A DNA stretch of 64,000 nucleotides, taken from NCBI GenBank assembly GCA_002269645.1, contig NIVC01001049.1, positions 248,001 through 312,000 on the forward strand, in the 5' to 3' direction. The position numbers were made by a program, and so were the translations under genes. Below, one piece after another: positions 1 through 64,000 of the stretch. A model generated the notes under the pieces. It was not told the DNA's origin, searched no databases, and worked only from the letters and a program-made list of their open reading frames with translations. This stretch comes from Macrostomum lignano. Lineage: Eukaryota. Each line of letters opens with the position of its first letter. Position 1 is the first letter of the stretch.

Positions 1-352
1 GTGGTCTAGCGCGACGTTCTGATGTGCTCGAAGACACAGGCTCGATTTCAAGTGCAGTCACAGTATTTCGGGGCTGAATTGGAAATTGGAATCTTGGTTT
101 GCATCTGCTGGTGCAATAAACGACCTTGAGGGCCAACCCCCAAGGCACAGTGAAGTAACATTCATAAAGTTAGGGCCGCTGTACACTCCTGTGTGAATGC
201 ATGCCTATGCGCATGACTGCAAACGTATCCGCGCGCTTGTGTGCCTTCTCAAGGGAGTCGACGGAATGGACAGTAGTGCCTCTCGCCGGTTGTGTGACAA
301 TGTCGCTGAAAGTGCACCAGGGTGCACACAGCCCTCTGCCTCTAACAAAAAA
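1..352 (+). mobile_element. tRNA-derived SINE, copy A (5' edge cut by the window)
   Basis: A-box-like gtggtctagcgc and B-box-like ggctcgatttc at 1-50. The body (ggccaacccccaagg ... gagtcgacggaatggacagtagtgcctctcgccgg ... cagggtgcacacagccc) recurs at 27430-27720 (+) and 41320-41690 (-). A-rich end ctctaacaaaaaag. Confidence 0.75.
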
Positions 353-1084
353 GTAGTTTTCAGAGCAAATCTTATTAAAATGAATTTAAATGAGGCTTGC
401 ACCGCAAAAGTGCCGAACACATCACTGCGTTCTCTTTAAGCAGTCTTTCATAGCACGTTTGTGTATAATTATAATGTTTTGTATATTTTGTATTTTGTAA
501 TATTTTGTATTTTGTGCAAGCCCATCCCACTCCTTGGTTCGGTAGCTCCCCCTCTCTCTGTTAACTTTTTTTAAGCGAGCTGCGCTTCCAGACTTTGCCT
601 AAGCCAGGTTTTGAATTGTTTTGAATTAACCAGGCATGCACGAGCTGGGCGTCTGCAAATTTGCGTCTCTGCTGTGGTGGAACGGCTGTTCGTGTTATCC
701 GAAACGTCAACAGGCTTTTTAACAGAGTCATGCTCAGCTCAGCTCAACTCATTCCTCGTCAACTTTCCTCTACGCTTGTACCGACCTGCCTGTGGTTTGT
801 GTCGCTTGCAACGCTTGGCTGGGATTCTCTCCGTTGCATTGCGTATTTTTCAGGATCTGTTTTAGCCAGCAGTCTTCTTGCTATAAAAAAGCTGCTTTCA
901 ATTCAAAAAGTTCGGCAAGCGGAACTTCCCATTCTGCTCGACACGCGGCTTCTACAGTTTGGAATGGGGAAGTCAACAGATCGGCGTTGGGATCAGAATG
1001 CCTGCTGAGTTAAAAAAAGCAGCTGCAGTTGCGAAACCATATCTGATTCACAACAGGATGACGGTTGAGCTTGATGTCAAAATA

Positions 1085-1523
1085 CTCCTTGCATAGCAGA
1101 GAGACAGCAGAAAGCAGAAAGACAGCAGAGAGACAGCAGAGAGACAGCAGAGAGACAACAGAGAGACAGCAGAGAGACACCAGAGAGACAACAGAGAGAC
1201 AGCAGAGAGAGAGAGAGCAGAGAGACAGCAGAGAGACAGCAGAGAGACAGCAGAGAGACAGCAGAGAGACACCAGAGAGACAGCAGAGAGACAGCAGAGA
1301 GACAGCAGAGAGACAGCAGAGAGACAACAGAGAGACAGCAGAGAGACAACAGAGAGACAGCAGAGAGACAACAGAGAGACAGCAGAGAGACAGCAGAGAG
1401 ACAGCAGAGAGACAGCAGAGAGACAACAAAGAGACAGCACAGAGACAGCACAGAGACAGCAGAGAGACAGCAGAGAGACAGCAGAGAGACAGCAGAGAGA
1501 CAGCAGAGAGACAGCAGAGAGAC
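1085..1523. repeat. Minisatellite, 11-bp unit cagcagagaga (about 40 copies)
   Basis: Direct tandem repeat read from the sequence; it explains the low-complexity ORFs at 1010-1565. Confidence 0.97.
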
Positions 1524-1714
1524 GGTGGATCCGCCTATCGAAGAGCTCAAGCGCAGACGTGGTAGACAGCCAATGAGAAATTGCTAAGCGATAAATATAA
1601 ACTGCTCACTGTCTCCATGCAACGGAAGATGAACAGCGGAAGAGCAAATTTCCACTGCCTCGCCTACATGAGCGGCAGCCTGAGATTTCTGAGGAATTTC
1701 TACGAGCTCTGAAA

Positions 1715-3239
1715 ATGTTATTCGGAATCATGTCACTTCTCTGCTGCACCGCCCACGGTAAGTGCAACGCCGAATGTCAATTCTAAGCCCTGAATAGTCG
1801 CAGTTTCAACTCGCATTTCGAATCGATGGCTTGACTGACTCACTTCATGATTTGAGAGACTAAAGCTCAATACTTTCGACTTAAACTGAAATTTCACAGG
1901 CTTGCAGCCAGAAATTTCCAGCCGCTTCTTCGCCTTGGACACCGGACCCGTCCTGATCGGCAACGCCTCCAGCAGCGAACTCGTCAACCTGACCGGCGTC
2001 AAGTCGCGGCTGCTGTGTCTGGCAGCGTGCCAGCGGAACGGCTGCCTGCTGGCTTCGCTCATCCCCAGCTCGCGCGTCTGCCAGCTGCTGCTGCTGAACG
2101 ACGCGTCTCAGGCGCCGGGACCGGCCGGGACTCACGTGCAGAGACTCGTGGGCTCCGAGCCCGGCGCCAGGCTGTGGACGGCCGAGAACTTCACGGAGCT
2201 GATGAGGAAGAGGATGCTGAATGTCACCATTGAGCTGAGAAGTAAGTCACTCCACCTCATGGCTGGATGTCACTGCGATCTGAGCACTCTGGCTGTGCTT
2301 TGATAGTCCAAATGGCGCCCTCTCTCACTGCAGACAGCGGCACGGGCAGGGCCGGCTCCATCCAGTCCGTGACGATCCCCTCGACCGGCTGCTACCGGAT
2401 CGAAGTGTCGGGCGCTAGAGGCGGCACCAACTCCTTCTCAGGCAAGGCTGGCGGCAGCGGCGCCTTCGTGTCCGGCGCCTTCAACCTGACGGCCGGCACC
2501 CAGCTGAGCGTCGTGGCCGGACAGGCCGGCGGTCCGCCCAGCTCGAACTACAAGGGAGGCGGTGGAGGCGGCGGCAGCTTCGTGTACAGAACGGCAGACG
2601 AGCTGCTGCTGGCTGCAGCCGGAGGCGGCGGTGCCGGGACCTACAGCTCAGCTGGTGAGTCATTCTAGCAACTCAAAGAGTGATAGCATCATCATTGCCG
2701 CTTGAGTAGTGCAGAGCAAATTTTGATTTGTTTCAGGCCTGCCGGGCGAAGCCGGCCCGAATGGAACAGATGACACAGCGCCAAGCACGAGCCCCAAGAG
2801 CTACGGAGGCAGCAACGGACAGCCGGGCTTCAACAACCCGAGCGCCATGCCCCCCAGCCACAACCACGGCGGCTGCGGCGCCGGCTGGCTGGGGAAGCCG
2901 GTGAACGCCAGGCGGGGGCCGAGCGATGGCGACGGAGGAGGCAGTCGGGCTGAAGGCTGGGTCGGCGGCGACGCCGGCGGCTCCAACACCGGTGACGGCG
3001 GGTTCGGCGGCGGCGGAGGCGGCGGCACGACGAACCCCAACTGGGGCGCTGCCGGGGCCGGCGGCGGCTTCAGCGGAGGCGGGGCCGGGTTCTACACCAG
3101 CCGGTCTGGTGGCGGCGGCGGCTCCTTCTGCTCCGGCAGCGGCTGCAGCGGCACCACGGGCGGCAACGCCGATCAGCACGGCCTGGTGTTCATCCGGCTG
3201 GTCCTGCCGCTAGGCGACTTCTGCGAGCATCTGACGTGA
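1715..3239 (+). CDS. Putative secreted protein: short signal peptide + PAN/apple-like domain + ALK/LTK-type glycine-rich domain (4 exons, about 402 aa)
   Basis: Exons 1715-1757, 1900-2241, 2334-2654 and 2737-3239, all GT-AG and phase 1, total 1209 nt in frame. N-terminus MLFGIMSLLCCTAHG; SRLLCLAACQRNGCLLASLIPSSRVCQL (PAN-like cysteines); IQSVTIPSTGCYRIEVSGARGG...GGSGAFVSGAFNLTAGTQLSVVAGQAGG...GGGGGGSFVY...LLAAAGGGGAG matches the ALK/LTK Gly-rich pattern. No TM helix or kinase before the stop. Confidence 0.8.
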
Positions 3240-3707
3240 GGTGAGAAGGAAGCGTCGCATCCTGCCCAAGCTGCATTATCGGGCCGTCTCTACGCCCCTG
3301 ACGAAGTTAATAAGAGCAGTTTAAAAGCTGTTTTAATCGAACCTTGGATTGCCGATTGCCGAAATAGTGCTTTTTTCAAGCGGCTTTTTGAAGAAATAAA
3401 ATCTTCAGTGCTAATTAGATTTGAGAAGCTCGGTTTTGGTTTTCTTATTTTCTGCCTTTTCTCAAGGTCTTCTCACTTCATTTTTCAGTTCTCGTTACTT
3501 TCTCCTCTACTGAGCGACTTGCTTCCAGCTTTCAGAATTCAGGGCTGGGTGGCCGAGCGACTCCTGCTCCAAGGATCAAGGATTCGGCCGCGCATTCATT
3601 CATGTACTTTCGATTTAGATAGCCTGTTGTAAATCTCTATGCAGACAAAGAGGTGTCCCGGTTTATTTTTGGAGTCCCAATGGGAGTCCCAAAGCCCCTG
3701 AATTGTA

Positions 3708-3935
3708 AGAGGCAGAGTGAAGGCAGAGTGAAGGCAGAGTGAAGGCAGAGTGAAGGCAGAGTGAAGACAGAGGGAAGGCAGAGTGAAGGCAGAGTGAAGG
3801 CAGAGTGAAGGCAGAGTGAAGGCAGAGTGAAGGCAGAGTGAAGGCAGAGTGAAGGCAGAGTGAAGACAGAGGGAAGGCAGAGGGAGGGCAGAGGGAAGGC
3901 AGAGGGAAGGCAGAGTGAAGGCAGGGTGAAGGAGG
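3708..3935. repeat. Minisatellite, 11-bp unit ggcagagtgaa (about 20 copies)
   Basis: Direct tandem repeat in the sequence. Confidence 0.95.
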
Positions 3936-4375
3936 TGTGGAGGCGGAGGGAAGGCGGATTCGCCTATCGGCAAGGTTGCACCTAAATTTATCAATATTAA
4001 AATATTAGCTCTTACATCAGAGCATTGATAAGGGGCCTAGGGGACTGTGACAAAAATAATGGCGCCCCCTAACAGTAATTTCAGCGCCCCTTCACAGCAG
4101 GCCCCTGATGTGCATGCGATTACCAGAAGGGCTTTTTTTCAAAAACAGATATTTGATATACGACAATATCAAGTAATTATCCAGCATTACGAAACAAAAC
4201 TAGAAAGATTCCGTTAACTGGAAGCTGTTTATTTTGCCAGAGCGTCATTTCGCCGTCAAGAGCGGAGCGGTTTGTACAGAGTACACGAGTAAACCATATA
4301 AATATACTAATAGATCATACGGTAGTCAGTTTATAAGCAAAAGGTCAAGGCCAATCCTAAAAAGATGAGGGGTAA

Positions 4376-4534
4376 TGTTGCATTCTTGTAAATAAGTAAG
4401 AATGAGATGATTGTCCAAAGGCTCCTAACTGAGCCGCAACAAAGACAAAAACAAGTATCGCCCTCTGGCGCGCACCAGGTCTATTTATAGACTTATCAAA
4501 AATGGGGTGGCCCAAAGAAAAGTCCACCGTCACA
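4376..4534 (-). repeat. 3' LTR of the Gmr1-type element
   Basis: Matches 12242-12400 with one substitution (ggcccaaag vs ggcacaaag). Confidence 0.95.
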
Positions 4535-4669
4535 CCCTCCACCAAAAGATCGAAGCCGGAAAAATCGCAAGCCAAAAATCAATCGCAGGGTCACGCAAAG
4601 TTCGGATATTTCTTACAAAACAAACTTGGCCACTAATGACTTGAATAAAAGTTAAATCGCTCAGTCAGT

Positions 4670-4755
4670 CTCTAAATCACTTGGTCAGTCACTAAATCAC
4701 TTGGTCGGTCACTAAATCACTTGGTCGGTCACTAAATCACTTGGTCGGTCACTAG
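4670..4755. repeat. 20-bp tandem repeat cactaaatcacttggtcggt (about 4 copies) at the pol 3' end
   Basis: Direct repeat overlapping the RNase H stop codon. Confidence 0.85.
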
Positions 4756-6802
4756 CCCAGATCCTGCTGAGACCATCGGCCACCGTGTTGCTTTCACCTG
4801 GCTGGTACTGGATCTCGTAGTCATAGCCAGACAGATAGAAGGCCCACCGCTGGAGTCGTGGGTTGGCGTGGTCCATCTGCAGGTACTGCAGCGGCTTATG
4901 GTCGGACTTGATGACGAACCGGCGGCCTAGCAGGTAGTGCCGCAGCTTCTCGACCGCCCAGCGCATGGTGAGGCACTCCTTCTCGATCGTCGCGTAGCTC
5001 CGCTCCGCCGAAGTCAGCCACCGAGATACGAATAGCACGGGATGGATGCCGTCCTCGAACTCTTGCGTTAGCACCGCGCCGATCCCAGTCTCCGAGCTGT
5101 CAGTCTCCAAGGTGAACTGCCGACTGTAGTCCGGCGCGCGCAGCACCGGCTCGCTCGCCAGCAGAGATTTCACAGTCTCGAAGGCTCGCGTCTGCTGCTC
5201 TCCCCAGGCCGCCGTCAGGTCATCGGGTGCCGACTTCTTCGTGAGGTCCGTCAGGGCCGCCACCTTTTCTGAGTAATCGGGCACGAACCGACGGTAGTGG
5301 TTGAGCACTCCGAGCACAGATGGCAGCTGAGCCTTGGTCCGGGGCTGAGCCAGCGCCGTGATTGTCCGCACTCGGTCCTCGCTTGTACCGATCTCGCCTC
5401 CGCCGAGCTTGAAACCCAGGTAGTCAGCAGAGTTGCCGCCCGGCGCCCAGGTAGCACTTTCGGGGCTGCACCGTTAGACCGGCAGCCTTAAGGCGACCGA
5501 ATACTTCCCTCAGGTCCTTGACGTTCTGCTCGAAAGTCGCGCTAAACACGGCGATGTCATCGATGTAGGAGTCCGCGTTGTCCAGCCCTTGGAACAGCTT
5601 GTCCATGAGCCTCTGGTACGTCGCGCTGCTGCAGTTTAAGCCCATGGGCATCACAGTAAATTGATACAGCTTGCCGCAGGCCGCGAAAGCCGTCAATCGC
5701 TTTGAATCCTCGTACAGTGGAATTTGCCAGTAGCCCTTGCAGCAGTCTAGCTTAGATATAAACTTGGCCTTGGCAACCCGCTCCAGTAGGTCCTCGATGT
5801 TCTTCATCGGATAGGAGTCGAAGGCCACCAGCTCATTCAGCGCCTTGAAGTTGACAGTGAAACGGACTGAGCCGTCCTTCTTGGTCACCAGACAAACCGG
5901 GGAGCAGTAGTCACTGTCAGATGGTTCGATCACCCGAGGTCCAGCATGCGTTGAATCTCCTCTTGGAGCACCTGCCGATGCGCCTGCGGCTCCCGTCGCG
6001 GCCGGATGCGCACTACGCGGTCAGATGTCGTCCGGATACGGTGCTCCACTAGGTCAGTCCTGCCCGGGATCTCGCTGAAGACACCCGCGAAGTCCTGCAC
6101 CAGCTGCAGAAGACGATCTCTCTCGGCCGGTGTCAGATGTTCGGACAACTCAGGAGCACTCGTAGCTGCCGCTGGAAGCTGCATCAAAACCGTCTCTCGT
6201 GAATTGTACTTCTTAAGCAGGTTGACATTAAACGTGTTTGTCGCAGGGCCCATCCGGATCCGGTAGTTCACATCGCTGCACCTCTCCAGTACTTCATAGG
6301 GACCGCGCCATTCAGCGTGAAGCTTCTTGGATGACGATGGCAGCAGCAGCAGTACCTGATCTCCGGGCTGCAACTCTCGTTCCCGCGACTGCCGGTCGTA
6401 CCAGAGTTTCTGACGCTTCCGTGCTAGCTCTTCGTTGTTCCATGCTGCTTCCTGGCCAGCCCGCAGTCGGTCTCTCTGGGCCAGCACGAACGAGATGATG
6501 TCCTTCTTCTCTTCAGAGAGCTGCTCATCCCAGGTCTGCCGCAGTAGATCTAGCGGTCCCCGCACAGTGCGTCCGTACAGCAGTTCGAATGGGGAGAAGC
6601 CAGTTGTTTCGTTGGGCACCTCCCGAATGGCGAACAGCAGATACGGTAGGTACTGGTCCCACTTCTTTTTCTCGCGAGCTGGTAGTCTCCTCAACAGCAA
6701 CAAAAGTAGTCTCTTGAGAGTGCCGTGGAACCTCTCCACCAACGCCTGGCTTTGCGGATGGTACGGCGTCGACTGGATGCCCTCAACCCCGGTACACCGG
6801 TA
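4712..6802 (-). pseudogene. Gmr1 pol 3' part: integrase C-terminal half, RT and RNase H, frameshifted
   Basis: QSTPYHPQSQALVERFHGTL (IN); SPVCLVTKKDGSVRFTVNFKALN and SYIDD (RT); TDSSETGIGAVL, ERSYATIEKECL and SDHKPL (RH). Frame breaks near 5933 and 5430. Confidence 0.9.
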
Positions 6803-7086
6803 CAGGGGCCTGTGCTATAAAACAAGGAGTCAGGAGCTAGGAGTAAGGAGTGAGGAGTGTCCTAAGTCAAGGAGTAATCGTGAATTGCGTTCAATAAACA
6901 CAAGGAGCAAAGAGTTCATTTAGGAGTTGCGTTAGGAGTGCAAGCTAGGAGTGGAGTCCAAGGAGAATGGAATGTTACGTAATTTTTCTGGGAGTGCTAG
7001 GTGTGAGCGTGCTATACAACACTCCTAAAAATGCACACCTTAAGGAGTTCTCCGAAGGAGTAGCTCTTCAGTGTAGCTAGCCATCA

Positions 7087-8033
7087 ATGCAGCCATCACA
7101 GAAAGTTTTATTTGTTAGGGAAGTCTTCACGCGCAAAGACGTCTTGTTTGGTTCGTTTTCAAGCTTATTAACGAAACAAGTGAAAATTGAGGCATGGAAG
7201 GCTGCGATTGAAGCATGCCGACAGCAACACGGCTTTGATCCGACGCCTCCGAAGAAGGACTGGAAGTATGTCCGAGACAAGGTGTGGGGAAATCTGAAGG
7301 GCAATGTCTTGGTGAGTCTGTTAGTACACAATGCTTATTGTTGACGAATATAAATTGTTATGAAAATTAGTTACGCACTATCTAAAGCCATAACTGTAGA
7401 TTTAATTAAATAACTTAGAAGCGCAGACTATGGAGGAAATAATGGCGTGGCTCTCCATGCCTCATACCTACTCGTCACGGTGGTTCAGAATAATTAAATA
7501 CTAATACTGTTTTTCATTTCTAGGCAAAAAGGGACAAATTCCAACAAACTGGCGCCGAGGGTACATCAGCAGCCAAGTGGACGGAGTTGGAAGCCGTTGT
7601 ACTAGACACTATTGGCCGCGATTCGCCAACCGTTGAAGGTCTGGATGTGCCGGAGAGTGTCGAGGAACAGACTAGGCAGAAGCAACAGCTCAGCGGTAAG
7701 GCCGTCTCAACGGAAATGACTGCTAATGCGTCGCAAAGTGAAATTTCCGAGCGACCAACTGCGAAGACAGTTACGAGTACATCTCGGATTGGTTGTAAGC
7801 GACAGCAGACTTCCCGAGATGACTACGACGAGGAGTTTCGCCAGCTAAAAGTTACAAGACTGCGCTTGGACATTCGTGAAGCGGAGCTGCGCTGCCAGAA
7901 CTTGGAGCTGAAGAACGAAAAACTGAGAAGAAAATTGCAATCTGCAGTGCAATTGCCGACTCCCAACGATGACCCCGAACAGCTAGCAGCCAGTTTGTTT
8001 GCATATGACAGTTGGAACATGCAATCGAAGTAG
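7087..8033 (+). CDS. Harbinger Myb/SANT-like DNA-binding accessory protein (2 exons: 7087-7311, 7524-8033)
   Basis: KDVLFG...KIEAWKAAIEAC...KVWGNLK joined in phase 0 to AKRDKFQQTGAEG...ELEAVVLDTIG; C-terminal coiled coil. The start codon is uncertain. Confidence 0.78.
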
Positions 8034-8476
8034 TAGACTTTTTAGTCTACTATGAAATGAAACAGAATGAAAATCTAAACAGGCATTGCTGAGAACAGTT
8101 TGATATGTACTGTGTGTGTCGAGGGATACAAGCGCATCTCATCCTACAAACGCATGTTTAACATTTACGTTTAGCTGGTGTTCCTTGCATACTTTTTTCT
8201 CTTTACCGAGTAAATACATGGTATTGTTCAATGAAAAGCAGTCAACCGAGTGATTGACGCGCATTTATGGAATCAATTATAGCCTTATCCTGTGAGTTAG
8301 CCTGCCCATCGGCCAAGCAGTCAATGAAGATGGAATAGGTTTGTTGGTGCTCAAAAATATATTTCATGGATGAATAAATTCGAATATGCTTCTGTAGAAA
8401 GGCTTTGTTGCGCTTTGTTGCATGCTTGTCTAATGTCAAACGAACTAAGTTTGTCTAATTTAGAGGAATTTAGTTT

Positions 8477-9689
8477 TCATCGTTGAAGTTTGAAGTACGC
8501 TCGTATAAGAAAATTTTCTACATCTAAAACAGCAAACAAAGGAAAGTTGAAAAGTTGCACGATTTGGTTTCGTCGGTTATTGTTGTCAACCACAATGCCA
8601 TCCTGGTCGTCGTCCATTGTGTCCAGCAGTTGTGCAGGAGCTTCTAGTTCGAGGTACGGCTGCCTATTTTGAAGCGCCAGGTTGTGCAGCACGACACAGC
8701 ACCGAAAAATATTTGCAGCGAAAATTGGTCGAACCTGCAGTGGACGCAGTAGACAACGCAATCGCTGCTTAAGAATGCCGATGGTGCATTCTACGATGCT
8801 TCTTGTGGCCTTGTGGGCCTCATTGAAACGGCGCTCCTGATCACTCTGTGGATTCAACAGCGGTGTAATGAGGTAGTCGTCGTTCCAGTAGCCGGAGTCT
8901 GCCAAAAGAAGGCCGCCAGGAACAGGACGCCATCCGCTTCTTAGACGCTGGGCGACGTGCGAATTGCGAAAAACTCTGGCATCGCTTACCGCACCCGGCC
9001 ATCTAGCAGTCGCGAAGTAGATTTTGTAATCAGGGCCACAGACAAGCATGGCGTTGATGGAATGGCGACCATGGCGGTTGACATATTGCTCTTCATTTAT
9101 CGCTGGTCGAAAAATCTCAATGTGCGTTCCGTCCACACAGCCGATCACGCACGGGAAGTTGGCTGTCAAGTTTTTGTTACAGACAACTGAATAGAACGAC
9201 AATAAATCAAGACTCACGTATAGCCGTACAAAATACTACTACGAGCGTACTTTAAAGTATTCCTATTTATAGACATCGTTTTACACTCACCTCTGGCTTG
9301 AAATCCCTCAACAACTGCTTGAAAGTCGGTAGGAAATTGAACGACATCAAAGTATATAGTGTCATTTACCGCCGTGACAAATCGATGAACTGTGTTAAAC
9401 ACAGTACTCTTTGAGACGCCATGAGCATCACCAACTACTTTGTAGTCCGTTCCGGTAGCTAGGAAACGAATTGATAGCCTGACTTGCTGCTCGGGTGTCA
9501 ATGCATGGTTCCGACGAGAAGGATGTTCAATAAGATGCCGAATTCTTTCAGTGAGATGAGAAAGCTGCTGCTCTGTTAGCTAAAGCGAGATTGCGTTTCC
9601 AAATCGCCCTCAAAGAAGTTTATTCGTTCCTTGAAGCGTCTGGGTCGACGAACTTCGCGTTCGAAGTCAGAATCTGAGTCAGAAAGCAT
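8477..9689 (-). pseudogene. Harbinger (HARBI1-like, DDE_Tnp_4) transposase, 2 exons, one early frameshift
   Basis: LSIRFLATG, FPCVIGCVDGTH, LADSGY and RSIVECTIGILKQR give the D-D-E triad. Intron 9290-9163; apparent 1-nt loss near 9580. Confidence 0.88.
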
Positions 9690-10038
9690 TATACTCCTAG
9701 GAACTCTGTGCATCAAATTCGGCCCTTGAACTCTTGACTAGGAGTAAGGAGGGCGGAGCAATTTCTTACTTGTTTATTGAACGTGCACGCCTAGAAATGG
9801 CTCCTAGCTGTTCTAAAAACACTCCTTACTCCTTGCAAAAACTCCTAGGTTTATTGAACACTACATACTTTAATTAGCACTCCTAAGTTCATTTAGGAGA
9901 CTCCTTGGCTGATTAAGAGTCTCCTTACTCCTAGCTAGGACTCCTAGTGTTTATTGAACAGAAAAACTGACTAGGAGCAAGGAGCTAGGATGCTCTTGAA
10001 GAATTAGGAGTCAAGAGTGTTTATAGCACAAGCCCCAG

Positions 10039-12240
10039 GGCCTGCAGCAGTGCTGATGAAAAGTTAGTACCCTTATCGCTCTGGATCTCCCTCGGGAATC
10101 CGGTCCTCACGAAGCAGTCCACCAATGCCTTCGCTACAGACTCAGCATCGATCTTTCGCAGCGGGACTCCTTCGGGGAATCGAGTAGCCGCATCGATAAT
10201 CGACAGGATGTACTGGTTACCACTCGCAGTCCTCGTATACGGTCCACTGATATCGATGATAACTTTGGTGAAGGCCTCCTCCACTCCAGGCACTTGGACT
10301 AGTGGTACCTTGTGATTGCCTGGGACTCGAGCCGTCTTCTGACACTTGTCGCACGTTGCTACGAAGTCCTTCACGTCCTTTGTCATCGTTGGCCACCAGA
10401 ATCGCTGTTCCAGTCGTTGACAAGTCTTCCTTGTTCCCAAGTGGCCAGCGAATGCACTCTCGTGGGCCTGGGACAGCGCCGTAGCACGCAGAGCCTTCGG
10501 AAGCACCAGTTGGTCCTCTCCAGCTGCTTGGTGCCGAAACAGTCGGCCGCGGCTTTCCTTCACCAAGTCGTTGGTTTGTACCGCTGCTTGCAACTCCTTG
10601 TCGTCTTGTAGGGCCGCCTCGTAATCCAATGTTATAGGGCGCATTGCAGTTTCTTGTCTCGTTTTCTTGTACTCTTGCCGTTGTTTACGCGCTTGGGCTC
10701 TAGTTATTCTTGATTTTGTTTTGCCAGCCGGCTCCGGATCGATCTGGTTAAGGCCGCTAGCCACGATGCCCTCCGCGAAGAGCCTCTCGTCCCCCTCTGA
10801 CTGGGGCATTGGGCGGTGCGGCGCACCCACCCCTTCTCTCTCATTGGCTAAGAGGGGTTGGCCGTGAACCCCCTCGCGCGTCTCTCTTCCAAGCACTGTA
10901 CTCGGGGCGTCTCCACCCTCCAACTTGAGCTGGCTAATCAAATCCAGTCCAACCAGCGCGCTTACGGGTAGTGAGTCAGCCACACAAACCTCAGTGGTTC
11001 TATTGTAGCCCTTTAGGTGCAGCTCCACTTTAGCGATTGGAAGACGGTGTAGGTCGCCGCCAAAACAACGCAATAGTGCATGATGTCCTGTCCAATTAAT
11101 GTTTTCAGGCAGACAGCTACGCCGAATCGTAGTTCGATCAGCTCCAGTATCCATCAGGAACCGCAGTTCTTTGCCATCCGCATGTCCGGTGATGAACCTG
11201 CCCGAAGCAGCATCCATAGCTCTTTCCTCTGAGGCCAAGTGGACATTGGCGGGCTTGTTGGTACACTGAAACTTCTTGTGGGGGCCTCCGTAGTTGAAGC
11301 AGCTAATCTTAGGCTTTAGGCTTTGCGGTCTCTGAATCGTCCTTTGTTTGTCCATAGCATTGGACGCCGTCGCCCCCTCAGCGGTCTCTTGGCTCGGGTG
11401 TCCTGGTGTTCCGCCGCCCTTGTCGCTGTTTCTTGCCATTGCGTAGTCATCGGCCAGTTTCGCAGCCTCTTTGATGTCCTTCGGTTTTCTCTCTCGCATC
11501 CACACCTGGAGTCCTTTTGTCAGAGAGTCCGTAAACTGCTCCAGAAGCACTTTCTGCCTGACGATGGAGTCGCCACTTATCAGTTCCTCTCTCTGATCCT
11601 CGTCCAGCCCAGCTGTCATCCATCGGACAAACAGGTCTTTCAGCTTTGTCGCGAACACCTGGAAGGTCTCTTCAGGCGCCTTCCGCAAAGACCGAAATCG
11701 CTGTCGGTAGGTCTCCTCGCCGATGTTGTATCTCGCTAAGATAGTCGCCTTTGCCAAGTCGTAGTCCGCGCTCGCCGCTGTCGTCAGACTGTGGAATGCG
11801 CTCTGCGCGACGCCCGTCAGTAGCGGTGCCAGCCGAATCGTCCACTCTGACTTTTGCCATCCACACGATGCCGCTGCCCTTTCAAAGGTCATCAGGAATG
11901 CCTCGATGTCATCAGAGTCCGTCAGCTTAAACAGCTTGGGCTCCACTGCTTGTGGTCGTGGCTTGGACTCGGCCAGGAGCTTCGTGAACTCCGCTTGCTG
12001 ACGAGCCAGTTGCTCCAGGTAGAATGCTTACTGTCTTTCTTGCGCGCGAGTCATTTCTTGTAGCTGCTGACTCTGGTGCGTCAGGAGCATCTTCATTGTC
12101 TCCATCAGATTCGCGCCCTCCAGCGTAGCTGAATCTTGGATTCCGCTGGCTTCTTCAGCATTGTCTTCGGAGCCTTCTCCGAGCGCCCCGTCTTGGGAAC
12201 ACAGGTTGTACGGGTGCTTCGAGCCCGCACCGCTGCCACC
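10039..12240 (-). pseudogene. Gmr1 gag (SCAN-like), protease and integrase N-terminal half
   Basis: DDIEAFLMTFERAA...RLAPLLTG; degenerate zinc knuckle; MDTGA protease motif; HESAFAGHLG...CDKC; IQSDKGTNF. In-frame TAA at 12028-12030. Confidence 0.88.
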
Positions 12241-12241
12241 A

Positions 12242-12400
12242 TGTTGCATTCTTGTAAATAAGTAAGAATGAGATGATTGTCCAAAGGCTCCTAACTGAGC
12301 CGCAACAAAGACAAAAACAAGTATCGCCCTCTGGCGCGCACCAGGTCTATTTATAGACTTATCAAAAATGGGGTGGCACAAAGAAAAGTCCACCGTCACA
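12242..12400 (-). repeat. 5' LTR of the Gmr1-type element
   Basis: Followed on the minus strand by the PBS TGGTGGCAGCGG. Confidence 0.95.
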
Positions 12401-12904
12401 GGTAAAAAGCCGCATCACCCCACAAGGACCAGTCTCGTGAAATCGACAAAAAAGGAAAATCCTTTAAAATAAATTTCCATAAAGCATCAAAATGCAGTCT
12501 GATGAAATGCGTTCGCATCAAGCCAAGGAAGCTCCAGAGAGAAGGTGTTCCCGCCAGCATCCCCGACAAGCAGCAGAGGCCGGTCGGTGGCTGTGAGGTG
12601 CAGCCCCAGGGTGGTAACCTCGTGGCCGTGCTCGAAGTGAGAAACCTGAGTGGGGGTTACAAAAATTGGCAAGAAGTTTGATTAGAAGCGAAATGAAAAA
12701 TCACTGCACGATGCCTGACCTCAACCAGCCGATTTGTCCCGCTCTGCATGCGCCAAATGCTGACTTTCCCTTGAGCAGAGGCCGTGGCCAGGAGCGGCAG
12801 GGCGCCCGTCAGGTCGCTCGTCAGCAGGCTGATGGCTCGTATCGGCCGGGTGTGGCACTGCGGAAAGGGAAACAAATGCTTCCAGGTGTTTTGATCGAAA
12901 AATC

Positions 12905-13605
12905 TGGGTGAGATCGGGTTGAAACCGGAATGAGATCGGAGTGAGATCTAGGTGAGATCGGGGTGAGATCGGTGTGGGATCGGTGTGAGATCGGTGTGAG
13001 ATCGGTGTGAGATCGGTGTGAGATCGGGGTGAGATCGGGTTGAGATCGGGGTGAGATCGGGTGATATCGGGTGAGATCGGAGTGAGATCGGGTGAGATCG
13101 TAGTGGGATCGTAGTGAGATCGTAGTGAGATCGGGATGAGATCGTAGTGAGATCGGGGTGAGATCGGGGTGAGATCGGTGTGAGATCGGGGTGAGATCGG
13201 GATGAGATCGAGGTGAGATCGGGGTGAGATCGGGGTGAGATCGGGGTGAAAACGGGGTGAGATCGGGGTGAGATCGAGGTGAGATCGGTGTGAGATCGGG
13301 ATGAGATCGGGGTGAGACCGGGGTGAGATCGGGGTGAGATCGGGGTGAGATCAGGGTGAAACCGGGGTGAGATCGGGGTGAGATCCGGGTGAGATCGGGG
13401 TGAAACCGGGGTGAGATCGGGGTGAGATCGGGGTGAGATCGGGGTGAAACCGGGGTGAGATCGGGGTGAGATCCGGGTGAAACCGGGGTGAGATCGGGGT
13501 GAGATCCGGGTGAGATCGGGGTGAAACCGGGGTGAGATCGGGGTGAGATCGGGGTGAGATCGGGGTGAAACCGGGGTGAGATCTGGGTGAGATCGGGTGA
13601 GATCT
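12905..13605. repeat. Minisatellite, 11-bp unit gagatcggggt, inside an intron of the TRAF-WD40 gene
   Basis: Direct tandem repeat with ggtgt/gggat/aaacc variants. Confidence 0.96.
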
Positions 13606-14124
13606 TGTGGAAATTCTGGGTGAATTTGGGGAGAAATGGAAAGCATCCTCACTTTCAGAATTGAACTTCAGCCTGCAGCAACTTGAAGCAATATTATAAG
13701 GTTAGAAATTCAGACATCAGATATTAAAAAAGAAACGCATTCACCATAAAACCCGTCAAGACGGGATGAATTTTCGCATCGGAGCCGAGTTTAACGATGG
13801 CGATCCGATTGCGACTTTGGCACCGAAACGCCACAATGGCAACTCCGGGACCGCAGCCTGCAGCGCACGCCTGAATCACTGGAGAAGCATCCGCCGCCAT
13901 CTCGTCGAAGCACTGGAAGGTTCGCCAGCCGCTGACAGCCATCCTGCCGTCCTGAGCCGTGTGCAGCTGAGCGGAGCGGAGCACAGGGCTACTGAGCTGG
14001 CGGGCCAGCAGCCACCCGGGCTCCAGAATCGGCAAAAACATCGGCGGGCCAGCCAGAGGGTCGAAACCGGTGAGCCCAAGCAGCGGCTGAAGACCTCCTT
14101 CGGCTGGCACCAGTGCGAGGCTTC

Positions 14125-17100
14125 TGAGGTGCCGGGCGTGTTTTGATGTACTGCACTGCACCTGACTCACCTGAGTCCAATTATGAGTAACTCTAACTAG
14201 CCAGCCAGCCTAACTAACCAAACCGGCCTACTCCGGTGTACGCTGCTCTGCGTACTTTTTCTCTCTCTCCCCCTTGACATGATAATATTCAGTAGTGATC
14301 GATTCTGAGTTTTAAGCCCACTTACTTGTTGTCTTTTAAGCCTATATATTGGTCTCGCCACCTACCACCTCGTATCTCACAATCATTGCAATAATTCGCT
14401 CATCTCAAATACACAACTTCGTACTTGACTCAAACCAAGCCCACGGGCGGCCTTGTCATCGTTTACTGGGCGCGACTTGACAATGGCGTCGCAAGCAAAC
14501 AACTCCGAACTAAACTTGGATGACCCAGACACAGCCGAAGCCTGGCTGCTCAGCTTTGCGGCTGCCGCACGAACCAAGAAACTGACGGACACAGAAGAAG
14601 ATCGGCAGATCACCGATCTATTCCTCGCCAGGGCAGGTCTCAAGGCACTGAGAACGCTGTCCCTCATGGCTGCCCCGACCAGCCTGGAGAAAAAAACATT
14701 TGAACAAATTCGAGACATCATCAAGGAGACAATCCGGCCCAAGAAGCGCCTCGATATTGCCGAACGAGCAAAATTCCTCGCCCTCAGGCAGGACCCAAGC
14801 GAAAGTGTCGCCTCCTACTACCGCCGACTCCGTGCAGCAGCGGCTACGTGTAGCTTTGAGAAGCTCGGGACGAAACAGTCAAGCGAGGACGAGCTCATCA
14901 CCATGCGGCTCGTGGACGGACTCGCCTCTGTGGACCACAAACATAGACTGTTGGAGAGAATGCAAGCTACCGACATGCTGCTGAACGAGGTGCTGCAAAC
15001 ACTTGAGCAACTTGAGCAAATCCGCTGCTACAACACCAGCACCGGGGCCGCTGCCAACACCGAGGCCAGCATCGCCTATGCAGGGCGGCGCGGCACGCCC
15101 CCACAGCCAGCGCCGGACACCAGACCACCGAGGAACATCAGCAAGACGAAGTGCCAATATTGCGGCGGTTTGCACCAGCAAGGCGCATGCCCTGCGTTCG
15201 GCAAGCGGTGCACCGCCTGCAACAAGAAAAACCACTTCGCTGCCGTATGCAGGTCCCGCACCGTGCATCTAGAGACCTGGGAGGAGAACGAAGGCGCCGA
15301 GATGGAGCGAGATACTGCCAACGTCTTCGTCATCAGACCGAAGCGCAGAGAGCGGAACGGCATCTTCCGGCAGGTAAAAATCAACGGCAAGGAGCTGCAA
15401 ATGCAGGTAGATACGGGCGCTGATGTGAGTCTCATTCCACGGGGCCACTGGGAGACACTTGGATGCCCAGCACTGAGGAAATCCAGACGAATTCTGAGAC
15501 AGTTCGACGGATCGATCATAAGAACCCTGGGAGAGTTCACTGCCACGTGGGATGACCAAGAAAAGTTCCGCACAGTCGACTTGGTGGTCACAGCAGCGCG
15601 CAAGTCACATGGACTGCTGGGTCTTGACAATCTGGATTGGAACCCCGAAGGCCAGGCAGCCAGTGCTCAGGATTCCGTAGTTCAACATCTCGATTGTCTG
15701 AAAGGCTTCCAGGCCAGGATCAAGCTGATTGAGGGTGCCAAGCCTTTCTACTGCGCAGCCAGAGCAGTGCCGCTGCACCTGCGTGACCGCGTCAATCAGG
15801 AGCTAAAGCGTCTCGTGACTGAGGGCATCATCGAGCCGGTGACGGAGGGCGGCAGCGAATGGGCGTCCCCGATCGTCTGCGTCCTAAAACCTAATGGCAA
15901 TGTCAGAATTTGCGCCGACTACAAAGCGGGGGTCAACCATCAGGTGTGCGGGGACACCTACCCCATGCCAACCGTCGAAACGATCTTCTCGGACGTTGCC
16001 GGAATGACTGACTTTGCCACTCTCGACCTATCTGACGCCTACTTACAGATCGAGCTCGAGGAGAAGAGCAGGGAGGTCACCACGATTGCAACTCCTTTAG
16101 GGCTGTTCCGCTACACCCGACTAGTGCCTGGCCTCAAGTCAGCATCCGCCATCTTTCAAAAGGCAATGGAGACCACCCTCGAGGACGTAAGCGGCAAGGT
16201 CATTTATCAAGACGACATCCTTATCGGAGGTCAATCTGCCGAGGGTCTCAAGGCCAAAGTTGATGAAGTAATCAAGACCCTACAGGCGGCCGGCATGAAT
16301 ATAAATCTCGCCAAATCCAACCTGGGGGCCAAGACAGTCAAGTTCCTGGGCTACAGAATCAGCGCAGACGGAATCTCGCCAGACCCCGGCCTGGTCAGCA
16401 AAATCATGGAGATCTCCGCGCCACGCGACCGTCGCCAGTTAGAGTCGTTCCTTGGTCTCTGCAATTTCTTCGGAAGGTTTGTCAACAACTATGCGCACGT
16501 TGTCGAGCCTTTGAACCAGCTGCGCAAGAAGGGAGCGGAGTTTGTGTGGGGAGCTGCGCAAGAAGCGGCCTTCCACCAGCTGAAGAAGCTTCTGAGCTCC
16601 GGCCCGATCATCCAGCCTTATGACCGAGCCAAAGAGACAACGCTGACGACAGACGCCAGTGAAAAGGCGGTGGCCGCCGTGCTCACGCAGGAAGGGCACC
16701 CCGTCATCTACTTCAGCCGGCGATTGACACAGGCGGAGGCGCGCTACTCCAACATCGAGCGGGAGGCTCTGGCGATTGTTTGGGCGATGGAGAGGGCTCG
16801 ACAGTTCCTTCTAGGCAAGCGTTTCACACTGCGAACGGACCACCGCCCTCTAGAGTTCCTGTTTGGAACAAGACAACAACTCCCCAAGGTCGCCAACGCT
16901 CGACTGCTTCGCTGGGCCATCCGCCTCATGGGGTTCGACTTCGCAATTGAGTACGTCCGAGGAGCCCAAATTCCGCACGCCGATGCGCTCTCCCGGCTCG
17001 ACTTTGCCGACGTTCCGGACGACCAGGCTGAAGCTGCGACTCACCACCACCACCTGGTGCATTGGGCTGGTGAAAGCGTCATTGGTTGGAATGAGCTAGC

Positions 17101-18757
17101 AGAGGAGACAAAACGTGACAGGCTGCTAGCAGATGTCATGCGCAGGATAGCCGGAAATCGCTGGTCGGGCTGCTCCCCTGCAGAGCGGCCCTTCAAGGCA
17201 ATTCGTCACGCGCTTACAATAGACGACTCGGTAGTGTGCTACGGAGACCGGCCAGTCATTCCCTCGTCTTTGCGAAGCCGCGTCCTGGAGTTGGTACACA
17301 GCGGGGCGCACCCCGGTGCCTCGAGCACACGAGCGCTGGTCCGCAACTCCGTCTGGTGGCCAGGCTACTGCGGCGACGTGGAAGGATTCGTCCGTGCCTG
17401 CCACACCTGCGCCAAGCAACGCCAAAGCGGCCACAGCAGCGTCCATCAATGGCCGGCCGACTCTGAACCCTGGGGACGCGTCCACATGGACCACGCTCAC
17501 GTCCCAAAGGTCGGGCTCCTGCTGGTCCTGGTCGACGCCATGTCCGCCTGGCCGGAGGCCGTCCGAGTGCCGGACAAGAGCGCCGCGACCGTCAGGAAGG
17601 TCCTCCAGGAGGTCTTCGCCCGCAATGGAGTTCCCCGAACCCTGGTGAGTGACAATGCTGCTGAATTTCATGATGAAGGGTTGGTGAGTTGGCTGAGCAG
17701 AATTGGCTGCCGCGCTGTGAAAACTCCGCCATACCACCCCCAGTCGAACGGCCTGGCTGAGCGCATGGTGCAGACGATCAAGGTGGCCTCGGCGGGCTGG
17801 GACCAGCAGGAGTCGTACGACGCGTTCCTCGCGCGGATTCTGCTAAACTACCGATGCGTGCCGCATGCCGGAAGAGAGTTCAGTCCAGCGCAGCTGATGG
17901 GCAGGCAGCTGCGGAACCCCATCACCATGAGAACAGCAATCCGGTCCGAGGTGTGGTACGCCCCAAGGAGAGGCGCGATCCCGGAAAAGGCAGAATTCCT
18001 AGCGCAGAAGGGATCCAACACGGCGCTGATCGTGCGACAAGGCAACAGAGTCACACTCGCCCACCTTGACCAACTTCGGCGAAACGAGCCTGACAACAAT
18101 GAGGGCGGCGCGACTGCGACAACCGACCTGAACGGCAACCTCCGCTCCGAGGGGGCGGCGAAGCCCGCCGACCTGCCAACAGTGACGCCCGGCAGCGACG
18201 GACCTCCGGTCTCGGCCACGTCAGAGCAGGTGGAGAACCAGCCGGCGGCGAGCTCAGTCCCGAGTACTCCCGAGTCCGGTGGCCACAACCGCTTAGCGGA
18301 GAGCAGAGCCGGAACTGACAAGGCGACTACGGCTCAGAGACCGAGCTACAACCTCCGAGCGAATCGAGGCGTGCCCCCGTTGCGATTCGAAGGGGGAGAT
18401 GAGGTGCCGGGCGTGTTTTGATGTACTGCACTGCACCTGACTCACCTGAGTCCAATTATGAGTAACTCTAACTAGCCAGCCAGCCTAACTAACCAAACCG
18501 GCCTACTCCGGTGTACGCTGCTCTGCGTACTTTTTCTCTCTCTCCCCCTTGACATGATAATATTCAGTAGTGATCGATTCTGAGTTTTAAGCCCACTTAC
18601 TTGTTGTCTTTTAAGCCTATATATTGGTCTCGCCACCTACCACCTCGTATCTCACAATCATTGCAATAATTCGCTCATCTCAAATACACAACTTCGTACT
18701 TGACTCAAACCAAGCCCACGGGCGGCCTTGTCATCGTTTACTGGGCGCGACTTGACA
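14125..18757 (+). mobile_element. Intact, very young Ty3/Gypsy LTR retrotransposon
   Basis: 358-bp LTRs at 14125-14482 and 18400-18757, identical by eye, TG...CA. 5-bp TSD GCTTC at 14120-14124 and 18758-18762. PBS TGGCGTCGC at 14484; PPT agggggaga at 18391-18399. Confidence 0.96.
14483..18421 (+). CDS. Gag-Pol polyprotein (gag, CCHC knuckles, PR, RT, RNase H, IN), uninterrupted
   Basis: Single ORF of about 1312 aa: VDTGA, WASPIV, YQDD, TDAS, TDHRPL, H-x3-HPG...CHTC, VHMDH, VSDN, NGLAER. Confidence 0.95.
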   Translation: MASQANNSELNLDDPDTAEAWLLSFAAAARTKKLTDTEEDRQITDLFLARAGLKALRTLSLMAAPTSLEKKTFEQIRDIIKETIRPKKRLDIAERAKFLALRQDPSESVASYYRRLRAAAATCSFEKLGTKQSSEDELITMRLVDGLASVDHKHRLLERMQATDMLLNEVLQTLEQLEQIRCYNTSTGAAANTEASIAYAGRRGTPPQPAPDTRPPRNISKTKCQYCGGLHQQGACPAFGKRCTACNKKNHFAAVCRSRTVHLETWEENEGAEMERDTANVFVIRPKRRERNGIFRQVKINGKELQMQVDTGADVSLIPRGHWETLGCPALRKSRRILRQFDGSIIRTLGEFTATWDDQEKFRTVDLVVTAARKSHGLLGLDNLDWNPEGQAASAQDSVVQHLDCLKGFQARIKLIEGAKPFYCAARAVPLHLRDRVNQELKRLVTEGIIEPVTEGGSEWASPIVCVLKPNGNVRICADYKAGVNHQVCGDTYPMPTVETIFSDVAGMTDFATLDLSDAYLQIELEEKSREVTTIATPLGLFRYTRLVPGLKSASAIFQKAMETTLEDVSGKVIYQDDILIGGQSAEGLKAKVDEVIKTLQAAGMNINLAKSNLGAKTVKFLGYRISADGISPDPGLVSKIMEISAPRDRRQLESFLGLCNFFGRFVNNYAHVVEPLNQLRKKGAEFVWGAAQEAAFHQLKKLLSSGPIIQPYDRAKETTLTTDASEKAVAAVLTQEGHPVIYFSRRLTQAEARYSNIEREALAIVWAMERARQFLLGKRFTLRTDHRPLEFLFGTRQQLPKVANARLLRWAIRLMGFDFAIEYVRGAQIPHADALSRLDFADVPDDQAEAATHHHHLVHWAGESVIGWNELAEETKRDRLLADVMRRIAGNRWSGCSPAERPFKAIRHALTIDDSVVCYGDRPVIPSSLRSRVLELVHSGAHPGASSTRALVRNSVWWPGYCGDVEGFVRACHTCAKQRQSGHSSVHQWPADSEPWGRVHMDHAHVPKVGLLLVLVDAMSAWPEAVRVPDKSAATVRKVLQEVFARNGVPRTLVSDNAAEFHDEGLVSWLSRIGCRAVKTPPYHPQSNGLAERMVQTIKVASAGWDQQESYDAFLARILLNYRCVPHAGREFSPAQLMGRQLRNPITMRTAIRSEVWYAPRRGAIPEKAEFLAQKGSNTALIVRQGNRVTLAHLDQLRRNEPDNNEGGATATTDLNGNLRSEGAAKPADLPTVTPGSDGPPVSATSEQVENQPAASSVPSTPESGGHNRLAESRAGTDKATTAQRPSYNLRANRGVPPLRFEGGDEVPGVF

Positions 18758-21149
18758 GCTTCTGTTGGTGAGGGCGACAATGGCCTGAGCGGATTCGGGA
18801 ACTGCGCACATGGCCGCCACAGGTGAGTTGCCTTGAGGCAGCTCCGCCTGTCCAGTGCTCAAGAGGTGCTCCAGCTCAGCATCAGTGTCGCACAGATACC
18901 CCTCCGGGCACCGGAGTCGCACGAGTCCATTCAGATTCTCCCAGCTGGCCAACAGAATGTCAGATGCCGGAGACACCAGACAGAAAATTGGACCCCAACT
19001 CGCAGGGGCCCGGACTCGACTCTGGAGACGCATTGAGTCGAGGTGCCACAGCACCGCGATTCCGTCCGCGCCTCCCGAAACAAAAATCTGCCGCCCGTCT
19101 AGAGAGCAGGCAGACGTGACTCGGCCAGCATGGCCCCGACTGAACACCAGCTCGGACAGCAGCTGTTTCGGCCTGCCCAGCATTCGGACAGGCGAGTCGG
19201 CAGCAATGGAGTTGCAAATTGGCTAAAAATGTGGAATGAGCTCAGTGACAGGACTTTCGTCTAAATGAATAAAGATGCAGATGAGTTAAAAAATCGCAAA
19301 GCAGCTCACATTCTGCAACTGCAGAGCTCCACCCAACGCATGCGGCCTGTGAAGGAACGATGCAGAGCTCACAGGCGATTCTACCGGATCTTGGCAGGGG
19401 TCTCGCGGCACGGAGGCCAGCTGTGCGTCGTGTCGGCTTCGGTCGCCCACAGGAGCGTCCATGGCCTGCCGTCGGCCACTGAAAACAGCTGACCAGCGAT
19501 GAAAGGAAATTTTTGAGTAGCAGTGCATAAAATTTGTCTCAATAATAGAATTCCTTAACCCTACACCATACTGACATACCAGAATTCGAATGAGATATCG
19601 CTGTCTGCTTCAGTTTCGAGTCCATGAGCTCAAGGTGAGAGTCCACGGTTTCCCTGTAGTGCCTCTCCAGACCGGACCTGCGCACCATCGCCCTGCAGCC
19701 CAGGTGAGAGTACTTGCACTCTACCGGTCTCTCGGGACACTCCGACAGGTGAGCAACATATCCCCGCCTGTCCATCGGTGTGCTCCGCTCCGAGCAGTGA
19801 GGACAGCGAGCTGAGAATCTCGGACAGCACACATCGGACTGCAGATTCCTGTGACTGGTCTCCATCTCGCTGTGTGTGACCAGCTGAGAGCACAGGTCGC
19901 AGGTCTCCTTCCTGTGGCGACACTCGCTGCTGGTGTGTCGCTGCATGTCCTTCTTCAGGATGAGCTCTTTGCACTGCTCACAGCGGAGTGAGTGCCAGTC
20001 GCAGCTCTGTTGCACATGCTGGTCCATGCGAGCCCATTCGAGTTGGACAGAGCAGCCGGCGTCGCAGTTCGGACAGCGGACTCGCAGCTTGGCGACCTCG
20101 CGTCTCGTCGCCATGTCGGGAAAGCAGGTAGCCTGGCTCACCTTGATCTCGACCCCGCCGCCAGCGTCCTCCTCCGAGTGGTGGTCTCTGAGTGTGCAGG
20201 CCTCGGTGTGTTCGGGACAGGGCCGCTTCTCCACCTCGTGCAGCAGGCCGGTGACGCAGGCCTGGCACAGGCGGCACCCATGCGGAGTCTGTCGGGCGTT
20301 GAAGAGCGGCTTGGAGCAGCTGCTGCACTGCAGGTGAGCCGGTAGATCGGAGACCGGCCTCGCTGCCGACACTCGCTGGGGAAGTTCCAACTGGTGCATG
20401 TCTGGGAGAGAGGGCTTAGTTTATTATAAACTGCTATGATATTGTCAGATTGCCTGAAAATCTGTTGGTTTATTTGCTTTTCTTCTTCAGTTGGAGTTTT
20501 CTGAAAGTTCAGATATAAAACTTTATGCTTGGGGGGTGGTGTCTTTTTGAAACCAAGTACTTTTCCTTTGTCAACTGAGATTGCGGCGTCACCTTCCATT
20601 AGCGGACACAAAACAACGTGTAGTACCGCATCGCTACATTTCTATCATATGGCAATAGAAAATCAAAACAACAAAGTCTATAGCGTCAGTTTCTCCCATG
20701 TAATAAGAATTTCTCCCCAGTCTCACAGTCACCATGAAGCTGCAGTAGAGAGCGCGGTAGCCTTTGTTCTAGATCACTAAGTATACAGTATTTAGGAGCG
20801 CGCCAGATTCAAGCTAAAATGCATTCCGCTTGGTGCACTGCATACAAAACTACCCTGGATTGTTATACGAGCTAAAAACTTTCCTGGATTGAGCCCTGTG
20901 CTATTTTTATCACGGCGTGTGATTTATTGTTAGAACCATCACACACTTGTCTTTGGGAAGTTCCGACTGAGACATGCGTCACTGAGAAGGGCCTAAATTT
21001 CTATAACAAAATAAATAAACCGCAGTGGTATTGTCTGATTGTCAAAAGCGTCGCAACGGTTGTTGGGCGACTGCGACTCGTTGCCTCTTCTGGCTGTCAT
21101 CCAGATGATGCGGCACCCATCGTGCAGTGACCCTCTGCAGCCCCAGGTC

Positions 21150-21450
21150 CTCTATGAGAATTCAGTGGATGCTGGATGAAGGAATTCCACTGAGTTCTGC
21201 CCTTTCTTCGCACATCCCATCGCGGATCGATTACTAGCAGACCACCGATGAGCTCGAGGTTGTTCTCGGTCCGCAATTCCCAAGTGTCTCCCGGATCTTT
21301 GCTCGTCCACGCTCGAAGTGCAGCCGCTCTTGAAGCGATCGCACCGCTTGCACACAGCGCTGGCACACTGCATCCCTGCCGTACGCGTCTACAAGCTGCC
21401 GGTGGACTTGTGCAGCTGGTGTTCCTTGCAACCATTCAATTTTTATGCAA
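21150..21450 (-). mobile_element. Degenerate mariner/Tc1 transposase N-terminal fragment
   Basis: QGTPAAQVHRQLVDAYGRDAV, then shifted frames CDRFKSGCTSSVDEQRSGR and TENNLELIGGLLVIDPR, follow the mariner HTH pattern. No TIRs identified. Confidence 0.6.
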
Positions 21451-21794
21451 CATCGCCTTGGCTTTATCCTTGGCTTCTACAGATCCATTTATTCAAACAG
21501 CAGTTTGATCTTGAATAATGGAAATAAATTTTAGACGATTTTAAAATTTTGTCTAATTCACACTGGTCCTGCTGATCCCTTGCGCCCTCCCCTCCTCCGC
21601 GCCGCGCTCCGCCGCATGCCGTGGGGTTTTTAACCTCTCCTATTTTCAGGCTTGGCCATGACGCTGCGTTCCTGCGCTGTTTGGAATTTTATCTAAACTT
21701 TTACAGCCTATCGAAAAAAATTTCTTTAGAAACTGGAGTCGGTTTGGGTGCCTGAACTTAAAGCAGAGAATTTAACGAACTTGAAAACTCTGAG

Positions 21795-22768
21795 AGGGCG
21801 TCAGCTACAGAAGAGGCGCCAGCTACAGAAGGGGCGCCAGCTACAGAGGGGCGCCAGCTACAGAGGGGCGCCAGCTACAGAAGGGGCGCCAGCTACAGAA
21901 GAGGCGCCAGCTACAGAAGAGGCGCCAGCTACAGAGGGGCGCCAGCTACAGAAGAGGCGCCAGATACAGAGTAGCGCCAGCTACAGAAGAGGCGCCATCT
22001 ACAGAGGGGCGCCAGCTACAGAGGGGCGCCAGCTACAGAGGGGCGCCAGCTACAGAAGGAGCGCCAGCTACAGAAGAGGCGCCAGATACAGAGGGGCGCC
22101 AGCTACAGAGGGGGCGCCAGCTACTGAAGGGGCGCCAGCTACAGAGGGGGCACCAGCTACAGAAGAGGCACCAGCTACAGAAGAGGCGCCAGCTACAGAA
22201 GAGGCGCCAGCTACAGAAGAGGCGCCAGATACAGAGGGGCGCCAGCTACAGAGGGGGCGCCAGCTACTGAAGGGGCGCCAGCTACAGAGGGGCGCCAGCT
22301 ACAGAAGGGGCGCCAGCTACAGAAGAGGCGCCAGCTACAGAAGAGGCGCCAGCTACAGAGGGGCGCCAGCTACAGAAGAGGCGCCAGATACAGAGTAGCG
22401 CCAGCTACAGAAGAGGCGCCATCTACAGAGGGGCGCCAGCTACAGAGGGGGCGCCAGCTACAGAAGAGGCGCCAGCTACAGAAGAGGCGCCAGCTACAGA
22501 AGGAGCGCCAGCTACTGAAGGGGCGCCAGCTACAGAGGGGGCGCCAGCTACAGAGGGGGCACCAGCTACAGAGGGGGCACCAGCTACAGAAGAGGCGCCA
22601 GCTACTGAAGGGGCGCCAGCTACAGAGGGGGCGCCAGCTACTGAAGGGGCGCCAGCTACAGAGGGGGCGCCAGCTACAGAAGAGGCGCCAGCTACAGAAG
22701 AGGCGCCAGCTACAGAAGGAGCGCCAGCTACAGAGGGAGCGCCAGCTACAGAGGGGGCGCCAGCTACA
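21795..22768. repeat. Minisatellite, 17-18-bp unit agctacaga(a/g)g(a/g)ggcgcc
   Basis: Direct tandem repeat; it explains the ORFs at 21748-22872. Confidence 0.96.
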
Positions 22769-24782
22769 GGGGGGTGTCTCCGCAGACTGGGATGTCTCTG
22801 ACCTGTTGTCAGCACTGCTGACATCGGGGCGTGCGGTGCAGAAAGAAAGAGAGAGAGTGAGAGCTGCTGCATCGGCCTAGAGACGTACGACTCTGATGAT
22901 AGTAGTATTCATATCATTTTAACGGTGTTTGCTTTCAAATCAAAATAGTCATTGACCATTTTGACGACTAATGCTCATGAATATTTTTAGCCCAGAATTC
23001 CATATACTAAAAATGAAAATGACAACTAAAATCTGTTCTATTTTTAGACAATTCACATATCTGCGCGATTTATATAAACAGACGCACATAGCACATCACG
23101 TGATTATTCTCTCTCACCCATTACGACTATTTAAGCCAGTTGTGGAAAGCGTAGAACTTACGTTTGACATTGAAAAGCTCGCTTGCTGTTTAAAAGAATC
23201 CTGCGGCTGTTTGAGTTGGCAGAAGATAGGCTTTTTTAAATTTGAGCATTTAAAACTACGATTATAATAAATCGTAGTTTAGAAACAAAGCAGTTTGTTA
23301 TTAAAGTCACAATAATCTTAATCAGGTAACTGACTAGAATTAGGCTATAAATTTTATCTATCAATTGCTCGCGAGTCTCATGTACGACGTACTTGCTTCA
23401 TTTTTGAGTAAAGAAATACACTGCAGTTTGGAAGTTTTCTTCAGTGAAACGGTGAAACTTGATTTCTTTGCTTAAATGAGCTTGGTTGGCTTTTTCATTG
23501 TTTTTGCGGCCAATAGTCTTATTACTCAATGTCTTTATTTTATATACTTTTTTATGTTTTATGCCGCGCAACTGCGGACTTTCGTGTCTTGGATTTAACT
23601 AGGTTAACTGGAACAAAAACGACTTTGTTAAAGAATTTAGAATTTTTATTAGGCAATTTATAATAGTCGTTGTCAATTGCCAGAACAGCAGAGGTCACAA
23701 CAGCCTTTAATTTGACCCTTCCGGCTCTCTTTTAGGCCTATCAGTTGCTTCTCAAATCCGACAGGTGAGCAAATCTTCCAGCATAAGCCTTCATCTCAAA
23801 GTTTTAATTAGTTGTAGCTACCCCTGATTTTGCAACTTCGAAACTGTTAGATTAAGATTATAGAAATAATTCCCACAAGACGCGTCAACATTTCGTATTG
23901 AGAACAAAAACGATTGTGTGACAAATGTTTTTAACGCCTTAAAAAGTAATTAAGTTTTTTTGTTCGATGAAGTCTGGTGAAAACGGTAAAAGTTTTATGA
24001 ATATTGGACATAATGGTAGATTGCGTAGTAGGTAAGGGACTGAAATAATGGCCAAACAAAGTCTATGGCACATAGAGGCCATTATTTCAGCATAGCGTAG
24101 TCTGACGGCCATTATTTCAGCGTGCCGGAAGCGGTCATTATTTCACACTTTTTATCACGCTTTAATTGGCTGTTTTGAGAGTTATTTTACCCATAGATGA
24201 CTGAGATGTGTGTCTTAGTTTGACCATAGACAACACTGTGATGAGTGCCGATTTCGTTTGCGTCTTGCAAGAAATCAGGAAAGTGGGTAGTACGAGTAAA
24301 AGCTATTTGTCTTGTCAAGCAACTATGGCTGGTGCATCTCGTCAAACAGCCCCGCTTATTAATTGGAATATCTTCTTGTCGATGACTGAACGAACCGTTT
24401 TTTCAGTGTATTCCAGAATTCCATGTAGACTGTTTGCGATTATTCTCATATGTCAGTTAATAAATGCATATTTAACTAATCGTTTATGGTTCAAACGCCT
24501 GCTAAAGCTGAAATAATGGCCAGTTGAGTTTGTCATTACACCAGGCTGTGCCTTATGGACAATGGCATGACACTAGTAACAGGCCAATTTTACCTAAACG
24601 AATCTCTAAAAATTTTTGTGCCAAAATGAGTCATGAGCAAGCTTCCGTGTTTTATGGACTCAGCACGCAGCTAAAAAGGAACATTGCAGCGTTTGATGAC
24701 AAAAACAGAGCCACACCCTTTCACAAAAACGCCTAAAGTTTTTAATAAAAGACTTCTCACTTTTCAGCAGGACACATGCGTC

Positions 24783-26022
24783 ATGTCAGAACTTCCAGAG
24801 CGAGTGTCGGGAGCCCGACCGGTCTCCGATCTGCCGGCTCACCTGCAGTGCAGCAGCTGCTCCAAGCCGCTCTTCAACGCCCGACAGACTCCGCACGGGT
24901 GCCGCCTGTGCCACGCCTGCGTCACTGGCCTGCTGCACGAGGTGGAGAAGCGGCCCTGTCCCGGACACACCGAGGCCTGCACACTCAGAGACCGCCACTC
25001 GGAGGAGGACGTTGGCGGCGGGGTCGAGACCGAGGTGAGCCGAGCTACCTGCTATCCCGACATAGCGACGAGACGCGAGGTCGCCAAGCTGCGAGTCCGC
25101 TGTCCGAACTGCGACGCCGGCTGCTCTGTCCAACTCGAATGGGCTCGCATGGACCAGCATGTGCAACAGAGCTGCGACTGGCACTCACTCCGCTGTGAGC
25201 AGTGCAAAGAGCTCATCCTGAAGAAGGACATGCAGCGACACACCAGCAGCGAGTGTCGCCACAGGAAGGAGACCTGCGACCTGTGCTCTCAGCTGGTCAC
25301 ACACAGCGAGATGGAGACCAGTCACAGGAATCTGCAGTCCGATGTGTGCTGTCCGAGATTCTCAGCTCGCTGTCCTCACTGCTCGGAGCGGAGCACACCG
25401 ATGGACAGGCGGGGATATGTTGCTCACCTGTCGGAGTGTCCCGAGAGAACGGTAGAATGCAAGTACTCTCACCTGGGCTGCGGGGAGATGGTAAGCAGGT
25501 CCGATCTGGAGAGGCACTACAGGGACAGCATGGACTCTCACCTTGAGCTCATGGACTCGAAGCTCAAGCAGGCAGCTGTTGTTCCATCGAATTCTGGTAA
25601 GCTTTTCTGTTGAATAATAGCAAAGATCAATGTGCGCTAATACATTAAGGTGGTTGGATGCGAATGTTTTGTTGGTCGCTATTGCAATAATGTTTAATTG
25701 TTCATTTCCAGCAGCTGCGGTCCCGCAGTCCTCTGTCGGTGCCGCAGCTCCCACCGCCACTACCGCCGACGGTCGCGAGGTGGCCGATGTGAAGCGGCGA
25801 GTCGGCAGCGTCTTCGAGCAGTTCAAGAAGCTGCAGGTCAACGTGGCGAACTGGGCTCACAGCACCATGGAGCTCGAGCAGCTGGCTGACAGGTTCGGAG
25901 GCGTCTCGCAGCTGCGGACTCTGCTGAGCGGACTGGACGAGCGGACAAGGAACGTCGAGCAGCTGCAGCAGCAGGTGCAGCAGCTCCAGCAGCAGGTGCA
26001 GCAGCTGCAACAGAGAGCTTGA
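24783..26022 (+). CDS. TRAF-like copy 2: RING + TRAF zinc fingers + coiled coil, no MATH domain (about 373 aa)
   Basis: Exons 24783-25596 and 25715-26022, phase 1. CSSC...QTPHGCRLCHAC; YPDIATRREVAKLRVRCPN..GC; repeated C-x2-C...H...C fingers; QQQVQQL heptads, then stop. Confidence 0.85.
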
Positions 26023-26409
26023 TGCTTAAAATTTTCAACGAGGAAAAAATGTGTGCATTCGATTGCTTCATTGCATCGTACCTAATCGGCCAGTATCGAT
26101 GTGATGTTTATGAATGAGAAAAAGCCTTTGACGATTATTATTCAGATAGAAATGTGAGTTTTTTCCAGCAAACTGATCAAATCCGAGTCGGGTTTTAAGT
26201 TTTGAATATTTAAAAACCTATTTAAAATTTTAAGCAGTTTTAAAACACTTTCCTGACTTCGTTGACAGAACATTTTCGTGCAATTGTTATCAACTAATAA
26301 ACAAGTGTTTTGATATCCTCAGAGTGTGCCCGACTCTGAAGTCCGCGCTGACCGCTTCAGTATATTCTGAATTTTTACATGTACTAACCTTCCAGTCGGC
26401 CTCTACGAG

Positions 26410-27424
26410 CTACTGAGGTCTCCAGTGTGCACTTGCCCACCTAAGTCTGCACTGAGGTCTCCAGTGTGCACTTGCCCACCTAAGTCTGCACTGAGGTCTC
26501 TCCAGTGTGTACTGCCCACCTAAGTCTGCACTGAAGCCTCTCCAGTGTGTACTGCCCACCTAAGTCTGCACTGAAGTATCTCCAGAGTGTACTGCCCACC
26601 AAAGTCTGCACTGAAGTCTCTCCAGTGTGCACTGCCCACCTAAGTCTGCACTGAAGTCTCTCCAGTGTGTACTGCCCACTTAAGTCTGCACTGAGGTCTC
26701 TCCAGTGTGTACTGCCCACCTAAGTCTGCACTGAGGTCTCTCCAGTGTGTACTGCCCACCTAAGTCTGCACTGACGTCTCTCCAGTGTGTACTGCCCACT
26801 TAAGTCTGCACTGAGGTCTCTCCAGTGTGCACTTGCCCACTTAAGTCTGCACTGAGGTCTCTCCAGTGTGTACTGCCCACCTAAGTCTGCACTGAAGCCT
26901 CTCCAGTGTGTACTGCCCACTTAAGTCTGCACTGAGGTCTCTCCAGTGTGTACTGCCCACCTAAGTCTGCACTGAGGTCTCTCCAGTGTGTACTGCCCAC
27001 CTAAGTCTGCACTGAAGTCTCTCCAGTGTGTACTGCCCACCAAAGTCTGCACTGAGGTCTCTCCAGTGTGTACTGCCCACCAAAGTCTGCACTGAAGTCT
27101 CTCCAGTGTGTACTGCCCACTTAAGTCTGCACTGAGGTCTCTCCAGTGTGTACTGCCCACCAAAGTCTGTACTGAGGTCTCTCCAGTGTGTACTGCCCAC
27201 CAAAGTCTGCACTGAAGTCTCTCCAGTGTGCACTTGCCCACCTAAGTCTGCACTGAAGTCTCTCCAGTGTGTACTGCCCACCTAAGTCTGCACTGAAGTC
27301 TCTCCAGTGTGTACTGCCCACCTAAGTCTGCACTGAAGTCTCTCCAGTGTGCACTGCCCACCTAAGTCTGCACTGAAGTCTCTCCAGTGTGCACTGCCCA
27401 CCTAAGTCTGCACTGAAGTCTCTT
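26410..27424. repeat. Minisatellite, 40-bp unit taagtctgcactgaggtctctccagtgtgtactgcccacc (about 25 copies, some 41 bp)
   Basis: Direct tandem repeats with no unique spacers. Confidence 0.96.
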
Positions 27425-27429
27425 CACTG

Positions 27430-27720
27430 CATTCCAAGTGCAGTAAGGTTAATTTGAGGCTAAATTGGAATCTCAGCTTGGCTCTGCTCGGCAATTAACA
27501 CCCTTGATGGCCAACCCCCAAGGTGCAGTAAAGTGTACATGCCTAAAGATAAATAAAGTGAGAATCCTGTGTGTGTGTGTGTGTGTGTGCCTGTGCAAAT
27601 GACTGCCTGCTCAGAGGAGTCGGCGGAATGGGCAGTAATGCCTCTCACCGGCTGTGTCACATTGTCGATTAAAGTGCAGCGCGCCAGGGTGCATACAGCC
27701 CCCCTGTCTCTACAAAAAGG
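27430..27720 (+). mobile_element. tRNA-derived SINE, copy B (5' truncated)
   Basis: Body homologous to 50-350 and to the reverse complement of 41320-41620; internal (TG)n expansion. Confidence 0.72.
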
Positions 27721-28149
27721 CTCAGTTCTTCATGTCCAGTTAACTCGCAATCTGTGCCCCTCCCGGTGGGGAGGCAAAAAAGGAATAAAAATAAGAGTAA
27801 CTGCAGGGGGCATGTAGATTTTGACTTTGTACAATTTAGAGTTGCTATACTCTCGTTTTATTATTATCTAAAGGAAAATTATGTTTAAAGCAAAAATCAT
27901 GCGCTCTGACGCCAGCTATCTTAGCCTAAGATATGGGATCCCATGAGCTTTTGCTCCATCTGCCCACGGTTGTGTTCCGTGCCTTTTAGGCCTCGCTTTG
28001 AGCTGAGATTGCTTGTTCTCGCGGCGTTGAATTTTTTTTGTGTTCATATTACAATAAAATATACCTTGACGGGCTCGATTGTGCCACCTGTGTTCTCACC
28101 AAGCGCTTTTCGTTGTCTCCCTTCCTGCCATAGAGCTAACAGCATTACA

Positions 28150-28690
28150 CGAATACCTCCATGAGCATTGAGATCACAGCAATTTCCCACATGAACCTTG
28201 CTATTTCACCAATTCTCACTGACCCACAGAATTTCAGCGATTTCCCCATGAGCCTTGGCATCGCAGCAATTCCCCCCTGAGCCTTGGCATCTCAGCAATT
28301 CCCCCCTGAGCCTTGGCATCTCAGCAATTCCCCCCTGAGCCTTGGCATCTCAGCAATTCCCCCCTGAGCCTTGGCATCTCAGCAATTCTCCCCTGAGCCT
28401 TGGCATCGCAGCTATTCCCCCCTGAGCATTGGCATCTCAGCAATTCTCCCCTGAGCCTTGGCATCTCAGCAATTCCCCCCTGACCCTTGACATCTCAGCA
28501 ATTCCCCCACGATCCTTGACATCTCAGCAATTCCCCAAGAACCGGAAACCGGAAAATTTCTGATCGAACAGAACAAGTTTCATGAAAATCGGTTGAGCCG
28601 TTTTTTTCTGAAATTAATCGCATACCTACCTAGATACCTAGATACTCGTAGATAGAGAAAACTCATTTTAACATACCGGGTATGTTAAGG
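28150..28690 (+). mobile_element. Possible non-autonomous Helentron/DINE-like element
   Basis: Tandem array, then aagtttcatgaaaatcgg, a short cctagata microrepeat and a 21-bp palindrome ttaacatacc-g-ggtatgttaa (28668-28688). The 5' end is not defined. Confidence 0.4.
28250..28530. repeat. About 29-bp tandem array gagccttggcatctcagcaattccccct (about 10 copies)
   Basis: Direct tandem repeat. Confidence 0.92.
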
Positions 28691-29432
28691 CTGATCACAT
28701 TTATATGTAGACTTTAAACCCTTTTATCGTCCATATCAAGTGTGGCCCAGTGAATGTTTATTGCATTATCTTCTGCTTAAGTAGTCCTTGCTATTAATAC
28801 TATTTTATTTCATGATTACTCATTACTGTTCCCCGCTCTCATCTTAAAAAAGCGATTTGTCGGCCAGCTATTCAGACGAGCATTCTAAATTTCTATTTAG
28901 AATGAGCGGCTTCATGCCTTCAGGCCTCGCCCAGAACTGAAAAAACACAGCTCACTTGTCCTGTTTATCTGGCACACGAGGCTTCACTCGTGGCCGGGTT
29001 TTGATTCTAAAAATAGAACTTGCGTTTCCAGACAGGCAATTTGACTGAAATAAATTGAATGTACACTGCATGTGTGGGACTGACAAGTACACTGGGTACG
29101 TGTTGGAGTTTACATTTGGAACAGGACGTATCTTATTTCCCTACACACACGTACGTTATAAGCTAGACTTTTAATAAGCAAGATATGTGATGTTCAAATT
29201 AATGGAATTTTCCACAACTAGCAGTCATTTCCGTCACGTGACTTTCAGTCATAGAAAGCATGATTGCTTTTTATTAAGTCTGTCAGGATAGCAAGAGCTG
29301 AAAAAAGCCGAGACTGGCTCGCATTGTTCACTAACAAGTGAACCTAAAGTAAATGCGACATCAGCCAAGTGAATTCCTGCAACAGCTTATCACAAAAGCA
29401 GGGTTTTATCCAGCGGCACCTCCAACTCATTG

Positions 29433-30188
29433 ATGGTCAGAAGCTTCCAGAACACCCAGCAGTCCTGGTGGGTCCCAGTCGGTCGCATCTCCAGCCAGGC
29501 TGAGGCTCTGTCCCAGGCTCAGCTGTTTGAGGCCCGTCATCCGGGACTAAAGTACACTGGCAGCTGGAACTCCGCCCCGAACTCAAAGCACTGCTCCATC
29601 GAGGTCGCCTCCGCGGGGTCAATTGTTGTCTCTCTGGGCGCCACTTCCAGCCGCAGAGATGCGCAAGACAAGGCTGAAGCCTTCATCGCAAAGCATCTGT
29701 ACCTGAAGTGGACAGCCAGCTGTTCTGAGCTCGGTTGGCTCCAGAACTTCCAGATTGTGGTCGAAGCTTTCCTGCCCACCGAGTGGCACATGAAGGAAGG
29801 CACAGTTGGGGCCTGCCTGCCAGTGACCACCAGCCTGCGGCTGAGGAACTTGACCTCCGAGAAGGTGACCAGGATTTCTGCAAGGGGCTTGGAGCCCAAC
29901 GACTGGGGCCAGCGGCGGCCCTGCCTCCAGTTCTCCGACAGACAGATCGTCGAGCGAGGCGTCCTGGAGAAGGAGCTGGACGTGAACTTCTGGAGCCACA
30001 CGGCCAAGCTGGCGGTCTGGCTCGGCTTCCAGAGCGGCCGCTACCTGCAGTTCCAGGTGAACAGCCGGGTGGCCATCGACAGCTCGGCAAAAAATCATTG
30101 GAAATTCTCCTCTGGAGCTGGCCTGTCGGTTTACCACAAGGTGGAGCCCGGCGCCCGCCTGCTGGAGGTGGTCGTGTGCGACTCATGA
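29433..30188 (+). CDS. Two MVL-like (mannan-binding lectin) repeats + uncharacterised beta-rich C-terminal domain, paralog 1 (251 aa, intronless CDS)
   Basis: VPVGRISSQAEALSQ...ARHPGLKYTGSW...SIEV follows the MVL pattern IPAGPLWSNAEAQ...AAHQGNFTGQW...VVEV recalled from memory; second weaker repeat follows. A clear paralog at 34854 supports coding status. Confidence 0.62.
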   Translation: MVRSFQNTQQSWWVPVGRISSQAEALSQAQLFEARHPGLKYTGSWNSAPNSKHCSIEVASAGSIVVSLGATSSRRDAQDKAEAFIAKHLYLKWTASCSELGWLQNFQIVVEAFLPTEWHMKEGTVGACLPVTTSLRLRNLTSEKVTRISARGLEPNDWGQRRPCLQFSDRQIVERGVLEKELDVNFWSHTAKLAVWLGFQSGRYLQFQVNSRVAIDSSAKNHWKFSSGAGLSVYHKVEPGARLLEVVVCDS

Positions 30189-30779
30189 CGCCGCACCGCT
30201 CAAAGACGCGCGGCACTTCTTGTACAAATGTTAATAGGAGCGTAAATTGCCTGACAACTGAATTATTGTAGTGTACGATTGATTGTATAATTTGTAAAAA
30301 ACGATAAGCATACAGTCATAATACTTGACATTGTATTGTACTGTACAGAATGTAAAAATAGAAACGAAAATACACCTGAGAGCCATGTTTTTTGCCACGG
30401 TGGCAGCTCTCCACAGCGCGGCTTTTCCATGGAAATGCCTTTGGCCATTGTACAGTTCCAACGAATCATGTGACAGAAATGTCTATTTTAAGCAGCCGCC
30501 AGCAAGGGCAGCCAGGCCAGGCGGACTGCGACCTGAAGTTGGCTGCCGAGCTCGAACTCAACTCAAGCAGGAAGCAAGTGCGTGGCTTCTCTGTTATAAT
30601 CATACTTCAGTATTTGCTGAAAGGGATAAAAAAATTAAGCTCAGCATCGCCTCAGCAACTGCCCTCCCATCGCCCACCCTGCCAGCCCCGGGTCTCCAGG
30701 TTGAAAGCAGCTCCAACAGAAAGTACATCTGCGGTTGGCGATTTTCTCAGAGACGAATTTGTGAATGTGAGAGTGGATA

Positions 30780-31270
30780 AACGCACGAGGATAACCATTT
30801 TGTTGAAAAATTTTGGTCAGAAAATTCACTTCTTGGTCAGGGTTAGTCCAGGTGTTGCAGACACTGAAAGCTCTGTGTAGCAGACATCTAATCAGGCCGG
30901 ATTTCCACTCTCTTGGACATAAAGCATTGAAGTTGAGGATGAGATTGGTAAATGTGCTTTTCCGAAAAACTTTGGTGGAGAGGGTTCCGCAATTAAAATC
31001 AATGTCCAGGTCAAGGAACGGAAGCCTCTGGTCGGAAGCAACCTCAGAAGTGAACTGGATGTTAGTGTGTGTAGAGTTGAGAGCGTCCAAGAAACAGTCA
31101 ATTTTGTCCTTTTTGTCGAAGATGGCGAAGGTGTCGTCAACATAACGCCTGTAGAATTTGGGTGCGCAGTCAAGGGTCATCCGATCGTTGGTTTCCCAAT
31201 GAGACAGGCAGACGTCAGCAAGGGTGGAGGCCAAGGGGCTTCCAAAGCGCATTCCCCCAACCTCAACACT
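30780..31270 (-). mobile_element. Penelope-like retroelement RT fragment
   Basis: FGSPLASTLAD, YRRYVDDTF, NIQFTSE...LPFLDL, TKVFRKSTFT and KSGLI...LLHRA...C are typical of PLE RT. Confidence 0.8.
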
Positions 31271-31971
31271 CAACTCCAACACAGTGGCGCGGGACAAACT
31301 CCGTGTGTTCTGAGGGAGGGGACACTGGATGTACATTATATACTTCAAACAGAAGTATAAAGCTATATATATATCGCTATCACTCCGTCCCTGGACTTTG
31401 CCTCTCAACTTTTGGACCAACAAACATGTGCTTCAAATATTGATTGAATTTGCACCCGAAATTCTGTCTATGGCCGTTTCTTTCGCTCCAAAATAAACCT
31501 GAACATGCACAGTATCGTGCGAAACGCGTCGTTCAATTGAATTATTTAATCTTGAAAGGAAAACTATTTTTAGTCCTGAAAACTGAATGCCCTGCCGAGT
31601 TGCCACCTCGCGAGCTTACAGAACCGCAGAAATGATAGAATCGTGCTAGAAATACATCAATCACGATCAATTTTAGAGTAGCCATTAGAAGTTTTCAGTA
31701 TTAGTGCAGACTTGATCTACTATAAATACCTAAAAAGCTATTAATACCAAAATTTCTTTAAATAAACTCAAATTTCTTATTTCTGCTTCATAAAAAACTA
31801 TGGAACTTTTAAAGCAGGCATAAATCAAATAAGGAGGCTGCCTTGTTCGACGCTTTCCGTCAATTTAAATATTCCGTCTTCGATCCCTCCCTATCTGGGC
31901 ACCACGCTCATAAAAAATATTTGCATGCCACTTTTAAATTGCAGTCTGACTCTTAGGACGTTTGGACAACA

Positions 31972-33188
31972 ATGTCGGAGCTGCCTTCGAGTGTGTCGGC
32001 TGCGAGGCCGGTCTCCGTTCTGCCGACTCACCTGCAGTGCAGCAGCTGCTCAAAGCCGCTCTTCAACGCCCGACAGACTCCGCACGGGTGCCGCCTGTGC
32101 CAGGCCTGCGTCACCGGCCTGCTGCACGAGGTGGAGAAGCGGCCCTGTCCCGGAAACACCGAGGCCTGCACACTCAGAGACCACCACTCGGAGGAGGACG
32201 CTGGCGGCGGGGTCGAGATCGAGGTGAGCCAGGCTACCTGCTTTCCCGACATGGCGACGAGACGCGAGGTCGCCAAGCTGCGAGTCCGCTGTCCGAACTG
32301 CGACGCCGGCTGCTCTGTCCAACTCGAATGGGCTCGCATGGACCAGCATGTGCAACAGAGCTGCGACTGGCACTCATTCCGCTGTGAGCAGTGCAAAGAG
32401 CTCATCCTGAAGAAGGACATGCAGCGACACACCAGCAGCGAGTGTCGCCACAGGAAGGAGACCTGCGACCTGTGCTCTCAGCTGGTCACACACAGCGAGA
32501 TGGAGACCAGTCACAGGAATCTGCAGTCCGATGTGTGCTGTCCGAGATTCTCAGCTCGCTGTCCTCACTGCTCGGAGCGGAGCACACCGATGGACAGGCG
32601 GGGATATGTTGCTCACCTGTCGGAGTGTCCCGAGAGACCGGTAGAGTGCAAGTACTCTCACCTGGGCTGCAGGGCGATGGTGCGCAGGTCCGATCTGGAG
32701 AGGCACTACAGGGAAAGCGTGGACTCTCACCTTGAGCTCATGGACTCGAAACTCAAGCAGACAGCGATAGCTCAGCAGAGTCCTTGTAAGAACTGGTGTC
32801 AAAATCAGTAATATAATCACGCAGAAGATGCTGTTCTGTGGTTTAATTTTTTTTCCTATTTTTAGCAGCCGCCGTGCCGCAGTCTTATGTAGGTTCCGCA
32901 GCTCCCGCCGCCGACGGTCGCGATGTGGCCGACGTGAAGCGGCGAGTCGGCAGCGTCTTCGAGCAGTTCAAGAAGCTGCAGGTCAACGTGGCGAACTGGG
33001 CTCACAGCACCATGGAGCTCGAGCAGCTGGCTGACAGGTTCGGAGGCGTCTCGCAGCTGCGGACTCTGCTGAGCGGACTGGACGAGCGGACGAGGAGCGT
33101 CGAGCAGCTGCAGCAGCAGGTGCAGCAGCTCCAGCAGCAGGTGCAGCAACTCCAGCAGCAGGTTCAGCAGGCGCAGAGCAGTCAATAG
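31972..33188 (+). CDS. TRAF-like copy 3, MATH-less
   Basis: Exons 31972-32785 and 32869-33188, phase 1; near-identical to copy 2. Confidence 0.85.
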
Positions 33189-33780
33189 TTTTGACTGATG
33201 AACTGAATTCACATTGGAAGCTGATGTATGAGATTTCGGCAGCGTGATGCACTCGAGTGTTGGTGCAATCCATGTCTCTTGGATCCTTTGACTTACAAAA
33301 TTCTGCTTTTGCGGTTAAGGAGACCTTCTATTGGAACTTTTTTGATGGCAGCTGAAGCCGAAGGTGCTGCAGTCCGGCGGAGCCGACTTGATGCTGTAGT
33401 AAGGCTCACAGCGATTTTTTTCGGCAAGGAAGACCAACCTTCCGTATTAGCTGATTATCCCACCACAGAGGCAGCCTCACCTGACAGAAGATCTATCCTA
33501 TACCCATCATTTTTCTCATTGTATAAAACCATTGGACTCGATTTTGTACATCTTATCCAATGAAATTTTGGAAATTTGCGACATTGCGACTTGTTATTGC
33601 ATTAGTTCGTGGGTCTGCGGTGGACTCTGAAAGAAATCAAGCCCCATCGGACCCTCAGACAGCGAGGAGGCGTGCCAGATCCTCTACCAGGTCCTCTGCT
33701 CGAATCTTTAACTTACAATTTATTCAGGAATCAAGCTTTCTGTTTCACTGCGTTTTCGTTATGTACTTCAAATTCTTTAG

Positions 33781-33846
33781 TGACCATGCATGGTCACTAT
33801 GCATGGTCACTATGCATGGTCACTATGCATGGTCACTATGCATGGC
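33781..33846. repeat. 13-bp tandem repeat tgcatggtcacta (about 5 copies)
   Basis: Direct repeat. Confidence 0.9.
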
Positions 33847-34853
33847 TCTGCAGCAGTCCGACCGTTTGGTAATTTTGTTTTTCATGCGCCCCCGGCTGCG
33901 GCTGAGCGTTGGCTGGTGGTAATGGTTTTTAATAGTCAACCTGCTTGATATTTCGCATACTATAATCTCTAAGGCAAAAATGCATTTTTGCATGGTTTGG
34001 AATGTGTCAAACAACTAAACCTAATATGGAAGTCGCGGTGTTACAGCGCCTGTTATCAGAGTTTTATCAGAAATAAATCAAACCCAACCAAAACCAAATA
34101 AGTAAGTCTCTTGGCTGCACGAGTTGCACCCGTGGCATGCGCGAATAATTTGTTTATACACGTATACGAGCTATAGCTCTATTTAAGAAAAGCAACCTTT
34201 GGATCCGGGCGTCTTCCGCCCGGTGCTAAATTTTTGGAGATCGAGGTGAGAACGCGTCTTTTGTAACTCTTGCAAAACTATTGGTTATTTTCTGTGCTAA
34301 ATCCACTAATGTAGACGAAGAAAAGATTGGTCAGATTACAAAAAAAGTGTTTTAATTACTACTCCTGGGTGAGAGTGGGCATTTTCACGAGAATTACTAG
34401 AAGTTACAGACTTGTCTCGACTTTTTGCTCATTTTGTTTTTCTGTCCTCACCTCTCTGTCTAGTTCAATCTGGTTCTTCTTATCATCGTCCCTTCCTTTT
34501 GCTCACTTCTGATTGGCTGTTCCCACTTACTAGCTTTATTCAATCAACCTTTGATTTCATAAAAGTCAAAAAGCCCAAGATTTGTTTTTGACCCCTTCTT
34601 TCTCTACAAATTCACATTAGTGTACAGATTGCTGATGCAGTGCTCGTGGCTCACTCACAGAGATTTGCTCGTATTGCTTAAACTGTCAGAGTCAGTGCAC
34701 CAGATCGAGCATTTTATATGGTCATCACGTCTGCTGCAAACCATGTTAAATACAAAACAGAGTGTAGTACTACTACAGGGAGTAGTACCCTGCAGTAGTA
34801 CATCGGGACTGCATTAATTTTGATTAGTACTCGCTCTCCTACTCACCCAGGAC

Positions 34854-35621
34854 ATGGTGCTCACCCTCCCAGTCCCGCCGGCCGTGCACTGGACGGTGCA
34901 GCTCGGCCCCGTCACCGACGCAGCGGACGCGAATTCAAAGGCGCTTGCCTACATGGCGGCGAACCCGGGCCTGAGGTGGCTGGGCTCCTGGAAGGCCATT
35001 CGGGACGGCAGGCTGACCGAGATTGAGGTCTCGTCTGAGGGGAGCATCGTGGTGTCCGTTGGAAGCACATCCGACAGTCGGGATGCGAAGAGCAAGACGG
35101 AGCTCTTCCTCAGAAAGAAGCCGTACCTAAAGTGGATCGGAGACTGCACAGCCGCTGGTTGGCACGAGAGCTTCGAGATCCTGGTGGAGCCGTATCTGCC
35201 CAGCCAGTGGCCTATGCAGGGGGGCACCGAGGGCTCGTGCCTGCCCGTGCAGATGCAGCTCAAGATAAAGAACGCGACGCCAGAGGCCGTTACTCGAGTT
35301 GTCGCGTGGGTCCTGGATGAAGAAGACTGGGGCGCCAGGTCGCCGTGCCGCCAGCTGACGGGGTGCAGAATCGAAGCCAGCCAGAGTCTGCAGAGGCAGC
35401 TGGACCTCAACTTCTGGCACTGGTCGGCCCAGTTCGGTCTGAGGCTAAAATTCCAGACTGGCCGGTGGCTTGAGTGCGAAGTCAACGGCAGAATTTCCAT
35501 AGACAGTGCCGCGGAAAAGAGCTGGAGCTGTAGGTCGGACCTCCCGGGTCTGTCCGCCTGCCCCCTGCCGCATCCGGACTCGCAGCTGCTGGAGCTGCTG
35601 GCAGTGCCTGAGTGCGTCTAA
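34854..35621 (+). CDS. MVL-like two-repeat protein, paralog 2 (255 aa, intronless CDS)
   Basis: VQLGPVTDAADANSK...AANPGLRWLGSW...EIEV. Colinear with 29433-30188 at roughly 40-45% identity by hand alignment (GSIVVS, YLKW, CLPV, DWGxRxPC, LDxNFW, FQxGR). Confidence 0.62.
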   Translation: MVLTLPVPPAVHWTVQLGPVTDAADANSKALAYMAANPGLRWLGSWKAIRDGRLTEIEVSSEGSIVVSVGSTSDSRDAKSKTELFLRKKPYLKWIGDCTAAGWHESFEILVEPYLPSQWPMQGGTEGSCLPVQMQLKIKNATPEAVTRVVAWVLDEEDWGARSPCRQLTGCRIEASQSLQRQLDLNFWHWSAQFGLRLKFQTGRWLECEVNGRISIDSAAEKSWSCRSDLPGLSACPLPHPDSQLLELLAVPECV

Positions 35622-36069
35622 ATGAACTCGGAACTCAGTGTCTGTGGCGCATTAATCAGATATAAAATATGCTCTCAGCAGTATTAGTAATCTCATTGCT
35701 CAATAATATAGAAAATATATTTTATACAGACACCCGAAGAGGGACCACTTTTGACGAAAATGTCAAAAACTTCTAGGGGTCATGAGCAAACGCTTGTAAA
35801 TTACCGAGGTTCCGTTAAATATTTAAAATAAATGGTCAATTCTACTGCTTTGTTGACTTTTTTTGCGCTTTTTATGTACAAATGTATACTCATGTGAGTA
35901 AGTAGCTCATGTACAAATGTATACAAATGTATACTACTGTACTCCATTCCATCCACTGTACAGAGTTACAATATAAAATTTGCTAAAAAGCTCAGCTAGT
36001 TCGGATTTTCACTAGAAAAAAAAAGGAATTCAGAAAATAATTTGAAATATCAAGTGCGCCTAAGCTTAG

Positions 36070-36450
36070 TACGTCAGGGAGGCGACGTCACAGGCAGCTT
36101 TTGAGACCGTCCTGCTTTACAATGTCGAGACCGGAAAGCTGACGGACTCGCTCGAACAGCAAGTTAACGTGGCGCGCTTCAAGACCAGCGACGAGCCAGT
36201 GAACAATGCGGCACCCAATCGCCACGCCGCCACATCATCTGCGCCCAGTCTCACTTCCCGCAGCCGGTGCAAGAGTTGCTGCTGCTGACACTGCAGTCAC
36301 CCTACCGGCGGGAACAGGCAGGCACTCGGAGTTTTGTCGACTGCCTGCTGGATGACGCCGGCGCCCCAGACTCAGGTTTGCTCAGAGACGCACCTTGTGA
36401 CGCTGCTTTATTAAGACCTGACAGCGTATTCTGTTTGCTGTTGTTGTGAA
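36070..36450 (+). mobile_element. Degenerate RTE-like LINE 3' fragment
   Basis: AAFETVLLYNVET..LTDSLEQQV resembles the post-RT VLLYxxETW motif of RTE-type LINEs. Confidence 0.5.
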
Positions 36451-37274
36451 CGCAACCTGAGCATAGTTATAATATGGAAAACTTTAATTGCACTGAAATT
36501 CTCGACAAGGACAGTCGTATCATCAGTTTCAGCAAAAATGGGGAGTTTGGGACAGACTTTAGAGCCGTCTTTGATTCTAATTTCTGCTAATTTTACATAC
36601 GGAATTCAGTTAAGACAACTTCAGAAAATTGCGCGTTATCTCCACATTTAGTAGAAGTGTTAGATTCCAAATCACTAATTTAGGTACCACGTAACTACGT
36701 CATTAGGCATGAGCTACTTACTCATTAAAGGCGATCAGGTACAAAGCACACGCTACACTAATGCGGTAGTACTGCTCGCATCACAAGTGGTCGTCTGCAT
36801 GCGTCATGCCCAAAATAAACTGTAGAGAAAAGCAACTAAAACGGAAACCAAATAGGATCGATCGTACAAGGTACAACTCAGTCTATTCAAGTGTGCGGTG
36901 AGCTACTAAGATATCTTTCCCACCCCAGAAGGACGAGTGTACAAAGCACTGTACACGGTACAAATAGTTAATTTGGCAACCAGCCGTGAAAGCAAATGGC
37001 AATTCTGGGGAAAGCCAGCAAGTACATTGTTGTATTTCCGTCAATTTTTGTTCACTGCCGTCATTCCCATCTACGCTCTTTTCTGCTTTCATTGCACGAT
37101 TGTGCATTAAGGCAAAATAGAGAATACGTACCGGATGCACCTTGCAAAATGAAGGCAAAGTCTCACTCTATTTCACTCACCCCACAACTAAAATTCTGTA
37201 TATATTTAGATTGACGGGTCCATGCTAACAATTCAATTATCAAGTTAACAAACTTCTCTGCTTCCAGTTCAGCC

Positions 37275-38501
37275 ATGTCCGAGCTGCCTTCAAGTGTGTC
37301 GGCAGCGAGGCCGGTCTCTGATCTGCCGGCTCACCTGCAGTGCAGCAGCTGCTCCAAGCCGCTCTTCAACGCCCGACAGACTCCGCACGGGTGCCGCCTG
37401 TGCCACGCCTGCGTCACCGGCCTGCTGCACGAGGTGGAGAAGCGGCCCTGTCCCGGACACACCGAGGCCTGCACACTCAGAGACCACCACTCGGAGGAGG
37501 ACGTCGGCGGCGGCGGCAGCGGCGGCGAGGTCGATATCGAGGTGAGCCAGGCTACCTGCTTTCCCGACATGGCGACGAGACGCGAGGTCGCCAAGCTGCG
37601 AGTCCGCTGTCCGAACTGCGACGCCGGCTGCTCTGTCCAACTCGAATGGGCTCGCATGGACCAGCATGTGCAACAGAGCTGCAACTGGCACTCACTCCGC
37701 TGTGAGCAGTGCAAAGAGCTCATCCTGAAGAAGGACATGCAGCGACACACCAGCAGCGAGTGTCGCCACAGGAAGGAGACCTGCGACCTGTGCTCTCAGC
37801 TGGTCACACACAGCGAGATGGAGACCAGTCACAGGAATCTGCAGTCCGATGTGTGCTGTCCATTGTTCTTAGCCTACTGCCCTCACTGTAGCTACAGAAG
37901 CAGGAAGATGGACAGGCGGGGATATGTTGCTCACCTGTCGGAGTGTCCCGAGAGACCGGTAGAGTGCAAGTACTCTCACCTGGGCTGCAGGGCGATGGTG
38001 CGCAGGTCCGACCTGGAGAGGCACTACAAGGAGAGCGTGGACTCTCATCTTGAGCTCATGGACTCGAAACTGAAGCAGGCAGCGATAGCTCAACAGAGTC
38101 CTGGTAAGAAATATAGTCGAAATCAGTAAAATGATCATCCAGGAGAAGCTGCCAGTATCAGATGCTTTCATTCTTGATAAAATATAATTTTCTCTTTTAT
38201 AACAGCTGCTGCCCCGCAGTCCTTCGTCGGTCCCACAGCGTCCACCGATGCTCATGAAGTCATCAACGTGAAGCGACGAGTCGGCAGCGTCTTCGAGCAG
38301 TTCAAGAAGCTGCAGGTCAACGTGGCGAACTGGGCTCACAGCACCATGGAGCTCGAGCAGCTGGCTGACAGGTTCGGAGGCGTCTCGCAGCTGCGGACTC
38401 TGCTGAGCGGACTGGACGAGCGGACGAGGAGCGTCGAGCAGCTGCAGCAGCAGGTGCAGCAGCTCCAGCAGCAGGTGCAGCAGCTACAGGAAAGGATTTA
38501 A
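37275..38501 (+). CDS. TRAF-like copy 4, MATH-less
   Basis: Exons 37275-38103 and 38206-38501, phase 1. Extended Gly linker and a divergent patch at 37861-37908. Confidence 0.85.
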
Positions 38502-39029
38502 TGCTGTCATTGGTTCTCCTCGGATTTTCATGAACCGATGGTGCAGCTGCACACAACTTCGAATTTTATTCGTTACCTGATAGATTAAACCAATAATCAA
38601 TGATCGGTGCCTTTTTAGCACTAGCACCAATTAGCATCTTAATGGAACTTGCATGAGTGTTGTTTTGCAATGGTATTTCAAGCATAAAAGTGACAACCGA
38701 AAAAATTGCTTATTCAAAATCTTTGTTCTTTTTGGTGCAGATAGCCTTTGCTAAATATATAAGTATGCAAAATATACAAAAAATGGTTCATTGTTGTCCT
38801 TGGCAGAACGATTATACTGCCCTAATCCAGTGCTGTCTGGGACAGTAAGGCTCCAATCATTACCAAAAAAGTCAGACGTCTCAAAGTACGGAACAGTCTA
38901 CCGTAGGTTAATCTAAGGAATTCGGAAACAAATTTGCTCTTAGTGGTTCAACTGCCTGAGCTTTTAGAAATAAGGTTTATTTACTATTCGAGACCCTGGA
39001 AAAGCTAGTCAATATCTTTAACAAAGATA

Positions 39030-40724
39030 TTACGCCACTGTTTTTGACACTTGCGTCACAGTCAGTGGTAGCGAACCCACGGAGGAGCAAGTCGCCTTCC
39101 GCCGGGAGCTCGCCAGCCTGTACAACAGGTCGACCAGCTCGGCGATGATCGCGATTGACAGCCCGCACCAGATGCCGCAGATGCTGCCCACCTGGCACAG
39201 GAAGACAGCCGGAGTGGTGATTGGAGTCTGGCGAAAGCTCTGCAGCATGAAGGGGTTTCTGCTTAGCTCGGCCATGAAGGGCCGTGGTCGAGAGACGTTG
39301 GAGCAAAGCTTCTCTGCTGAACTCTTCGAGCTGGCGTTGGTCAGCAGGGCGGCTTCGACATCCGAGATCCCGGCGCCCTGGTAGTTGACCTCGTAGATGG
39401 CCTGCTCCATCACGCAGCGCTGGAGATCATTCATGGGGACGTAGCTGGCACCCGAGACCGTGGCCGGGAACCAGAACTCTCGGCAGGAGCTCTCGCAGTT
39501 TTCATCGTAGACCTGAGACGAGCTCAGGACGTCGTCAACGCAGAAGTCCCTTTTGGAGAAAGCTTCAACTGAGTCGTCTGGTGTGAAAGCGTTGCATCGC
39601 ATCGTGCGGTCCGTCAGGTTCAACAGGCCGATGTCGAGAGTGCAGTTGCATCGCCGATGCACTTCTTTGCGAATCGCCTGCACTATGCACATCTCTTTTG
39701 TGTACTTAAAGTGCCGGTGCCGCACCGTTCCGTTGTCTACGCGGTACTCTGTCGACCATCCAGACAGGCTGTTGCACTTCAGCCTTTGCAGCCTACTCTG
39801 AGTGAACTTCACCTGGTTGTAGTAGTTGCTTGGCAGTAGCAGTCTGTTGTGGGTAAAGGGCACCTCTAACTCGCTGTGCAGGTCGAAAACAAAGCCATTG
39901 GTGGAAGTGAGACCGTCGATGGGGAATCCAGTTGAAAAATGATTGTCAGTGGACGAGTTGGTGGCGTTTGCTGCGACCGGAGCGGTCGGAATCACCAGAA
40001 CAATTGACTGGGTGAGCTTGGACATTGCGGCTGGCAAAGTCACTGTGTAGCAGCTTAGGTAGTCTGGATGGTGGAATGGCACGAGAGTGTAATCGCTGGG
40101 CACCAGCCAGATCACTCTTCCTGTCACCTGCAGCATGCGAATGATGGGCGCCCCGATGCTTGCTCCCAGACTGGAGACTTCGTGCAAACTTCTATTGGCC
40201 CGCGACAGGGTTCCCAGCACAGTGGCTATGTAGTTTCTGAAGCTCTCGATGAGCAGCAGGAAGCCTCTGTCAGCGCTTGGATGCTTCAGATAGAACTTCT
40301 GCACGCGATTGCGAACGTGGCTAGAAAATTCGGCCGGAGTGAGGACTCGGCCGGCCGACAGGTAACTGAGGGCGCTTTGACTCAAGCGCGTCCCGTCGCA
40401 GTAGGACACGCTGGGGAATGGCTGGTTCGCGCTGGAAGCAAAGTGCAGATCAACAACCAGGTCGCCCTTGACAAAGTTCAGAGTCAGCAGCGTCAGGTGG
40501 CAGGTCATGCCCACAAAGCAGGCCAGCACAAAGCAGGTCCAGAACGCGCGCAGCAGGGCGCTGTCTGAATGAACCGTCCGACGTAGCGATCGAATGGACG
40601 ATTCGGCAGCGAACTGGGTCAGGTACGAGGATATCGGTGAGGCGTGCTGCATTGAGGAGCGTGCGGTTGCACTTGCGGAGCCCAGCCTTTTTCTCTTAGA
40701 CAATCTACCCTGTCTTGAATCCAT
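39030..40724 (-). CDS. DEG/ENaC (amiloride-sensitive sodium channel family) subunit, intronless, 564 aa
   Basis: RAFWTCFVL (TM1), FPSVSYC, Cys-rich ectodomain (CIVQ...CNC...C...C..SC), FLCQVGSICGIWCGLSIAIIAELV (TM2 with GxS). Confidence 0.85.
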   Translation of the reverse strand: MDSRQGRLSKRKRLGSASATARSSMQHASPISSYLTQFAAESSIRSLRRTVHSDSALLRAFWTCFVLACFVGMTCHLTLLTLNFVKGDLVVDLHFASSANQPFPSVSYCDGTRLSQSALSYLSAGRVLTPAEFSSHVRNRVQKFYLKHPSADRGFLLLIESFRNYIATVLGTLSRANRSLHEVSSLGASIGAPIIRMLQVTGRVIWLVPSDYTLVPFHHPDYLSCYTVTLPAAMSKLTQSIVLVIPTAPVAANATNSSTDNHFSTGFPIDGLTSTNGFVFDLHSELEVPFTHNRLLLPSNYYNQVKFTQSRLQRLKCNSLSGWSTEYRVDNGTVRHRHFKYTKEMCIVQAIRKEVHRRCNCTLDIGLLNLTDRTMRCNAFTPDDSVEAFSKRDFCVDDVLSSSQVYDENCESSCREFWFPATVSGASYVPMNDLQRCVMEQAIYEVNYQGAGISDVEAALLTNASSKSSAEKLCSNVSRPRPFMAELSRNPFMLQSFRQTPITTPAVFLCQVGSICGIWCGLSIAIIAELVDLLYRLASSRRKATCSSVGSLPLTVTQVSKTVA

Positions 40725-41319
40725 TTTCGTAGTCAGGTTGATGTTTGCATTCCCAGTGCCGCATCAGCTCAGGTTGATCAGCTGGATGGAAACTGTAGAC
40801 AGTGAGAGATGATTGAGGCAGCTTTCATCGGTTGGTTGCGTAGGTCCGTAGTGTCTTTTAGCTGATCAGCAAATTGGGAGCGATCTGGCAAACAAGTGCT
40901 GAAACCCAGGCCATTAATTCCATGAGTTTAATTCCCGCTCCCCGAACTGCGGCTGGGCAAACACGAGACGCAAACCCGTGAACTGCAAACAGAGCGCTGC
41001 TCCTGCTCATTTTGCAGTTCCTGTTGGTTCGCGCACCAAGTTCTGGTGCAGTACTGCGTCATACTCGCATTTGCTAATACTGCGCTCTTGCAAACTCCTA
41101 CCTGACAGAATCCCCTTTGCAGTCGCTTGTCTTGCGGCTGTGGCCACTTCTGTCAATGAGTTGCGTAGGAGGCGGTCCTGACCTGTAAGAGCGGTGCCAT
41201 TGATTGCAAGTTTGGACCAAAATAGCAGAAAAACACTCGCACTACCCAGCGGCTGCACCCATCTTGATGCAATTGGCGATTCGAAGGCATAAAAGAAGCA
41301 TTAAAGCTCTTCCCGTTTT

Positions 41320-41690
41320 TTATTTTTTTTTATTAGAGGCAGGGGGGTTGTGTGCACCCTGGCGCACTTTAAGCGACATAGGCGCATAACCGGCGAGAGG
41401 CATTACTGCCCATTCCGCCGACTCCCCTGAGCAGGCATACAAGCGCGCGGATACGTTACGCAGGCACACACTCACACAGGAGTGTACAGCGGCCCTAACT
41501 TTATCAACTGTTAGGCATGTACACTTCACTGCGCCTTGGGGGGTTGGCTCTCAAGGCCGTTAATTGCACAAGCGAGCCAAGCCGAAATTCCAATTCAGCC
41601 CCAAATTAATGTGAGTGCACTTGGAATCGAGCCTGGGTCGCGGCACAACAGAGCAGCTGCGCTACCGCTGGGCTACGGCCCCCCAGCCCT
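41320..41690 (-). mobile_element. tRNA-derived SINE, copy C (full length)
   Basis: Minus strand reads ggggccgtagcccagcggtagcgc (A box)...ggctcgattcc (B box), then the shared body and an A-rich tail. Confidence 0.82.
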
Positions 41691-41899
41691 TCCCGTTAGT
41701 GTGAAAGTCAAAATTGTAATTGTAATAATTGTAATTGTAATAGACGAAATTACAATTACAATGCATATCTCAAAACTACACAGTGCAATGTTTTTGGTAA
41801 ACTTACGAACGTATTATTCACACCAATAAAAGCAGCTGATTCACACCATAGATTCGAGTCGAGCCTGCCTCAATCGTTTTCACTGCATAGTTTCCAATT

Positions 41900-42660
41900 A
41901 GCTCTGGCGTGCCGCCGGCGACACCCCCTTTCCCTCGAGCTGTTCGTCCTGCCTGCTGATGGACTGCGTGCTCCGCGGGATTATGCAGGAAGAGGATGGC
42001 TTTGTAATCCCCAGCGCCGCAGCTCGCGGCATTCTAAGGTCTGACCCTCCTGACTGGCCTATGCTGACGACATAGCCCTTGTCTGCTGCGGCCCAAAGTC
42101 AGCACAGAGAGCGACAAACCGGCTCTTCGAGGAGGTGCCCGCGTGGATTTGCAGATCAGCGCCAAAAAGACCGAGGTGCTCCATGTGGGCACTGAGACTG
42201 CCCCGCCTCAGCCGCTGCCCAATGGGGAGACAAGAGCCGCCTGCCAGGACTTTAATACCTCGGCGTCCCGGTCATGCGACCCAGTGTCATCATTCAGGAC
42301 TGGCTGCAGCAGACTTGGCGTGCCTCCCACCAACTCGGCAGTTTTTCCGCTCAGCAACAACACTAATATTCTGCTGTTCAGGAGAGCTGTGGAGCCCATC
42401 CTGCTCTATCGGCTGGAGGCGGTCCGCACGACAGCAACCCGCTTTGCTGCTCTGAACGCCTAGTACCGTACCATCGACTGCTGCGCAACTCTCTCGGATG
42501 CCGCTACCCAGAGTTGCTGAGCAACGAGCAGCTGGCGGCCCGATCGCAAGCACCGCCCCTGAGCCGACTGGCCCTGGTGGGCCGCTTTCGGGGGGATGCC
42601 TTCCCCTAGCCACCCTGATGCTGCACGACCCGACAAAGTCAAATTTAAATTTAAAGAGCA
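41900..42660 (+). mobile_element. Degenerate RTE-like non-LTR retrotransposon RT fragment
   Basis: YADDIAL at about 42060; LQISAKKTEV; CQDF.YLG; RAVEPILLY. Multiple frameshifts. Confidence 0.75.
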
Positions 42661-43056
42661 ACACAACTATCAGTCAGGCGGAACCAGCTCTGAGATAAGT
42701 TCATTTTCAACCACTAGCTTTTCCACGTTGCAAAAGAGATCTATTTTACTTTTTACTTGAAGGGGCTACGGAGTAAGAGAACCACAAAACATGTAAGCTA
42801 TTGTACAAAGGCGACGTACCTAATTACAAAAGTCAAAGACATCCATTAGTGTAGGAGCGCTAACGGGGAACTACCCAATAAATCATGAAGTCGGTACAAC
42901 CGAGTAAAGAGAATCTAATATACTAAAATAGTTTGTCTGTCCATATATCCACCTAAAGATAGCGGGTACCACCGCATAACTAAATGCAAGCAAACCGTTT
43001 TAAGCTTGACACTCAAAACGAAAAATAGTTGGATCAGCATCGCACAAAAAATTCAA

Positions 43057-44251
43057 ATGGCCTTTGAGCTGCCCCAGCGAGTGTCGGGAGCCCGGCCGGT
43101 CTCCGCTGTACCGGCCCATCTGCAGTGCAGCAGCTGCTCCAAGCCGCTCTTCAACGCCCGACAGACTCCGCACGGGTGCCGCCTGTGCCACGCCTGCGTC
43201 ACCGGCCTGCTGCACGAGGTGGAGAAGCGGCCCTGTCCCGGACACACCGAGGCCTGCACACTCAGAGACCACCACTCGGAGGAGGACGGCGGCGGCGAGG
43301 TCGAGATCGAGGTGAGCCAGGCTACCTGCTTTCCCGACATGGCGACGAGACGCGAGGTCGCCAAGCTGCGAGTCCGCTGTCCGAACTGCGACGCCGGCTG
43401 CTCTGTCCAACTCGAATGGGCTCGCATGGACCAGCATGTGCAACAGAGCTGCGACTGGCACTCACTCCGCTGTGAGCAGTGCAAAGAGCTCATCCTGAAG
43501 AAGGACATGCAGCGACACACCAGCAGCGAGTGTCGCCACAGGAAGGAGACCTGCGACCTGTGCTCTCAGCTGGTCACACACAGCGAGATGGAGACCAGTC
43601 ACAGGAATCTGCAGTCCGATGTGTGCTGTCCGAGATTCTCAGCTCGCTGTCCTCACTGCTCGGAGCGGAGCACACCGATGGACAGGCGGGGATATGTTGC
43701 TCACCTGTCGGAGTGTCCAGAGAGACCGGAAGAGTGCAAGTACTCTCACCTGGGCTGCAGGACGATGGTGCGGAGGTCCGATCTGGAGAGGCACTACAGG
43801 GAGAGCATGGACTCTCACCTTGAGCTCATGGACTCGAAACTCAAGCAGGCAGCGATAGCTCAGCAGAGTCCTGGTGAGATTTGCTTTCGAAGTGATGCGT
43901 CATGCAGAGGCTGCCATATTGAGATTTGGAATCACATTTGACAATTTTACAATCATTCATTCGCCAGCCGCCGCAGCTACCACCGGCACCGCCGACGGTG
44001 GCGAGGTGGCCGACGTGAAGCGGCGAGTCGGCAGCGTCTTCGAGCAGTTCAAGAAGCTGCAGGTCAACGTGGCGAACTGGGCTCACAGCACCATGGAGCT
44101 CGAGCAGCTGGCTGACAGGTTCGGAGGCGTCTCGCAGCTGCGGACTCTGCTGAGCGGACTGGACGAGCGGACAAGGAGCGTCGAGCAGCTGCAGCAGCAG
44201 GTGCAGCAGCTCCAGCAGCAGGTGCAGCAGCTGCAACAACCAAGGGCATGA
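43057..44251 (+). CDS. TRAF-like copy 5, MATH-less
   Basis: Exons 43057-43873 and 43968-44251, phase 1. The stop lies at the junction with the inverted fragment. Confidence 0.82.
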
Positions 44252-44258
44252 GCCTGGC

Positions 44259-44668
44259 CAGGTAGCCTGGCTCACCTCGACCTCGCCGCCGCTGCCACCG
44301 CCGCCAGCGTCCTCCTCCGAGTGGTGGTCTCTGAGTGTGCAGGCCTCGGTGTGTCCGGGACAGGGCCGCTTCTCCACCTCGTGCAGCAGGCCGGTGACGC
44401 AGGCGTGGCACAGGCGGCACCCGTGCGGAGTCTGTCGGGCGTTGAAGAGCGGCTTGGAGCAGCTGCTGCACTGCAGATGGGCCGGTACAGCGGAGACCGG
44501 CCGGGCTCCCGACACTCGCTGGGGCAGCTCAAAGGCCATTTGAATTTTTTGGTGCGATGCTGATCCAACTAGCTTTCGTTTTGAGCGTCGAGTTTAAATT
44601 GTTTTGCTTAGGTATGCGGTGGTACCCGCTATCTTTAGGTGGATATTAGATTCTCTTACTCGGCTGTA
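44259..44668 (-). pseudogene. TRAF-like copy 6: inverted 5' fragment (upstream region + RING only)
   Basis: ATG at 44539 (MAFELPQRVSGARP...). Homology stops at 44259; upstream sequence resembles 42893-43056. Confidence 0.85.
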
Positions 44669-45176
44669 CGGCGTCGCCGATCTATTTATAGCGCTTGCCC
44701 GAAATGGAAATTCCATGGCACGGCCACAAGGAACTGTTCTATTTTTAGAAGCGACCACGCATATACGCTTGTACTGGACCAGAGATGGTGTGTACATTTA
44801 TGGGAAGCTTAGGGAATTTCCCAATGAATTATTCTGTTCTTGCAAACACTGTACAAGAAATCTGTGCCTTAAGACTCCACTGACTCCGCCTTAGCTATTG
44901 CTTTGCGAGACGCGGTCTGTGTATAAGGCATTACCTCGTAATTGTGTTATTGTGTGTAATTTTCAAATAGAATCATTAACAGAATAGCTTGTGACACAAT
45001 ACCTTGGTAGAGAATTGCTCATTTGGCAATTGCATGTCATTGTGTAATACGAACTTTACATAGACAACACCAGAGTTAAGAAAGTAAAGAGACGCAACCG
45101 GAAAGAAAATACCATAGACAAAAGAAAACAAGTGCAGTCTGTAAGAACAGTTAAGAAGAGCGTCCACAGCATACAG

Positions 45177-45836
45177 GGGCCTTTGCTGTAGAATACTCTT
45201 AAATCCTAAATCCATGCGAGTGTCCTAACTCCAAGGACCAAATCTTACTCTTAGGTTAGTAGGAGTGTCATTTTATCATGTTTTCGGGCAGCAACCTCGG
45301 CTCGGACTCGGCTCGGAGCCAACGATCGACGACCCAGGAAATCTAAGCAAAGAATAAACTTTTTAGAACAGTTTCATACTGTGTCACGATTTCGGCTCAA
45401 TGCGAAACAACTCGCTATCTGGAAAAATCGAATTCCAAGCCGGACTCGTTGCAACTATGATTTTAGTGCCGAGCAGCAGGTTTTAGTAATAGCAGGCGAG
45501 AGGGCACCGAAAAGTGCATCTTTTAGGGCCGCAATGGCTTTAACGAATGCATTTTTTTGGCTGACTTGCATTGTTGAATTACTCCTGAAGGTGACATCTA
45601 GGAGTTTATAATATAGTACGCAGATTGGCAGGACTCCCTAGCCAATCACCTTACACTCCTTAGAACTCCTCACTCCCCTGCTGCACTCCATCGAACAACT
45701 CCTAGCTAACTCCGAACTCTTGATTCTTGAACTAGCTATAGCACTCAAAATCGATTCACTCCTTGCTAGGAGCACTCCTGACTCCTGACTCCTTACTCCT
45801 GACTCCTAGTAACTCCCGACTCCTGACTCCTAACTT

Positions 45837-45874
<38 letters not shown>

Positions 45875-45881
45875 ACTCCTT

Positions 45882-45916
<35 letters not shown>

Positions 45917-45923
45917 ACTCCTT

Positions 45924-45958
<35 letters not shown>

Positions 45959-45986
45959 ACTTCTGACTCCTGACTCCTGACTCCTA

Positions 45987-46034
<48 letters not shown>

Positions 46035-46060
46035 TGCTCTTTAATCTATAGCACGGGCAC
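45177..46060. mobile_element. Non-autonomous Harbinger-family element (MITE) with internal 7-bp ctcctga array
   Basis: Degenerate TIRs gggcctttgctgtaga / tctatagcacgggcac resemble the 6806-10035 TIR. CAG TSD at 45174-45176 and 46061-46063; actcct/ggagt motifs as in the Harbinger subterminal regions. Array at about 45775-46035. Confidence 0.75.
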
Positions 46061-46678
46061 CAGCATCGTCATCATGAATTAATTGGAATGCAAGAATAGA
46101 CTTAAAGATATCATGAATAACTGGGCAAATCTTCCAACTGACTCCATTGACGGCTTATCCGGCTGTGAGGTCAGTTTTCTCAGCGATCTTTGCATGCGAG
46201 GACAGAATGAAGCCAACGATGACCAGCTACTGAGGTTCATTAGACTTCCTCAACAAGACCATCTTGCTGATCATGCCAATCGCCATGCCGATGTTTGAGC
46301 ATGGAAACCGATTTGCCCGATTTGCCAAGTTGAAAAGTAGCACCGCTGACCAACTTCCATGGAACCGGATGCGAGTTCAAGAACTGTTCGTTTGTCTTCA
46401 ATCCGAAAGAGTGAACTGTCTCAATGTAACTTGACTATTGCAACATACTCAAAGTCCCTGACTAACGCTGCATACAATTAGTCTGTTAATCCTATGTTTT
46501 ATATACTCGTTTCCTGTTCCTTTTAAATAAACCGAAAACCAAGTGAACAGTTTCCGTTTAAAAAATTCCAACTAAGTCTGTGGCTTAACGGAATTTAGGC
46601 ACAATATATCTTGCCTGTGAAGTTTCCACTTAGTGCTAAGCAGGGGCGTAGCCAGGAATATTGATTGGGGGGGGCGTG

Positions 46679-47190
46679 AGTTAGGGGGCGCCAGTTTCTT
46701 ATAGAGGGGGGGGCGCCAGTTTCTTATAGAGGGGGGGGCGCCAGTTTCTTTTAGGGGGGGCGCCAGTTTCTTTTAGAGGGGGGCGCCAGTTTCTTATAGA
46801 GAGGGGGGCGCCAGTTTCTTTTAGGGGGGCCAGTTTCTTATAGGGGGGGCGCCAGTTTCTTTTAGGGGGGCGCCAGTTTCTTTTAGAGGGGGGCGCCAGT
46901 TTCTTTATAGGGGGGGGTGCCAGTTTCTTTTGGGGGGGCGCCAGTTTCTTTTAGGGGGGGGCGCCAGTTTCTTTTAGAGGGGGGGCGCCAGTTTCTTTAT
47001 AGGGGGGGCGCCAGTTTCTTATAGGGGGGGGGTGCCAGTTTCTTTTGGGGGGGCGCCAGTTTCTTTTAGAGGGGGGGGCGCCAGTTTCTTTTAGGGGGGG
47101 GGGGCGCCAGTTTCTTATAGGGGGGGGGGCGCCAGTTTCTTTTAGGGGGGGGGCGCCAGTTTCTTTTAGGGGGGGGCAGTTTTTATAGAG
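46679..47190. repeat. G-run minisatellite (g)nGCGCCAGTTTCTT(A/T)TA(GA), about 21-24 bp
   Basis: Direct tandem repeat with variable G-runs, preceded by caggggcgtagccagg. Confidence 0.93.
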
Positions 47191-47929
47191 GGGAGCAGTT
47201 TATTTAGTTTATTTTAGCAGTACAAGAAACAGTTAAAAATGTTTTGAGCACCTGCGCATGTACATGTAAAAGACCTGCCAGAAAAACCCAACCCCAGAGG
47301 CTGACTACGGAACTGTGAATTCGCCTGACTTTCGCAAGACGCAAACAGAATCATTGACGGTTGAGTTCGCGTCGGACCACAGCTGGCTTGGGGCATGTTA
47401 TACCATTTGCGCCTAATGAGAGCCAATCTCAGCGCACTTTGATCGGACTGAAAGTTGATTCTGCTAGATCCTCAGGCTGAGCAGCCACCCTCTCAGATCC
47501 TCAGGCTGAGCAGCCTCCCTCTCAGATCCTCAGGCTGAGACACACCTGTTGTGCTGAAGGCTGAATAGGCCGCGCTGTACAGTAGACCCTATGTGCGGGA
47601 GTGCATTATGAATTCTGGCCGCCATCCCGCACAAAAAGCTAATTATAGTCGGTTGGCCGTACGCGGGCAGACTTTCAAAAAATACTGGCCATACAAAAAC
47701 TGGCTTTCCAAGCAGTAAACAGTGAAAATCCAGCTGGTACAAGAGCTGCTCCAATCCGGTTGGGTCAACTTCTAGCCAAACCAGAAAACCCACAGCTGCC
47801 AATTTGCTGTCACATATCTAGAAATTTTTGACGTGAGAACAAACTGTCCTATTGGCTAGAAACACTGGGTCATTTTACAGAATCGAAGCTTCGAATTGTC
47901 GAAGACAGAAGCTGCATGTTACAATTAAA

Positions 47930-48208
47930 TAATCACAATAGTAATTAATAACTGATTACGGTACACCTGTCCCAATGAGCAGATGTGCTACCGACAGCTC
48001 AGCCGCAGCTGCGTACGGCTGTTCAGCCCAAGGACCCACCCTCAATTTCCCCAGCTAATGCTGGCACCCATTCTACAGTTGGGTAATCTGAAGCAATAGC
48101 GAGTTGAGTGCCTTGCTCAAAGCGACACAAATTGTTTCGAGTGAGTCGAGAATCGAACCCCCGACCTTTCAGTCGTGAGTCCGACGCTCTAACCACTAGG
48201 CTACAACT
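47930..48208 (-). mobile_element. tRNA-derived CORE-SINE
   Basis: Minus strand: head gttgtagcctagtggttagagcg...ggttcgattc, then tgtgtcgctttgagcaaggcactcaactc...cttcag...ctgtagaatggg, which aligns by eye with the CORE/MIR core TGTGTGACCTTGGGCAAGTCACTTAACCTC...CCTCAG...CTGTAAAATGGG. AT-rich tail. Confidence 0.78.
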
Positions 48209-49350
48209 GTAAAGTGCATGCTGTACTTTTCAGTCTCGGAACTGAACAATTCCATAACTGAAGTTAAAACAGCAAGTCTTCAAGCCTGAGAAACGACCTC
48301 AAAACAAAGCCTGCTCGATGAGTAGAGCCGATTAAGGCAACTCAACAGGTCAAATAGTTGACCAAAGAGTACCAAGGAACCAAAGCATTTATCAAGTAAA
48401 AGCGTTCCACTTTTTCAACTAGCAGCTGCTTGGTAGGTTGGCAATCCAGTAAAGTTCAGACGAAATTGCAGCTGTTCCTATCTATCTTAGTTGCAATGCC
48501 GAAATCCGGGAGGCGAGGTATTGGGAATTTAGCGCCAAACAGTGCCTGTGGTGACCAGGTCCCGAACTTTTCGAGTAGAGTTTGTATAGCTCGTACCACG
48601 CCGAAAGTTAAGGCGTCGAAAAGTGGCTGGAAGCGTATTATCCAATTATCCAAAAGCGGCTACCATGGACCGAAATTTGGAAACTTCGAGTCCCTCATCG
48701 TCGGCTTGAGCTGTATGGAATGATTTTACCAAAGCACACCCGGCATTATCTGACCAAACGGTCGCTACATGCTGGAAGCTTTCAATTCTGGAACTCCCTA
48801 ACAATTCTGCAGAATACAGCTGGCACAGAGGCTGCAACCGGCTGGACCAGTCCTTGCAAACTGGCCTTCTAAACTAGAATAACATTGCAGCAATCGCATG
48901 CGCCATACTGTACAATGCAAGGTACGACTTTGCTCAACCCACACAACGCCATCCAATTCTGTAAAAAATTCTTGAAACAGAAACAAGACAAAGGAAAGCG
49001 AGTCAATTTGTTTAAACAGAATACAGCTGCTGACTTGAAAGTGTCAGAGCCGCTTCAGACAGGTGCAGTGCTGGCACGTATTATTTTGGCTGAAGGCTGA
49101 AGGACTGTCGGAACAGAGATTCCAATACAGACTGAACTGAATTCCAGCAACATCCGCATTTCAATGGATTGTCTTGACTGGAGTTATTGCAGTTTGAATT
49201 GAATTCGGCTTGGTTAAAAATTGAAGTTGAACAGGAGCACCAGAGAGCACAGACAGGAAATGCACAGACAAAAATGCAAACAGTTGACAGCAATAGCACC
49301 AGTATCTGCTTGAATTGAAAAGCTGCAAGCAGACAAATATTGGAACGATT

Positions 49351-50562
49351 TTAGGGCCGCTGCTGTTGCACCTGTTGTTGGAGCTGCTGCACCTGCTGCT
49401 GGAGCTGCTGCACCTGTTGCTGCAGCTGCTCGACGCTCCTCGTCCGCTCGTCCAGTCCGCTCAGCAGAGTCCGCAGCTGCGAGACGCCTCCGAACCTGTC
49501 AGCCAGCTGCTCGAGCTCCATGGTGCTGTGAGCCCAGTTCGCCACGTTGACCTGCAGCTTCTTGAACTGCTCGAAGACGCTGCCGACTCGCCGCTTCACA
49601 TCGGCCACCTCGCGACCGTCGGCAGCTGTGGGGGCGGAATGTGCGGCACCGACAGAGGACTGCGGGACCGCGGCTGCTGAAAAATGAATAAAAATGTAAA
49701 ATGTGATTCAAAATCTGAATATGGCAGCCTCTGCATGACGCATCACTTTGAAAACAAATCTCACCAGGACTCTGCTGAGCTATCGCTGTGTGCTTGAGTT
49801 TCGAGTCCATGAGCTCAAGGTGAGAGTCCACGCTCTCCCTGTAGTGCCTCTCCAGATCGGACCTGCGCACCATCGCCCTGCAGCCCAGGTGAGAGTACTT
49901 GCACTCTACCGGTCTCTCGGGACACTCCGACAGGTGAGCAACATATCCCCGCCTGTCCATCGGTGTGCTCCGCTCCGAGCAGTGAGGACAGCGAGCTGAG
50001 AATCTCGGACAGCACACATCAGACTGCAGATTTCTGTGACTGGTCTCCATCTCGCTGTGTGTGACCAGCTGAGAGCACAGGTCGCAGGTCTCCTTCCTGT
50101 GGCGACACTCGCTGCTGGTGTGTCGCTGCATGTCCTTCTTCAGGATGAGCTCTTTGCACTGCTCACAGCGGAATGAGTGCCAGTCGCAGCTCTGTTGCAC
50201 ATGCTGGTCCATGCGAGCCCATTCGAGTTGGACAGAGCAGCCGGCGTCGCAGTTCGGACAGCGGACTCGCAGCTTGGCGACCTCGCGTCTCGTCGCCATG
50301 TCGGGAAAGCAGGTAGCCTGGCTCACCTCGATCTCGACCCATCGTCCCCCTCGCCTCTGAGTGTGCAGGCCTCGGTGTGTCCGGGACAGGGCCGCTTCTC
50401 CACCTCGTGCAGCAGGCCGGTGACGCAGGCCTGGCACAGGCGGCACCCGTGCGGAGTCTGTCGGGCGTTGAAGAGCGGCTTGGAGCAGCTGCTGCACTGC
50501 AGGTGAGCCGGCAGATCGGAGACCGGCCGGGCTGCCGACACACTTGAAGGCAGCTCGGACAT
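49351..50562 (-). pseudogene. TRAF-like copy 7, frameshifted in the Gly linker
   Basis: Exons 50562-49765 and 49673-49351. A deletion/frameshift at about 50335-50355 gives TGA at 50323; the rest is intact in the next frame. Confidence 0.82.
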
Positions 50563-51399
50563 GCGCAGGCTGGAGCGGCAGTTCAAATCACTTCTAGGCT
50601 TGAAATCTTGAAATGAATTTGGCTAGCGTATTTTGCAGTAAAAGCCTCTATATTTATACTGCATGCGGTACAAGTGTTCGTAAGCATTGAATTGTGTCTT
50701 ATTTCTATTGGCTAACGGTAAAACTGCACATCAGGGACTTAAAATAGATGAGCGTATAGTTTCCTGGATGCACACAAGCTGCACATTGTACTCAATTTAT
50801 ACTTACACAGGAAATTATGCCAACGCACTGGCTTATAGCAAGGAAAAAAACGAAAATCAACAACCAAGATATTGGCCGTATATTTTTGCTAAATGGCACT
50901 TGACTCATAATTTGAAAGTTGTGGTGTTAAATAAATTTGATCAAGCAGTTTGGCTTTCTAAATAACAATAAAAAGTAAAAGTTGCATCGCCTGACTTAGA
51001 GAGAGAAATGCAACTGGCCAGCGCAGAGGCCAGCTGCCGGGCCGCATGCGGAAACCAATTGAAGCGCACTGGACTGCAAGTCGGTCTCTGCACGCGGCCC
51101 GCGGAAACGCAAAGTAGAGAGGAAGACACCGTCAGACCATAAATAAGCAGGCTGTATAAAACAGGAATACATTGGTAGGCGCGGCTCTCTGTATTCAAAT
51201 CGGAATCTCTGTTGCACAATAAGAGGTGACGAAATGCCAGTTAAAAAAAACAACACCTGGAAACACCGAAAAAGCGGAAGTCACTTTCTGGCTAGAAAGG
51301 AAAATTAAAATCGCGCGAGTCTTGATTAATAATAAGTCTTGATAAGTCCTGATTGAAAAGCATGGTCCACTCTGGTGGCATGAGGCGGCTGCCAGCGGC

Positions 51400-54300
51400 T
51401 CAGGCGGAGTCCGCACTCAGCAGGTTCTCGTGGACGAACTTCTTCGTGCCGTCGGCGAAGTCGCTGACCGTGTCGCCGCTGCCGTGCAGCAGCCACTTGG
51501 TGGTCAGGAGGCCCTCAACGCCCACCGGGCCGCGGGCGTGGATGCGGCTGGTGCTGATGCCCACCTCGGCGCCTGCGGGACGGGGGAAGGCGGCTTGAGA
51601 TGATGGGAGGCTGAGTAGGGATAAGGCTGAGATGATGGGGAGGCTGAGTAGGGATAAGAGCTGAGATGATGGGGAGGTTGAGTAGGGATAAGAGCTGAGA
51701 TGATGGGGAGGTTGAGTAGGGATAAGAGCTGAGATGATGGGGAGGTTGAGTAGGGATAAGAGCTGAGATGATGGGGAGGCTGAGCAGGGACAAGAGCTGA
51801 GATGATGGAGAATGGACAATAGTGCGGAATAGATTTGATGAAGAATAATTCGACAGACAGGTGAAGACCTGGGAGAACAACAGAGCTGAGCTGTGGCAAG
51901 CAGCTGGAGAGACAATAGAGACTGAAGTTCGGTCTCCCCTCAGCTCTCAGAAGGGTAGAAAAAGCAGAAGTTTTTGACAACATTTTGAAAACAAAAAAAC
52001 GAAGTTAGTCATGTGTTTTTAGGCTAAACAAATAATTACGATCACACAAAGACAGGAGTAGAGGCCGTAAGCTAGGCAGTATCAAATAGAATTTGCCTAT
52101 TATTTAACGCACTGCAACAGGTATGCTGACGCACGCAATATATAGGTATGCATAACTAACACCTGGTCTGTTACGTGACCTCTCCAGACGCGCCCAAAAC
52201 TCACCCAGTCCAAAGCGGTAGCCGTCGGAGAAGCGGGTGCTGCAGTTGTGGAAGGCGCAGGCGCTGTCCACGTTGGCCAGGAAGGTGTTGACGCTGGGTT
52301 CTGGGGGGGGGGGTAATCACGGCTTTGATTACTGTGGTGAGCGCGGAATCAACAATGTTCACACATTTCACCATCGTGCACAGATCCGGCACTCGTTCAA
52401 ATTTTATTAAATGTTCTCAGGAAAATTTACACATCACCCACAGAAATCACACATTTCCTAAAAAACTCGAATTCAAACAAAAGAGATTCACAAAAGTATT
52501 CACGCATTAAGCACACTATTCACACATTAATCAAATTATTCACGCATTAAGCACACTATTCACACAATACCACACTATTCACACAATAATCAAATTATTC
52601 ACAAATTAAGCACACTATTCACACAATACCACACTATTCACACATTAATCAAATTATTCACACATTAAGCACACTATTCACACAATACCACACTATTCAC
52701 ACAATACCACGCTATTCACACATTAACCACACTATTCACACATTAACCACACTATTCACACACTCCCTCACCGTTCTCAGACACGATGGAGTCGGTGTGG
52801 TGGCTGCCGTAGGTGTTGATGTGGTCCACAGCCTCCGCCACGCCGGACACGATCTCGATGCAGCACTCCAGGCTGCTGTACTCCGTGCGCAGCGAGACGG
52901 CCGGCGACGGGCCGAAGCGGATCTTCTTGGCCAGCCTGGGCCCGGTGTTAACCTTCACCTGTGACAGGTGGGGGCGGGGGGTGAAACAGGTGTCTGAGCG
53001 ATCCGCCAATACGCCAACTGAATCAGAGATGTTGAGCCAGGATAAGCACGGATCCCTGTTCTATATTCAGGTGTGACATCACTGATCCTTGTAAGCGGTG
53101 AGTGGCTAAAACCATGATAAGAAACGGATAAACATCTGGTCTGCTGGCTGCCCTAAAGCGCTTGATAATTTACATCCTGAATGCAGACAGTTTTATAACT
53201 TAGAGTTTGTCAAGACTTCAGCATCAAGGATGCACTATAGTCAGCAGTAAACCAACCCTCCATGAATTATGCATTGTAATTCGCTCTCCTGGGAGCTCCA
53301 ATTTTACTTCTTGATGGTTATTAAAATATAGGATGTGGGGAAGTGGGGTGGAGGGTGGGGAATGTGGGGTGGAGAGGGTGGGGAAAGTGGAGGGAGGGTG
53401 GGGAAAGTGGAGGGAGAGTGGGGAATGCGGATTGGAGGGTGGGGAATGTGGGGTGAAGAGGGTGGGGAAAGTGGGGTGGAGAGGGTGGGGAAAGTGAAGG
53501 GAGGGTGGGGAATGCGGATTGGAGGGTTGGGAATGTGGGGTGGAGGGTGGGGAATGTGGGGCGGAGGGTTGGGAATGTGGGATTAAGGGAGGGGGATGAG
53601 ACAGAGGCAGCAGGTAGGACAGCAATAAATCTCAGGCCATAGCAACCAGAGCTCGGGCAACTCTCACATCACGAGACCTGAGCGCGTCGAACAGCTCATC
53701 AAAGAAGCCGCTCTTCAGGTGGCTCTCGTGCAGCAGCACGGTCTCCATGGCGTTGCACGCTGCCGGGTAGTCGCACTTGGAGTCCAGCACTGCGGGAATG
53801 GCCAATGACGCCAAGTAATGTTACGAATCTCATAAATGCTAGAGGGCTAAGTACCCAGGTTTAATTCCTCGCGGCCACTGTACACCTGTATGAGCTGGGC
53901 GCAACTATCCAATTAGATGCGTGGGCGTGAGTGCCAAGGGGTTCTCGCTGAGTGCGAGTGCACCAACTACTAACTAAACCGAATGCCAAACAGCCGCGTG
54001 GGCTGGAAAATTGGTGCATTTTTGGTACAAACAAATTGTTTGTGTGGGCCGGGGTGCTGTAAGGACTAAAAATAACCCGAGTCACATTCCACAGGAAATT
54101 CCGCAGCGGTGAAAAACTCACCAACTCGGAGCGCCTTCTCCTTGTCCGCCAGCTCGTCGATGTAGACGTGGCAGACTCCGTCGCTGTGGCCCAGCACGGG
54201 GATGCCCACGCTCTGCCGCTGGATGTCGCGGATCATCTGGGCGGAGCCGCGCGGAATCACCAGGTCAACGTGCTCGCCCATGGCCAGCAGGTCGGACACC

Positions 54301-56390
54301 TGCTCCCGGCCGCCCACCAGCCCGACCAGGCGGGGACTCAGGCCGTGGGCGCGGACCGCCTCCTCCACCAGGCGGTGCAGGGCGCCGTTCGTCTGCTGGG
54401 CCTCGCTGCCGCCCTTGAGCAGCAGGCCGTTGCCGCTGGCGATGCTGAGGGCGGCCACCTGGCGGATTGGGGGACGGGGGGGGGAGCGCACAAGCTGGAG
54501 TACCTAGTCTCCTGCCTCTTGTCTCTTGTACACCTTGTTCTCTATCTTGTACGAGTCAACGCGGTAAACTCGGCCAGTCGAAGACGGTTTTAAATGCACA
54601 GTTACTAATTAAAATTTTTTCGTAAATACTTGAAGACCTACGTGACAAAGCGAGGCTTTTAAAAAGTCTTGACACAATAGCTAAAAATTCATGACGTGAC
54701 TCAAGCGGTGCATTAAAGGGCGAAGATAAAATAAGGTGAAACAAGCTGAGCTAAAATGAAACAAAAATTATACTGAAATCAGTCGGATGTACTACTGATA
54801 GTAGGCAGAATTGATTGCGAGCAAATGGTTGCTATGAACCTTAAGTCAGCTACTCGCTGAACCCCCCAGCTCAGCTACCCGCTGAACCCCCCAGCTCAGC
54901 TACCAGCTGAACCCCCCAGCTCAGCTACCAGCTGAACCCCCCCCAGCTCAGCTACCAGCTGAACCCCCCAGCTCAGCTACCCGCTGAACCCCCCCCCCCA
55001 GCTCAGCTACCCGCTGAACCCCCCCCCAGCTCAGCTACCCGCTGAACCCCCCCCCAGCTCAGCTACCCGCTGAACCCCCCAGCTCAGCTACCCGCTGAAC
55101 CCCCCAGCTCAGCTACCCGCTGAACCCCAGCTCAGCTACCCGCTGAACCCCCCAGCTCAGCTACCCGCTGAACCCCCCCCAGCTCAGCTACCCGCTGAAC
55201 CCCCCAACTCAGCTACTCGCTGAACCTCCCAGCTCAGCTACTCGCTGAACCCCCCAGCTCAGCTACCCGCTGAACCCCCCAGCTCAGCTACTCGCTGAAC
55301 CCCCCAGCTCAGCTACTCGCTGAACCCCCCAGCTCAGCTACTCGCTGAACCCCCAGCTCAGCTACTCGCTGAACCCCCAGCTCAGCTACCCGCTGAACCC
55401 CCCCCAGCTCAGCTACCGCTGAACCCCCAACTCAGCTACTCGCTGAACCTCCCAGCTCAGCTACTCGCTGAACCCCCCAGCTCAGCTACCCGCTGAACCC
55501 CCCAGCTCAGCTACTCGCTGAACCCCCCAGCTCAGCTACTCGCTGAACCCCCCAGCTCAGCTACTCGCTGAACCCCCCAGCTCAGCTACTCGCTGAACCC
55601 CCCCAGCTCAGCTACCCGCTGAACCCCCAGCTCAGCTACCCGCTAAACCCCATCTCAGCTACCTGCGGCAGGCAGTCGGGCCTGGACTCGAAGATGACCA
55701 GCAGCACTCCGATCGGCACGGTCACCTGCTCCAGCTTGAGCCCCTCGGCCAGTTTGGTGCGGCGCAGCACGCGGCCCAGCAGACCGGGGCAGGAGTCGGC
55801 GATCTGCCGCAGCCCGTCGGCCAGCACCTGCAGCTTCTCAGGCGTGAGCTTCAGCCTAGCCAGCAGGTGCGGGCTGAGGTCGGCAGCGCTGCTCAGATCC
55901 TGATTGTTGGCCAGCAGGATTTCCGCCTGCTGCTCGATCTGCAAAGTGGCATGGGGGGGGGGTTTCTAGCTGAAAGGCCAGCAGCTTAAGGGAATGCCAG
56001 ACGACTGCTTTAACTTACCAGCAGGTCGGCCAGCTTCCTGATGATGCTGGCCCGGACATCGGCTGGCATGGCCTGCAGCTGATGACTGGCGCACCGCGCC
56101 TCCCACGCCTGCTGCTCCACGCCGACGCCCTCGGGTGGCGCCAGAGTGAAGAAGGTGCCGACCTTCTTGCCTTCCAGCACGCTGGGGATGACATTTTCCT
56201 CCGTGCCCTCGCAGATGACCACAGAGGTGCCCTTGCGGACGGCCCACTGGGCGGCCTTCACCTTGGACTCCATGCCGCCCGTCCCGACCCGGGACTTGCT
56301 GCCGAACTGCAGCCTGGCGCCGTCGAAGTCCGGATTGAAGGTGTACAGCAGGCGGGAGTCCTCGCGGTCTGGCGGCGAGGTGTACAGGCC
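51400..56390 (-). CDS. ALDH18A1: Delta-1-pyrroline-5-carboxylate synthase (glutamate 5-kinase C-terminus + gamma-glutamyl phosphate reductase), 3' seven exons; 5' exons lie outside the window
   Basis: Exons 56390-56019, 55938-55663, 54458-54122, 53789-53668, 52958-52772, 52300-52205 and 51572-51400, all phases consistent. Motifs [89 protein letters not shown]. Confidence 0.95.
51597..51810. repeat. Intronic minisatellite, about 34-bp unit atgatggggaggttgagtagggataagagctgag
   Basis: Direct repeat next to the last P5CS acceptor. Confidence 0.9.
52495..52760. repeat. Intronic minisatellite with cacactattcaca core
   Basis: Direct repeats of variable unit length. Confidence 0.88.
53335..53585. 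repeat. Intronic G-rich repeat (gggtggggaatgtggggtgga variants)
   Basis: Repeated G3-G4 runs. Confidence 0.85.
54843..55660. repeat. Intronic minisatellite cagctcagctac(c/t)cgctgaa(c)n, about 24-29 bp
   Basis: Direct repeat with variable C-run, reaching the splice donor at 55662. Confidence 0.95.
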
Positions 56391-58080
56391 CTGCGGAAAT
56401 GGGAGTCGGATAGGGGTAGCTGAGTAGCTAATAGTGGGTAGCTGAGTGTTCGTTTTTTGGGACGAGTAAGAAAATTGATCGAGTCTCAGCCTTTAGCTTA
56501 ACTCTGCAGACACTTGGTCTTTTCAATTATATTTTGGTAACTCTTTAAGCCACCGAATTGAACTGTACAAATGTCCATAGACATCAATAGGATTCTCAGC
56601 CGTTGACGGCTACTAAGCAAAGTGCATTCTCTAATAAATAAAAGTTCATCACAGTGCTAACACTCCTTCCCATTAGTTAACAGCTAGGTAGGTACACCAA
56701 GCTTGCGGTACTCAAGTCGCCTTGGTACTTGCCGATGGCGATTACTTCTCCGAAGACCAGACTCTTGATCCGTGTGCACATGTTCTTCAGTCTCCATCTC
56801 CACCAGGTCATCGGAACCGGAACTCCTTGGCTTTGTCTGTTCACGATGGTAGCGTCCACGCCTTCCGTCCTCCAGCTCAACGTCGACCACAACCTTTCCC
56901 TCTGTTGCCACCACTTCGCCAGACTTCCACTTTGTCATCTCGTTGTTGTAGGTTTTCACCTAGACTGGCTCACGTGCCAGAGCCCGACCGGAAATAATTG
57001 TTCTTTAAATGCGTCAAATAGCACATAAAAAATGAATTGGGGGGAATCCCAAAATAACTGTCGAAACGACACGAAATTTGTGAGAATCGACAATTGGTGG
57101 CACAGCTTGGCACAAATATAACTGTGCCAAGCTGTGCCAATTGGCACATGTGACACAATTAAGAATCAAATTTTTAATTGTGCACTGCTGTGCCACAACT
57201 GTGCCACAACTGTGCCAGTTGTCTCAGCTATTTTTGAGTGCTTATAATTGTGCACAACTGTGCCATAAATGTACCATTTGGCACCATACGAGTAAATGTG
57301 CAGCTAGAAGCAGTTAAACTAGCGCGTACTGTGCCATTTGGCGTAAATTCTCCAGACGAGTGAATTTGCAGTTTAAAGCAGTTGAACTAAGCGCATAATA
57401 TGCTATCTGATGCTGTTATAGTTGACCCGTTAGTCAACTACGAGTTATGAAGTGTATGAAGTAGCTAAGATTTGCGAGAAGTCCTTCTCATGTTTAAATG
57501 AGGGAAGACAAATTGAAAAGAGTTGTCAATGTAAATTAAACTTTAAAATAATGTTGAGCGCGAACATAAACAGATTAAAACAGTTGGAAAAAGGGATGTT
57601 GCATAAATACGTATATATTTAATGGGAAGTAGCAAATAGGACAAAAAATATGTATAAAACAGGAAAAAGGGGAGGCTGCGGAATTAAAAAATGCATACTA
57701 GAAGTTAACGGAAAGAAACATAACAGACAGCGGACATTGGACAGGAAACAAAAAACAACGTAATTAAAAAGCGCGGTGCATGAAAATTGTGGTGCCAGCC
57801 AAAGAGTTTGCACTTCTAATACATTGAAACTAAAACATGCAATGTAACAAATTAACTACTGAGTCGACTACACGTGGCACAGGATTTTAATGTAACAACA
57901 TGTATACATCTAATGTATTAATTTAAAAAGCACAAACAAACAACTAGATAAAAAACAAGCAATTAGTGAAACCAACTCCAATACCTCTGTTCCCCTATAC
58001 TTTTCTAGTTAGACAACAAGTCTGATTCCTGGTGCTATTGTAATTTACGAGTCTGGAAATAACTATAGTAATGTAGTTGG

Positions 58081-58600
58081 TTACTTTATGTGGGAAAGAG
58101 CATATTTCCAGGGGAAAACAAAACCAGAAACATGAGGGAGACAGACCAAGCTAGACGGGTCCCGCATCTGCCAAACAAGTTTAGTTTTGCTAGATGCAAC
58201 AGCAGATATCCCGCGCTCAGTCCTCGCGAGTGCATTAGCCGCCTCCGACTGCACAGTGTCAGTGACATTGGCAGCCGCACCTTGACGAAGTTTCTTTACA
58301 GGCAAACGTCCGGATTGCTTTTCACGCCGAATGACGGTGATGGAGCATCGGACGTAGGCCTTTTCAATCGCTTTCATTGGTTGGGATGTCGATTCCAGCC
58401 AGGTAGCAGGCGTGGCCGACCAGGCTCAGTAGCGCGACCGCTCAACGACGTTACCAAAATCTCGTCGTCGCTGAAGCACCCCCGCACCATCTCGCGGAGA
58501 AGTGCATTGAGGTTGGCCGGAGTCGTTGGTTCTTGATATATCCTTACTGGCCATGACCCTGGTCCGAGCGACGTTGGACGTAAAGGCGAAACCGATTGGC
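58081..58600 (-). pseudogene. BEN-domain-like coding remnant inside the CACTA-like element
   Basis: Minus-strand frame NALLREMVRGCFSDDEILVTSLSGRATEPGRPRLLP, then shifted MKAIEKAYV...IRRE, resembles the BEN pattern (L-x-x-LFS-x-EE...S-x-x-G...LDP...AI). Confidence 0.5.
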
Positions 58601-58668
58601 TGCAGAGGTGTTTTTTAAGGATTGAAGAGCGTTTGAGAGTAACAATAGGATATTTGCGCGATCATAAA

Positions 58669-60721
58669 TGAAGGACTATTAATTTCTTACCGTAGTATAA
58701 TTTCTTTCCATTGTCGTCGACCAGCAGGTTGTCAACTGTGACGGCTGGGTCCACGAGCTGATCTAGATGGACGGCGAGATGCTGCGTGATCTGCTGCTTT
58801 AGTTCTTTTGTAATGGCGTCAATCAAACGCGGTTGCGCCATTTTCGAGCGTCTGAGCAGATCATGCCGCAAGTTGGGAGTGAAAACCTGCCGGTCATCTG
58901 CCAAAATCGAAGCTACTGACGTCGCAGCCTCAGTGCAAGTTGCACCGGGTGTGCGTCAAACAGTTTTGTTAGGTAATTAGCAATGAAAAAGGTTATTTGA
59001 GCCAAGTGTGCCAAGAAGGACAAAGACATATAACTGTGCCAAATGTCATAGCTGTGGCACAACTGGTACAATTGTAGCAAGCGTGCCAAGTGTGCCAGTC
59101 TGTTTTAATAACCAATTAGCTATAAAAAGGATATTCGTGCCAAGTGTGCCAAGAAGGACAGTCCAAGACAGTTATATAACTGTGTCAAATAGTATAGCTG
59201 TGGCACAACTGGTACACTTGTAGTAAGTGCGCCAAGTGTGCCAAATGGTTTCCAAGAGGAATTAGCTATAAAAAGGTTATTTGTGCCAGGTGTGCCAAAT
59301 AGGACATACAAAGACATTTATAACTGTGCTAAATGGTATAGCTGTGGCACAACTGGCACAATTGTAGCAAGTGTGCCAAGTGTGCCAATTGGTTTCATTG
59401 GCCAATTAGCAGTAAAAATACTATTTGTGTCAAGTGTGCCAAATAGGACATACATCGACATTTACAAACTGTGCCAAATGGCATAGCTACGGCACAATTG
59501 GTACAATTGTATCAAGTGTGCCAAATATGACATACAAAGACATTTATAACTCTGTCAAAGGGCATATTTGTGGCACAACTGGCACACTTACTGTTTTTGA
59601 AAGGACAAATATTTTCGGTCGGGGAAGGACTATTAATTTCTTACCGTAGTATAATTTCTTTCCATTGTCGTCGACCAGCATGTTGTCAACTGTGACGGCT
59701 GGGTCCACGAGCTGATCTAGATGGACGGCGAGATGCTGCGTGATCTGCTGCTTTAGTTCTTTTGTAATGGCGTCAATCAAACGCGGTTGCGCCATTTTCG
59801 AGCGTCTGAGCAGATCATGCCGCAAGTTGGGAGTGAAAACCTGCCGGTCATCTGCCAAAATCGAAGCTACTGACGTCGCAGCCTCAGTGCAAGTTGCACC
59901 GGGTGTGCGTCAAACAGTTTTGTTAGGTAATTAGCAATAAAAAAGGTTATTTGAGCCAAGTGTGCCAAGAAGGACAAAGACATATAACTGTGCCAAATGT
60001 CATAGCTGTGGCACAACTGGTACAATTGTAGCAAGTGTGCCAAGTGTGCCAGTCTGTTTTAATAACCAATTAGCTATAAAAAGGATATTCGTGCCAAGTG
60101 TGCCAAGAAGGACAGTCCAAGACAGTTATATAACTGTGTCAAATAGTATAGCTGTGGCACAACTGGTACACTTGTAGTAAGTGCGCCAAGTGTGCCAAAT
60201 GGTTTCCAAGGGCAATTAGCTATAAAAAGGTTATTTGTGCCAGGTGTGCCAAATGGGACATACAAAGACATTTATAACTGTGCTAAATGGTATAGCTGTG
60301 GCACAACTGGTACACTTGTAGTAAGTGCGCCAAGTGTGCCAAATGGTTTCCAAGGGCAATTAGCTATAAAAAGGTTATTTGTGCCAGGTGTGCCAAATGG
60401 GACATACAAAGACATTTATAACTGTGCTAAATGGTATAGCTGTGGCACAACTGGCACAATTGTAGCAAGTGTGCCAAGTGTACCAATTGGTTTCATTGGC
60501 CAATTAGCAGTAAAAATACTATTTGTGTCAAGTGTGCCAAATAGGACATACATCGACATTTACAAACTGTGCCAAATGGCATAGCTATGGCACAATTGGT
60601 ACAATTGTATCAAGTGTGCCAAATATGACATACAAAGACATTTATAACTCTGTCAAAGGGCATATTTGTGGCACAACTGGCACACTTACTGTTTTTGAAA
60701 GGAAAAATATTTTCGGTCGGG
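58669..60721. repeat. Tandem duplication (about 0.95-1.1 kb units) of the CACTA right-hand region, including an internal copy of the right TIR at about 59605-59622
   Basis: gaaggactattaatttcttaccg... begins at about 58669 and 59626; identical ORFs in the track (58662/59544, 58786/59740, 59008/59962). Confidence 0.92.
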
Positions 60722-63700
60722 AGAAAATACAGGGGTGCGAAGTAGGTGACCTCTCATCAGCTCAGAGGGCGATTTTCCGGTCGTAGAATGTTTCGCGTTC
60801 CGGTATTGAAGCAGAAACCGGACTTCTTCGTCTCCTTCAGCGGCTCGGACGTGATTTTTTAAATCTCTCACAAAGCGCTCGGCCAGTCCATTTGACCTTG
60901 GATGATACGGTGGTGTGAGAACATGTGGGCAGTTGATTCCTTTTAACCAACCTTGCATTTCTTTCGATACAAATTGAGGTCCATTGTCGGAAACAATAGT
61001 CACGGGCACGCCTTCTTGGGCGAACGTTCTTCGCAGTCGCTTGATTGTCTCAGATGAAGTGGTTCCCTTAGTCACGTGAACTTCAGCCCATTTACTGAAC
61101 GCATCAATCAGTACCAACATGTAGTTTCCTCCCTTCATAGGCCCTGCGTAGTCCATGTGAACTCTTGACCAGCAAGAATAACTTCCGGAGCTCTGAATCC
61201 TCTTTCGATTGTCTTCTCAAACGCTCCTTGTTGATTGGAAAATCTAGTAGGCAGTCCTGCACTGAGCTAATGTCAAACTGCTCCCCTTCAGACGTGCTGT
61301 TCTGCAGTCTTGACAGGGCATCGGCCACGGGAATCTCAGCAGATCTCTTGCACTCAATGGCGTATTCGTAGCTCATCAAAGTGATTGCCCAGCGTTGCAC
61401 TCTCGCTGCAGCAACAGTTGACAAGGATCTGCAAGGATCAAAGATGAACTTTAACGGTTGGTGGTCTGTGCGAATGACGAACTTGTGTCCCAGCAAATAC
61501 TTGTGTAAGCGCTTCACAGCCCATACAATGGCGAGGGCCTCGCGTTAAATTTGAGCATAGTTGCGCTCTGCTTGAGTTAGAGTCTGAAATGAATATTACG
61601 GGCCCGGACGACTACTCGAGGACTGCACCAAGTCCCGATGGTGACGCGTCAGTAGTGAGAACGATCTTATCTGAGGGATCAAAAGGCTTGAGAGCGACTG
61701 CATTGTGTAGTTCGTCCTTGATGCTCTGAAAGGCTCTCTGCTTGATTGGGCCCCATGCCCACTTCGTTCCTGACCTGGTCAGTTTCGTTAGAGGTTCTTT
61801 CAGGCTCGCGAGATTCTTGATACACCGTCCGTAGAAATCGACCATCCCGATAAATGACTGCAGCTGCTTGAGATTCTTTGGCTCTTCTAATCCTGCAATC
61901 TCCTTGGCTTTCTTTGGTGGTGGACGAATGCCGTTTTCACTGATCTCATATCCCAGGAACATGATAGATGGCTTGTTAAAAGTCATTTTTCCTCGTTAAT
62001 GCTTAGTCCACTCTCCTTTAAAATTCGAAGCACATTTGACAGTTGGTTGTCATGACTCTGTTGGTTGAAACCCCACACAAGAATGTCGTCATCTTGGTAG
62101 GAAATGACACCTTCTATGTTTATAAGCAACCTGTCCATGAATGACTGAAAAATTGCTGGTGCTTGCTTTACTCCATATGCCAATGCAGTGGGCCTGTATA
62201 AGCCGAACGGAGTGCTCCACGTCAGCATCACGCTGCTGTCTTCATCCACCGGTACTTGGAGGTACGCATTTGATAGGTCCAACGTAGAGAATCGGCGGGC
62301 ACGGCCTAGTTTTGACAGAACTTCGTCAATTGTGGGCGTTGTTGACACCATGTCTTTCAGCAGTAGGTTGAGGGTAACTTTGTAGTCACGACAAATCCGA
62401 ACCTTTCCAGACTGCTTTCAAACACAGACATTGGGTGTAGCCCACTCGCTGGATTCCACCTTCTAGAGCTGTCCAGCCTCTTCCATTCTCTTCAACTCGG
62501 CCTTGACATCGTCCTGAATCCCGTATGGAATTTGCCGAGGTTTAAAAAAATGGGCTTTGCTCCCGCCTCAATGACCAATGATACAGAAAATCTTTTTACA
62601 GAGCACGCCGTTGTAGGATTCGAGCCGTCTTCCTCAGGCACCGTACATTTTGTAATAAAAGTGTAGAGGTCTGGCTCAAGGGCAGCAATCCAATCTAGGC
62701 CATAGATAGATTCGGCTTTTGGGTTGTCCACCACAAACAGAGTTAGGTCGTAACTTACTGAGTTTAGCTTGGCGTTCACAATAGCTTCGCCTTTCACTAG
62801 CACTGGATCCCCTTGATACGCAGCGAATCGTCTGCTTGTGGGCCTTACATTTGCTGGTTCGAGTAGGCTTTGAAACACCGAGCTTGACACGAACGTTGAG
62901 CACGACCCGGTGTCCAGTAGCATCTTGATTTTCGTACCATTGACTACTACATGTCGCGTTATCCTTCTGCTTCCACGACCATCTTCCGGCGTCATCATCG
63001 AGAAAATGTGCCCGACTTGATCAGCTGCATCGTCGATTGCTCTGACTCTGCTCCTTGGATGCCGTCCGCCTCCTTGTGACCATTTGTTGCTCGTTGAAGG
63101 CCGTTGTCCACCTTTGTTCGGTCCGCACCTGCAAACTGCTTTGAGATGACCAACCTTACCACACTGAAGGCATGTCTTAGTCCGGTGGTGGCACTGGTCC
63201 TTTGTATGTCCTTCCTTGCCGCAGCAGAAGCACTTGACTTGGCGCAATTGGCCGTTCTTCTGGTCGCTTTTCTGGTACGCTGGCTTCTGGGCTTTCGATG
63301 TCGAAGGAGGATCTGTCTTGACATGTAGAATTTCGCCTCCTGAGATTTGTCTCTCGCCGCGACTTACGGCCTCGCATGCATTGGCCACCGTAGTTACTTT
63401 TTCCCACGTCAGATCTTTCAGTTTCTCCGTGAGCAACTTTCTGACGATCTCCTTGTTCGACAGTCCGAAGATAAATTGGTCCCGCAGGCGGCCATTCAGT
63501 TCGGCGGTTGAAAAGCCGCAGTTCTCCGAACCCAGTCGCAGCCTTCTTGCGTAGGCAGAAACGTCTTCGCCGTCGTCCTGCTTGAGGTGATGGAACGCGT
63601 ACCGGTATGCAATCTCGGATTTCGCCGCTTTCGTCTCCTTGATCAGCTGAGTTTTCAGATCAGCGTAGGTCTTGGCGTCAGGCTTATCTGGCAATAGCGC

Positions 63701-64000
63701 ATCCGCCAACAGTGCGAAGGCCTTCTTGCCGAGGTGTGCGATGAGGGCGAACTTCTGAGCGGTGTCATCCCACTTGTTCAGCTTGGAAACTGCTTCGAAG
63801 CGTTGGAACCAGCGCTCAATTTCCGCTGGGGTTTCTGTCTCCAGAGGCTCGATAAGACCAGCCGTCGTCGCCAGTGTTCGTTTTTTGGGACGAGTAAGAA
63901 AATTGATCGAGTCTCAGCCTTTAGCTTAACTCTGCAGACACTTGGTCTTTTCAATTATATTTTGGCAACTCTTTAAGCCACCGAATTGAACTGTACAAAT

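Follow-up and report, generated by a model that had tools for sequence, protein, structure and literature searches.

COP1/RFWD2, RFWD3, and PRP19 are ubiquitin ligases in which a RING or U-box is combined with WD40 repeats, that is, an E3 module with a beta-propeller as the substrate receptor. TRAF7 consists of a RING, one TRAF zinc finger, a coiled coil, and WD40 repeats, four to seven of which are recognisable (PMC7179693), and expansions of the TRAF family are known in free-living flatworms (PMC6109357). In a 64,000-nucleotide stretch of Macrostomum lignano DNA (the whole of which is called the window below), an earlier note had described a hidden gene in which WD40-like exons follow a TRAF-type exon in frame. 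The gene resembled TRAF7 in its RING-like N-terminus, TRAF-type zinc finger, WD40-like C-terminus, and lack of a MATH/TRAF-C domain. Compared with TRAF7 by the described layout of that protein, the gene is best explained as a chimera specific to this lineage, whose TRAF7-like layout arose independently, and not as a TRAF7 orthologue.

As shown in Table 1, the minus-strand model consisted of five exons (820 + 179 + 840 + 138 + 159 nt = 2136 nt) encoding 711 aa and ending with a TGA stop. Its introns were GT-AG, and the exon coordinates, lengths, and phases agreed with the values of the earlier note. The in-frame joining of five exons into 711 aa claimed there held in its arithmetic and splice sites, but exon 3 was not contiguous (465 + 375 nt), and the frame closes only if a retrotransposon and one copy of its target site are taken out of this exon. 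Of the 60 aa of exon 2, 7 were Pro, and a heptad pattern was absent. Intron 1 was conserved in two further copies of the fusion gene, A and B, where it was 88 nt long, and the length of intron 3 differed among the copies (887/820/643 nt).

Table 1 Positions of the fusion gene, the inserted element, and the neighbouring TRAF-like copies in the window.
Feature	Position	Strand	Description
Exon 1	19580-20399	-	820 nt; ATG at 20399; ends in phase 1; aa 1-273
Intron 1	19489-19579	-	91 nt; GT..AG; the first intron of the paralogues shows no similarity to it
Two competing acceptors	19478-19488	-	ggtcag/CTG (exon start 19488, in frame) vs ttttcag/TGG (exon start 19478; AG at 19480-19479)
Exon 2	19310-19488	-	179 nt; Pro/Ser/Arg-rich linker; aa 274-333
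Exon 3, 5' part	18758-19222	-	465 nt; canonical WD40 repeat (aa 357-395) and blades 2-3
Exon 3, 3' part	13745-14124	-	380 nt with the second target-site copy; original exon 375 nt (14119-13745)
Intron 3	12858-13744	-	887 nt; mostly 11-nt minisatellite (12902-13604, about 64 copies)
Exon 4	12720-12857	-	138 nt; WD40-like blade (…ATASAQGKVSIWRM…); junction in P0001/P0002
Exon 5	12487-12645	-	159 nt including TGA stop (12489-12487); last blade
Ty3/gypsy-type LTR retrotransposon	14125-18757	+	4,633 bp; antisense within exon 3
LTRs of the element	14125-14482 and 18400-18757		358 bp each; 100% identical; TG..CA ends
Target-site duplication	14120-14124 and 18758-18762		GCTTC (5 bp)
gag-pol ORF of the element	14453-18421	+	intact; 1,322 aa; gag-protease-RT-RNaseH-integrase
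Paralogues c2, c3, c4, and c5	24783-44380	+	four intact two-exon TRAF-like genes; ATGs at 24783, 31972, 37275, and 43057
Sixth TRAF-like copy, c6	49270-50568	-	frame-shifting deletions in exon 1

The element that splits exon 3 had gone unmentioned in the earlier note. A polypurine tract preceded its 3' LTR, and its ORF matched the Pfam families RVT_1, RT_RNaseH, rve, Integrase_H2C2, gag-asp_proteas, and Retrotrans_gag. The TG..CA LTRs, the 5-bp duplication, and the gag-PR-RT-RNaseH-IN order in a single ORF are those of Ty3/gypsy LTR elements, from which it differed in being compact (4.6 kb) and in having a gag ATG that directly adjoins the 5' LTR. The insertion site was empty in copies A and B, and the uninterrupted reading of exon 3 (...ALTNRSLALVPAEGG...) was present in P0001, P0002, and P0007. 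The insertion is very recent. As it stands, the window ORF stops 7 codons beyond the insertion point, giving 496 aa; the window copy is a null or truncated allele, broken by an intact element with identical LTRs. The element is a presence/absence polymorphism, with an apparently active LTR retrotransposon knocking out one copy.

Exon 1 encoded a variant RING (C-x2-C-x11-H-x-C-x2-C-x2-C-x12-C-x2-H) followed by five TRAF-type zinc fingers, seen as five C-x2-C…H…C/H units in aa 109-254. Its product matched Pfam zf-TRAF (2.6e-9), and the best solved-structure match of the N-terminus was the RING-ZF part of TRAF6 (1e-10). None of the Pfam RING models gave a match to the N-terminus at E<=1; the RING-like region aligned with the RING of TRAF6, with H-x-C for C-x-H (QTPHGCRLC vs QTPCGHRFC), and eight possible zinc ligands were present. 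No MATH match was obtained with Pfam for the fusion protein.

As the earlier note had stated, exon 1 was near-identical to its neighbours, with 92.6-97.5% identity to the exons of five paralogous copies in the window. This similarity was confined to exon 1 and ended within 3 nt of the donor, and exon 1 of the paralogues had the phase-1 donor at the same position. In c2-c5, the exon for the RING-like region and five zinc fingers was followed by a Q-rich coiled-coil exon, giving products of 366-378 aa without a MATH domain; c6 is probably a pseudogene. For P0004-P0006, PF02176 was the only entry in the precomputed Pfam lists. A young age of the chimera had been suggested from the exon-1 identity, but exons throughout the family were near-identical whereas introns were at random-level identity, so that this identity does not imply a young chimera; moreover, exon 1 of the fusion copies was not closer to each other than to that of non-fusion copies. 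We also considered the end of similarity at the exon-1 donor as an RNA-mediated breakpoint; it was uninformative, because throughout the family similarity breaks off at the exon borders.

The C-terminal half was present once in the window. It contained one canonical WD40 repeat (23.7 bits; Pfam cut-off, 27), hhalign gave 89% probability over three blades, and sub-threshold Pfam matches to beta-propellers were found at aa 546-697. Profile comparison detected no WD signal in aa 445-600, the middle of the WD region. This part parses into seven units of about 45 aa, with profile evidence for about three blades at the N-terminal end and about two at the C-terminal end, and its fragments carry the label WD_REPEATS_REGION in UniProt. 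AlphaFold2 prediction of the C-terminal 378 aa, from an alignment of 3 near-identical sequences, gave a pLDDT of 37. The identification of these exons as WD40-like is solid for about three of the seven putative blades only. Only generic WD40 proteins were matched in a scan of 1.84 billion representative proteins; the nearest relatives were generic multi-WD40 proteins of 1,000-1,700 aa, and Pfam showed no TRAF or RING domain in the 10 that were checked. Neither a stand-alone parent of the WD part nor an orthologue outside M. lignano was found, these representative proteins included. Among the matches listed in the homologue search with the full-length model was one merged TRAF-like model, P0160, but neither a named relative from another species nor a TRAF7 protein.

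The gene was not hidden: GenBank and UniProt already contain it in the form of partial hypothetical proteins. All four exon junctions recurred in public M. lignano proteins: P0009 showed 100% identity over the e1/e2/e3 junctions, P0001 and P0002 spanned e3/e4/e5, and the junctions of exon 2 were reproduced in P0003, P0008, P0009, and P0007. UniProt A0A1I8J792 was identical to the window over aa 208-356, and the other public members (PAA78657.1, A0A1I8G688, A0A1I8G7W2, and A0A1I8G632) had the same junctions with 93-95% identity. GenBank PAA78657.1 (BOX15_Mlig012340g1, partial), which derives from an RNA-seq-based annotation in which transcripts are divided wherever a trans-splice site has been mapped by experiment, spanned e1-e3 and ran into intron 3. 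It mixes two tandem copies, with exon 1 of copy A joined to exon 2 of copy B over 14 kb, and is therefore imperfect evidence for the short intron 1. Exact look-ups returned nothing on record for the genomic context of P0001 and P0002, and no mention of 'Mlig012340' was found in the literature. The fusion of a TRAF-type exon in frame to a WD40-like C-terminus was confirmed by independent public models, as P0009, P0001/P0002, and PAA78657.1 span the junctions. All public models of the family were partial and none contained the retrotransposon; the present model corrects these partial or mixed models.

Taken together, these findings make it probable that the locus is a Macrostomum-lineage chimera, in which exon 1, a member of a locally amplified TRAF-like family, is cis-spliced to four unrelated linker/WD40-like exons. 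Domain or exon shuffling, as proposed earlier, fits the restriction of paralogue similarity to exon 1; the N-terminal parent family is identified, with similarity stopping at the phase-1 donor, and the WD parent was not found as a stand-alone gene. Cis-splicing in phase 1 over the 91-nt intron would join exon 1 to a linker rich in Pro and Ser and to a WD40-like stretch of about 380 aa, which is strongly diverged and putatively forms seven blades. The product would combine a RING/zinc-finger ubiquitin-ligase or adaptor module with a partner-binding beta-propeller end, which would take the place that a coiled coil (or MATH domain) has in ordinary TRAFs, and may be an independently evolved functional analogue of TRAF7. 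Such a gene could have arisen when a TRAF exon was placed, together with its splice donor, ahead of a WD gene, the 5' acceptor of which would then have become the cis acceptor. An extended form of this origin, which we regard as unlikely, is outron capture: a duplicated TRAF exon with its 5' donor would have been inserted in front of an orphan WD gene expressed by trans-splicing, the outron would have become the 91-nt intron, and the resulting RING/zinc-finger-propeller ligase, formed independently of TRAF7, would have stayed functional in several copies, its TRAF exon still being homogenised with the neighbours by exon-restricted gene conversion.

In another assembly, the tandem copies A and B (NIVC01000672.1) lacked the insertion; both were built of the same five exons, with GT-AG introns, and had intact ORFs of 708-709 aa. 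The differences in the WD part (25 between window and A, 37 between window and B, and 34 between A and B) argue against the window copy being a simple A/B recombinant. A transcribed but functionless chimera, whose parts were brought together by accident in a repeat-rich, recently duplicated genome and which is decaying neutrally, with the retrotransposon insertion as part of this decay, is a possible but doubtful alternative. The three fusion copies differed by 2-4%, yet all kept 708-711-codon ORFs without a stop or frameshift (in the window, with the element removed); introns 1 and 4 carried indels, whereas exons 2-5 had none and those of exon 1 were multiples of three only. The dN/dS of the TRAF exon in the three-copy comparison (0.30-0.43) and an expression sufficient for RNA-seq assembly also speak against neutral decay. 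In the WD part, dN/dS was 0.57-1.13 and rested on few differences, so that constraint on this half is not demonstrated; this value fits the functionless alternative, as do the disruption of the window gene, the degenerate WD repeats, the frame-shifted neighbour c6, and the lack of an orthologue outside the species among the 1.84 billion representative proteins.

The acceptor region allowed another interpretation. The acceptor at 19478, 10 nt downstream of that of the model, is the stronger-looking one, and this counts against the model. When used in cis, it gives a truncated product, translation stopping after 305 aa, as the earlier note had expected of this alternative. It also fits the spliced-leader acceptor motif of M. 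lignano, [T/C]TNCAG (PMC8629364), which GGTCAG of the first acceptor does not, and an in-frame ATG of exon 2 (M283, MDAPVG...) lies 16 nt beyond it in all three copies. The WD gene might accordingly form a separate mRNA, trans-spliced with the spliced leader at ttttcag/TGG and starting at M283, with the upstream TRAF exon as a truncated paralogue and the fusion as a precursor or minor isoform. In M. lignano, polycistronic precursors make up about 7% of the transcriptional units and trans-splicing affects about 39% of the genes, and an open in-frame junction would be expected by chance in about 1 in 5 cases. We nonetheless consider two genes in one transcriptional unit quite unlikely: the pipeline that cuts at mapped spliced-leader peaks kept exons 1-3 together in a single ORF, e1/e2/e3 were likewise spanned by three independent ML2 gene models, and whichever acceptor was used, the ATG at the end of the spliced leader would not be in frame with the WD ORF. 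In addition, an upstream cis donor suppresses trans-splicing, according to Conrad et al. (1993) as cited in PMC8629364.

That the gene is instead a flatworm orthologue of TRAF7 is highly improbable, for although the order of RING-like region, TRAF zinc finger, and WD40-like part without a MATH domain would suit it, the zinc fingers number five instead of one, a coiled coil is lacking, exon 1 shares 93-98% identity with the coiled-coil TRAF-like genes next to it, and only one WD repeat is canonical, with nearest multi-WD40 proteins that are generic and, in the 10 checked, devoid of TRAF or RING domains; the earlier doubt about a true TRAF7 was thus justified.

If the fusion protein of the probable chimera is functional, the locus offers a clean, datable case in which an expanded TRAF family gave rise to the TRAF7 layout by convergence, and would show how spliced-leader acceptors could ease gene fusion. 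Otherwise, it is an ordinary lineage-specific chimeric gene of a repeat-rich, recently duplicated genome.

Among known systems, the neighbouring M. lignano TRAF-like genes (BOX15_Mlig029665g1, Mlig005209g2, and c2-c5) share exon 1 at 93-98% nucleotide identity, but their coiled-coil second exon is replaced by four unrelated exons in the fusion gene. Classical TRAFs (TRAF2/3/5/6) likewise have a RING and five zinc fingers, the RING of the fusion gene being a variant with H-x-C where TRAFs have C-x-H, whereas their coiled coil and C-terminal MATH/TRAF-C domain are both absent here. COP1/RFWD2, RFWD3, and PRP19 follow the same module logic; no sequence relationship to them was detected, and the N-terminus of the fusion gene is of the TRAF type. 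TRAF7 has a single zinc finger and seven WD40 repeats, whereas the fusion gene has the five fingers of TRAF2/3/5/6 and mostly unrecognisable WD repeats, and a Pro/Ser-rich linker occupies the place of the TRAF7 coiled coil. Unlike those of TRAF7, the two halves of the fusion gene have separate histories: the N-terminal half is nearest to the TRAF-like genes with a coiled coil at this locus and, of the solved structures, to TRAF6, whereas the WD part is an orphan. Because of these separate histories, the TRAF7-like layout of the fusion gene is convergent.

The fusion gene is a genuine, expressed, and lineage-specific chimera of TRAF zinc fingers and a WD40-like half, and its copy in the window (copy 1) has been disabled by a very recent LTR retrotransposon insertion. 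The five minus-strand exons described in the earlier note were reproduced in position and length, with GT-AG introns throughout and, after removal of the element, an in-frame 711-aa ORF closed by TGA. The 840-nt exon 3 and the open frame were obtained only when the inserted element was taken out together with one of the two 5-bp target-site copies; in the window as it stands, the host ORF terminates 7 codons beyond the insertion point (496 aa). Intron 3 is filled by an 11-nt minisatellite (ATCGGGGTGAG, approximately 64 copies, 12902-13604). The 641-aa ORF immediately downstream of the gene is a retroelement fragment.

Coordinates of the features in the window
Feature	Position	Strand	Remarks
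Exon 1	20399-19580	-	820 nt
Exon 2	19488-19310	-	179 nt
Exon 3	19222-13745	-	840 nt after element removal; 5,478 nt as present
Exon 4	12857-12720	-	138 nt
Exon 5	12645-12487	-	159 nt
Ty3/gypsy-type LTR retrotransposon	14125-18757	+	4,633 bp, inside exon 3
TRAF-like array	24783-26100, 31972-33290, 37275-38600, 43057-44380	+	four intact copies
Frame-shifted TRAF-like copy	50568-49270	-	
Inverted TRAF-like fragment	44306-44533	-	
18-mer array	21796-22769		tandem, ~55 copies
40-mer array	26419-27423		tandem, ~25 copies; longer in L001
29/87-mer array	28152-28536		tandem
641-aa ORF	10021-11946	-	SCAN-like gag domain, retroviral protease, integrase, no RT
Single-exon 564-aa ORF, amiloride-sensitive sodium channel family (ASC/DEG-ENaC)	39030-40724	-	1.6e-29; between TRAF-like copies
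Harbinger-type DDE_Tnp_4 transposase ORF	8477-9217	-	
Gag/aspartic-protease ORF	62492-63709	-	separate retroelement

The inserted element is bounded by two 358-bp LTRs (14125-14482 and 18400-18757) that are 100% identical and have TG…CA termini, and is flanked by a GCTTC target-site duplication, with a polypurine tract preceding the 3' LTR. Its plus strand carries a single intact 1,322-aa ORF encoding gag, aspartic protease, RT, RNase H, and integrase in the Ty3/gypsy order. The element is compact (4.6 kb), the gag-pol ATG adjoining the 5' LTR. From the identical LTRs and the intact ORF, it appears to be active.

The matching locus of the Mlig_3_7 assembly, L001 (NIVC01000672.1:67465-103878), holds two further fusion copies, A and B, in tandem with approximately 14 kb between them. 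Both have the same five exons and the same GT-AG sites, and their ORFs are intact (708-709 aa). The element is missing from the corresponding sites of both copies in assembly GCA_002269645.1, where the aligned sequence runs uninterrupted across the target site, indicating an insertion polymorphism. Among the three fusion copies, exons 2-5 are identical in length (the element aside), indels occur in introns 1 and 4, and intron 3 measures 887, 820, or 643 nt. Upstream of the gene, the window matches the flank of copy A (99.3% identity), and downstream it matches the flank of copy B (98.3%), with one gene between; judged by these alignments, the window is a structural variant of the L001 region.

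Although the gene had been regarded as hidden, public annotation of it exists as partial models. Proteins predicted from the window showed 93-100% identity to M. lignano entries in UniProt/GenBank. Two fragments from M. lignano (P0001 and P0002) were the only matches to the C-terminal 438 aa. Both are named 'WD_REPEATS_REGION domain-containing protein' in UniProt and are continuous over the insertion site (…ALTNRSLALVPAEGG…) and over the exon 3/4 and 4/5 junctions. A query with the junction region retrieved P0003, whose cluster includes P0009 and P0007. P0009 is identical to the window sequence over aa 208-356, covering the exon 1/2 and 2/3 junctions. P0007 (GenBank PAA78657.1, 'hypothetical protein BOX15_Mlig012340g1, partial', 684 aa) extends from exon 1 to exon 3 and then reads into intron 3. 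The M. lignano GenBank annotation draws on RNA-seq together with a de novo transcriptome, and its transcriptional units were split at spliced-leader sites that had been mapped by experiment (PMC5730564). PAA78657.1 is a composite that takes exon 1 from copy A and exons 2-3 from copy B across an 'intron' of approximately 14 kb (L001 10001-26414); because of this mixture, it is a somewhat weaker proof of the 88-91-nt intron. The join is either an annotation chimera from multi-mapping reads or true read-through splicing between the tandem copies. A literature search found no paper on the fusion gene.

These RNA-derived models point to cis-splicing at 19488 and speak against a separate WD mRNA, trans-spliced to the spliced leader at a second acceptor (ttttcag/TGG, exon start 19478) and starting at M283, an in-frame ATG in exon 2, with the TRAF exon as a truncated paralogue. 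That arrangement has some appeal: the second acceptor, 10 nt downstream of the model acceptor, fits the M. lignano spliced-leader motif [T/C]TNCAG (PMC8629364) and lies 16 nt before the ATG, and the model acceptor (ggtcag/CTG) misses the motif. However, the terminal ATG of the spliced leader would be out of frame with the WD ORF, and we consider a separate mRNA unlikely. Used in trans, the second acceptor would yield a WD-only mRNA; used in cis (AG at 19480-19479), it gives a TRAF-only product of 305 aa by our computation, bearing out the early stop foreseen for it. Under the preferred cis-spliced model, the fusion could have arisen when a TRAF exon was set upstream of a trans-spliced WD gene and captured its acceptor, since an upstream donor suppresses trans-splicing (Conrad et al. 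1993, as cited in PMC8629364).

The window contains six copies of exon 1 and one additional fragment of it, and exon 1 of copy 1 is 92.6-97.5% identical to the others, confirming the near-identity noted earlier. Similarity between copy 1 and the other copies ends within 3 nt of the exon-1 donor. In the other copies, a phase-1 intron is followed by a second exon for a Q-rich coiled coil; four of these are intact (366-378 aa), and none of the other copies has a MATH domain. A pyrimidine tract and AG lie 2-20 nt upstream of every TRAF-like ATG (e.g., 20402-20412 and 24760-24782), and inter-copy similarity starts there. By sequence, the site resembles an acceptor for the spliced leader or for a 5'-UTR intron, which would account for the lack of shared sequence farther upstream. 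In the public model P0160 (UniProt A0A1I8GMY3, 603 aa), two TRAF-like copies are merged and a distinct C-terminal domain, PF21039, stands at the end; hence, the family may include additional C-terminal variants.

A young chimera, as had been proposed from the exon-1 identity, does not follow, because exons are near-identical family-wide and introns are not. Family-wide, exons are 91-98% identical (approximately 290 nt almost invariant in ten copies), whereas intron 1 shows 51-62% identity against approximately 50% for shuffled sequences, with one exceptional pair at 84%. The exon 1 sequences of the three fusion copies are no nearer to one another (97.4-98.5% identity) than they are to non-fusion copies (up to 97.5%), except for a diagnostic 3' end (…ISHSNS), which is partly common to the intact two-exon copy c2. 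This pattern suggests exon-only homogenisation by gene conversion, which would have erased the date of the fusion. The fusion is older than the split of its three copies, which differ by approximately 2-4% over exons and short introns.

In the C-terminal half, Pfam gave sub-threshold matches only: WD40 (23.7 bits) at aa 362-392 and several beta-propeller models at aa 546-697. Among 1.84 billion representative proteins, the sole close relative was the M. lignano fragment P0002; the other matches were generic multi-WD40 proteins aligned mainly to the first repeat, none of the ten checked having TRAF or RING domains. Among solved structures, matches were confined to single repeats, in RACK1, G-beta, and designed WD proteins. 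In a profile-profile comparison, three blades matched a WD40 alignment with 89% probability (E 2e-6); an alternative whole-length profile alignment gave 81%, and the C-terminal half alone was weak. AlphaFold2 returned no confident model of this half (pLDDT 37), which is divisible into seven units of approximately 45 aa. A WD40-like propeller is thus plausible from sequence. Across the three fusion copies, the TRAF exon had a dN/dS of 0.30-0.43, and the WD part, in which few differences could be counted, had one of 0.57-1.13.

TRAF expansions are already known in free-living flatworms (PMC6109357). The fusion N-terminus has a RING-like motif, with H-x-C in place of the usual C-x-H and no RING model matched by Pfam, followed by five TRAF zinc fingers, and TRAF6 RING-ZF constructs were its best matches among solved structures (~1e-10). 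Its arrangement of a RING-like motif and five zinc fingers is that of classical TRAFs, but it lacks their MATH domain. In TRAF7, a RING and a single zinc finger are followed by a coiled coil and 4-7 WD40 repeats (PMC7179693). The TRAF7-like layout proposed in the earlier note stands as a layout, with a RING-like motif and a sub-threshold WD signal in place of the RING and WD repeats of TRAF7, but the single zinc finger, the coiled coil, and orthology do not match; the fusion resembles TRAF7 in layout only.

Follow-up and report, generated by a model that had tools for sequence, protein, structure and literature searches.

Background

TRAF7 combines a RING, a TRAF zinc finger and a coiled coil with seven WD40 repeats in the place of the MATH domain, and TRAFD1/FLN29 and XAF1 are MATH-less TRAF-type zinc-finger proteins that have been reported as modulators of TRAF-dependent pathways. 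The canonical TRAFs (TRAF6/TRAF2 type), represented in Macrostomum lignano by Mlig010453 and Mlig002242 (P0005 and P0006), have a RING-like motif, zinc fingers and a first helical segment in common with the genes described here. In another free-living flatworm, Schmidtea mediterranea, the TRAF family has undergone a large expansion specific to that lineage; counted via MATH, it amounts to about 99-121 domains or transcripts (Swapna et al. 2018, PMC6109357). Such counting would miss the M. lignano family because it has no MATH. Our literature search found no paper describing a MATH-less TRAF family in M. lignano.

Array and gene models

A 31-kb stretch of M. lignano contig NIVC01001049.1 carries seven MATH-less TRAF gene copies (c1-c7), of which four are intact (c2-c5) and three defective (c1, c6 and c7). 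The array was mapped by tblastn using c3 as the query against the window, i.e., the whole 64-kb stretch of DNA analysed. Exon-1 homologues were found on the plus strand at 24783-25610, 31972-32808, 37275-38126 and 43066-43872, and on the minus strand at 20387-19560, 44530-44306 (covering residues 3-77 only) and 50562-49766 (split between two frames). All seven starts given in an earlier reading of the letters (the sequence-only reading) are correct. The second exon, encoding the coiled coil, was found at five sites in the window, after c2, c3, c4, c5 and c7. The gene models are as follows.

19580-20399, minus strand: c1, exon 1 intact (20399-19580), with RING-like motif and TRAF zinc fingers
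24783-26022, plus strand: c2, intact, 374 aa; exon 1 24783-25596, exon 2 25712-26022
25958-26013, plus strand: 21-bp heptad repeat of c2
31972-33188, plus strand: c3, intact, 378 aa; exon 1 31972-32785, intron 32786-32865, exon 2 32866-33188
33103-33170, plus strand: heptad repeat of c3
37275-38501, plus strand: c4, intact, 374 aa; exon 1 37275-38103, exon 2 38206-38501
43057-44251, plus strand: c5, intact, 366 aa; exon 1 43057-43873, exon 2 43968-44251
44306-44539, minus strand: c6, 5' fragment in inverted orientation; codons 1-77, with about 110 nt of 5' flank
49363-50562, minus strand: c7, pseudogene; linker deletions cause a frameshift and a stop after 79 codons

The four intact copies are two-exon genes of 366-378 aa, and all introns are GT-AG and in phase 1. 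Copy c1 retains its donor (GTATGT), and tblastn found no coiled-coil exon downstream of it in the window; the next usable acceptor, at about 19481, would add about 31 codons before a stop. The WD40-like ORF downstream of c1 (18731-19183) does not make this copy TRAF7-like: it is out of frame and belongs to a separate gene that a retroelement has interrupted. Copy c6 abuts the 3' end of c5 and forms the inverted repeat 42945-43328/44646-44259, and the annotated "protein" P0008 results from reading through c6 into the coiled-coil exon of c5 on its antisense strand. Judged against two other versions of the cluster, c5 looks like a hybrid of two convergent copies. In c7, the intron (90% identical to that of c5) and the coiled-coil exon (49676-49363) are still recognisable. 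The architecture of RING, zinc fingers and coiled coil proposed earlier for copies 2-5 and 7 thus holds for c2-c5, but the frameshifted c7 does not encode the full protein. The gene models also bear out a local TRAF-derived family in which intact, truncated, rearranged and frameshifted members are mixed. Retroelements and tandem repeats are abundant in the region.

Domain architecture

The Pfam TRAF-type zinc finger (PF02176) was detected in exon 1 with E values of 6e-11 to 7e-13, and each intact copy has about four such fingers. A phmmer search of the PDB revealed TRAF6 RING-ZF structures as the best sequence matches of the array copies (fragment 3hcs, E = 1.3e-9, residues 22-183). The AlphaFold model has pLDDT values of 73-92 in the zinc-finger region and, in its C-terminal part, two long helices (residues 290-329 and 333-369).

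A RING-like pattern, C-x2-C-x10-H-x-C-x2-C-x2-C-x12-C-x2-H, was found in all seven copies, the eighth ligand being Asn in c3 and His in the others. However, the motif is not a typical RING: ligands 3 and 4 have changed places (PHGC versus PCGH), and the E2-contact positions read CSSCS in the array copies as against CPICL in TRAF6 in the 3hcs alignment. TRAF2, which does not bind Ubc13, has CSAC at these positions. Pfam detected no RING domain in the array ORFs at E < 0.01, and the RING-like region was not confidently folded by AlphaFold (pLDDT 28-43). The "RING" of the sequence-only reading is therefore a ligand pattern present in every copy, but not a Pfam-detected domain. Because of the atypical ligands, the CSSCS contacts, the lack of a Pfam match and the low pLDDT, it is doubtful that the array proteins would have E3 ligase activity.

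Every coiled-coil exon ends in 2.5-3.3 units of a 21-bp repeat followed by a stop. The heptads encoded by this minisatellite, (VQQLQQQ)n, are perfect and place V at position a and L at position d. The helical segment is 55-61% identical to that of the canonical MATH-bearing paralogue, compared with about 51% for exon 1, and a near-identical stretch, FKKLQVNVANWAH.T.E.EQ.AD.FGG.SQ, is common to both.

Absence of MATH

The closest MATH-bearing paralogues, P0005 and P0006, show 49-51% identity across 92% of the query and contain MATH_2/TRAF-mep_MATH; the nearest (51%) lies on another contig. The array copies are 77-96% identical to the M. lignano proteins that they matched. Pfam detected no MATH in the ORFs of the window, nor in sense-strand ORF fragments downstream of c2, c3, c5 and c7, and tblastn with the MATH part of the M. 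lignano paralogue as the query gave no hit at E <= 10 on either strand of the whole 64-kb window. Furthermore, NCBI models of this family that are based on transcripts (P0003, P0004, P0114 and P0115) terminate behind the coiled coil, at the same stop codon. The annotated transcripts are chimeric, drawing on several paralogues (three copies in the case of P0003), so that they demonstrate transcription of the family but not of a particular copy. These results support the earlier claim that the family ends after the helical region and is MATH-less. Splicing into a missed downstream MATH exon had been named as one observation that would refute this claim. No downstream MATH was found in the window, but UniProt models from an older assembly use a donor inside exon 2, and one of them reaches a downstream exon; that exon belongs to a lectin/aegerolysin-like gene, not to MATH. 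A second MATH-less type, with a coiled-coil exon that is only 50% identical, also ends in a heptad repeat and stop (L001, 22377-22691, and L007), indicating that the truncated architecture is old and maintained.

Genes interleaved with the array

Two unannotated lectin/pore-former-like genes, which the sequence-only reading had overlooked, lie inside the array.

29433-30188, plus strand: X_c2, single exon, 251 aa; two degenerate MVL-lectin-like repeats and a β-sandwich
34854-35621, plus strand: X_c3, single exon, 255 aa, unannotated

The two proteins are 43% identical and had no Pfam match, and their N-terminus is not signal peptide-like. An acceptor, CCCAG/GAC, lies 3 nt before the X_c3 ATG (34850/34851). 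The AlphaFold model of X_c3 (pLDDT 83.5) has two β-α-β-β repeats and a β-sandwich whose fold resembles that of aegerolysins and actinoporins. In sequence, the N-terminal half can be aligned with proteins made up of repeats of the mannan-binding lectin MVL (PF12151). However, GPVTDA or GSTSDS stands in place of the GPxW(N/S)Q motif that MVL repeats have, which makes glycan binding doubtful. A Foldseek search with the model matched the predicted C-terminal β-sandwich to aegerolysins and actinoporins (RahU, Cry34Ab1, FraC and equinatoxin II) with a probability of 1.0 and TM-scores of 0.44-0.66 (normalised by target length). Metagenomic relatives (P0009-P0011) have a helical C-terminal extension that the X proteins lack, and our literature search found no described protein combining MVL-like and aegerolysin/actinoporin-like modules. 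The X genes are separate genes on the same strand as the adjacent TRAF copies; this association suggests a possible defence-type neighbourhood.

Evolution of the array

The exons of the paralogues are 92-98% identical, whereas their introns (38-62%) and flanks are unalignable. Between positional counterparts in another version of the cluster the introns are 96-100% identical, so the introns are not simply fast-evolving. All six pairs of intact copies have dN/dS values of 0.28-0.38 (Fisher p = 1e-3 to 2e-6), and positional counterparts on a second contig have values of 0.28-0.45. A 330-nt zinc-finger core has no synonymous differences among c2, c3 and c5, where about 10-12 would be expected (P <= 5e-5), and c4 is a mosaic: over a 45-nt patch, CCPLFLAYCPHCSYRSRK, its sequence is closer to that of the MATH-bearing paralogue. 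The low dN/dS, the core free of silent differences and the contrast between exons and introns indicate that both purifying selection and gene conversion act on the array exons. The unalignable introns mark the paralogues as old, and gene conversion homogenises their exons. The "fast turnover" proposed earlier is thus half the picture, since these old paralogues are kept similar by conversion and selection.

Two further collinear versions of the cluster, with rearrangements, occur on two other contigs of the same assembly. This recurrence and the distinct introns and flanks confirm that the copies are not assembly duplicates. The array is a real lineage-specific tandem family in M. lignano, derived from a canonical TRAF by loss of TRAF-C/MATH.

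Proposed function and alternatives

The best overall explanation is a MATH-less tandem TRAF family acting as receptor-uncoupled modulators of TRAF signalling, to which we give a probability of about 0.5. The conserved helical segment and the heptad tail would allow the array proteins to oligomerise, and without MATH they could not dock on receptors. They may co-assemble with a canonical MATH-bearing TRAF or compete for a shared partner, and either route would uncouple the zinc-finger/RING output from receptor engagement. The array proteins would then modulate TRAF signalling in a dosage-dependent manner, most likely dampening the receptor-driven signal, with copy number setting the dose. Classical dominant-negative TRAFs were made by deleting RING, not MATH. 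Forced oligomers of the N-terminal part of TRAFs activate signalling, so the sign of the effect could be opposite. Several observations count against the modulator reading: c1, c6 and c7 are defective, the RING departs from the usual pattern and was not confidently folded, and the internal donor of the older-assembly models removes most of the coiled coil.

It is possible, though unlikely, that the array proteins are instead activators independent of receptors, or E3 ligases that another partner recruits: the oligomeric N-terminal module would signal constitutively, or reach its targets via the zinc fingers or helical segment, under transcriptional rather than receptor-docking control. Forced oligomerisation of the N-terminal domain of TRAF2 or TRAF6 suffices for JNK/IKK activation, oligomerisation could be supplied here by the heptad tail, conservation is strongest in the zinc fingers, and all eight RING zinc-ligand positions are retained in all copies; however, Ser occupies TRAF6 E2-contact positions as in TRAF2, Pfam detects no RING and AlphaFold confidence in this region is low. 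Somewhat less likely again is a fusion or operon in which at least c3 is co-transcribed with X_c3, and a donor inside exon 2, after ...FKKLQ (CAG/GTCAAC), would be joined by cis-splicing to the acceptor lying 3 nt ahead of the X_c3 ATG (junction 32986/34851). MATH would then be replaced by a lectin-like plus aegerolysin-like module, and the MATH-less ORF would be one isoform only. Exactly this putative junction, ...FKKLQ/DMVLTLPVPP..., is present in the UniProt model A0A1I8GMY3 (P0001), and it is GT-AG, in frame and in phase 0 on both sides. The same donor is used in four other UniProt models of different paralogues, with good acceptors at 26146 (IEM, then stop) and 33352 (LKPKVLQSGGADLML, then stop), and a three-codon terminal exon among these models is hardly the invention of an ab initio predictor. 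However, P0001 is a patchwork of two TRAF copies with odd splices that breaks off inside X, the donor GTCAAC deviates from the species consensus GT[G/A]AG, and no in-frame acceptor was found for X_c2. In the alignment of X_c2, X_c3 and their distant homologues P0010-P0012, the initial Met falls at one and the same position, as in stand-alone proteins. An X gene follows just two of the seven TRAF copies, the intergenic distances of 1.7 and 3.4 kb exceed the limit of 1 kb applied to operons in M. lignano, and the NCBI models based on transcripts continue to the stop.

Finally, the array could be non-functional debris, a partial 5' TRAF duplicate that unequal crossing-over has multiplied in a polyploid genome rich in repeats, its copies being transcribed noise or decaying pseudogenes similar through gene conversion only. 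The truncated, fragmentary or frameshifted state of three of the seven copies, the rearrangements that distinguish the three assembled cluster versions, the nonsense read-through annotated as P0008, and the retroelements and tandem repeats filling the region are in line with this explanation. Nevertheless, gene conversion alone would bring dN/dS near 1, and it is about 0.3 in all pairs of intact copies and positional counterparts. Four ORFs are intact with their splice sites and phase, their counterparts are intact on a second contig, and the second MATH-less type has the same heptad and stop ending. We consider decay the least probable of these explanations.

Comparison with known systems

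As a putative modulator family, the array proteins can be set beside several known groups. TRAFD1/FLN29 and XAF1 have neither a RING-like motif nor a TRAF-like helical segment, and are single-copy and not recent derivatives of canonical TRAFs. TRAF7 differs in that nothing replaces MATH in the array proteins. Compared with the canonical TRAFs, the array copies lack TRAF-C/MATH and the last part of TRAF-N and have the heptad tail of the 21-bp repeat and a stop instead; they contain one intron, whereas P0006 has none; and they form a tandem array in concerted evolution. The description of the locus as the best candidate for an undescribed system was overstated, and the array is better regarded as a truncated subfamily within the known, expansion-prone TRAF family.

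A tandem array of TRAF-like genes

A tblastn search with both exons of copy 3 found seven homologues of exon 1 and five copies of the second exon in the window. The exon-1 matches reproduced exactly the seven start positions proposed in the sequence-only reading. Exon 1 encodes a RING-like motif and zinc fingers, and exon 2 encodes the coiled coil.

TRAF-like copies of the array (window coordinates)
20399-19580, - strand: c1, exon 1 and its donor intact, without a coiled-coil exon; the next acceptor leads to about 31 codons and then a stop
24783-25596 / 25712-26022, + strand: c2, intact, 374 aa
31972-32785 / 32866-33188, + strand: c3, intact, 378 aa
37275-38103 / 38206-38501, + strand: c4, intact, 374 aa
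43057-43873 / 43968-44251, + strand: c5, intact, 366 aa
44539-44306, - strand: c6, codons 1-77 plus about 110 nt of 5' flank, inverted against the end of c5
50562-49363, - strand: c7, deletions in the acidic/Gly linker, stop after 79 codons

A phase 1 GT-AG intron is present in all four intact copies. An acceptor-like site lies 2-15 nt upstream of the ATG in each TRAF copy, exactly where the similarity between paralogues starts, which would fit spliced-leader (SL) trans-splicing or a 5'-UTR intron. A protein search with the copy 3 product matched only Macrostomum lignano proteins (49-96% identity), and proteins of the family are labelled "hypothetical protein" or "TRAF-type domain-containing protein" in databases. 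Locus L002 (NIVC01001049.1 of GCA_002269645.1), retrieved for one of these proteins, matches window 60565-33841 at 100% identity over 26.7 kb, so the window belongs to the Mlig_3_7 assembly of this free-living flatworm. The surrounding DNA is eukaryotic, with introns, retroelements and many tandem repeats.

Other features of the window
2267-3239, + strand: left flank, ORFs with an ALK/LTK-type glycine-rich domain
4712-6742, 10021-11946 and 60686-63709: further retroelement fragments
8477-9217: Harbinger-like transposase ORF
14125-18757: full-length Gypsy-type LTR retrotransposon with a 1322-aa gag-pol ORF at 14453-18421
18731-19183 and 13724-14170, - strand: WD40-like ORF just downstream of c1, split by the Gypsy-type element
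21796-22769, 26419-27423, 28152-28536 and 46684-47193: tandem arrays occupying much of the space between copies
39030-40724, - strand: single-exon ASC/DEG-ENaC (amiloride-sensitive sodium channel) ORF, 564 aa, between c4 and c5
54066-60565, - strand: right flank, gene with amino-acid-kinase and aldehyde-dehydrogenase parts (P5CS-like)

The 358-bp LTRs of the Gypsy-type element are 100% identical, indicating a very recent insertion. The tandem arrays have units of 18 bp x 55, 40 bp x 25, 29/87 bp and 25/47 bp, and contain long spurious ORFs on both strands. The ASC/DEG-ENaC ORF has a Pfam match with E = 1.6e-29 and is absent among the gene calls returned for the contig.

Domain architecture of the TRAF-like proteins

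Pfam detected PF02176 TRAF-type zinc fingers in two stretches per protein, above the curated cut-off (E = 6e-11 to 7e-13). The AlphaFold model, built on the NCBI model P0003, which itself combines three copies, gave pLDDT values of 73-92 for this region. The only sequence matches in the PDB were RING-zinc-finger fragments of TRAF6, TRAF5 and TRAF2 (3hcs, E = 1.3e-9, residues 22-183).

The RING-like pattern has all eight ligand positions at canonical spacing in 7/7 copies, and it aligns to the TRAF6 RING within the 3hcs match, with an i-Evalue of about 1-2 for the RING stretch alone. Pfam found no RING domain at E < 0.01, and residues 1-102, which contain the RING-like part, have pLDDT values of 28-43. 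Ligands 3 and 4 are swapped (PHGC versus PCGH), and CPICL at the E2-contact positions of TRAF6 corresponds to CSSCS in the array copies. The TRAF2-like CSSC argues against an E3 activity of the Ubc13 type.

The second exon is predicted to be helical, with helices at residues 290-329 and 333-369 in the AlphaFold model. Its last part is a tandem repeat (21 bp, 2.5-3.3 units) that encodes (VQQLQQQ)n, a perfect heptad with V at position a and L at position d, immediately followed by the stop codon. P0006, one of the two nearest MATH-bearing M. lignano paralogues, has a TRAF-N part immediately before its MATH domain that is missing from the array copies. The sequence-only reading had assigned a RING, TRAF zinc fingers and a coiled coil followed by a stop to c2-c5 and c7. 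The zinc fingers are borne out by Pfam and the RING stands as a ligand pattern without a Pfam match, but the frameshifted c7 does not encode this architecture.

Loss of the MATH domain

No MATH domain was found by Pfam in the array ORFs, nor by tblastn with the MATH region of the closest M. lignano paralogue in the whole 64 kb on both strands at E <= 10. Downstream of c2, c3, c5 and c7, the ORF fragments on the sense strand (45 aa or longer) matched no Pfam family at all. These searches found no hidden downstream MATH exon, and the proposal that the copies lack MATH is supported by the domain search in the ORFs, in the 64 kb and in the downstream fragments. A TRAF7-like fusion of c1 to the WD40-like ORF was also considered. 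The only WD40-like ORF, at 18731-19183, has a weak Pfam match (E = 2e-4). Its frame does not match the c1 donor, it starts from an ATG of its own and the retroelement splits it, so this candidate was discarded.

P0005 and P0006 are 49-51% identical to the array protein over 92% of its length, and both carry MATH_2 / TRAF-mep_MATH. The P0006 gene is intronless and located on another contig, and the homology ends where P0006 runs into the last TRAF-N part and MATH. Given this identity to MATH-bearing TRAFs and PDB matches limited to TRAF6, TRAF5 and TRAF2, the array proteins are TRAF paralogues by descent and non-TRAFs by the defining TRAF domain.

Selection, gene conversion and other versions of the cluster

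DNA similarity between copies is limited to about 1.2 kb, which begins shortly before the ATG and ends at the stop codon. Paralogous exons are 92-98% identical, whereas the introns are 38-62% identical and unalignable, except those of c5 and c7 (90%). A collinear version of the cluster, 90-99% identical to the window, is present on NIVC01000672.1 (L001), and a third version on NIVC01002933.1 (L007). Introns of positional counterparts in the window and L001 are 96-100% identical, so introns do not simply evolve fast and the paralogues are old. Recent duplication was therefore rejected as the source of the exon similarity. The sequence-only reading had named assembly duplication of one locus as unlikely, and this is ruled out by the differing introns and flanks and by the array being collinear again on the two further contigs.

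The dS between these old paralogues is nevertheless only 0.10-0.19. In a 330-nt zinc-finger core, c2, c3 and c5 show 0 synonymous differences, against about 10-12 expected (P <= 5e-5), and c4 has a 45-nt patch resembling the MATH-bearing paralogue. The copies evolve in concert, and these patterns together indicate gene conversion confined to the exons. Across all pairs of intact copies the dN/dS was 0.28-0.38 (p = 1e-3 to 2e-6), and positional counterparts gave 0.28-0.45, indicating purifying selection.

L001 and L007 both carry two complete convergent copies at the site where the window has c5 and the c6 fragment.

Site of the convergent copies
Window 42945-44646: c5, apparently a hybrid, and inverted 5' fragment c6
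L001 21351-25100: two complete convergent copies
L007 9737-13288: two complete convergent copies

The c5/c6 arrangement looks as if inverted copies had recombined and a deletion had followed, or it may be an assembly collapse. A second MATH-less type, with a coiled-coil exon about 50% identical (22377-22691 in L001), is one of the two convergent copies on both other contigs and likewise ends in a QQ-heptad repeat and a stop, which places the origin of the truncated architecture before that divergence. The fast turnover suggested earlier for the cluster is seen in its rearranged versions, but against a background of long-term maintenance. An exon-1 homologue, 62% identical, was also found in a 1184-bp Logan contig (SRR24204725), where position and phase of the donor are unchanged; genes that are related to the family and share its exon structure thus exist outside this assembly.

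Transcript and protein models

For this assembly the NCBI models are based on transcripts, and P0003, P0004, P0114 and P0115 run through exon 2 to the stop after the heptads. These four are chimeric, built from several paralogues (three copies in P0003, over a gene range of 12.7 kb), and in P0008 the c6 fragment runs on into the c5 coiled-coil exon in antisense. The family is transcribed, as these models show, but they do not tell which copy is. Five UniProt models of the older ML2 assembly (P0001, P0002, P0116, P0117 and P0118) all exit exon 2 at an internal donor after the residues FKKLQ.

Internal exon-2 splice sites
25824/25825 and 32986/32987: donor CAG/GTCAAC after FKKLQ, non-consensus, used in the five ML2 models
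26146: acceptor, leading to IEM and a stop
33352: acceptor, leading to LKPKVLQSGGADLML and a stop
34851: acceptor, leading to gene X

These acceptors are those of the models traceable in the window. The donor GTCAAC departs from the M. lignano consensus GT[G/A]AG (PMC8629364); its use in these models may be genuine alternative splicing or an artefact of annotation.

Gene X and its relation to the TRAF-like copies

Two genes within the array, here called X, lie downstream of c2 and c3.

Gene X
29433-30188, + strand: X_c2, unannotated single-exon ORF
34854-35621, + strand: X_c3, unannotated single-exon ORF, 43% identical to X_c2

Neither has a Pfam match of its own, including to the aegerolysin or actinoporin families, and public gene calls hold no record of them (exact look-up of X_c3; calls on this contig). 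In public data they appear only at the end of a chimeric UniProt model, A0A1I8GMY3 (P0001). A word-index protein search with X_c3 returned no homologue, and it missed even P0001, which contains 97 X residues. A full HMMER scan found three metagenomic proteins of 440-492 aa that align full-length at 24-32% identity, and phmmer and profile searches retrieved many proteins of MVL mannan-binding-lectin repeats carrying PF12151. The sugar-binding motif GPxW(N/S) (GP(I/L)W(N/S)) of these repeats is not conserved in the alignment, making glycan binding by X uncertain. The C-terminal helical extension of the X family was not found within the window. On L001 both X genes are intact (dN/dS 0.17 and 0.25), and they are thus functional genes.

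The AlphaFold model of X (pLDDT 83.5, pTM 0.73) consists of two β-α-β-β units, read as degenerate MVL-lectin-like repeats, followed by a β-sandwich. In a Foldseek search of the PDB, 13 of the top 14 matches were aegerolysin-type or related proteins (RahU, Cry34Ab1, IP-1A) or actinoporins (FraC, equinatoxin II, sticholysin II, Fav), each with a probability of 1.0 and E values of 5e-4 to 2e-2. The C-terminal β-sandwich is therefore predicted to have an aegerolysin/actinoporin-like fold. No MATH domain occurred among the top 50 matches, and a cryptic MATH domain in X was rejected on these fold matches.

X might instead be the regular C-terminus of the TRAF copies. P0001 joins FKKLQ in frame to DMVLTLP at the acceptor CCCAG/GAC, 3 nt before the X_c3 ATG. 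However, P0001 is an obvious patchwork and truncated, its donor is the non-consensus one, X_c2 has no in-frame acceptor, a Met start stands at the same aligned position in X and its distant relatives, and an X gene is downstream of merely 2/7 copies. Most economically, X is a separate gene. Its acceptor, which may be a spliced-leader site, could now and then be cis-spliced to the weak donor upstream, given co-transcription of both genes, an event that we consider unlikely. A further-reaching and very doubtful proposal makes the array and X one functional unit. Co-transcription and alternative cis-splicing (FKKLQ to 34851) would yield, from at least one TRAF copy, a chimera in which a lectin-like and aegerolysin/actinoporin-like module replaces MATH. 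Such a cytosolic TRAF would sense glycans or lipids (e.g., of damaged membranes or microbes) directly, with no receptor docking, and MATH-less isoforms would tune its assembly.

Proposed function

No part of the array proteins is better conserved with the canonical paralogue than the helical segment (55-61% identity versus about 51% for exon 1), and a near-identical stretch, FKKLQVNVANWAH...FGG.SQ, is common to the array copies and that paralogue. The heptad tail would add a canonical oligomerisation motif. On the basis of this segment and tail, we favour the view that the array proteins oligomerise, and that they either form mixed assemblies with the MATH-bearing TRAF or compete for a partner that both bind. 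Receptor docking would be impossible for them, and they may act as dosage-dependent modulators with an effect of either sign. Classical dominant-negative TRAFs are those without the RING, and signalling is activated when the TRAF N-terminus is forced to oligomerise.

Significance and comparison with known systems

TRAFs are central adaptors in innate immune and stress signalling. Neither this subfamily nor the X genes turned up in the literature searched. For planarians, a large expansion of TRAFs has been published, counted via the MATH domain (PMC6109357). A conserved, selected MATH-less subfamily means that such counts miss part of the TRAF repertoire. The family is a natural test of the RING/zinc-finger/coiled-coil half uncoupled from receptors, and RNAi and transgenesis are available in M. 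lignano; the 330-nt core, nearly identical in the full-length copies, would suit silencing of the whole family by one dsRNA. The locus is also a clean example of exon-restricted gene conversion and of a coiled-coil tail newly formed from a minisatellite, and the X genes are new candidate flatworm defence effectors. Interest would rise if a TRAF-X chimera or an immune role proved true.

TRAF7, TRAFD1 and XAF1 are known MATH-less TRAF relatives. TRAF7 carries WD40 repeats C-terminal to its RING, zinc fingers and coiled coil, whereas the array proteins have no WD40 in the same protein. For a relation of X to the MVL lectins (PF12151) speak its homologues and its two modelled β-α-β-β units, and against it the W-N/S motif, which is not conserved. 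The fold predicted for its β-sandwich matches aegerolysins and actinoporins, but its sequence has no Pfam match to either family.

Follow-up and report, generated by a model that had tools for sequence, protein, structure and literature searches.

Two lectin-like genes, lec1 and lec2, found in a 64-kb window of the genome of the free-living flatworm Macrostomum lignano (the whole stretch of DNA analysed), are real, selectively maintained, intronless paralogs with distant homology to the cyanobacterial lectin MVL. Taken as a whole, the account that we consider on balance probable is that they represent a metazoan two-module lectin/membrane-binding family, situated inside an array of TRAF-like genes lacking the MATH domain.

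The gene lec1 (29433..30188, + strand) encodes a protein of 251 aa with two diverged MVL-type repeats followed by a C-terminal β-sandwich, and its paralog lec2 (34854..35621, + strand) encodes one of 255 aa; they are the sole copies within the window. These ORF coordinates agree with the positions, strand and gene order given in the first-pass annotation, and its statement that the coding sequences lack introns holds for both genes. The two proteins share 43% amino acid identity across 237 aa (E 3e-71), and the pair is old (dS ~1.44, omega 0.36). Window positions 33841–60565 match contig NIVC01001049.1 of GCA_002269645.1 at 100% identity. A second M. lignano locus, NIVC01000672.1, is colinear with the window region at 90–99.4% nucleotide identity and carries both ORFs intact and with identical lengths. 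The lec1 copies at the two loci are 96% identical (dS 0.077, dN/dS 0.25) and the lec2 copies 96.5% identical (dS 0.093, dN/dS 0.17), and both genes are under purifying selection. Neither is present in the gene calls of the source assembly, and the first 92 aa of lec2 are found, at 98% identity, within a chimeric UniProt model (A0A1I8GMY3). Each protein is ~28 kDa and leaderless; no hydrophobic leader is visible in either, and all their homologs begin directly at the first MVL strand, in keeping with the signal peptide having been reported as missing.

The N-terminal halves of both proteins are supported as distant MVL homologs, much diverged from the consensus of the family. An independent MVL HMM, built solely from Pfam-positive short MVL proteins and applied to all six translated frames of the window, matched exactly four segments and nothing else, all on the + strand: lec1 repeat 1 (29472..29606, aa 14–58; 18.4 bits, i-E 5e-7), lec1 repeat 2 (29628..29765, aa 66–111; 8.1 bits, with the repeat covered in part), lec2 repeat 1 (34896..35030, aa 15–59; 28.2 bits, i-E 4e-10) and lec2 repeat 2 (35052..35192, aa 67–113; 6.2 bits). 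The earlier description of two repeats of ~48 aa per ORF is thereby borne out, at ~50 aa each. In both proteins the second repeat is strongly degenerate and, by sequence, barely detectable. BLASTP related lec1 repeat 1 to MVL (E 2e-4) and recovered the internal repeat of lec1 (repeat 1 versus repeat 2, E 3e-6); it did not detect that of lec2. The predicted topology of lec1 repeat 1 is strand-helix-strand-strand and that of its repeat 2 is the same, giving a β-α-β-β arrangement twice in the N-terminal half, and lec2 repeat 2 is likewise predicted to be β-α-β-β.

The label "MVL-like" needs qualification: the homology is recovered by family profiles and by structure comparison, but the Pfam MVL model (PF12151), proposed earlier as a check, matches neither lec1 nor lec2 even at E <= 1. 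A profile of lec1 and lec2 searched against 1.84 billion proteins gave 20 matches, 17 of which were proteins with MVL repeats in tandem (E 2.8e-13 to 8e-4), most of these exceeding the PF12151 threshold. When a six-member family profile was compared with the PDB, the sole significant match was MVL (1zhq; E 1.4e-6), with both repeats covered, and the structural comparison suggested in the first-pass annotation also succeeded, with the predicted lec1 matching 1zhq in Foldseek (E 1.4e-3, 21% identity). The Trp of the GP[LI]W motif, already noted as not kept, is absent from all four repeats, as are the Asn and the Thr-Thr of GP[IL]W[NS][NQ] ... WTGxWxTT, and lec1 repeat 1 alone retains the signature Gln. 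Of the 15 positions best conserved across the family, the repeats in the window keep 4–8 (4 in lec1 repeat 2 and 5 in lec2 repeat 2), against 9–10 in MVL and a mean of 13.6 in other members. Judged from these residues, the MVL sugar-site signature is decayed in all four repeats, and lectin activity may therefore have been lost.

The C-terminal ~125 aa of lec1 and lec2 form a separate domain, which the first-pass annotation had not mentioned. In lec1 (aa ~128–251; 29814..30185, + strand) it is confidently predicted to be a β-sandwich whose nearest relatives, at the level of fold only, are the aegerolysins and actinoporins; the corresponding segment of lec2 (35238..35618, + strand) is alignable with it. 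The AF2 model of lec1 reached a pLDDT of 81.4 and a pTM of 0.70, with ~76–97 per 10-residue block in the C-domain and most blocks above 85, the prediction of this domain resting on a 6-sequence alignment. Among the best 19 Foldseek matches in the PDB there was nothing other than aegerolysins, actinoporins, fungal fruit-body lectins and MVL, the last ranking eighth and aligning to the N-terminal half. For the C-domain, OlyA matched at E 4.7e-5, Cry34Ab1 at E 1.1e-4 (TM 0.63) and actinoporins at E 3e-4 to 6e-3, with moderate TM-scores of about 0.45–0.63 throughout. An independent, low-confidence model of lec2 pointed to the same fold families. No sequence-level relatives of the domain were found by Pfam, nor by hhalign against ostreolysin A.

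The same architecture of two MVL repeats and a sandwich, with an added helical tail, is shared by four further proteins (P0023, P0002, P0003 and P0035). The contigs that encode them look metazoan, because an ASC fragment or a LINE-type reverse transcriptase tail is present on them. The nearest relatives of lec1 and lec2 are intronless genes of identical architecture on metazoan-looking contigs, and the best reading is that lec1 and lec2 belong to a small, undescribed metazoan lectin/membrane-binding family. Its longer members carry an extra helical, hydrophobic C-terminal extension of ~240 aa; since this tail is missing from the short Macrostomum forms, the function of the family may not transfer to them.

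Both genes lie in an array of six TRAF-like copies and one fragment, distributed over both strands. On the + strand are copies a (24783..26022; exons 24783–25596 and 25712–26022; 374 aa; tblastn and splice model), b (31972..33188; exons 31972–32785 and 32866–33188; 378 aa; Pfam and splice model), c (37275..38501; exons 37275–38103 and 38206–38501; 374 aa; splice model) and d (43066..44240; tblastn 94%, blastn). The − strand holds the first exon of a further copy (19560..20387; tblastn 93%), a 5' fragment (44306..44530; tblastn, 75 aa) and another copy (49363..50562; tblastn and blastn). Copies b and c, the two TRAF-like genes originally reported on the + strand at 31972 and 37275, each contain a zf-TRAF domain above the Pfam threshold of 27 bits (about 40.9–43.0 bits in b and 45.6 in c). 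Copy b, equal in length to the NCBI model BOX15_Mlig029665g1, combines a RING-like Cys/His pattern, zf-TRAF and a Q-rich coiled coil. Pfam recognises no RING in the TRAF-like proteins, and the 64-kb window as a whole has no coding sequence for a MATH/TRAF-C domain, so that the designation "MATH-less" is apt. Their database matches are all M. lignano proteins, and they share ~50% identity with P0056, a bona fide MATH-containing TRAF of this species. The copies differ from one another by 2–13% in a mosaic fashion (98–99% identity in one 300-nt block versus 77–93% in the adjacent block), which is best explained by homogenisation through gene conversion. An ASC/ENaC-family channel ORF of 564 aa (39030..40724, − strand; PF00858, 103.7 bits) is interleaved in the same array.

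The ~5.3–5.4 kb periodicity previously described for two lectin-TRAF pairs is correct as to order and spacing (5421 nt between lectin starts and 5303 nt between TRAF starts), but there is no repeated unit: by blastn, the two pairs resemble each other only within the TRAF gene body (89.8% over 1218 nt) and inside the lectin CDS (64% over 433 nt), with no match between the flanking sequences. The alternation is what would be expected of any gene in the array, because the ASC gene is interleaved likewise.

There is a small but real chance that the coupling is transcriptional only, with TRAF-lec1-TRAF-lec2-TRAF forming one or more polycistronic units resolved by spliced-leader trans-splicing, whose products would be co-expressed without being physical partners. 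The acceptor motif for this process is [T/C]TNCAG (PMC8629364). Exact matches lie 7–37 nt upstream of the ATG in every + strand TRAF copy except d (for instance TTTCAG 15 nt upstream in copy a) and in one of the two − strand copies. The lectins have ATCCAG 19 nt upstream of lec1 and ACCCAG 3 nt upstream of lec2, both of them near rather than exact matches to the motif. AATAAA and ATTAAA are absent within 800 nt downstream of lec1 and TRAF copy b. A public gene model joins a TRAF exon to the lec2 acceptor; however, this chimera is probably a prediction artefact, because it is truncated and fuses two TRAFs. The intergenic distances, at 1.65–3.4 kb, also lie above the cut-off of 1 kb, adjusted for repeats, that has been applied to operons in M. 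lignano. Part of this intergenic sequence consists of transposable elements or satellite.

The proposal of the first-pass annotation, that each lectin is a cytosolic glycan sensor working with the downstream TRAF-like gene as an innate-immune sensor/adaptor module, is improbable and finds no support in the comparisons made. It draws on the run of five consecutive same-strand genes, on the leaderless lectins, for which a cytosolic location is possible, and on P0005, a protein of another eukaryote in which three MVL repeats are fused to a Sina-type RING (PF21362, 40.5 bits), a fusion that hints, in Rosetta-stone fashion, at MVL domains being able to cooperate with RING E3 modules. The gene order is also kept at the second M. 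lignano locus, but this is not an independent test because the same region is duplicated there (90–99% identity). TRAF copies outnumber lectins, and for four of them, as for the fragment, the gene immediately upstream is not a lectin; the ASC gene, too, is interspersed among the TRAF copies. The lectin paralogs are old (dS ~1.4), whereas the TRAF copies are under homogenisation. The synteny comparison proposed earlier found no TRAF beside the lectin homologs on other metazoan contigs (L004/L005), and there is no lectin within 10 kb of the MATH-containing, ancestral-type M. lignano TRAF locus. The decayed sugar-site signature also argues against a glycan sensor, and the sandwich half, ignored in that proposal, would instead indicate membrane binding.

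It is highly improbable that the ORFs were recently transferred from cyanobacteria or other bacteria (the first-pass annotation had raised horizontal acquisition of the lectin), or that they are decaying functionless relics: the lack of introns and of annotation, the cyanobacterial founding member of the MVL family, bacterial-type MVL repeat proteins among the matches (such as P0012 and P0014, with leader-like N-termini) and the decayed signature favour such readings, but eukaryote-type repeats (HP.L.WTG.W.TT), together with full-architecture proteins whose contigs look metazoan, stand closest to lec1 and lec2, no full-architecture bacterial protein was found among 1.84 billion representatives, and the paralogs are old, intact at both loci and each under purifying selection.

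Returning to the two-module family, we propose, by analogy with its structural relatives, that the sandwich would dock lec1 and lec2 onto a membrane lipid or glycoconjugate, with the MVL pair offering a further ligand-binding surface, probably an altered one. In combination, the modules might act as a membrane- or glycan-targeting effector or targeting subunit in defence or in prey or microbe recognition, rather than as a signalling receptor. The interleaving would then follow from two old paralogs being embedded among MATH-less TRAF-like genes that form a lineage-specific array.

Compared with known systems, the flanking genes resemble the TRAF family in their zinc fingers and coiled coil, but differ in lacking MATH/TRAF-C and a Pfam-recognised RING. 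MVL (the Microcystis viridis mannan-binding lectin; PDB 1ZHQ/1ZHS) has a length of 113 aa and is built of two domains of 54 residues each (PMC3407925). Like it, lec1 and lec2 have tandem domains of ~50–54 residues, predicted as β-α-β-β, and no signal peptide; unlike it, they carry a 125-aa β-sandwich after the repeats and occur in an animal. The aegerolysins (ostreolysin A/pleurotolysin A, Cry34Ab1 and RahU; PF06355) are the best structural matches to the predicted lec1 C-domain and are similarly leaderless and of similar size (~120–140 aa), yet show no detectable sequence similarity to it, and in lec1 and lec2 the domain is joined to MVL repeats in a single chain. Membrane lipids are the ligands of aegerolysins, which usually function together with a partner protein; neither a MACPF nor a Toxin_10 partner gene occurs in the 64-kb window. 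Actinoporins and actinoporin-like proteins (FraC, sticholysin II, equinatoxin II, Fav and bryoporin) share the predicted β-sandwich core (TM 0.45–0.55), as do, more weakly, the fungal fruit-body lectins XCL and SRL, but the lec1/lec2 sandwich has no Pfam match, and lec1 has the MVL pair in place of the N-terminal amphipathic pore-forming helix of actinoporins. Lectin/pore-former chimeras are known among the jacalin-aerolysin natterin-like proteins and the ricin-B-type CEL-III and LSL. In lec1 and lec2 the modules are of MVL type and aegerolysin-like rather than aerolysin-like, and nothing points to pore formation by the short Macrostomum forms; the shared logic is the fusion of a carbohydrate-binding module to a membrane-active β module.

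The two intronless lectin-like ORFs of the window, lec1 (29433-30188, +, 251 aa) and lec2 (34854-35621, +, 255 aa), combine two repeats of the Microcystis viridis lectin (MVL) type with a predicted aegerolysin/actinoporin-like sandwich, an undescribed metazoan architecture. They are the only lectin copies in the window, share 43% identity across 237 aa (E 3e-71), and each has a TRAF-like gene downstream of it, with its start at 31972 for lec1 and at 37275 for lec2. The gene order, strands and 5.3-5.4-kb spacing described in the first-pass annotation are correct, since both lectin ORFs and both zinc-finger-bearing TRAF starts were located at the corresponding ORF and Pfam positions.

That annotation had also called the two repeats of each lectin ORF MVL-like. 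Direct searches gave little: a Pfam scan of lec1 and lec2 returned no family even at E <= 1, missing the MVL model (PF12151, gathering score 25 bits), a word-indexed homolog search with lec2 alone had no match, and phmmer with lec2 against PDB gave chance-level matches to pleiotrophin/midkine only (E >= 0.065). Profile and transitive searches did reach the family. An exhaustive HMMER search of 1.84 billion representative sequences with a lec1+lec2 profile recovered 20 matches: three full-length relatives (E 1e-39 to 4e-22) and 17 tandem MVL-repeat proteins (E 2.8e-13 to 8e-4), most of them above the PF12151 threshold and with repeats of the type VEVGPIWNQxDAExKAxxYIxxHPxxxWTGxWxTTxPGxMSVIxV. 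When a six-member family profile was run against PDB, MVL (1zhq) was the only significant match (E 1.4e-6), with both repeats covered; BLASTP of lec1 against MVL gave E 2e-4. Furthermore, an independent MVL HMM, built from Pfam-positive short MVL proteins only and applied to all six reading frames of the whole window, matched exactly the four lectin repeats and nothing else, clearly for repeat 1 (18.4 bits in lec1, 28.2 bits in lec2) and marginally for repeat 2 (8.1 and 6.2 bits). The AlphaFold2 prediction shows a beta-alpha-beta-beta unit twice (E11-17 H22-35 E39-47 E54-60, then E64-70 H74-87 E91-100 E105-112). On the strength of the profile, PDB, BLASTP and independent HMM matches and of this predicted topology, the N-terminal repeats are diverged MVL homologs, and the distant homology is genuine. 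Foldseek aligned the model to 1zhq_A with E 1.4e-3, probability 1.00 and 21% identity, but with a TM of only 0.43 and an rmsd of 8.5 over 114 columns, and the relative orientation of the two MVL-type domains in the model probably differs from that in MVL.

From residue ~128 to the end, the lectins contain a separate domain that the first-pass annotation had overlooked. The lec1 model, computed from a six-sequence alignment, has a pLDDT of 81.4 and a pTM of 0.70, with most blocks of this C-terminal domain above 85. Its best Foldseek matches in PDB are ostreolysin A (E 4.7e-5) and Cry34Ab1 (1.1e-4, TM 0.63), followed by several actinoporins (3e-4 to 6e-3), IP-1A and bryoporin, with fungal fruit-body lectins weaker. 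The top 19 PDB matches for the predicted structure (E 4.7e-5 to 3e-2, TM to target 0.46-0.63) are all aegerolysins, actinoporins, fungal fruit-body lectins or MVL, the latter at rank 8 through the N-terminal half; an earlier, poorer lec2 model returned the same fold families. At the sequence level, comparing the C-domain family with ostreolysin A by hhalign gave a probability of 0.3%, and a Pfam scan of the six C-domain sequences found nothing at E <= 10, including aegerolysin (PF06355) and actinoporin (PF06369). We accordingly reject aegerolysin membership by sequence and, because neither hhalign nor Pfam provides a sequence-level match, confine the wording to fold: the domain is predicted to adopt an aegerolysin/actinoporin-like sandwich, and membership of either family is not asserted. 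A MATH-like fold was considered and ruled out, with no TRAF/MATH structure in the Foldseek top 50. The window showed no MACPF or Toxin_10 gene that could encode a partner protein.

The long database homologs (P0023/P0001, P0002, P0003 and P0035; 439-499 aa) have the two MVL repeats and the sandwich in common with lec1 and lec2, and from residue ~250 onwards they bear a helical extension (~240 aa) whose hydrophobic segments are hairpin-like or tail segments. This extension, which had neither a Pfam match nor a phmmer match in PDB, may be a membrane-inserting module. The window encodes no downstream exon for it, and the Macrostomum short forms lack it. Each long homolog is a single ORF, and the contigs that carry them have little coding sequence and a GC content of 36-43%. 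The P0002 contig (L005) carries an ASC/ENaC-family last-exon-like ORF (5867-6202, +, 51 bits) 2.5 kb downstream of P0002, and another homolog contig has a LINE-type reverse-transcriptase tail; overall, these contigs look metazoan. Apart from the ASC fragment, a Pfam scan of the small ORFs beside the homologs was uninformative, and a metagenome-contig scan for further loci yielded 86 pattern matches and no relative. In the window, a complete ASC ORF lies 3.4 kb downstream of lec2, and its correspondence to the fragment on L005 could be microsynteny or coincidence.

The most conserved positions of the family form the signature GP[IL]W[NS][NQ] ... [WF]TGxWxT[TV], presumed to line the sugar cleft. 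Of the 15 positions that 80% or more of the family repeats conserve, the window repeats retained 4-8, MVL itself 9-10, and the other members 13.6 on average. The signature Trp, Asn and Thr-Thr are missing from all four window repeats, which bears out the earlier remark that the Trp of the GPLWSN motif had been lost and makes canonical sugar binding by lec1 and lec2 doubtful. The traits of MVL also include binding of the Man3GlcNAc2/oligomannoside core and homodimer formation. At least one repeat retains the canonical signature in the long homologs, and no repeat does so in Macrostomum. The most likely role of lec1 and lec2 would be that of a leaderless membrane- or glycoconjugate-binding effector or targeting subunit.

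Another contig of assembly GCA_002269645.1, NIVC01000672.1, is colinear with the window at a mosaic identity of 90-99.4% and shares the gene order TRAF, lec1, TRAF, lec2, TRAF, ASC(-), TRAF; window 33841-60565 is itself 100% identical to contig NIVC01001049.1. The NIVC01000672.1 locus is the same region in duplicate, as a haplotig or homeolog, and hence offers no independent test of the gene arrangement. Each of the two loci has both lectin ORFs uninterrupted, four in all, and their lengths do not differ between the loci. The lec1 pair differs by 13 synonymous and 11 non-synonymous changes (dS 0.077, dN/dS 0.25), and the lec2 pair by 16 and nine (dS 0.093, dN/dS 0.17). Between lec1 and lec2, dS is ~1.44 and omega 0.36, alike in both protein halves, which indicates that the duplication is old and that selection keeps both copies. 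Across window 23031-64000, some blocks are 99.3-99.4% identical to the second locus, and those around the lectins and TRAF b (31972, +) are 90-94% identical; the lectin dS of 0.08-0.09 between loci lies far above the divergence of the flanking blocks.

The locus is mis-annotated in the M. lignano assembly. Neither lectin nor the 564-aa ASC ORF is among the called genes of the second-locus records (L006, L007) or of the window's own contig (L008, window 33841-60565), and the NCBI TRAF models on these contigs span 9-13 kb across the lectins and neighbouring genes. The sole public trace of the lectins is UniProt A0A1I8GMY3, a truncated chimera of two TRAFs and lec2 residues 1-92 at 98% identity; exact-sequence look-ups of lec2 and the ASC ORF found no record. 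With the lectins and ASC uncalled and the TRAF models overextended or chimeric, re-annotation of the locus is needed before an expression study could probe a link between the lectins and the TRAFs.

Regarding the source of the lectins, the first-pass annotation had considered horizontal acquisition. The MVL domain may have spread between the domains of life in the distant past. The lectins are unlikely to have come recently from cyanobacteria, since their closest relatives are repeats of the eukaryote type and metazoan proteins with the full architecture, both paralogs are old and under constraint, and none of the 1.84 billion representatives is a bacterial protein with the whole architecture of two MVL repeats and sandwich.

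The TRAF-like genes are present in six copies and a fragment, on both strands, and all database relatives of their protein are from Macrostomum lignano. The spliced product of 374-378 aa has TRAF-type zinc fingers (PF02176, 40.9-45.6 bits, threshold 27) and a coiled coil rich in Q, preceded by an N-terminal RING-like region in which the pattern C-x2-C-x11-H-x-C-x2-C-x2-C-x12-C-P is discernible by eye, with no Pfam RING match. The description of these proteins as MATH-less holds: tblastn with the MATH domain of P0056 found no MATH/TRAF-C domain in the window, and the coiled coil is the last element of the spliced 378-aa product. P0056, a MATH-containing paralog elsewhere in the M. lignano genome, is ~50% identical to the array TRAFs and has no lectin within 10 kb. 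Similarity between the copies begins at the ATG and stops at the CDS end, intron included, and is mosaic (in one 300-nt block four copies agree at 98-99%, and the adjacent block is at 77-93%), a pattern that reads as gene conversion. Interleaved in the array is the ASC channel gene (39030-40724, -, 564-aa ORF); any gene inside the array would alternate with TRAFs, as ASC does.

The adjacency of lectins and TRAFs admits a functional reading, in which an innate-immune cassette of MVL/aegerolysin-like and MATH-less TRAF-like proteins is co-transcribed and resolved by SL trans-splicing. In the cytosol, a leaderless glycan- or lipid-binding protein would recognise membranes that are damaged or foreign and pass the signal to a RING/zinc-finger/coiled-coil TRAF-like E3 adaptor, supplying in trans what the missing MATH domain would do. 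Five consecutive genes do run on the same strand, and nearly every array gene has a pyrimidine-rich CAG 3-37 nt upstream of its ATG, the upstream sequences being otherwise unrelated (24722-24782, 29372-29432, 31911-31971, 34793-34853 and 37214-37274, and at the minus-strand copies near 20393 and 50562). Of the six TRAF copies examined, four have an exact match to [T/C]TNCAG, the SL trans-splice acceptor motif of M. lignano (PMC8629364), 7-37 nt before the start codon; near matches stand upstream of lec1 (19 nt) and lec2 (3 nt). Moreover, P0005, an ENA protein of 318 aa from another eukaryote, carries three MVL repeats and, in the same chain, a RING finger of the Sina type (PF21362, 40.5 bits, cut-off 29.3); it is a natural fusion of MVL with a RING E3 module and might represent the single-chain form of the same module. 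However, the spacers of 1.65-3.4 kb exceed the 1-kb operon cut-off used for M. lignano (PMC8629364), no lectin immediately precedes four of the TRAF copies or the fragment, no TRAF adjoins the lectin homologs on L004/L005 or elsewhere on the homolog contigs L001-L005, and the two families are discordant in age. The tests run here show no physical or regulatory link between lectins and TRAFs; we consider the co-transcribed cassette very improbable, and the sensor/adaptor reading is likewise of low probability. The description of the locus as [lectin-TRAF] x2 is unsupported as a repeated module, and a recently duplicated 5.3-kb unit is rejected, because blastn between the supposed units aligns only the TRAF gene bodies (87-98%) and 433 nt of the lectins (64%), leaving the spacers unaligned.

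The remainder of the window consists of transposons and satellites. A retroelement ORF (10021-11946, -) encodes an aspartyl protease, integrase zinc-binding and core domains, and has a match to the SCAN domain (52.4 bits, cut-off 27). This domain is known chiefly from zinc-finger proteins of vertebrates and the gypsy-like ancestors of these, and its presence in a flatworm element is unexpected. An LTR retrotransposon at 14125-18699 is probably a recent insertion, as its 300-nt terminal repeats are 100% identical and its 1322-aa gag-pol ORF is intact. Satellite arrays lie at 1039-1560 and 12785-13650 (both of period 11 nt), 21759-22840 (18 nt), 54763-55700 (25 nt) and 26313-27574 (40 nt), the last between TRAF a (24783, +) and lec1 and with a copy number that differs from that of the second locus.

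To our knowledge, work on MVL to date has dealt almost wholly with one cyanobacterial antiviral lectin. The present analysis adds a diverged MVL-domain family in animals, joined to a predicted membrane-binding sandwich and, in its longer members, to a helical hydrophobic tail. If the fold and ligand binding prove true, this would be a new lectin/membrane-binding architecture for invertebrate effector biology, and MVL-type domains would gain a eukaryotic context. In the predicted structure, the lectin repeats share with MVL the tandem arrangement of ~54-residue domains, each with a three-stranded sheet and one helix. In contrast to actinoporins, which bear an N-terminal amphipathic pore helix, the lectins lack this element, and their sandwich is instead preceded by the MVL pair and a disordered linker (residues 120-126).
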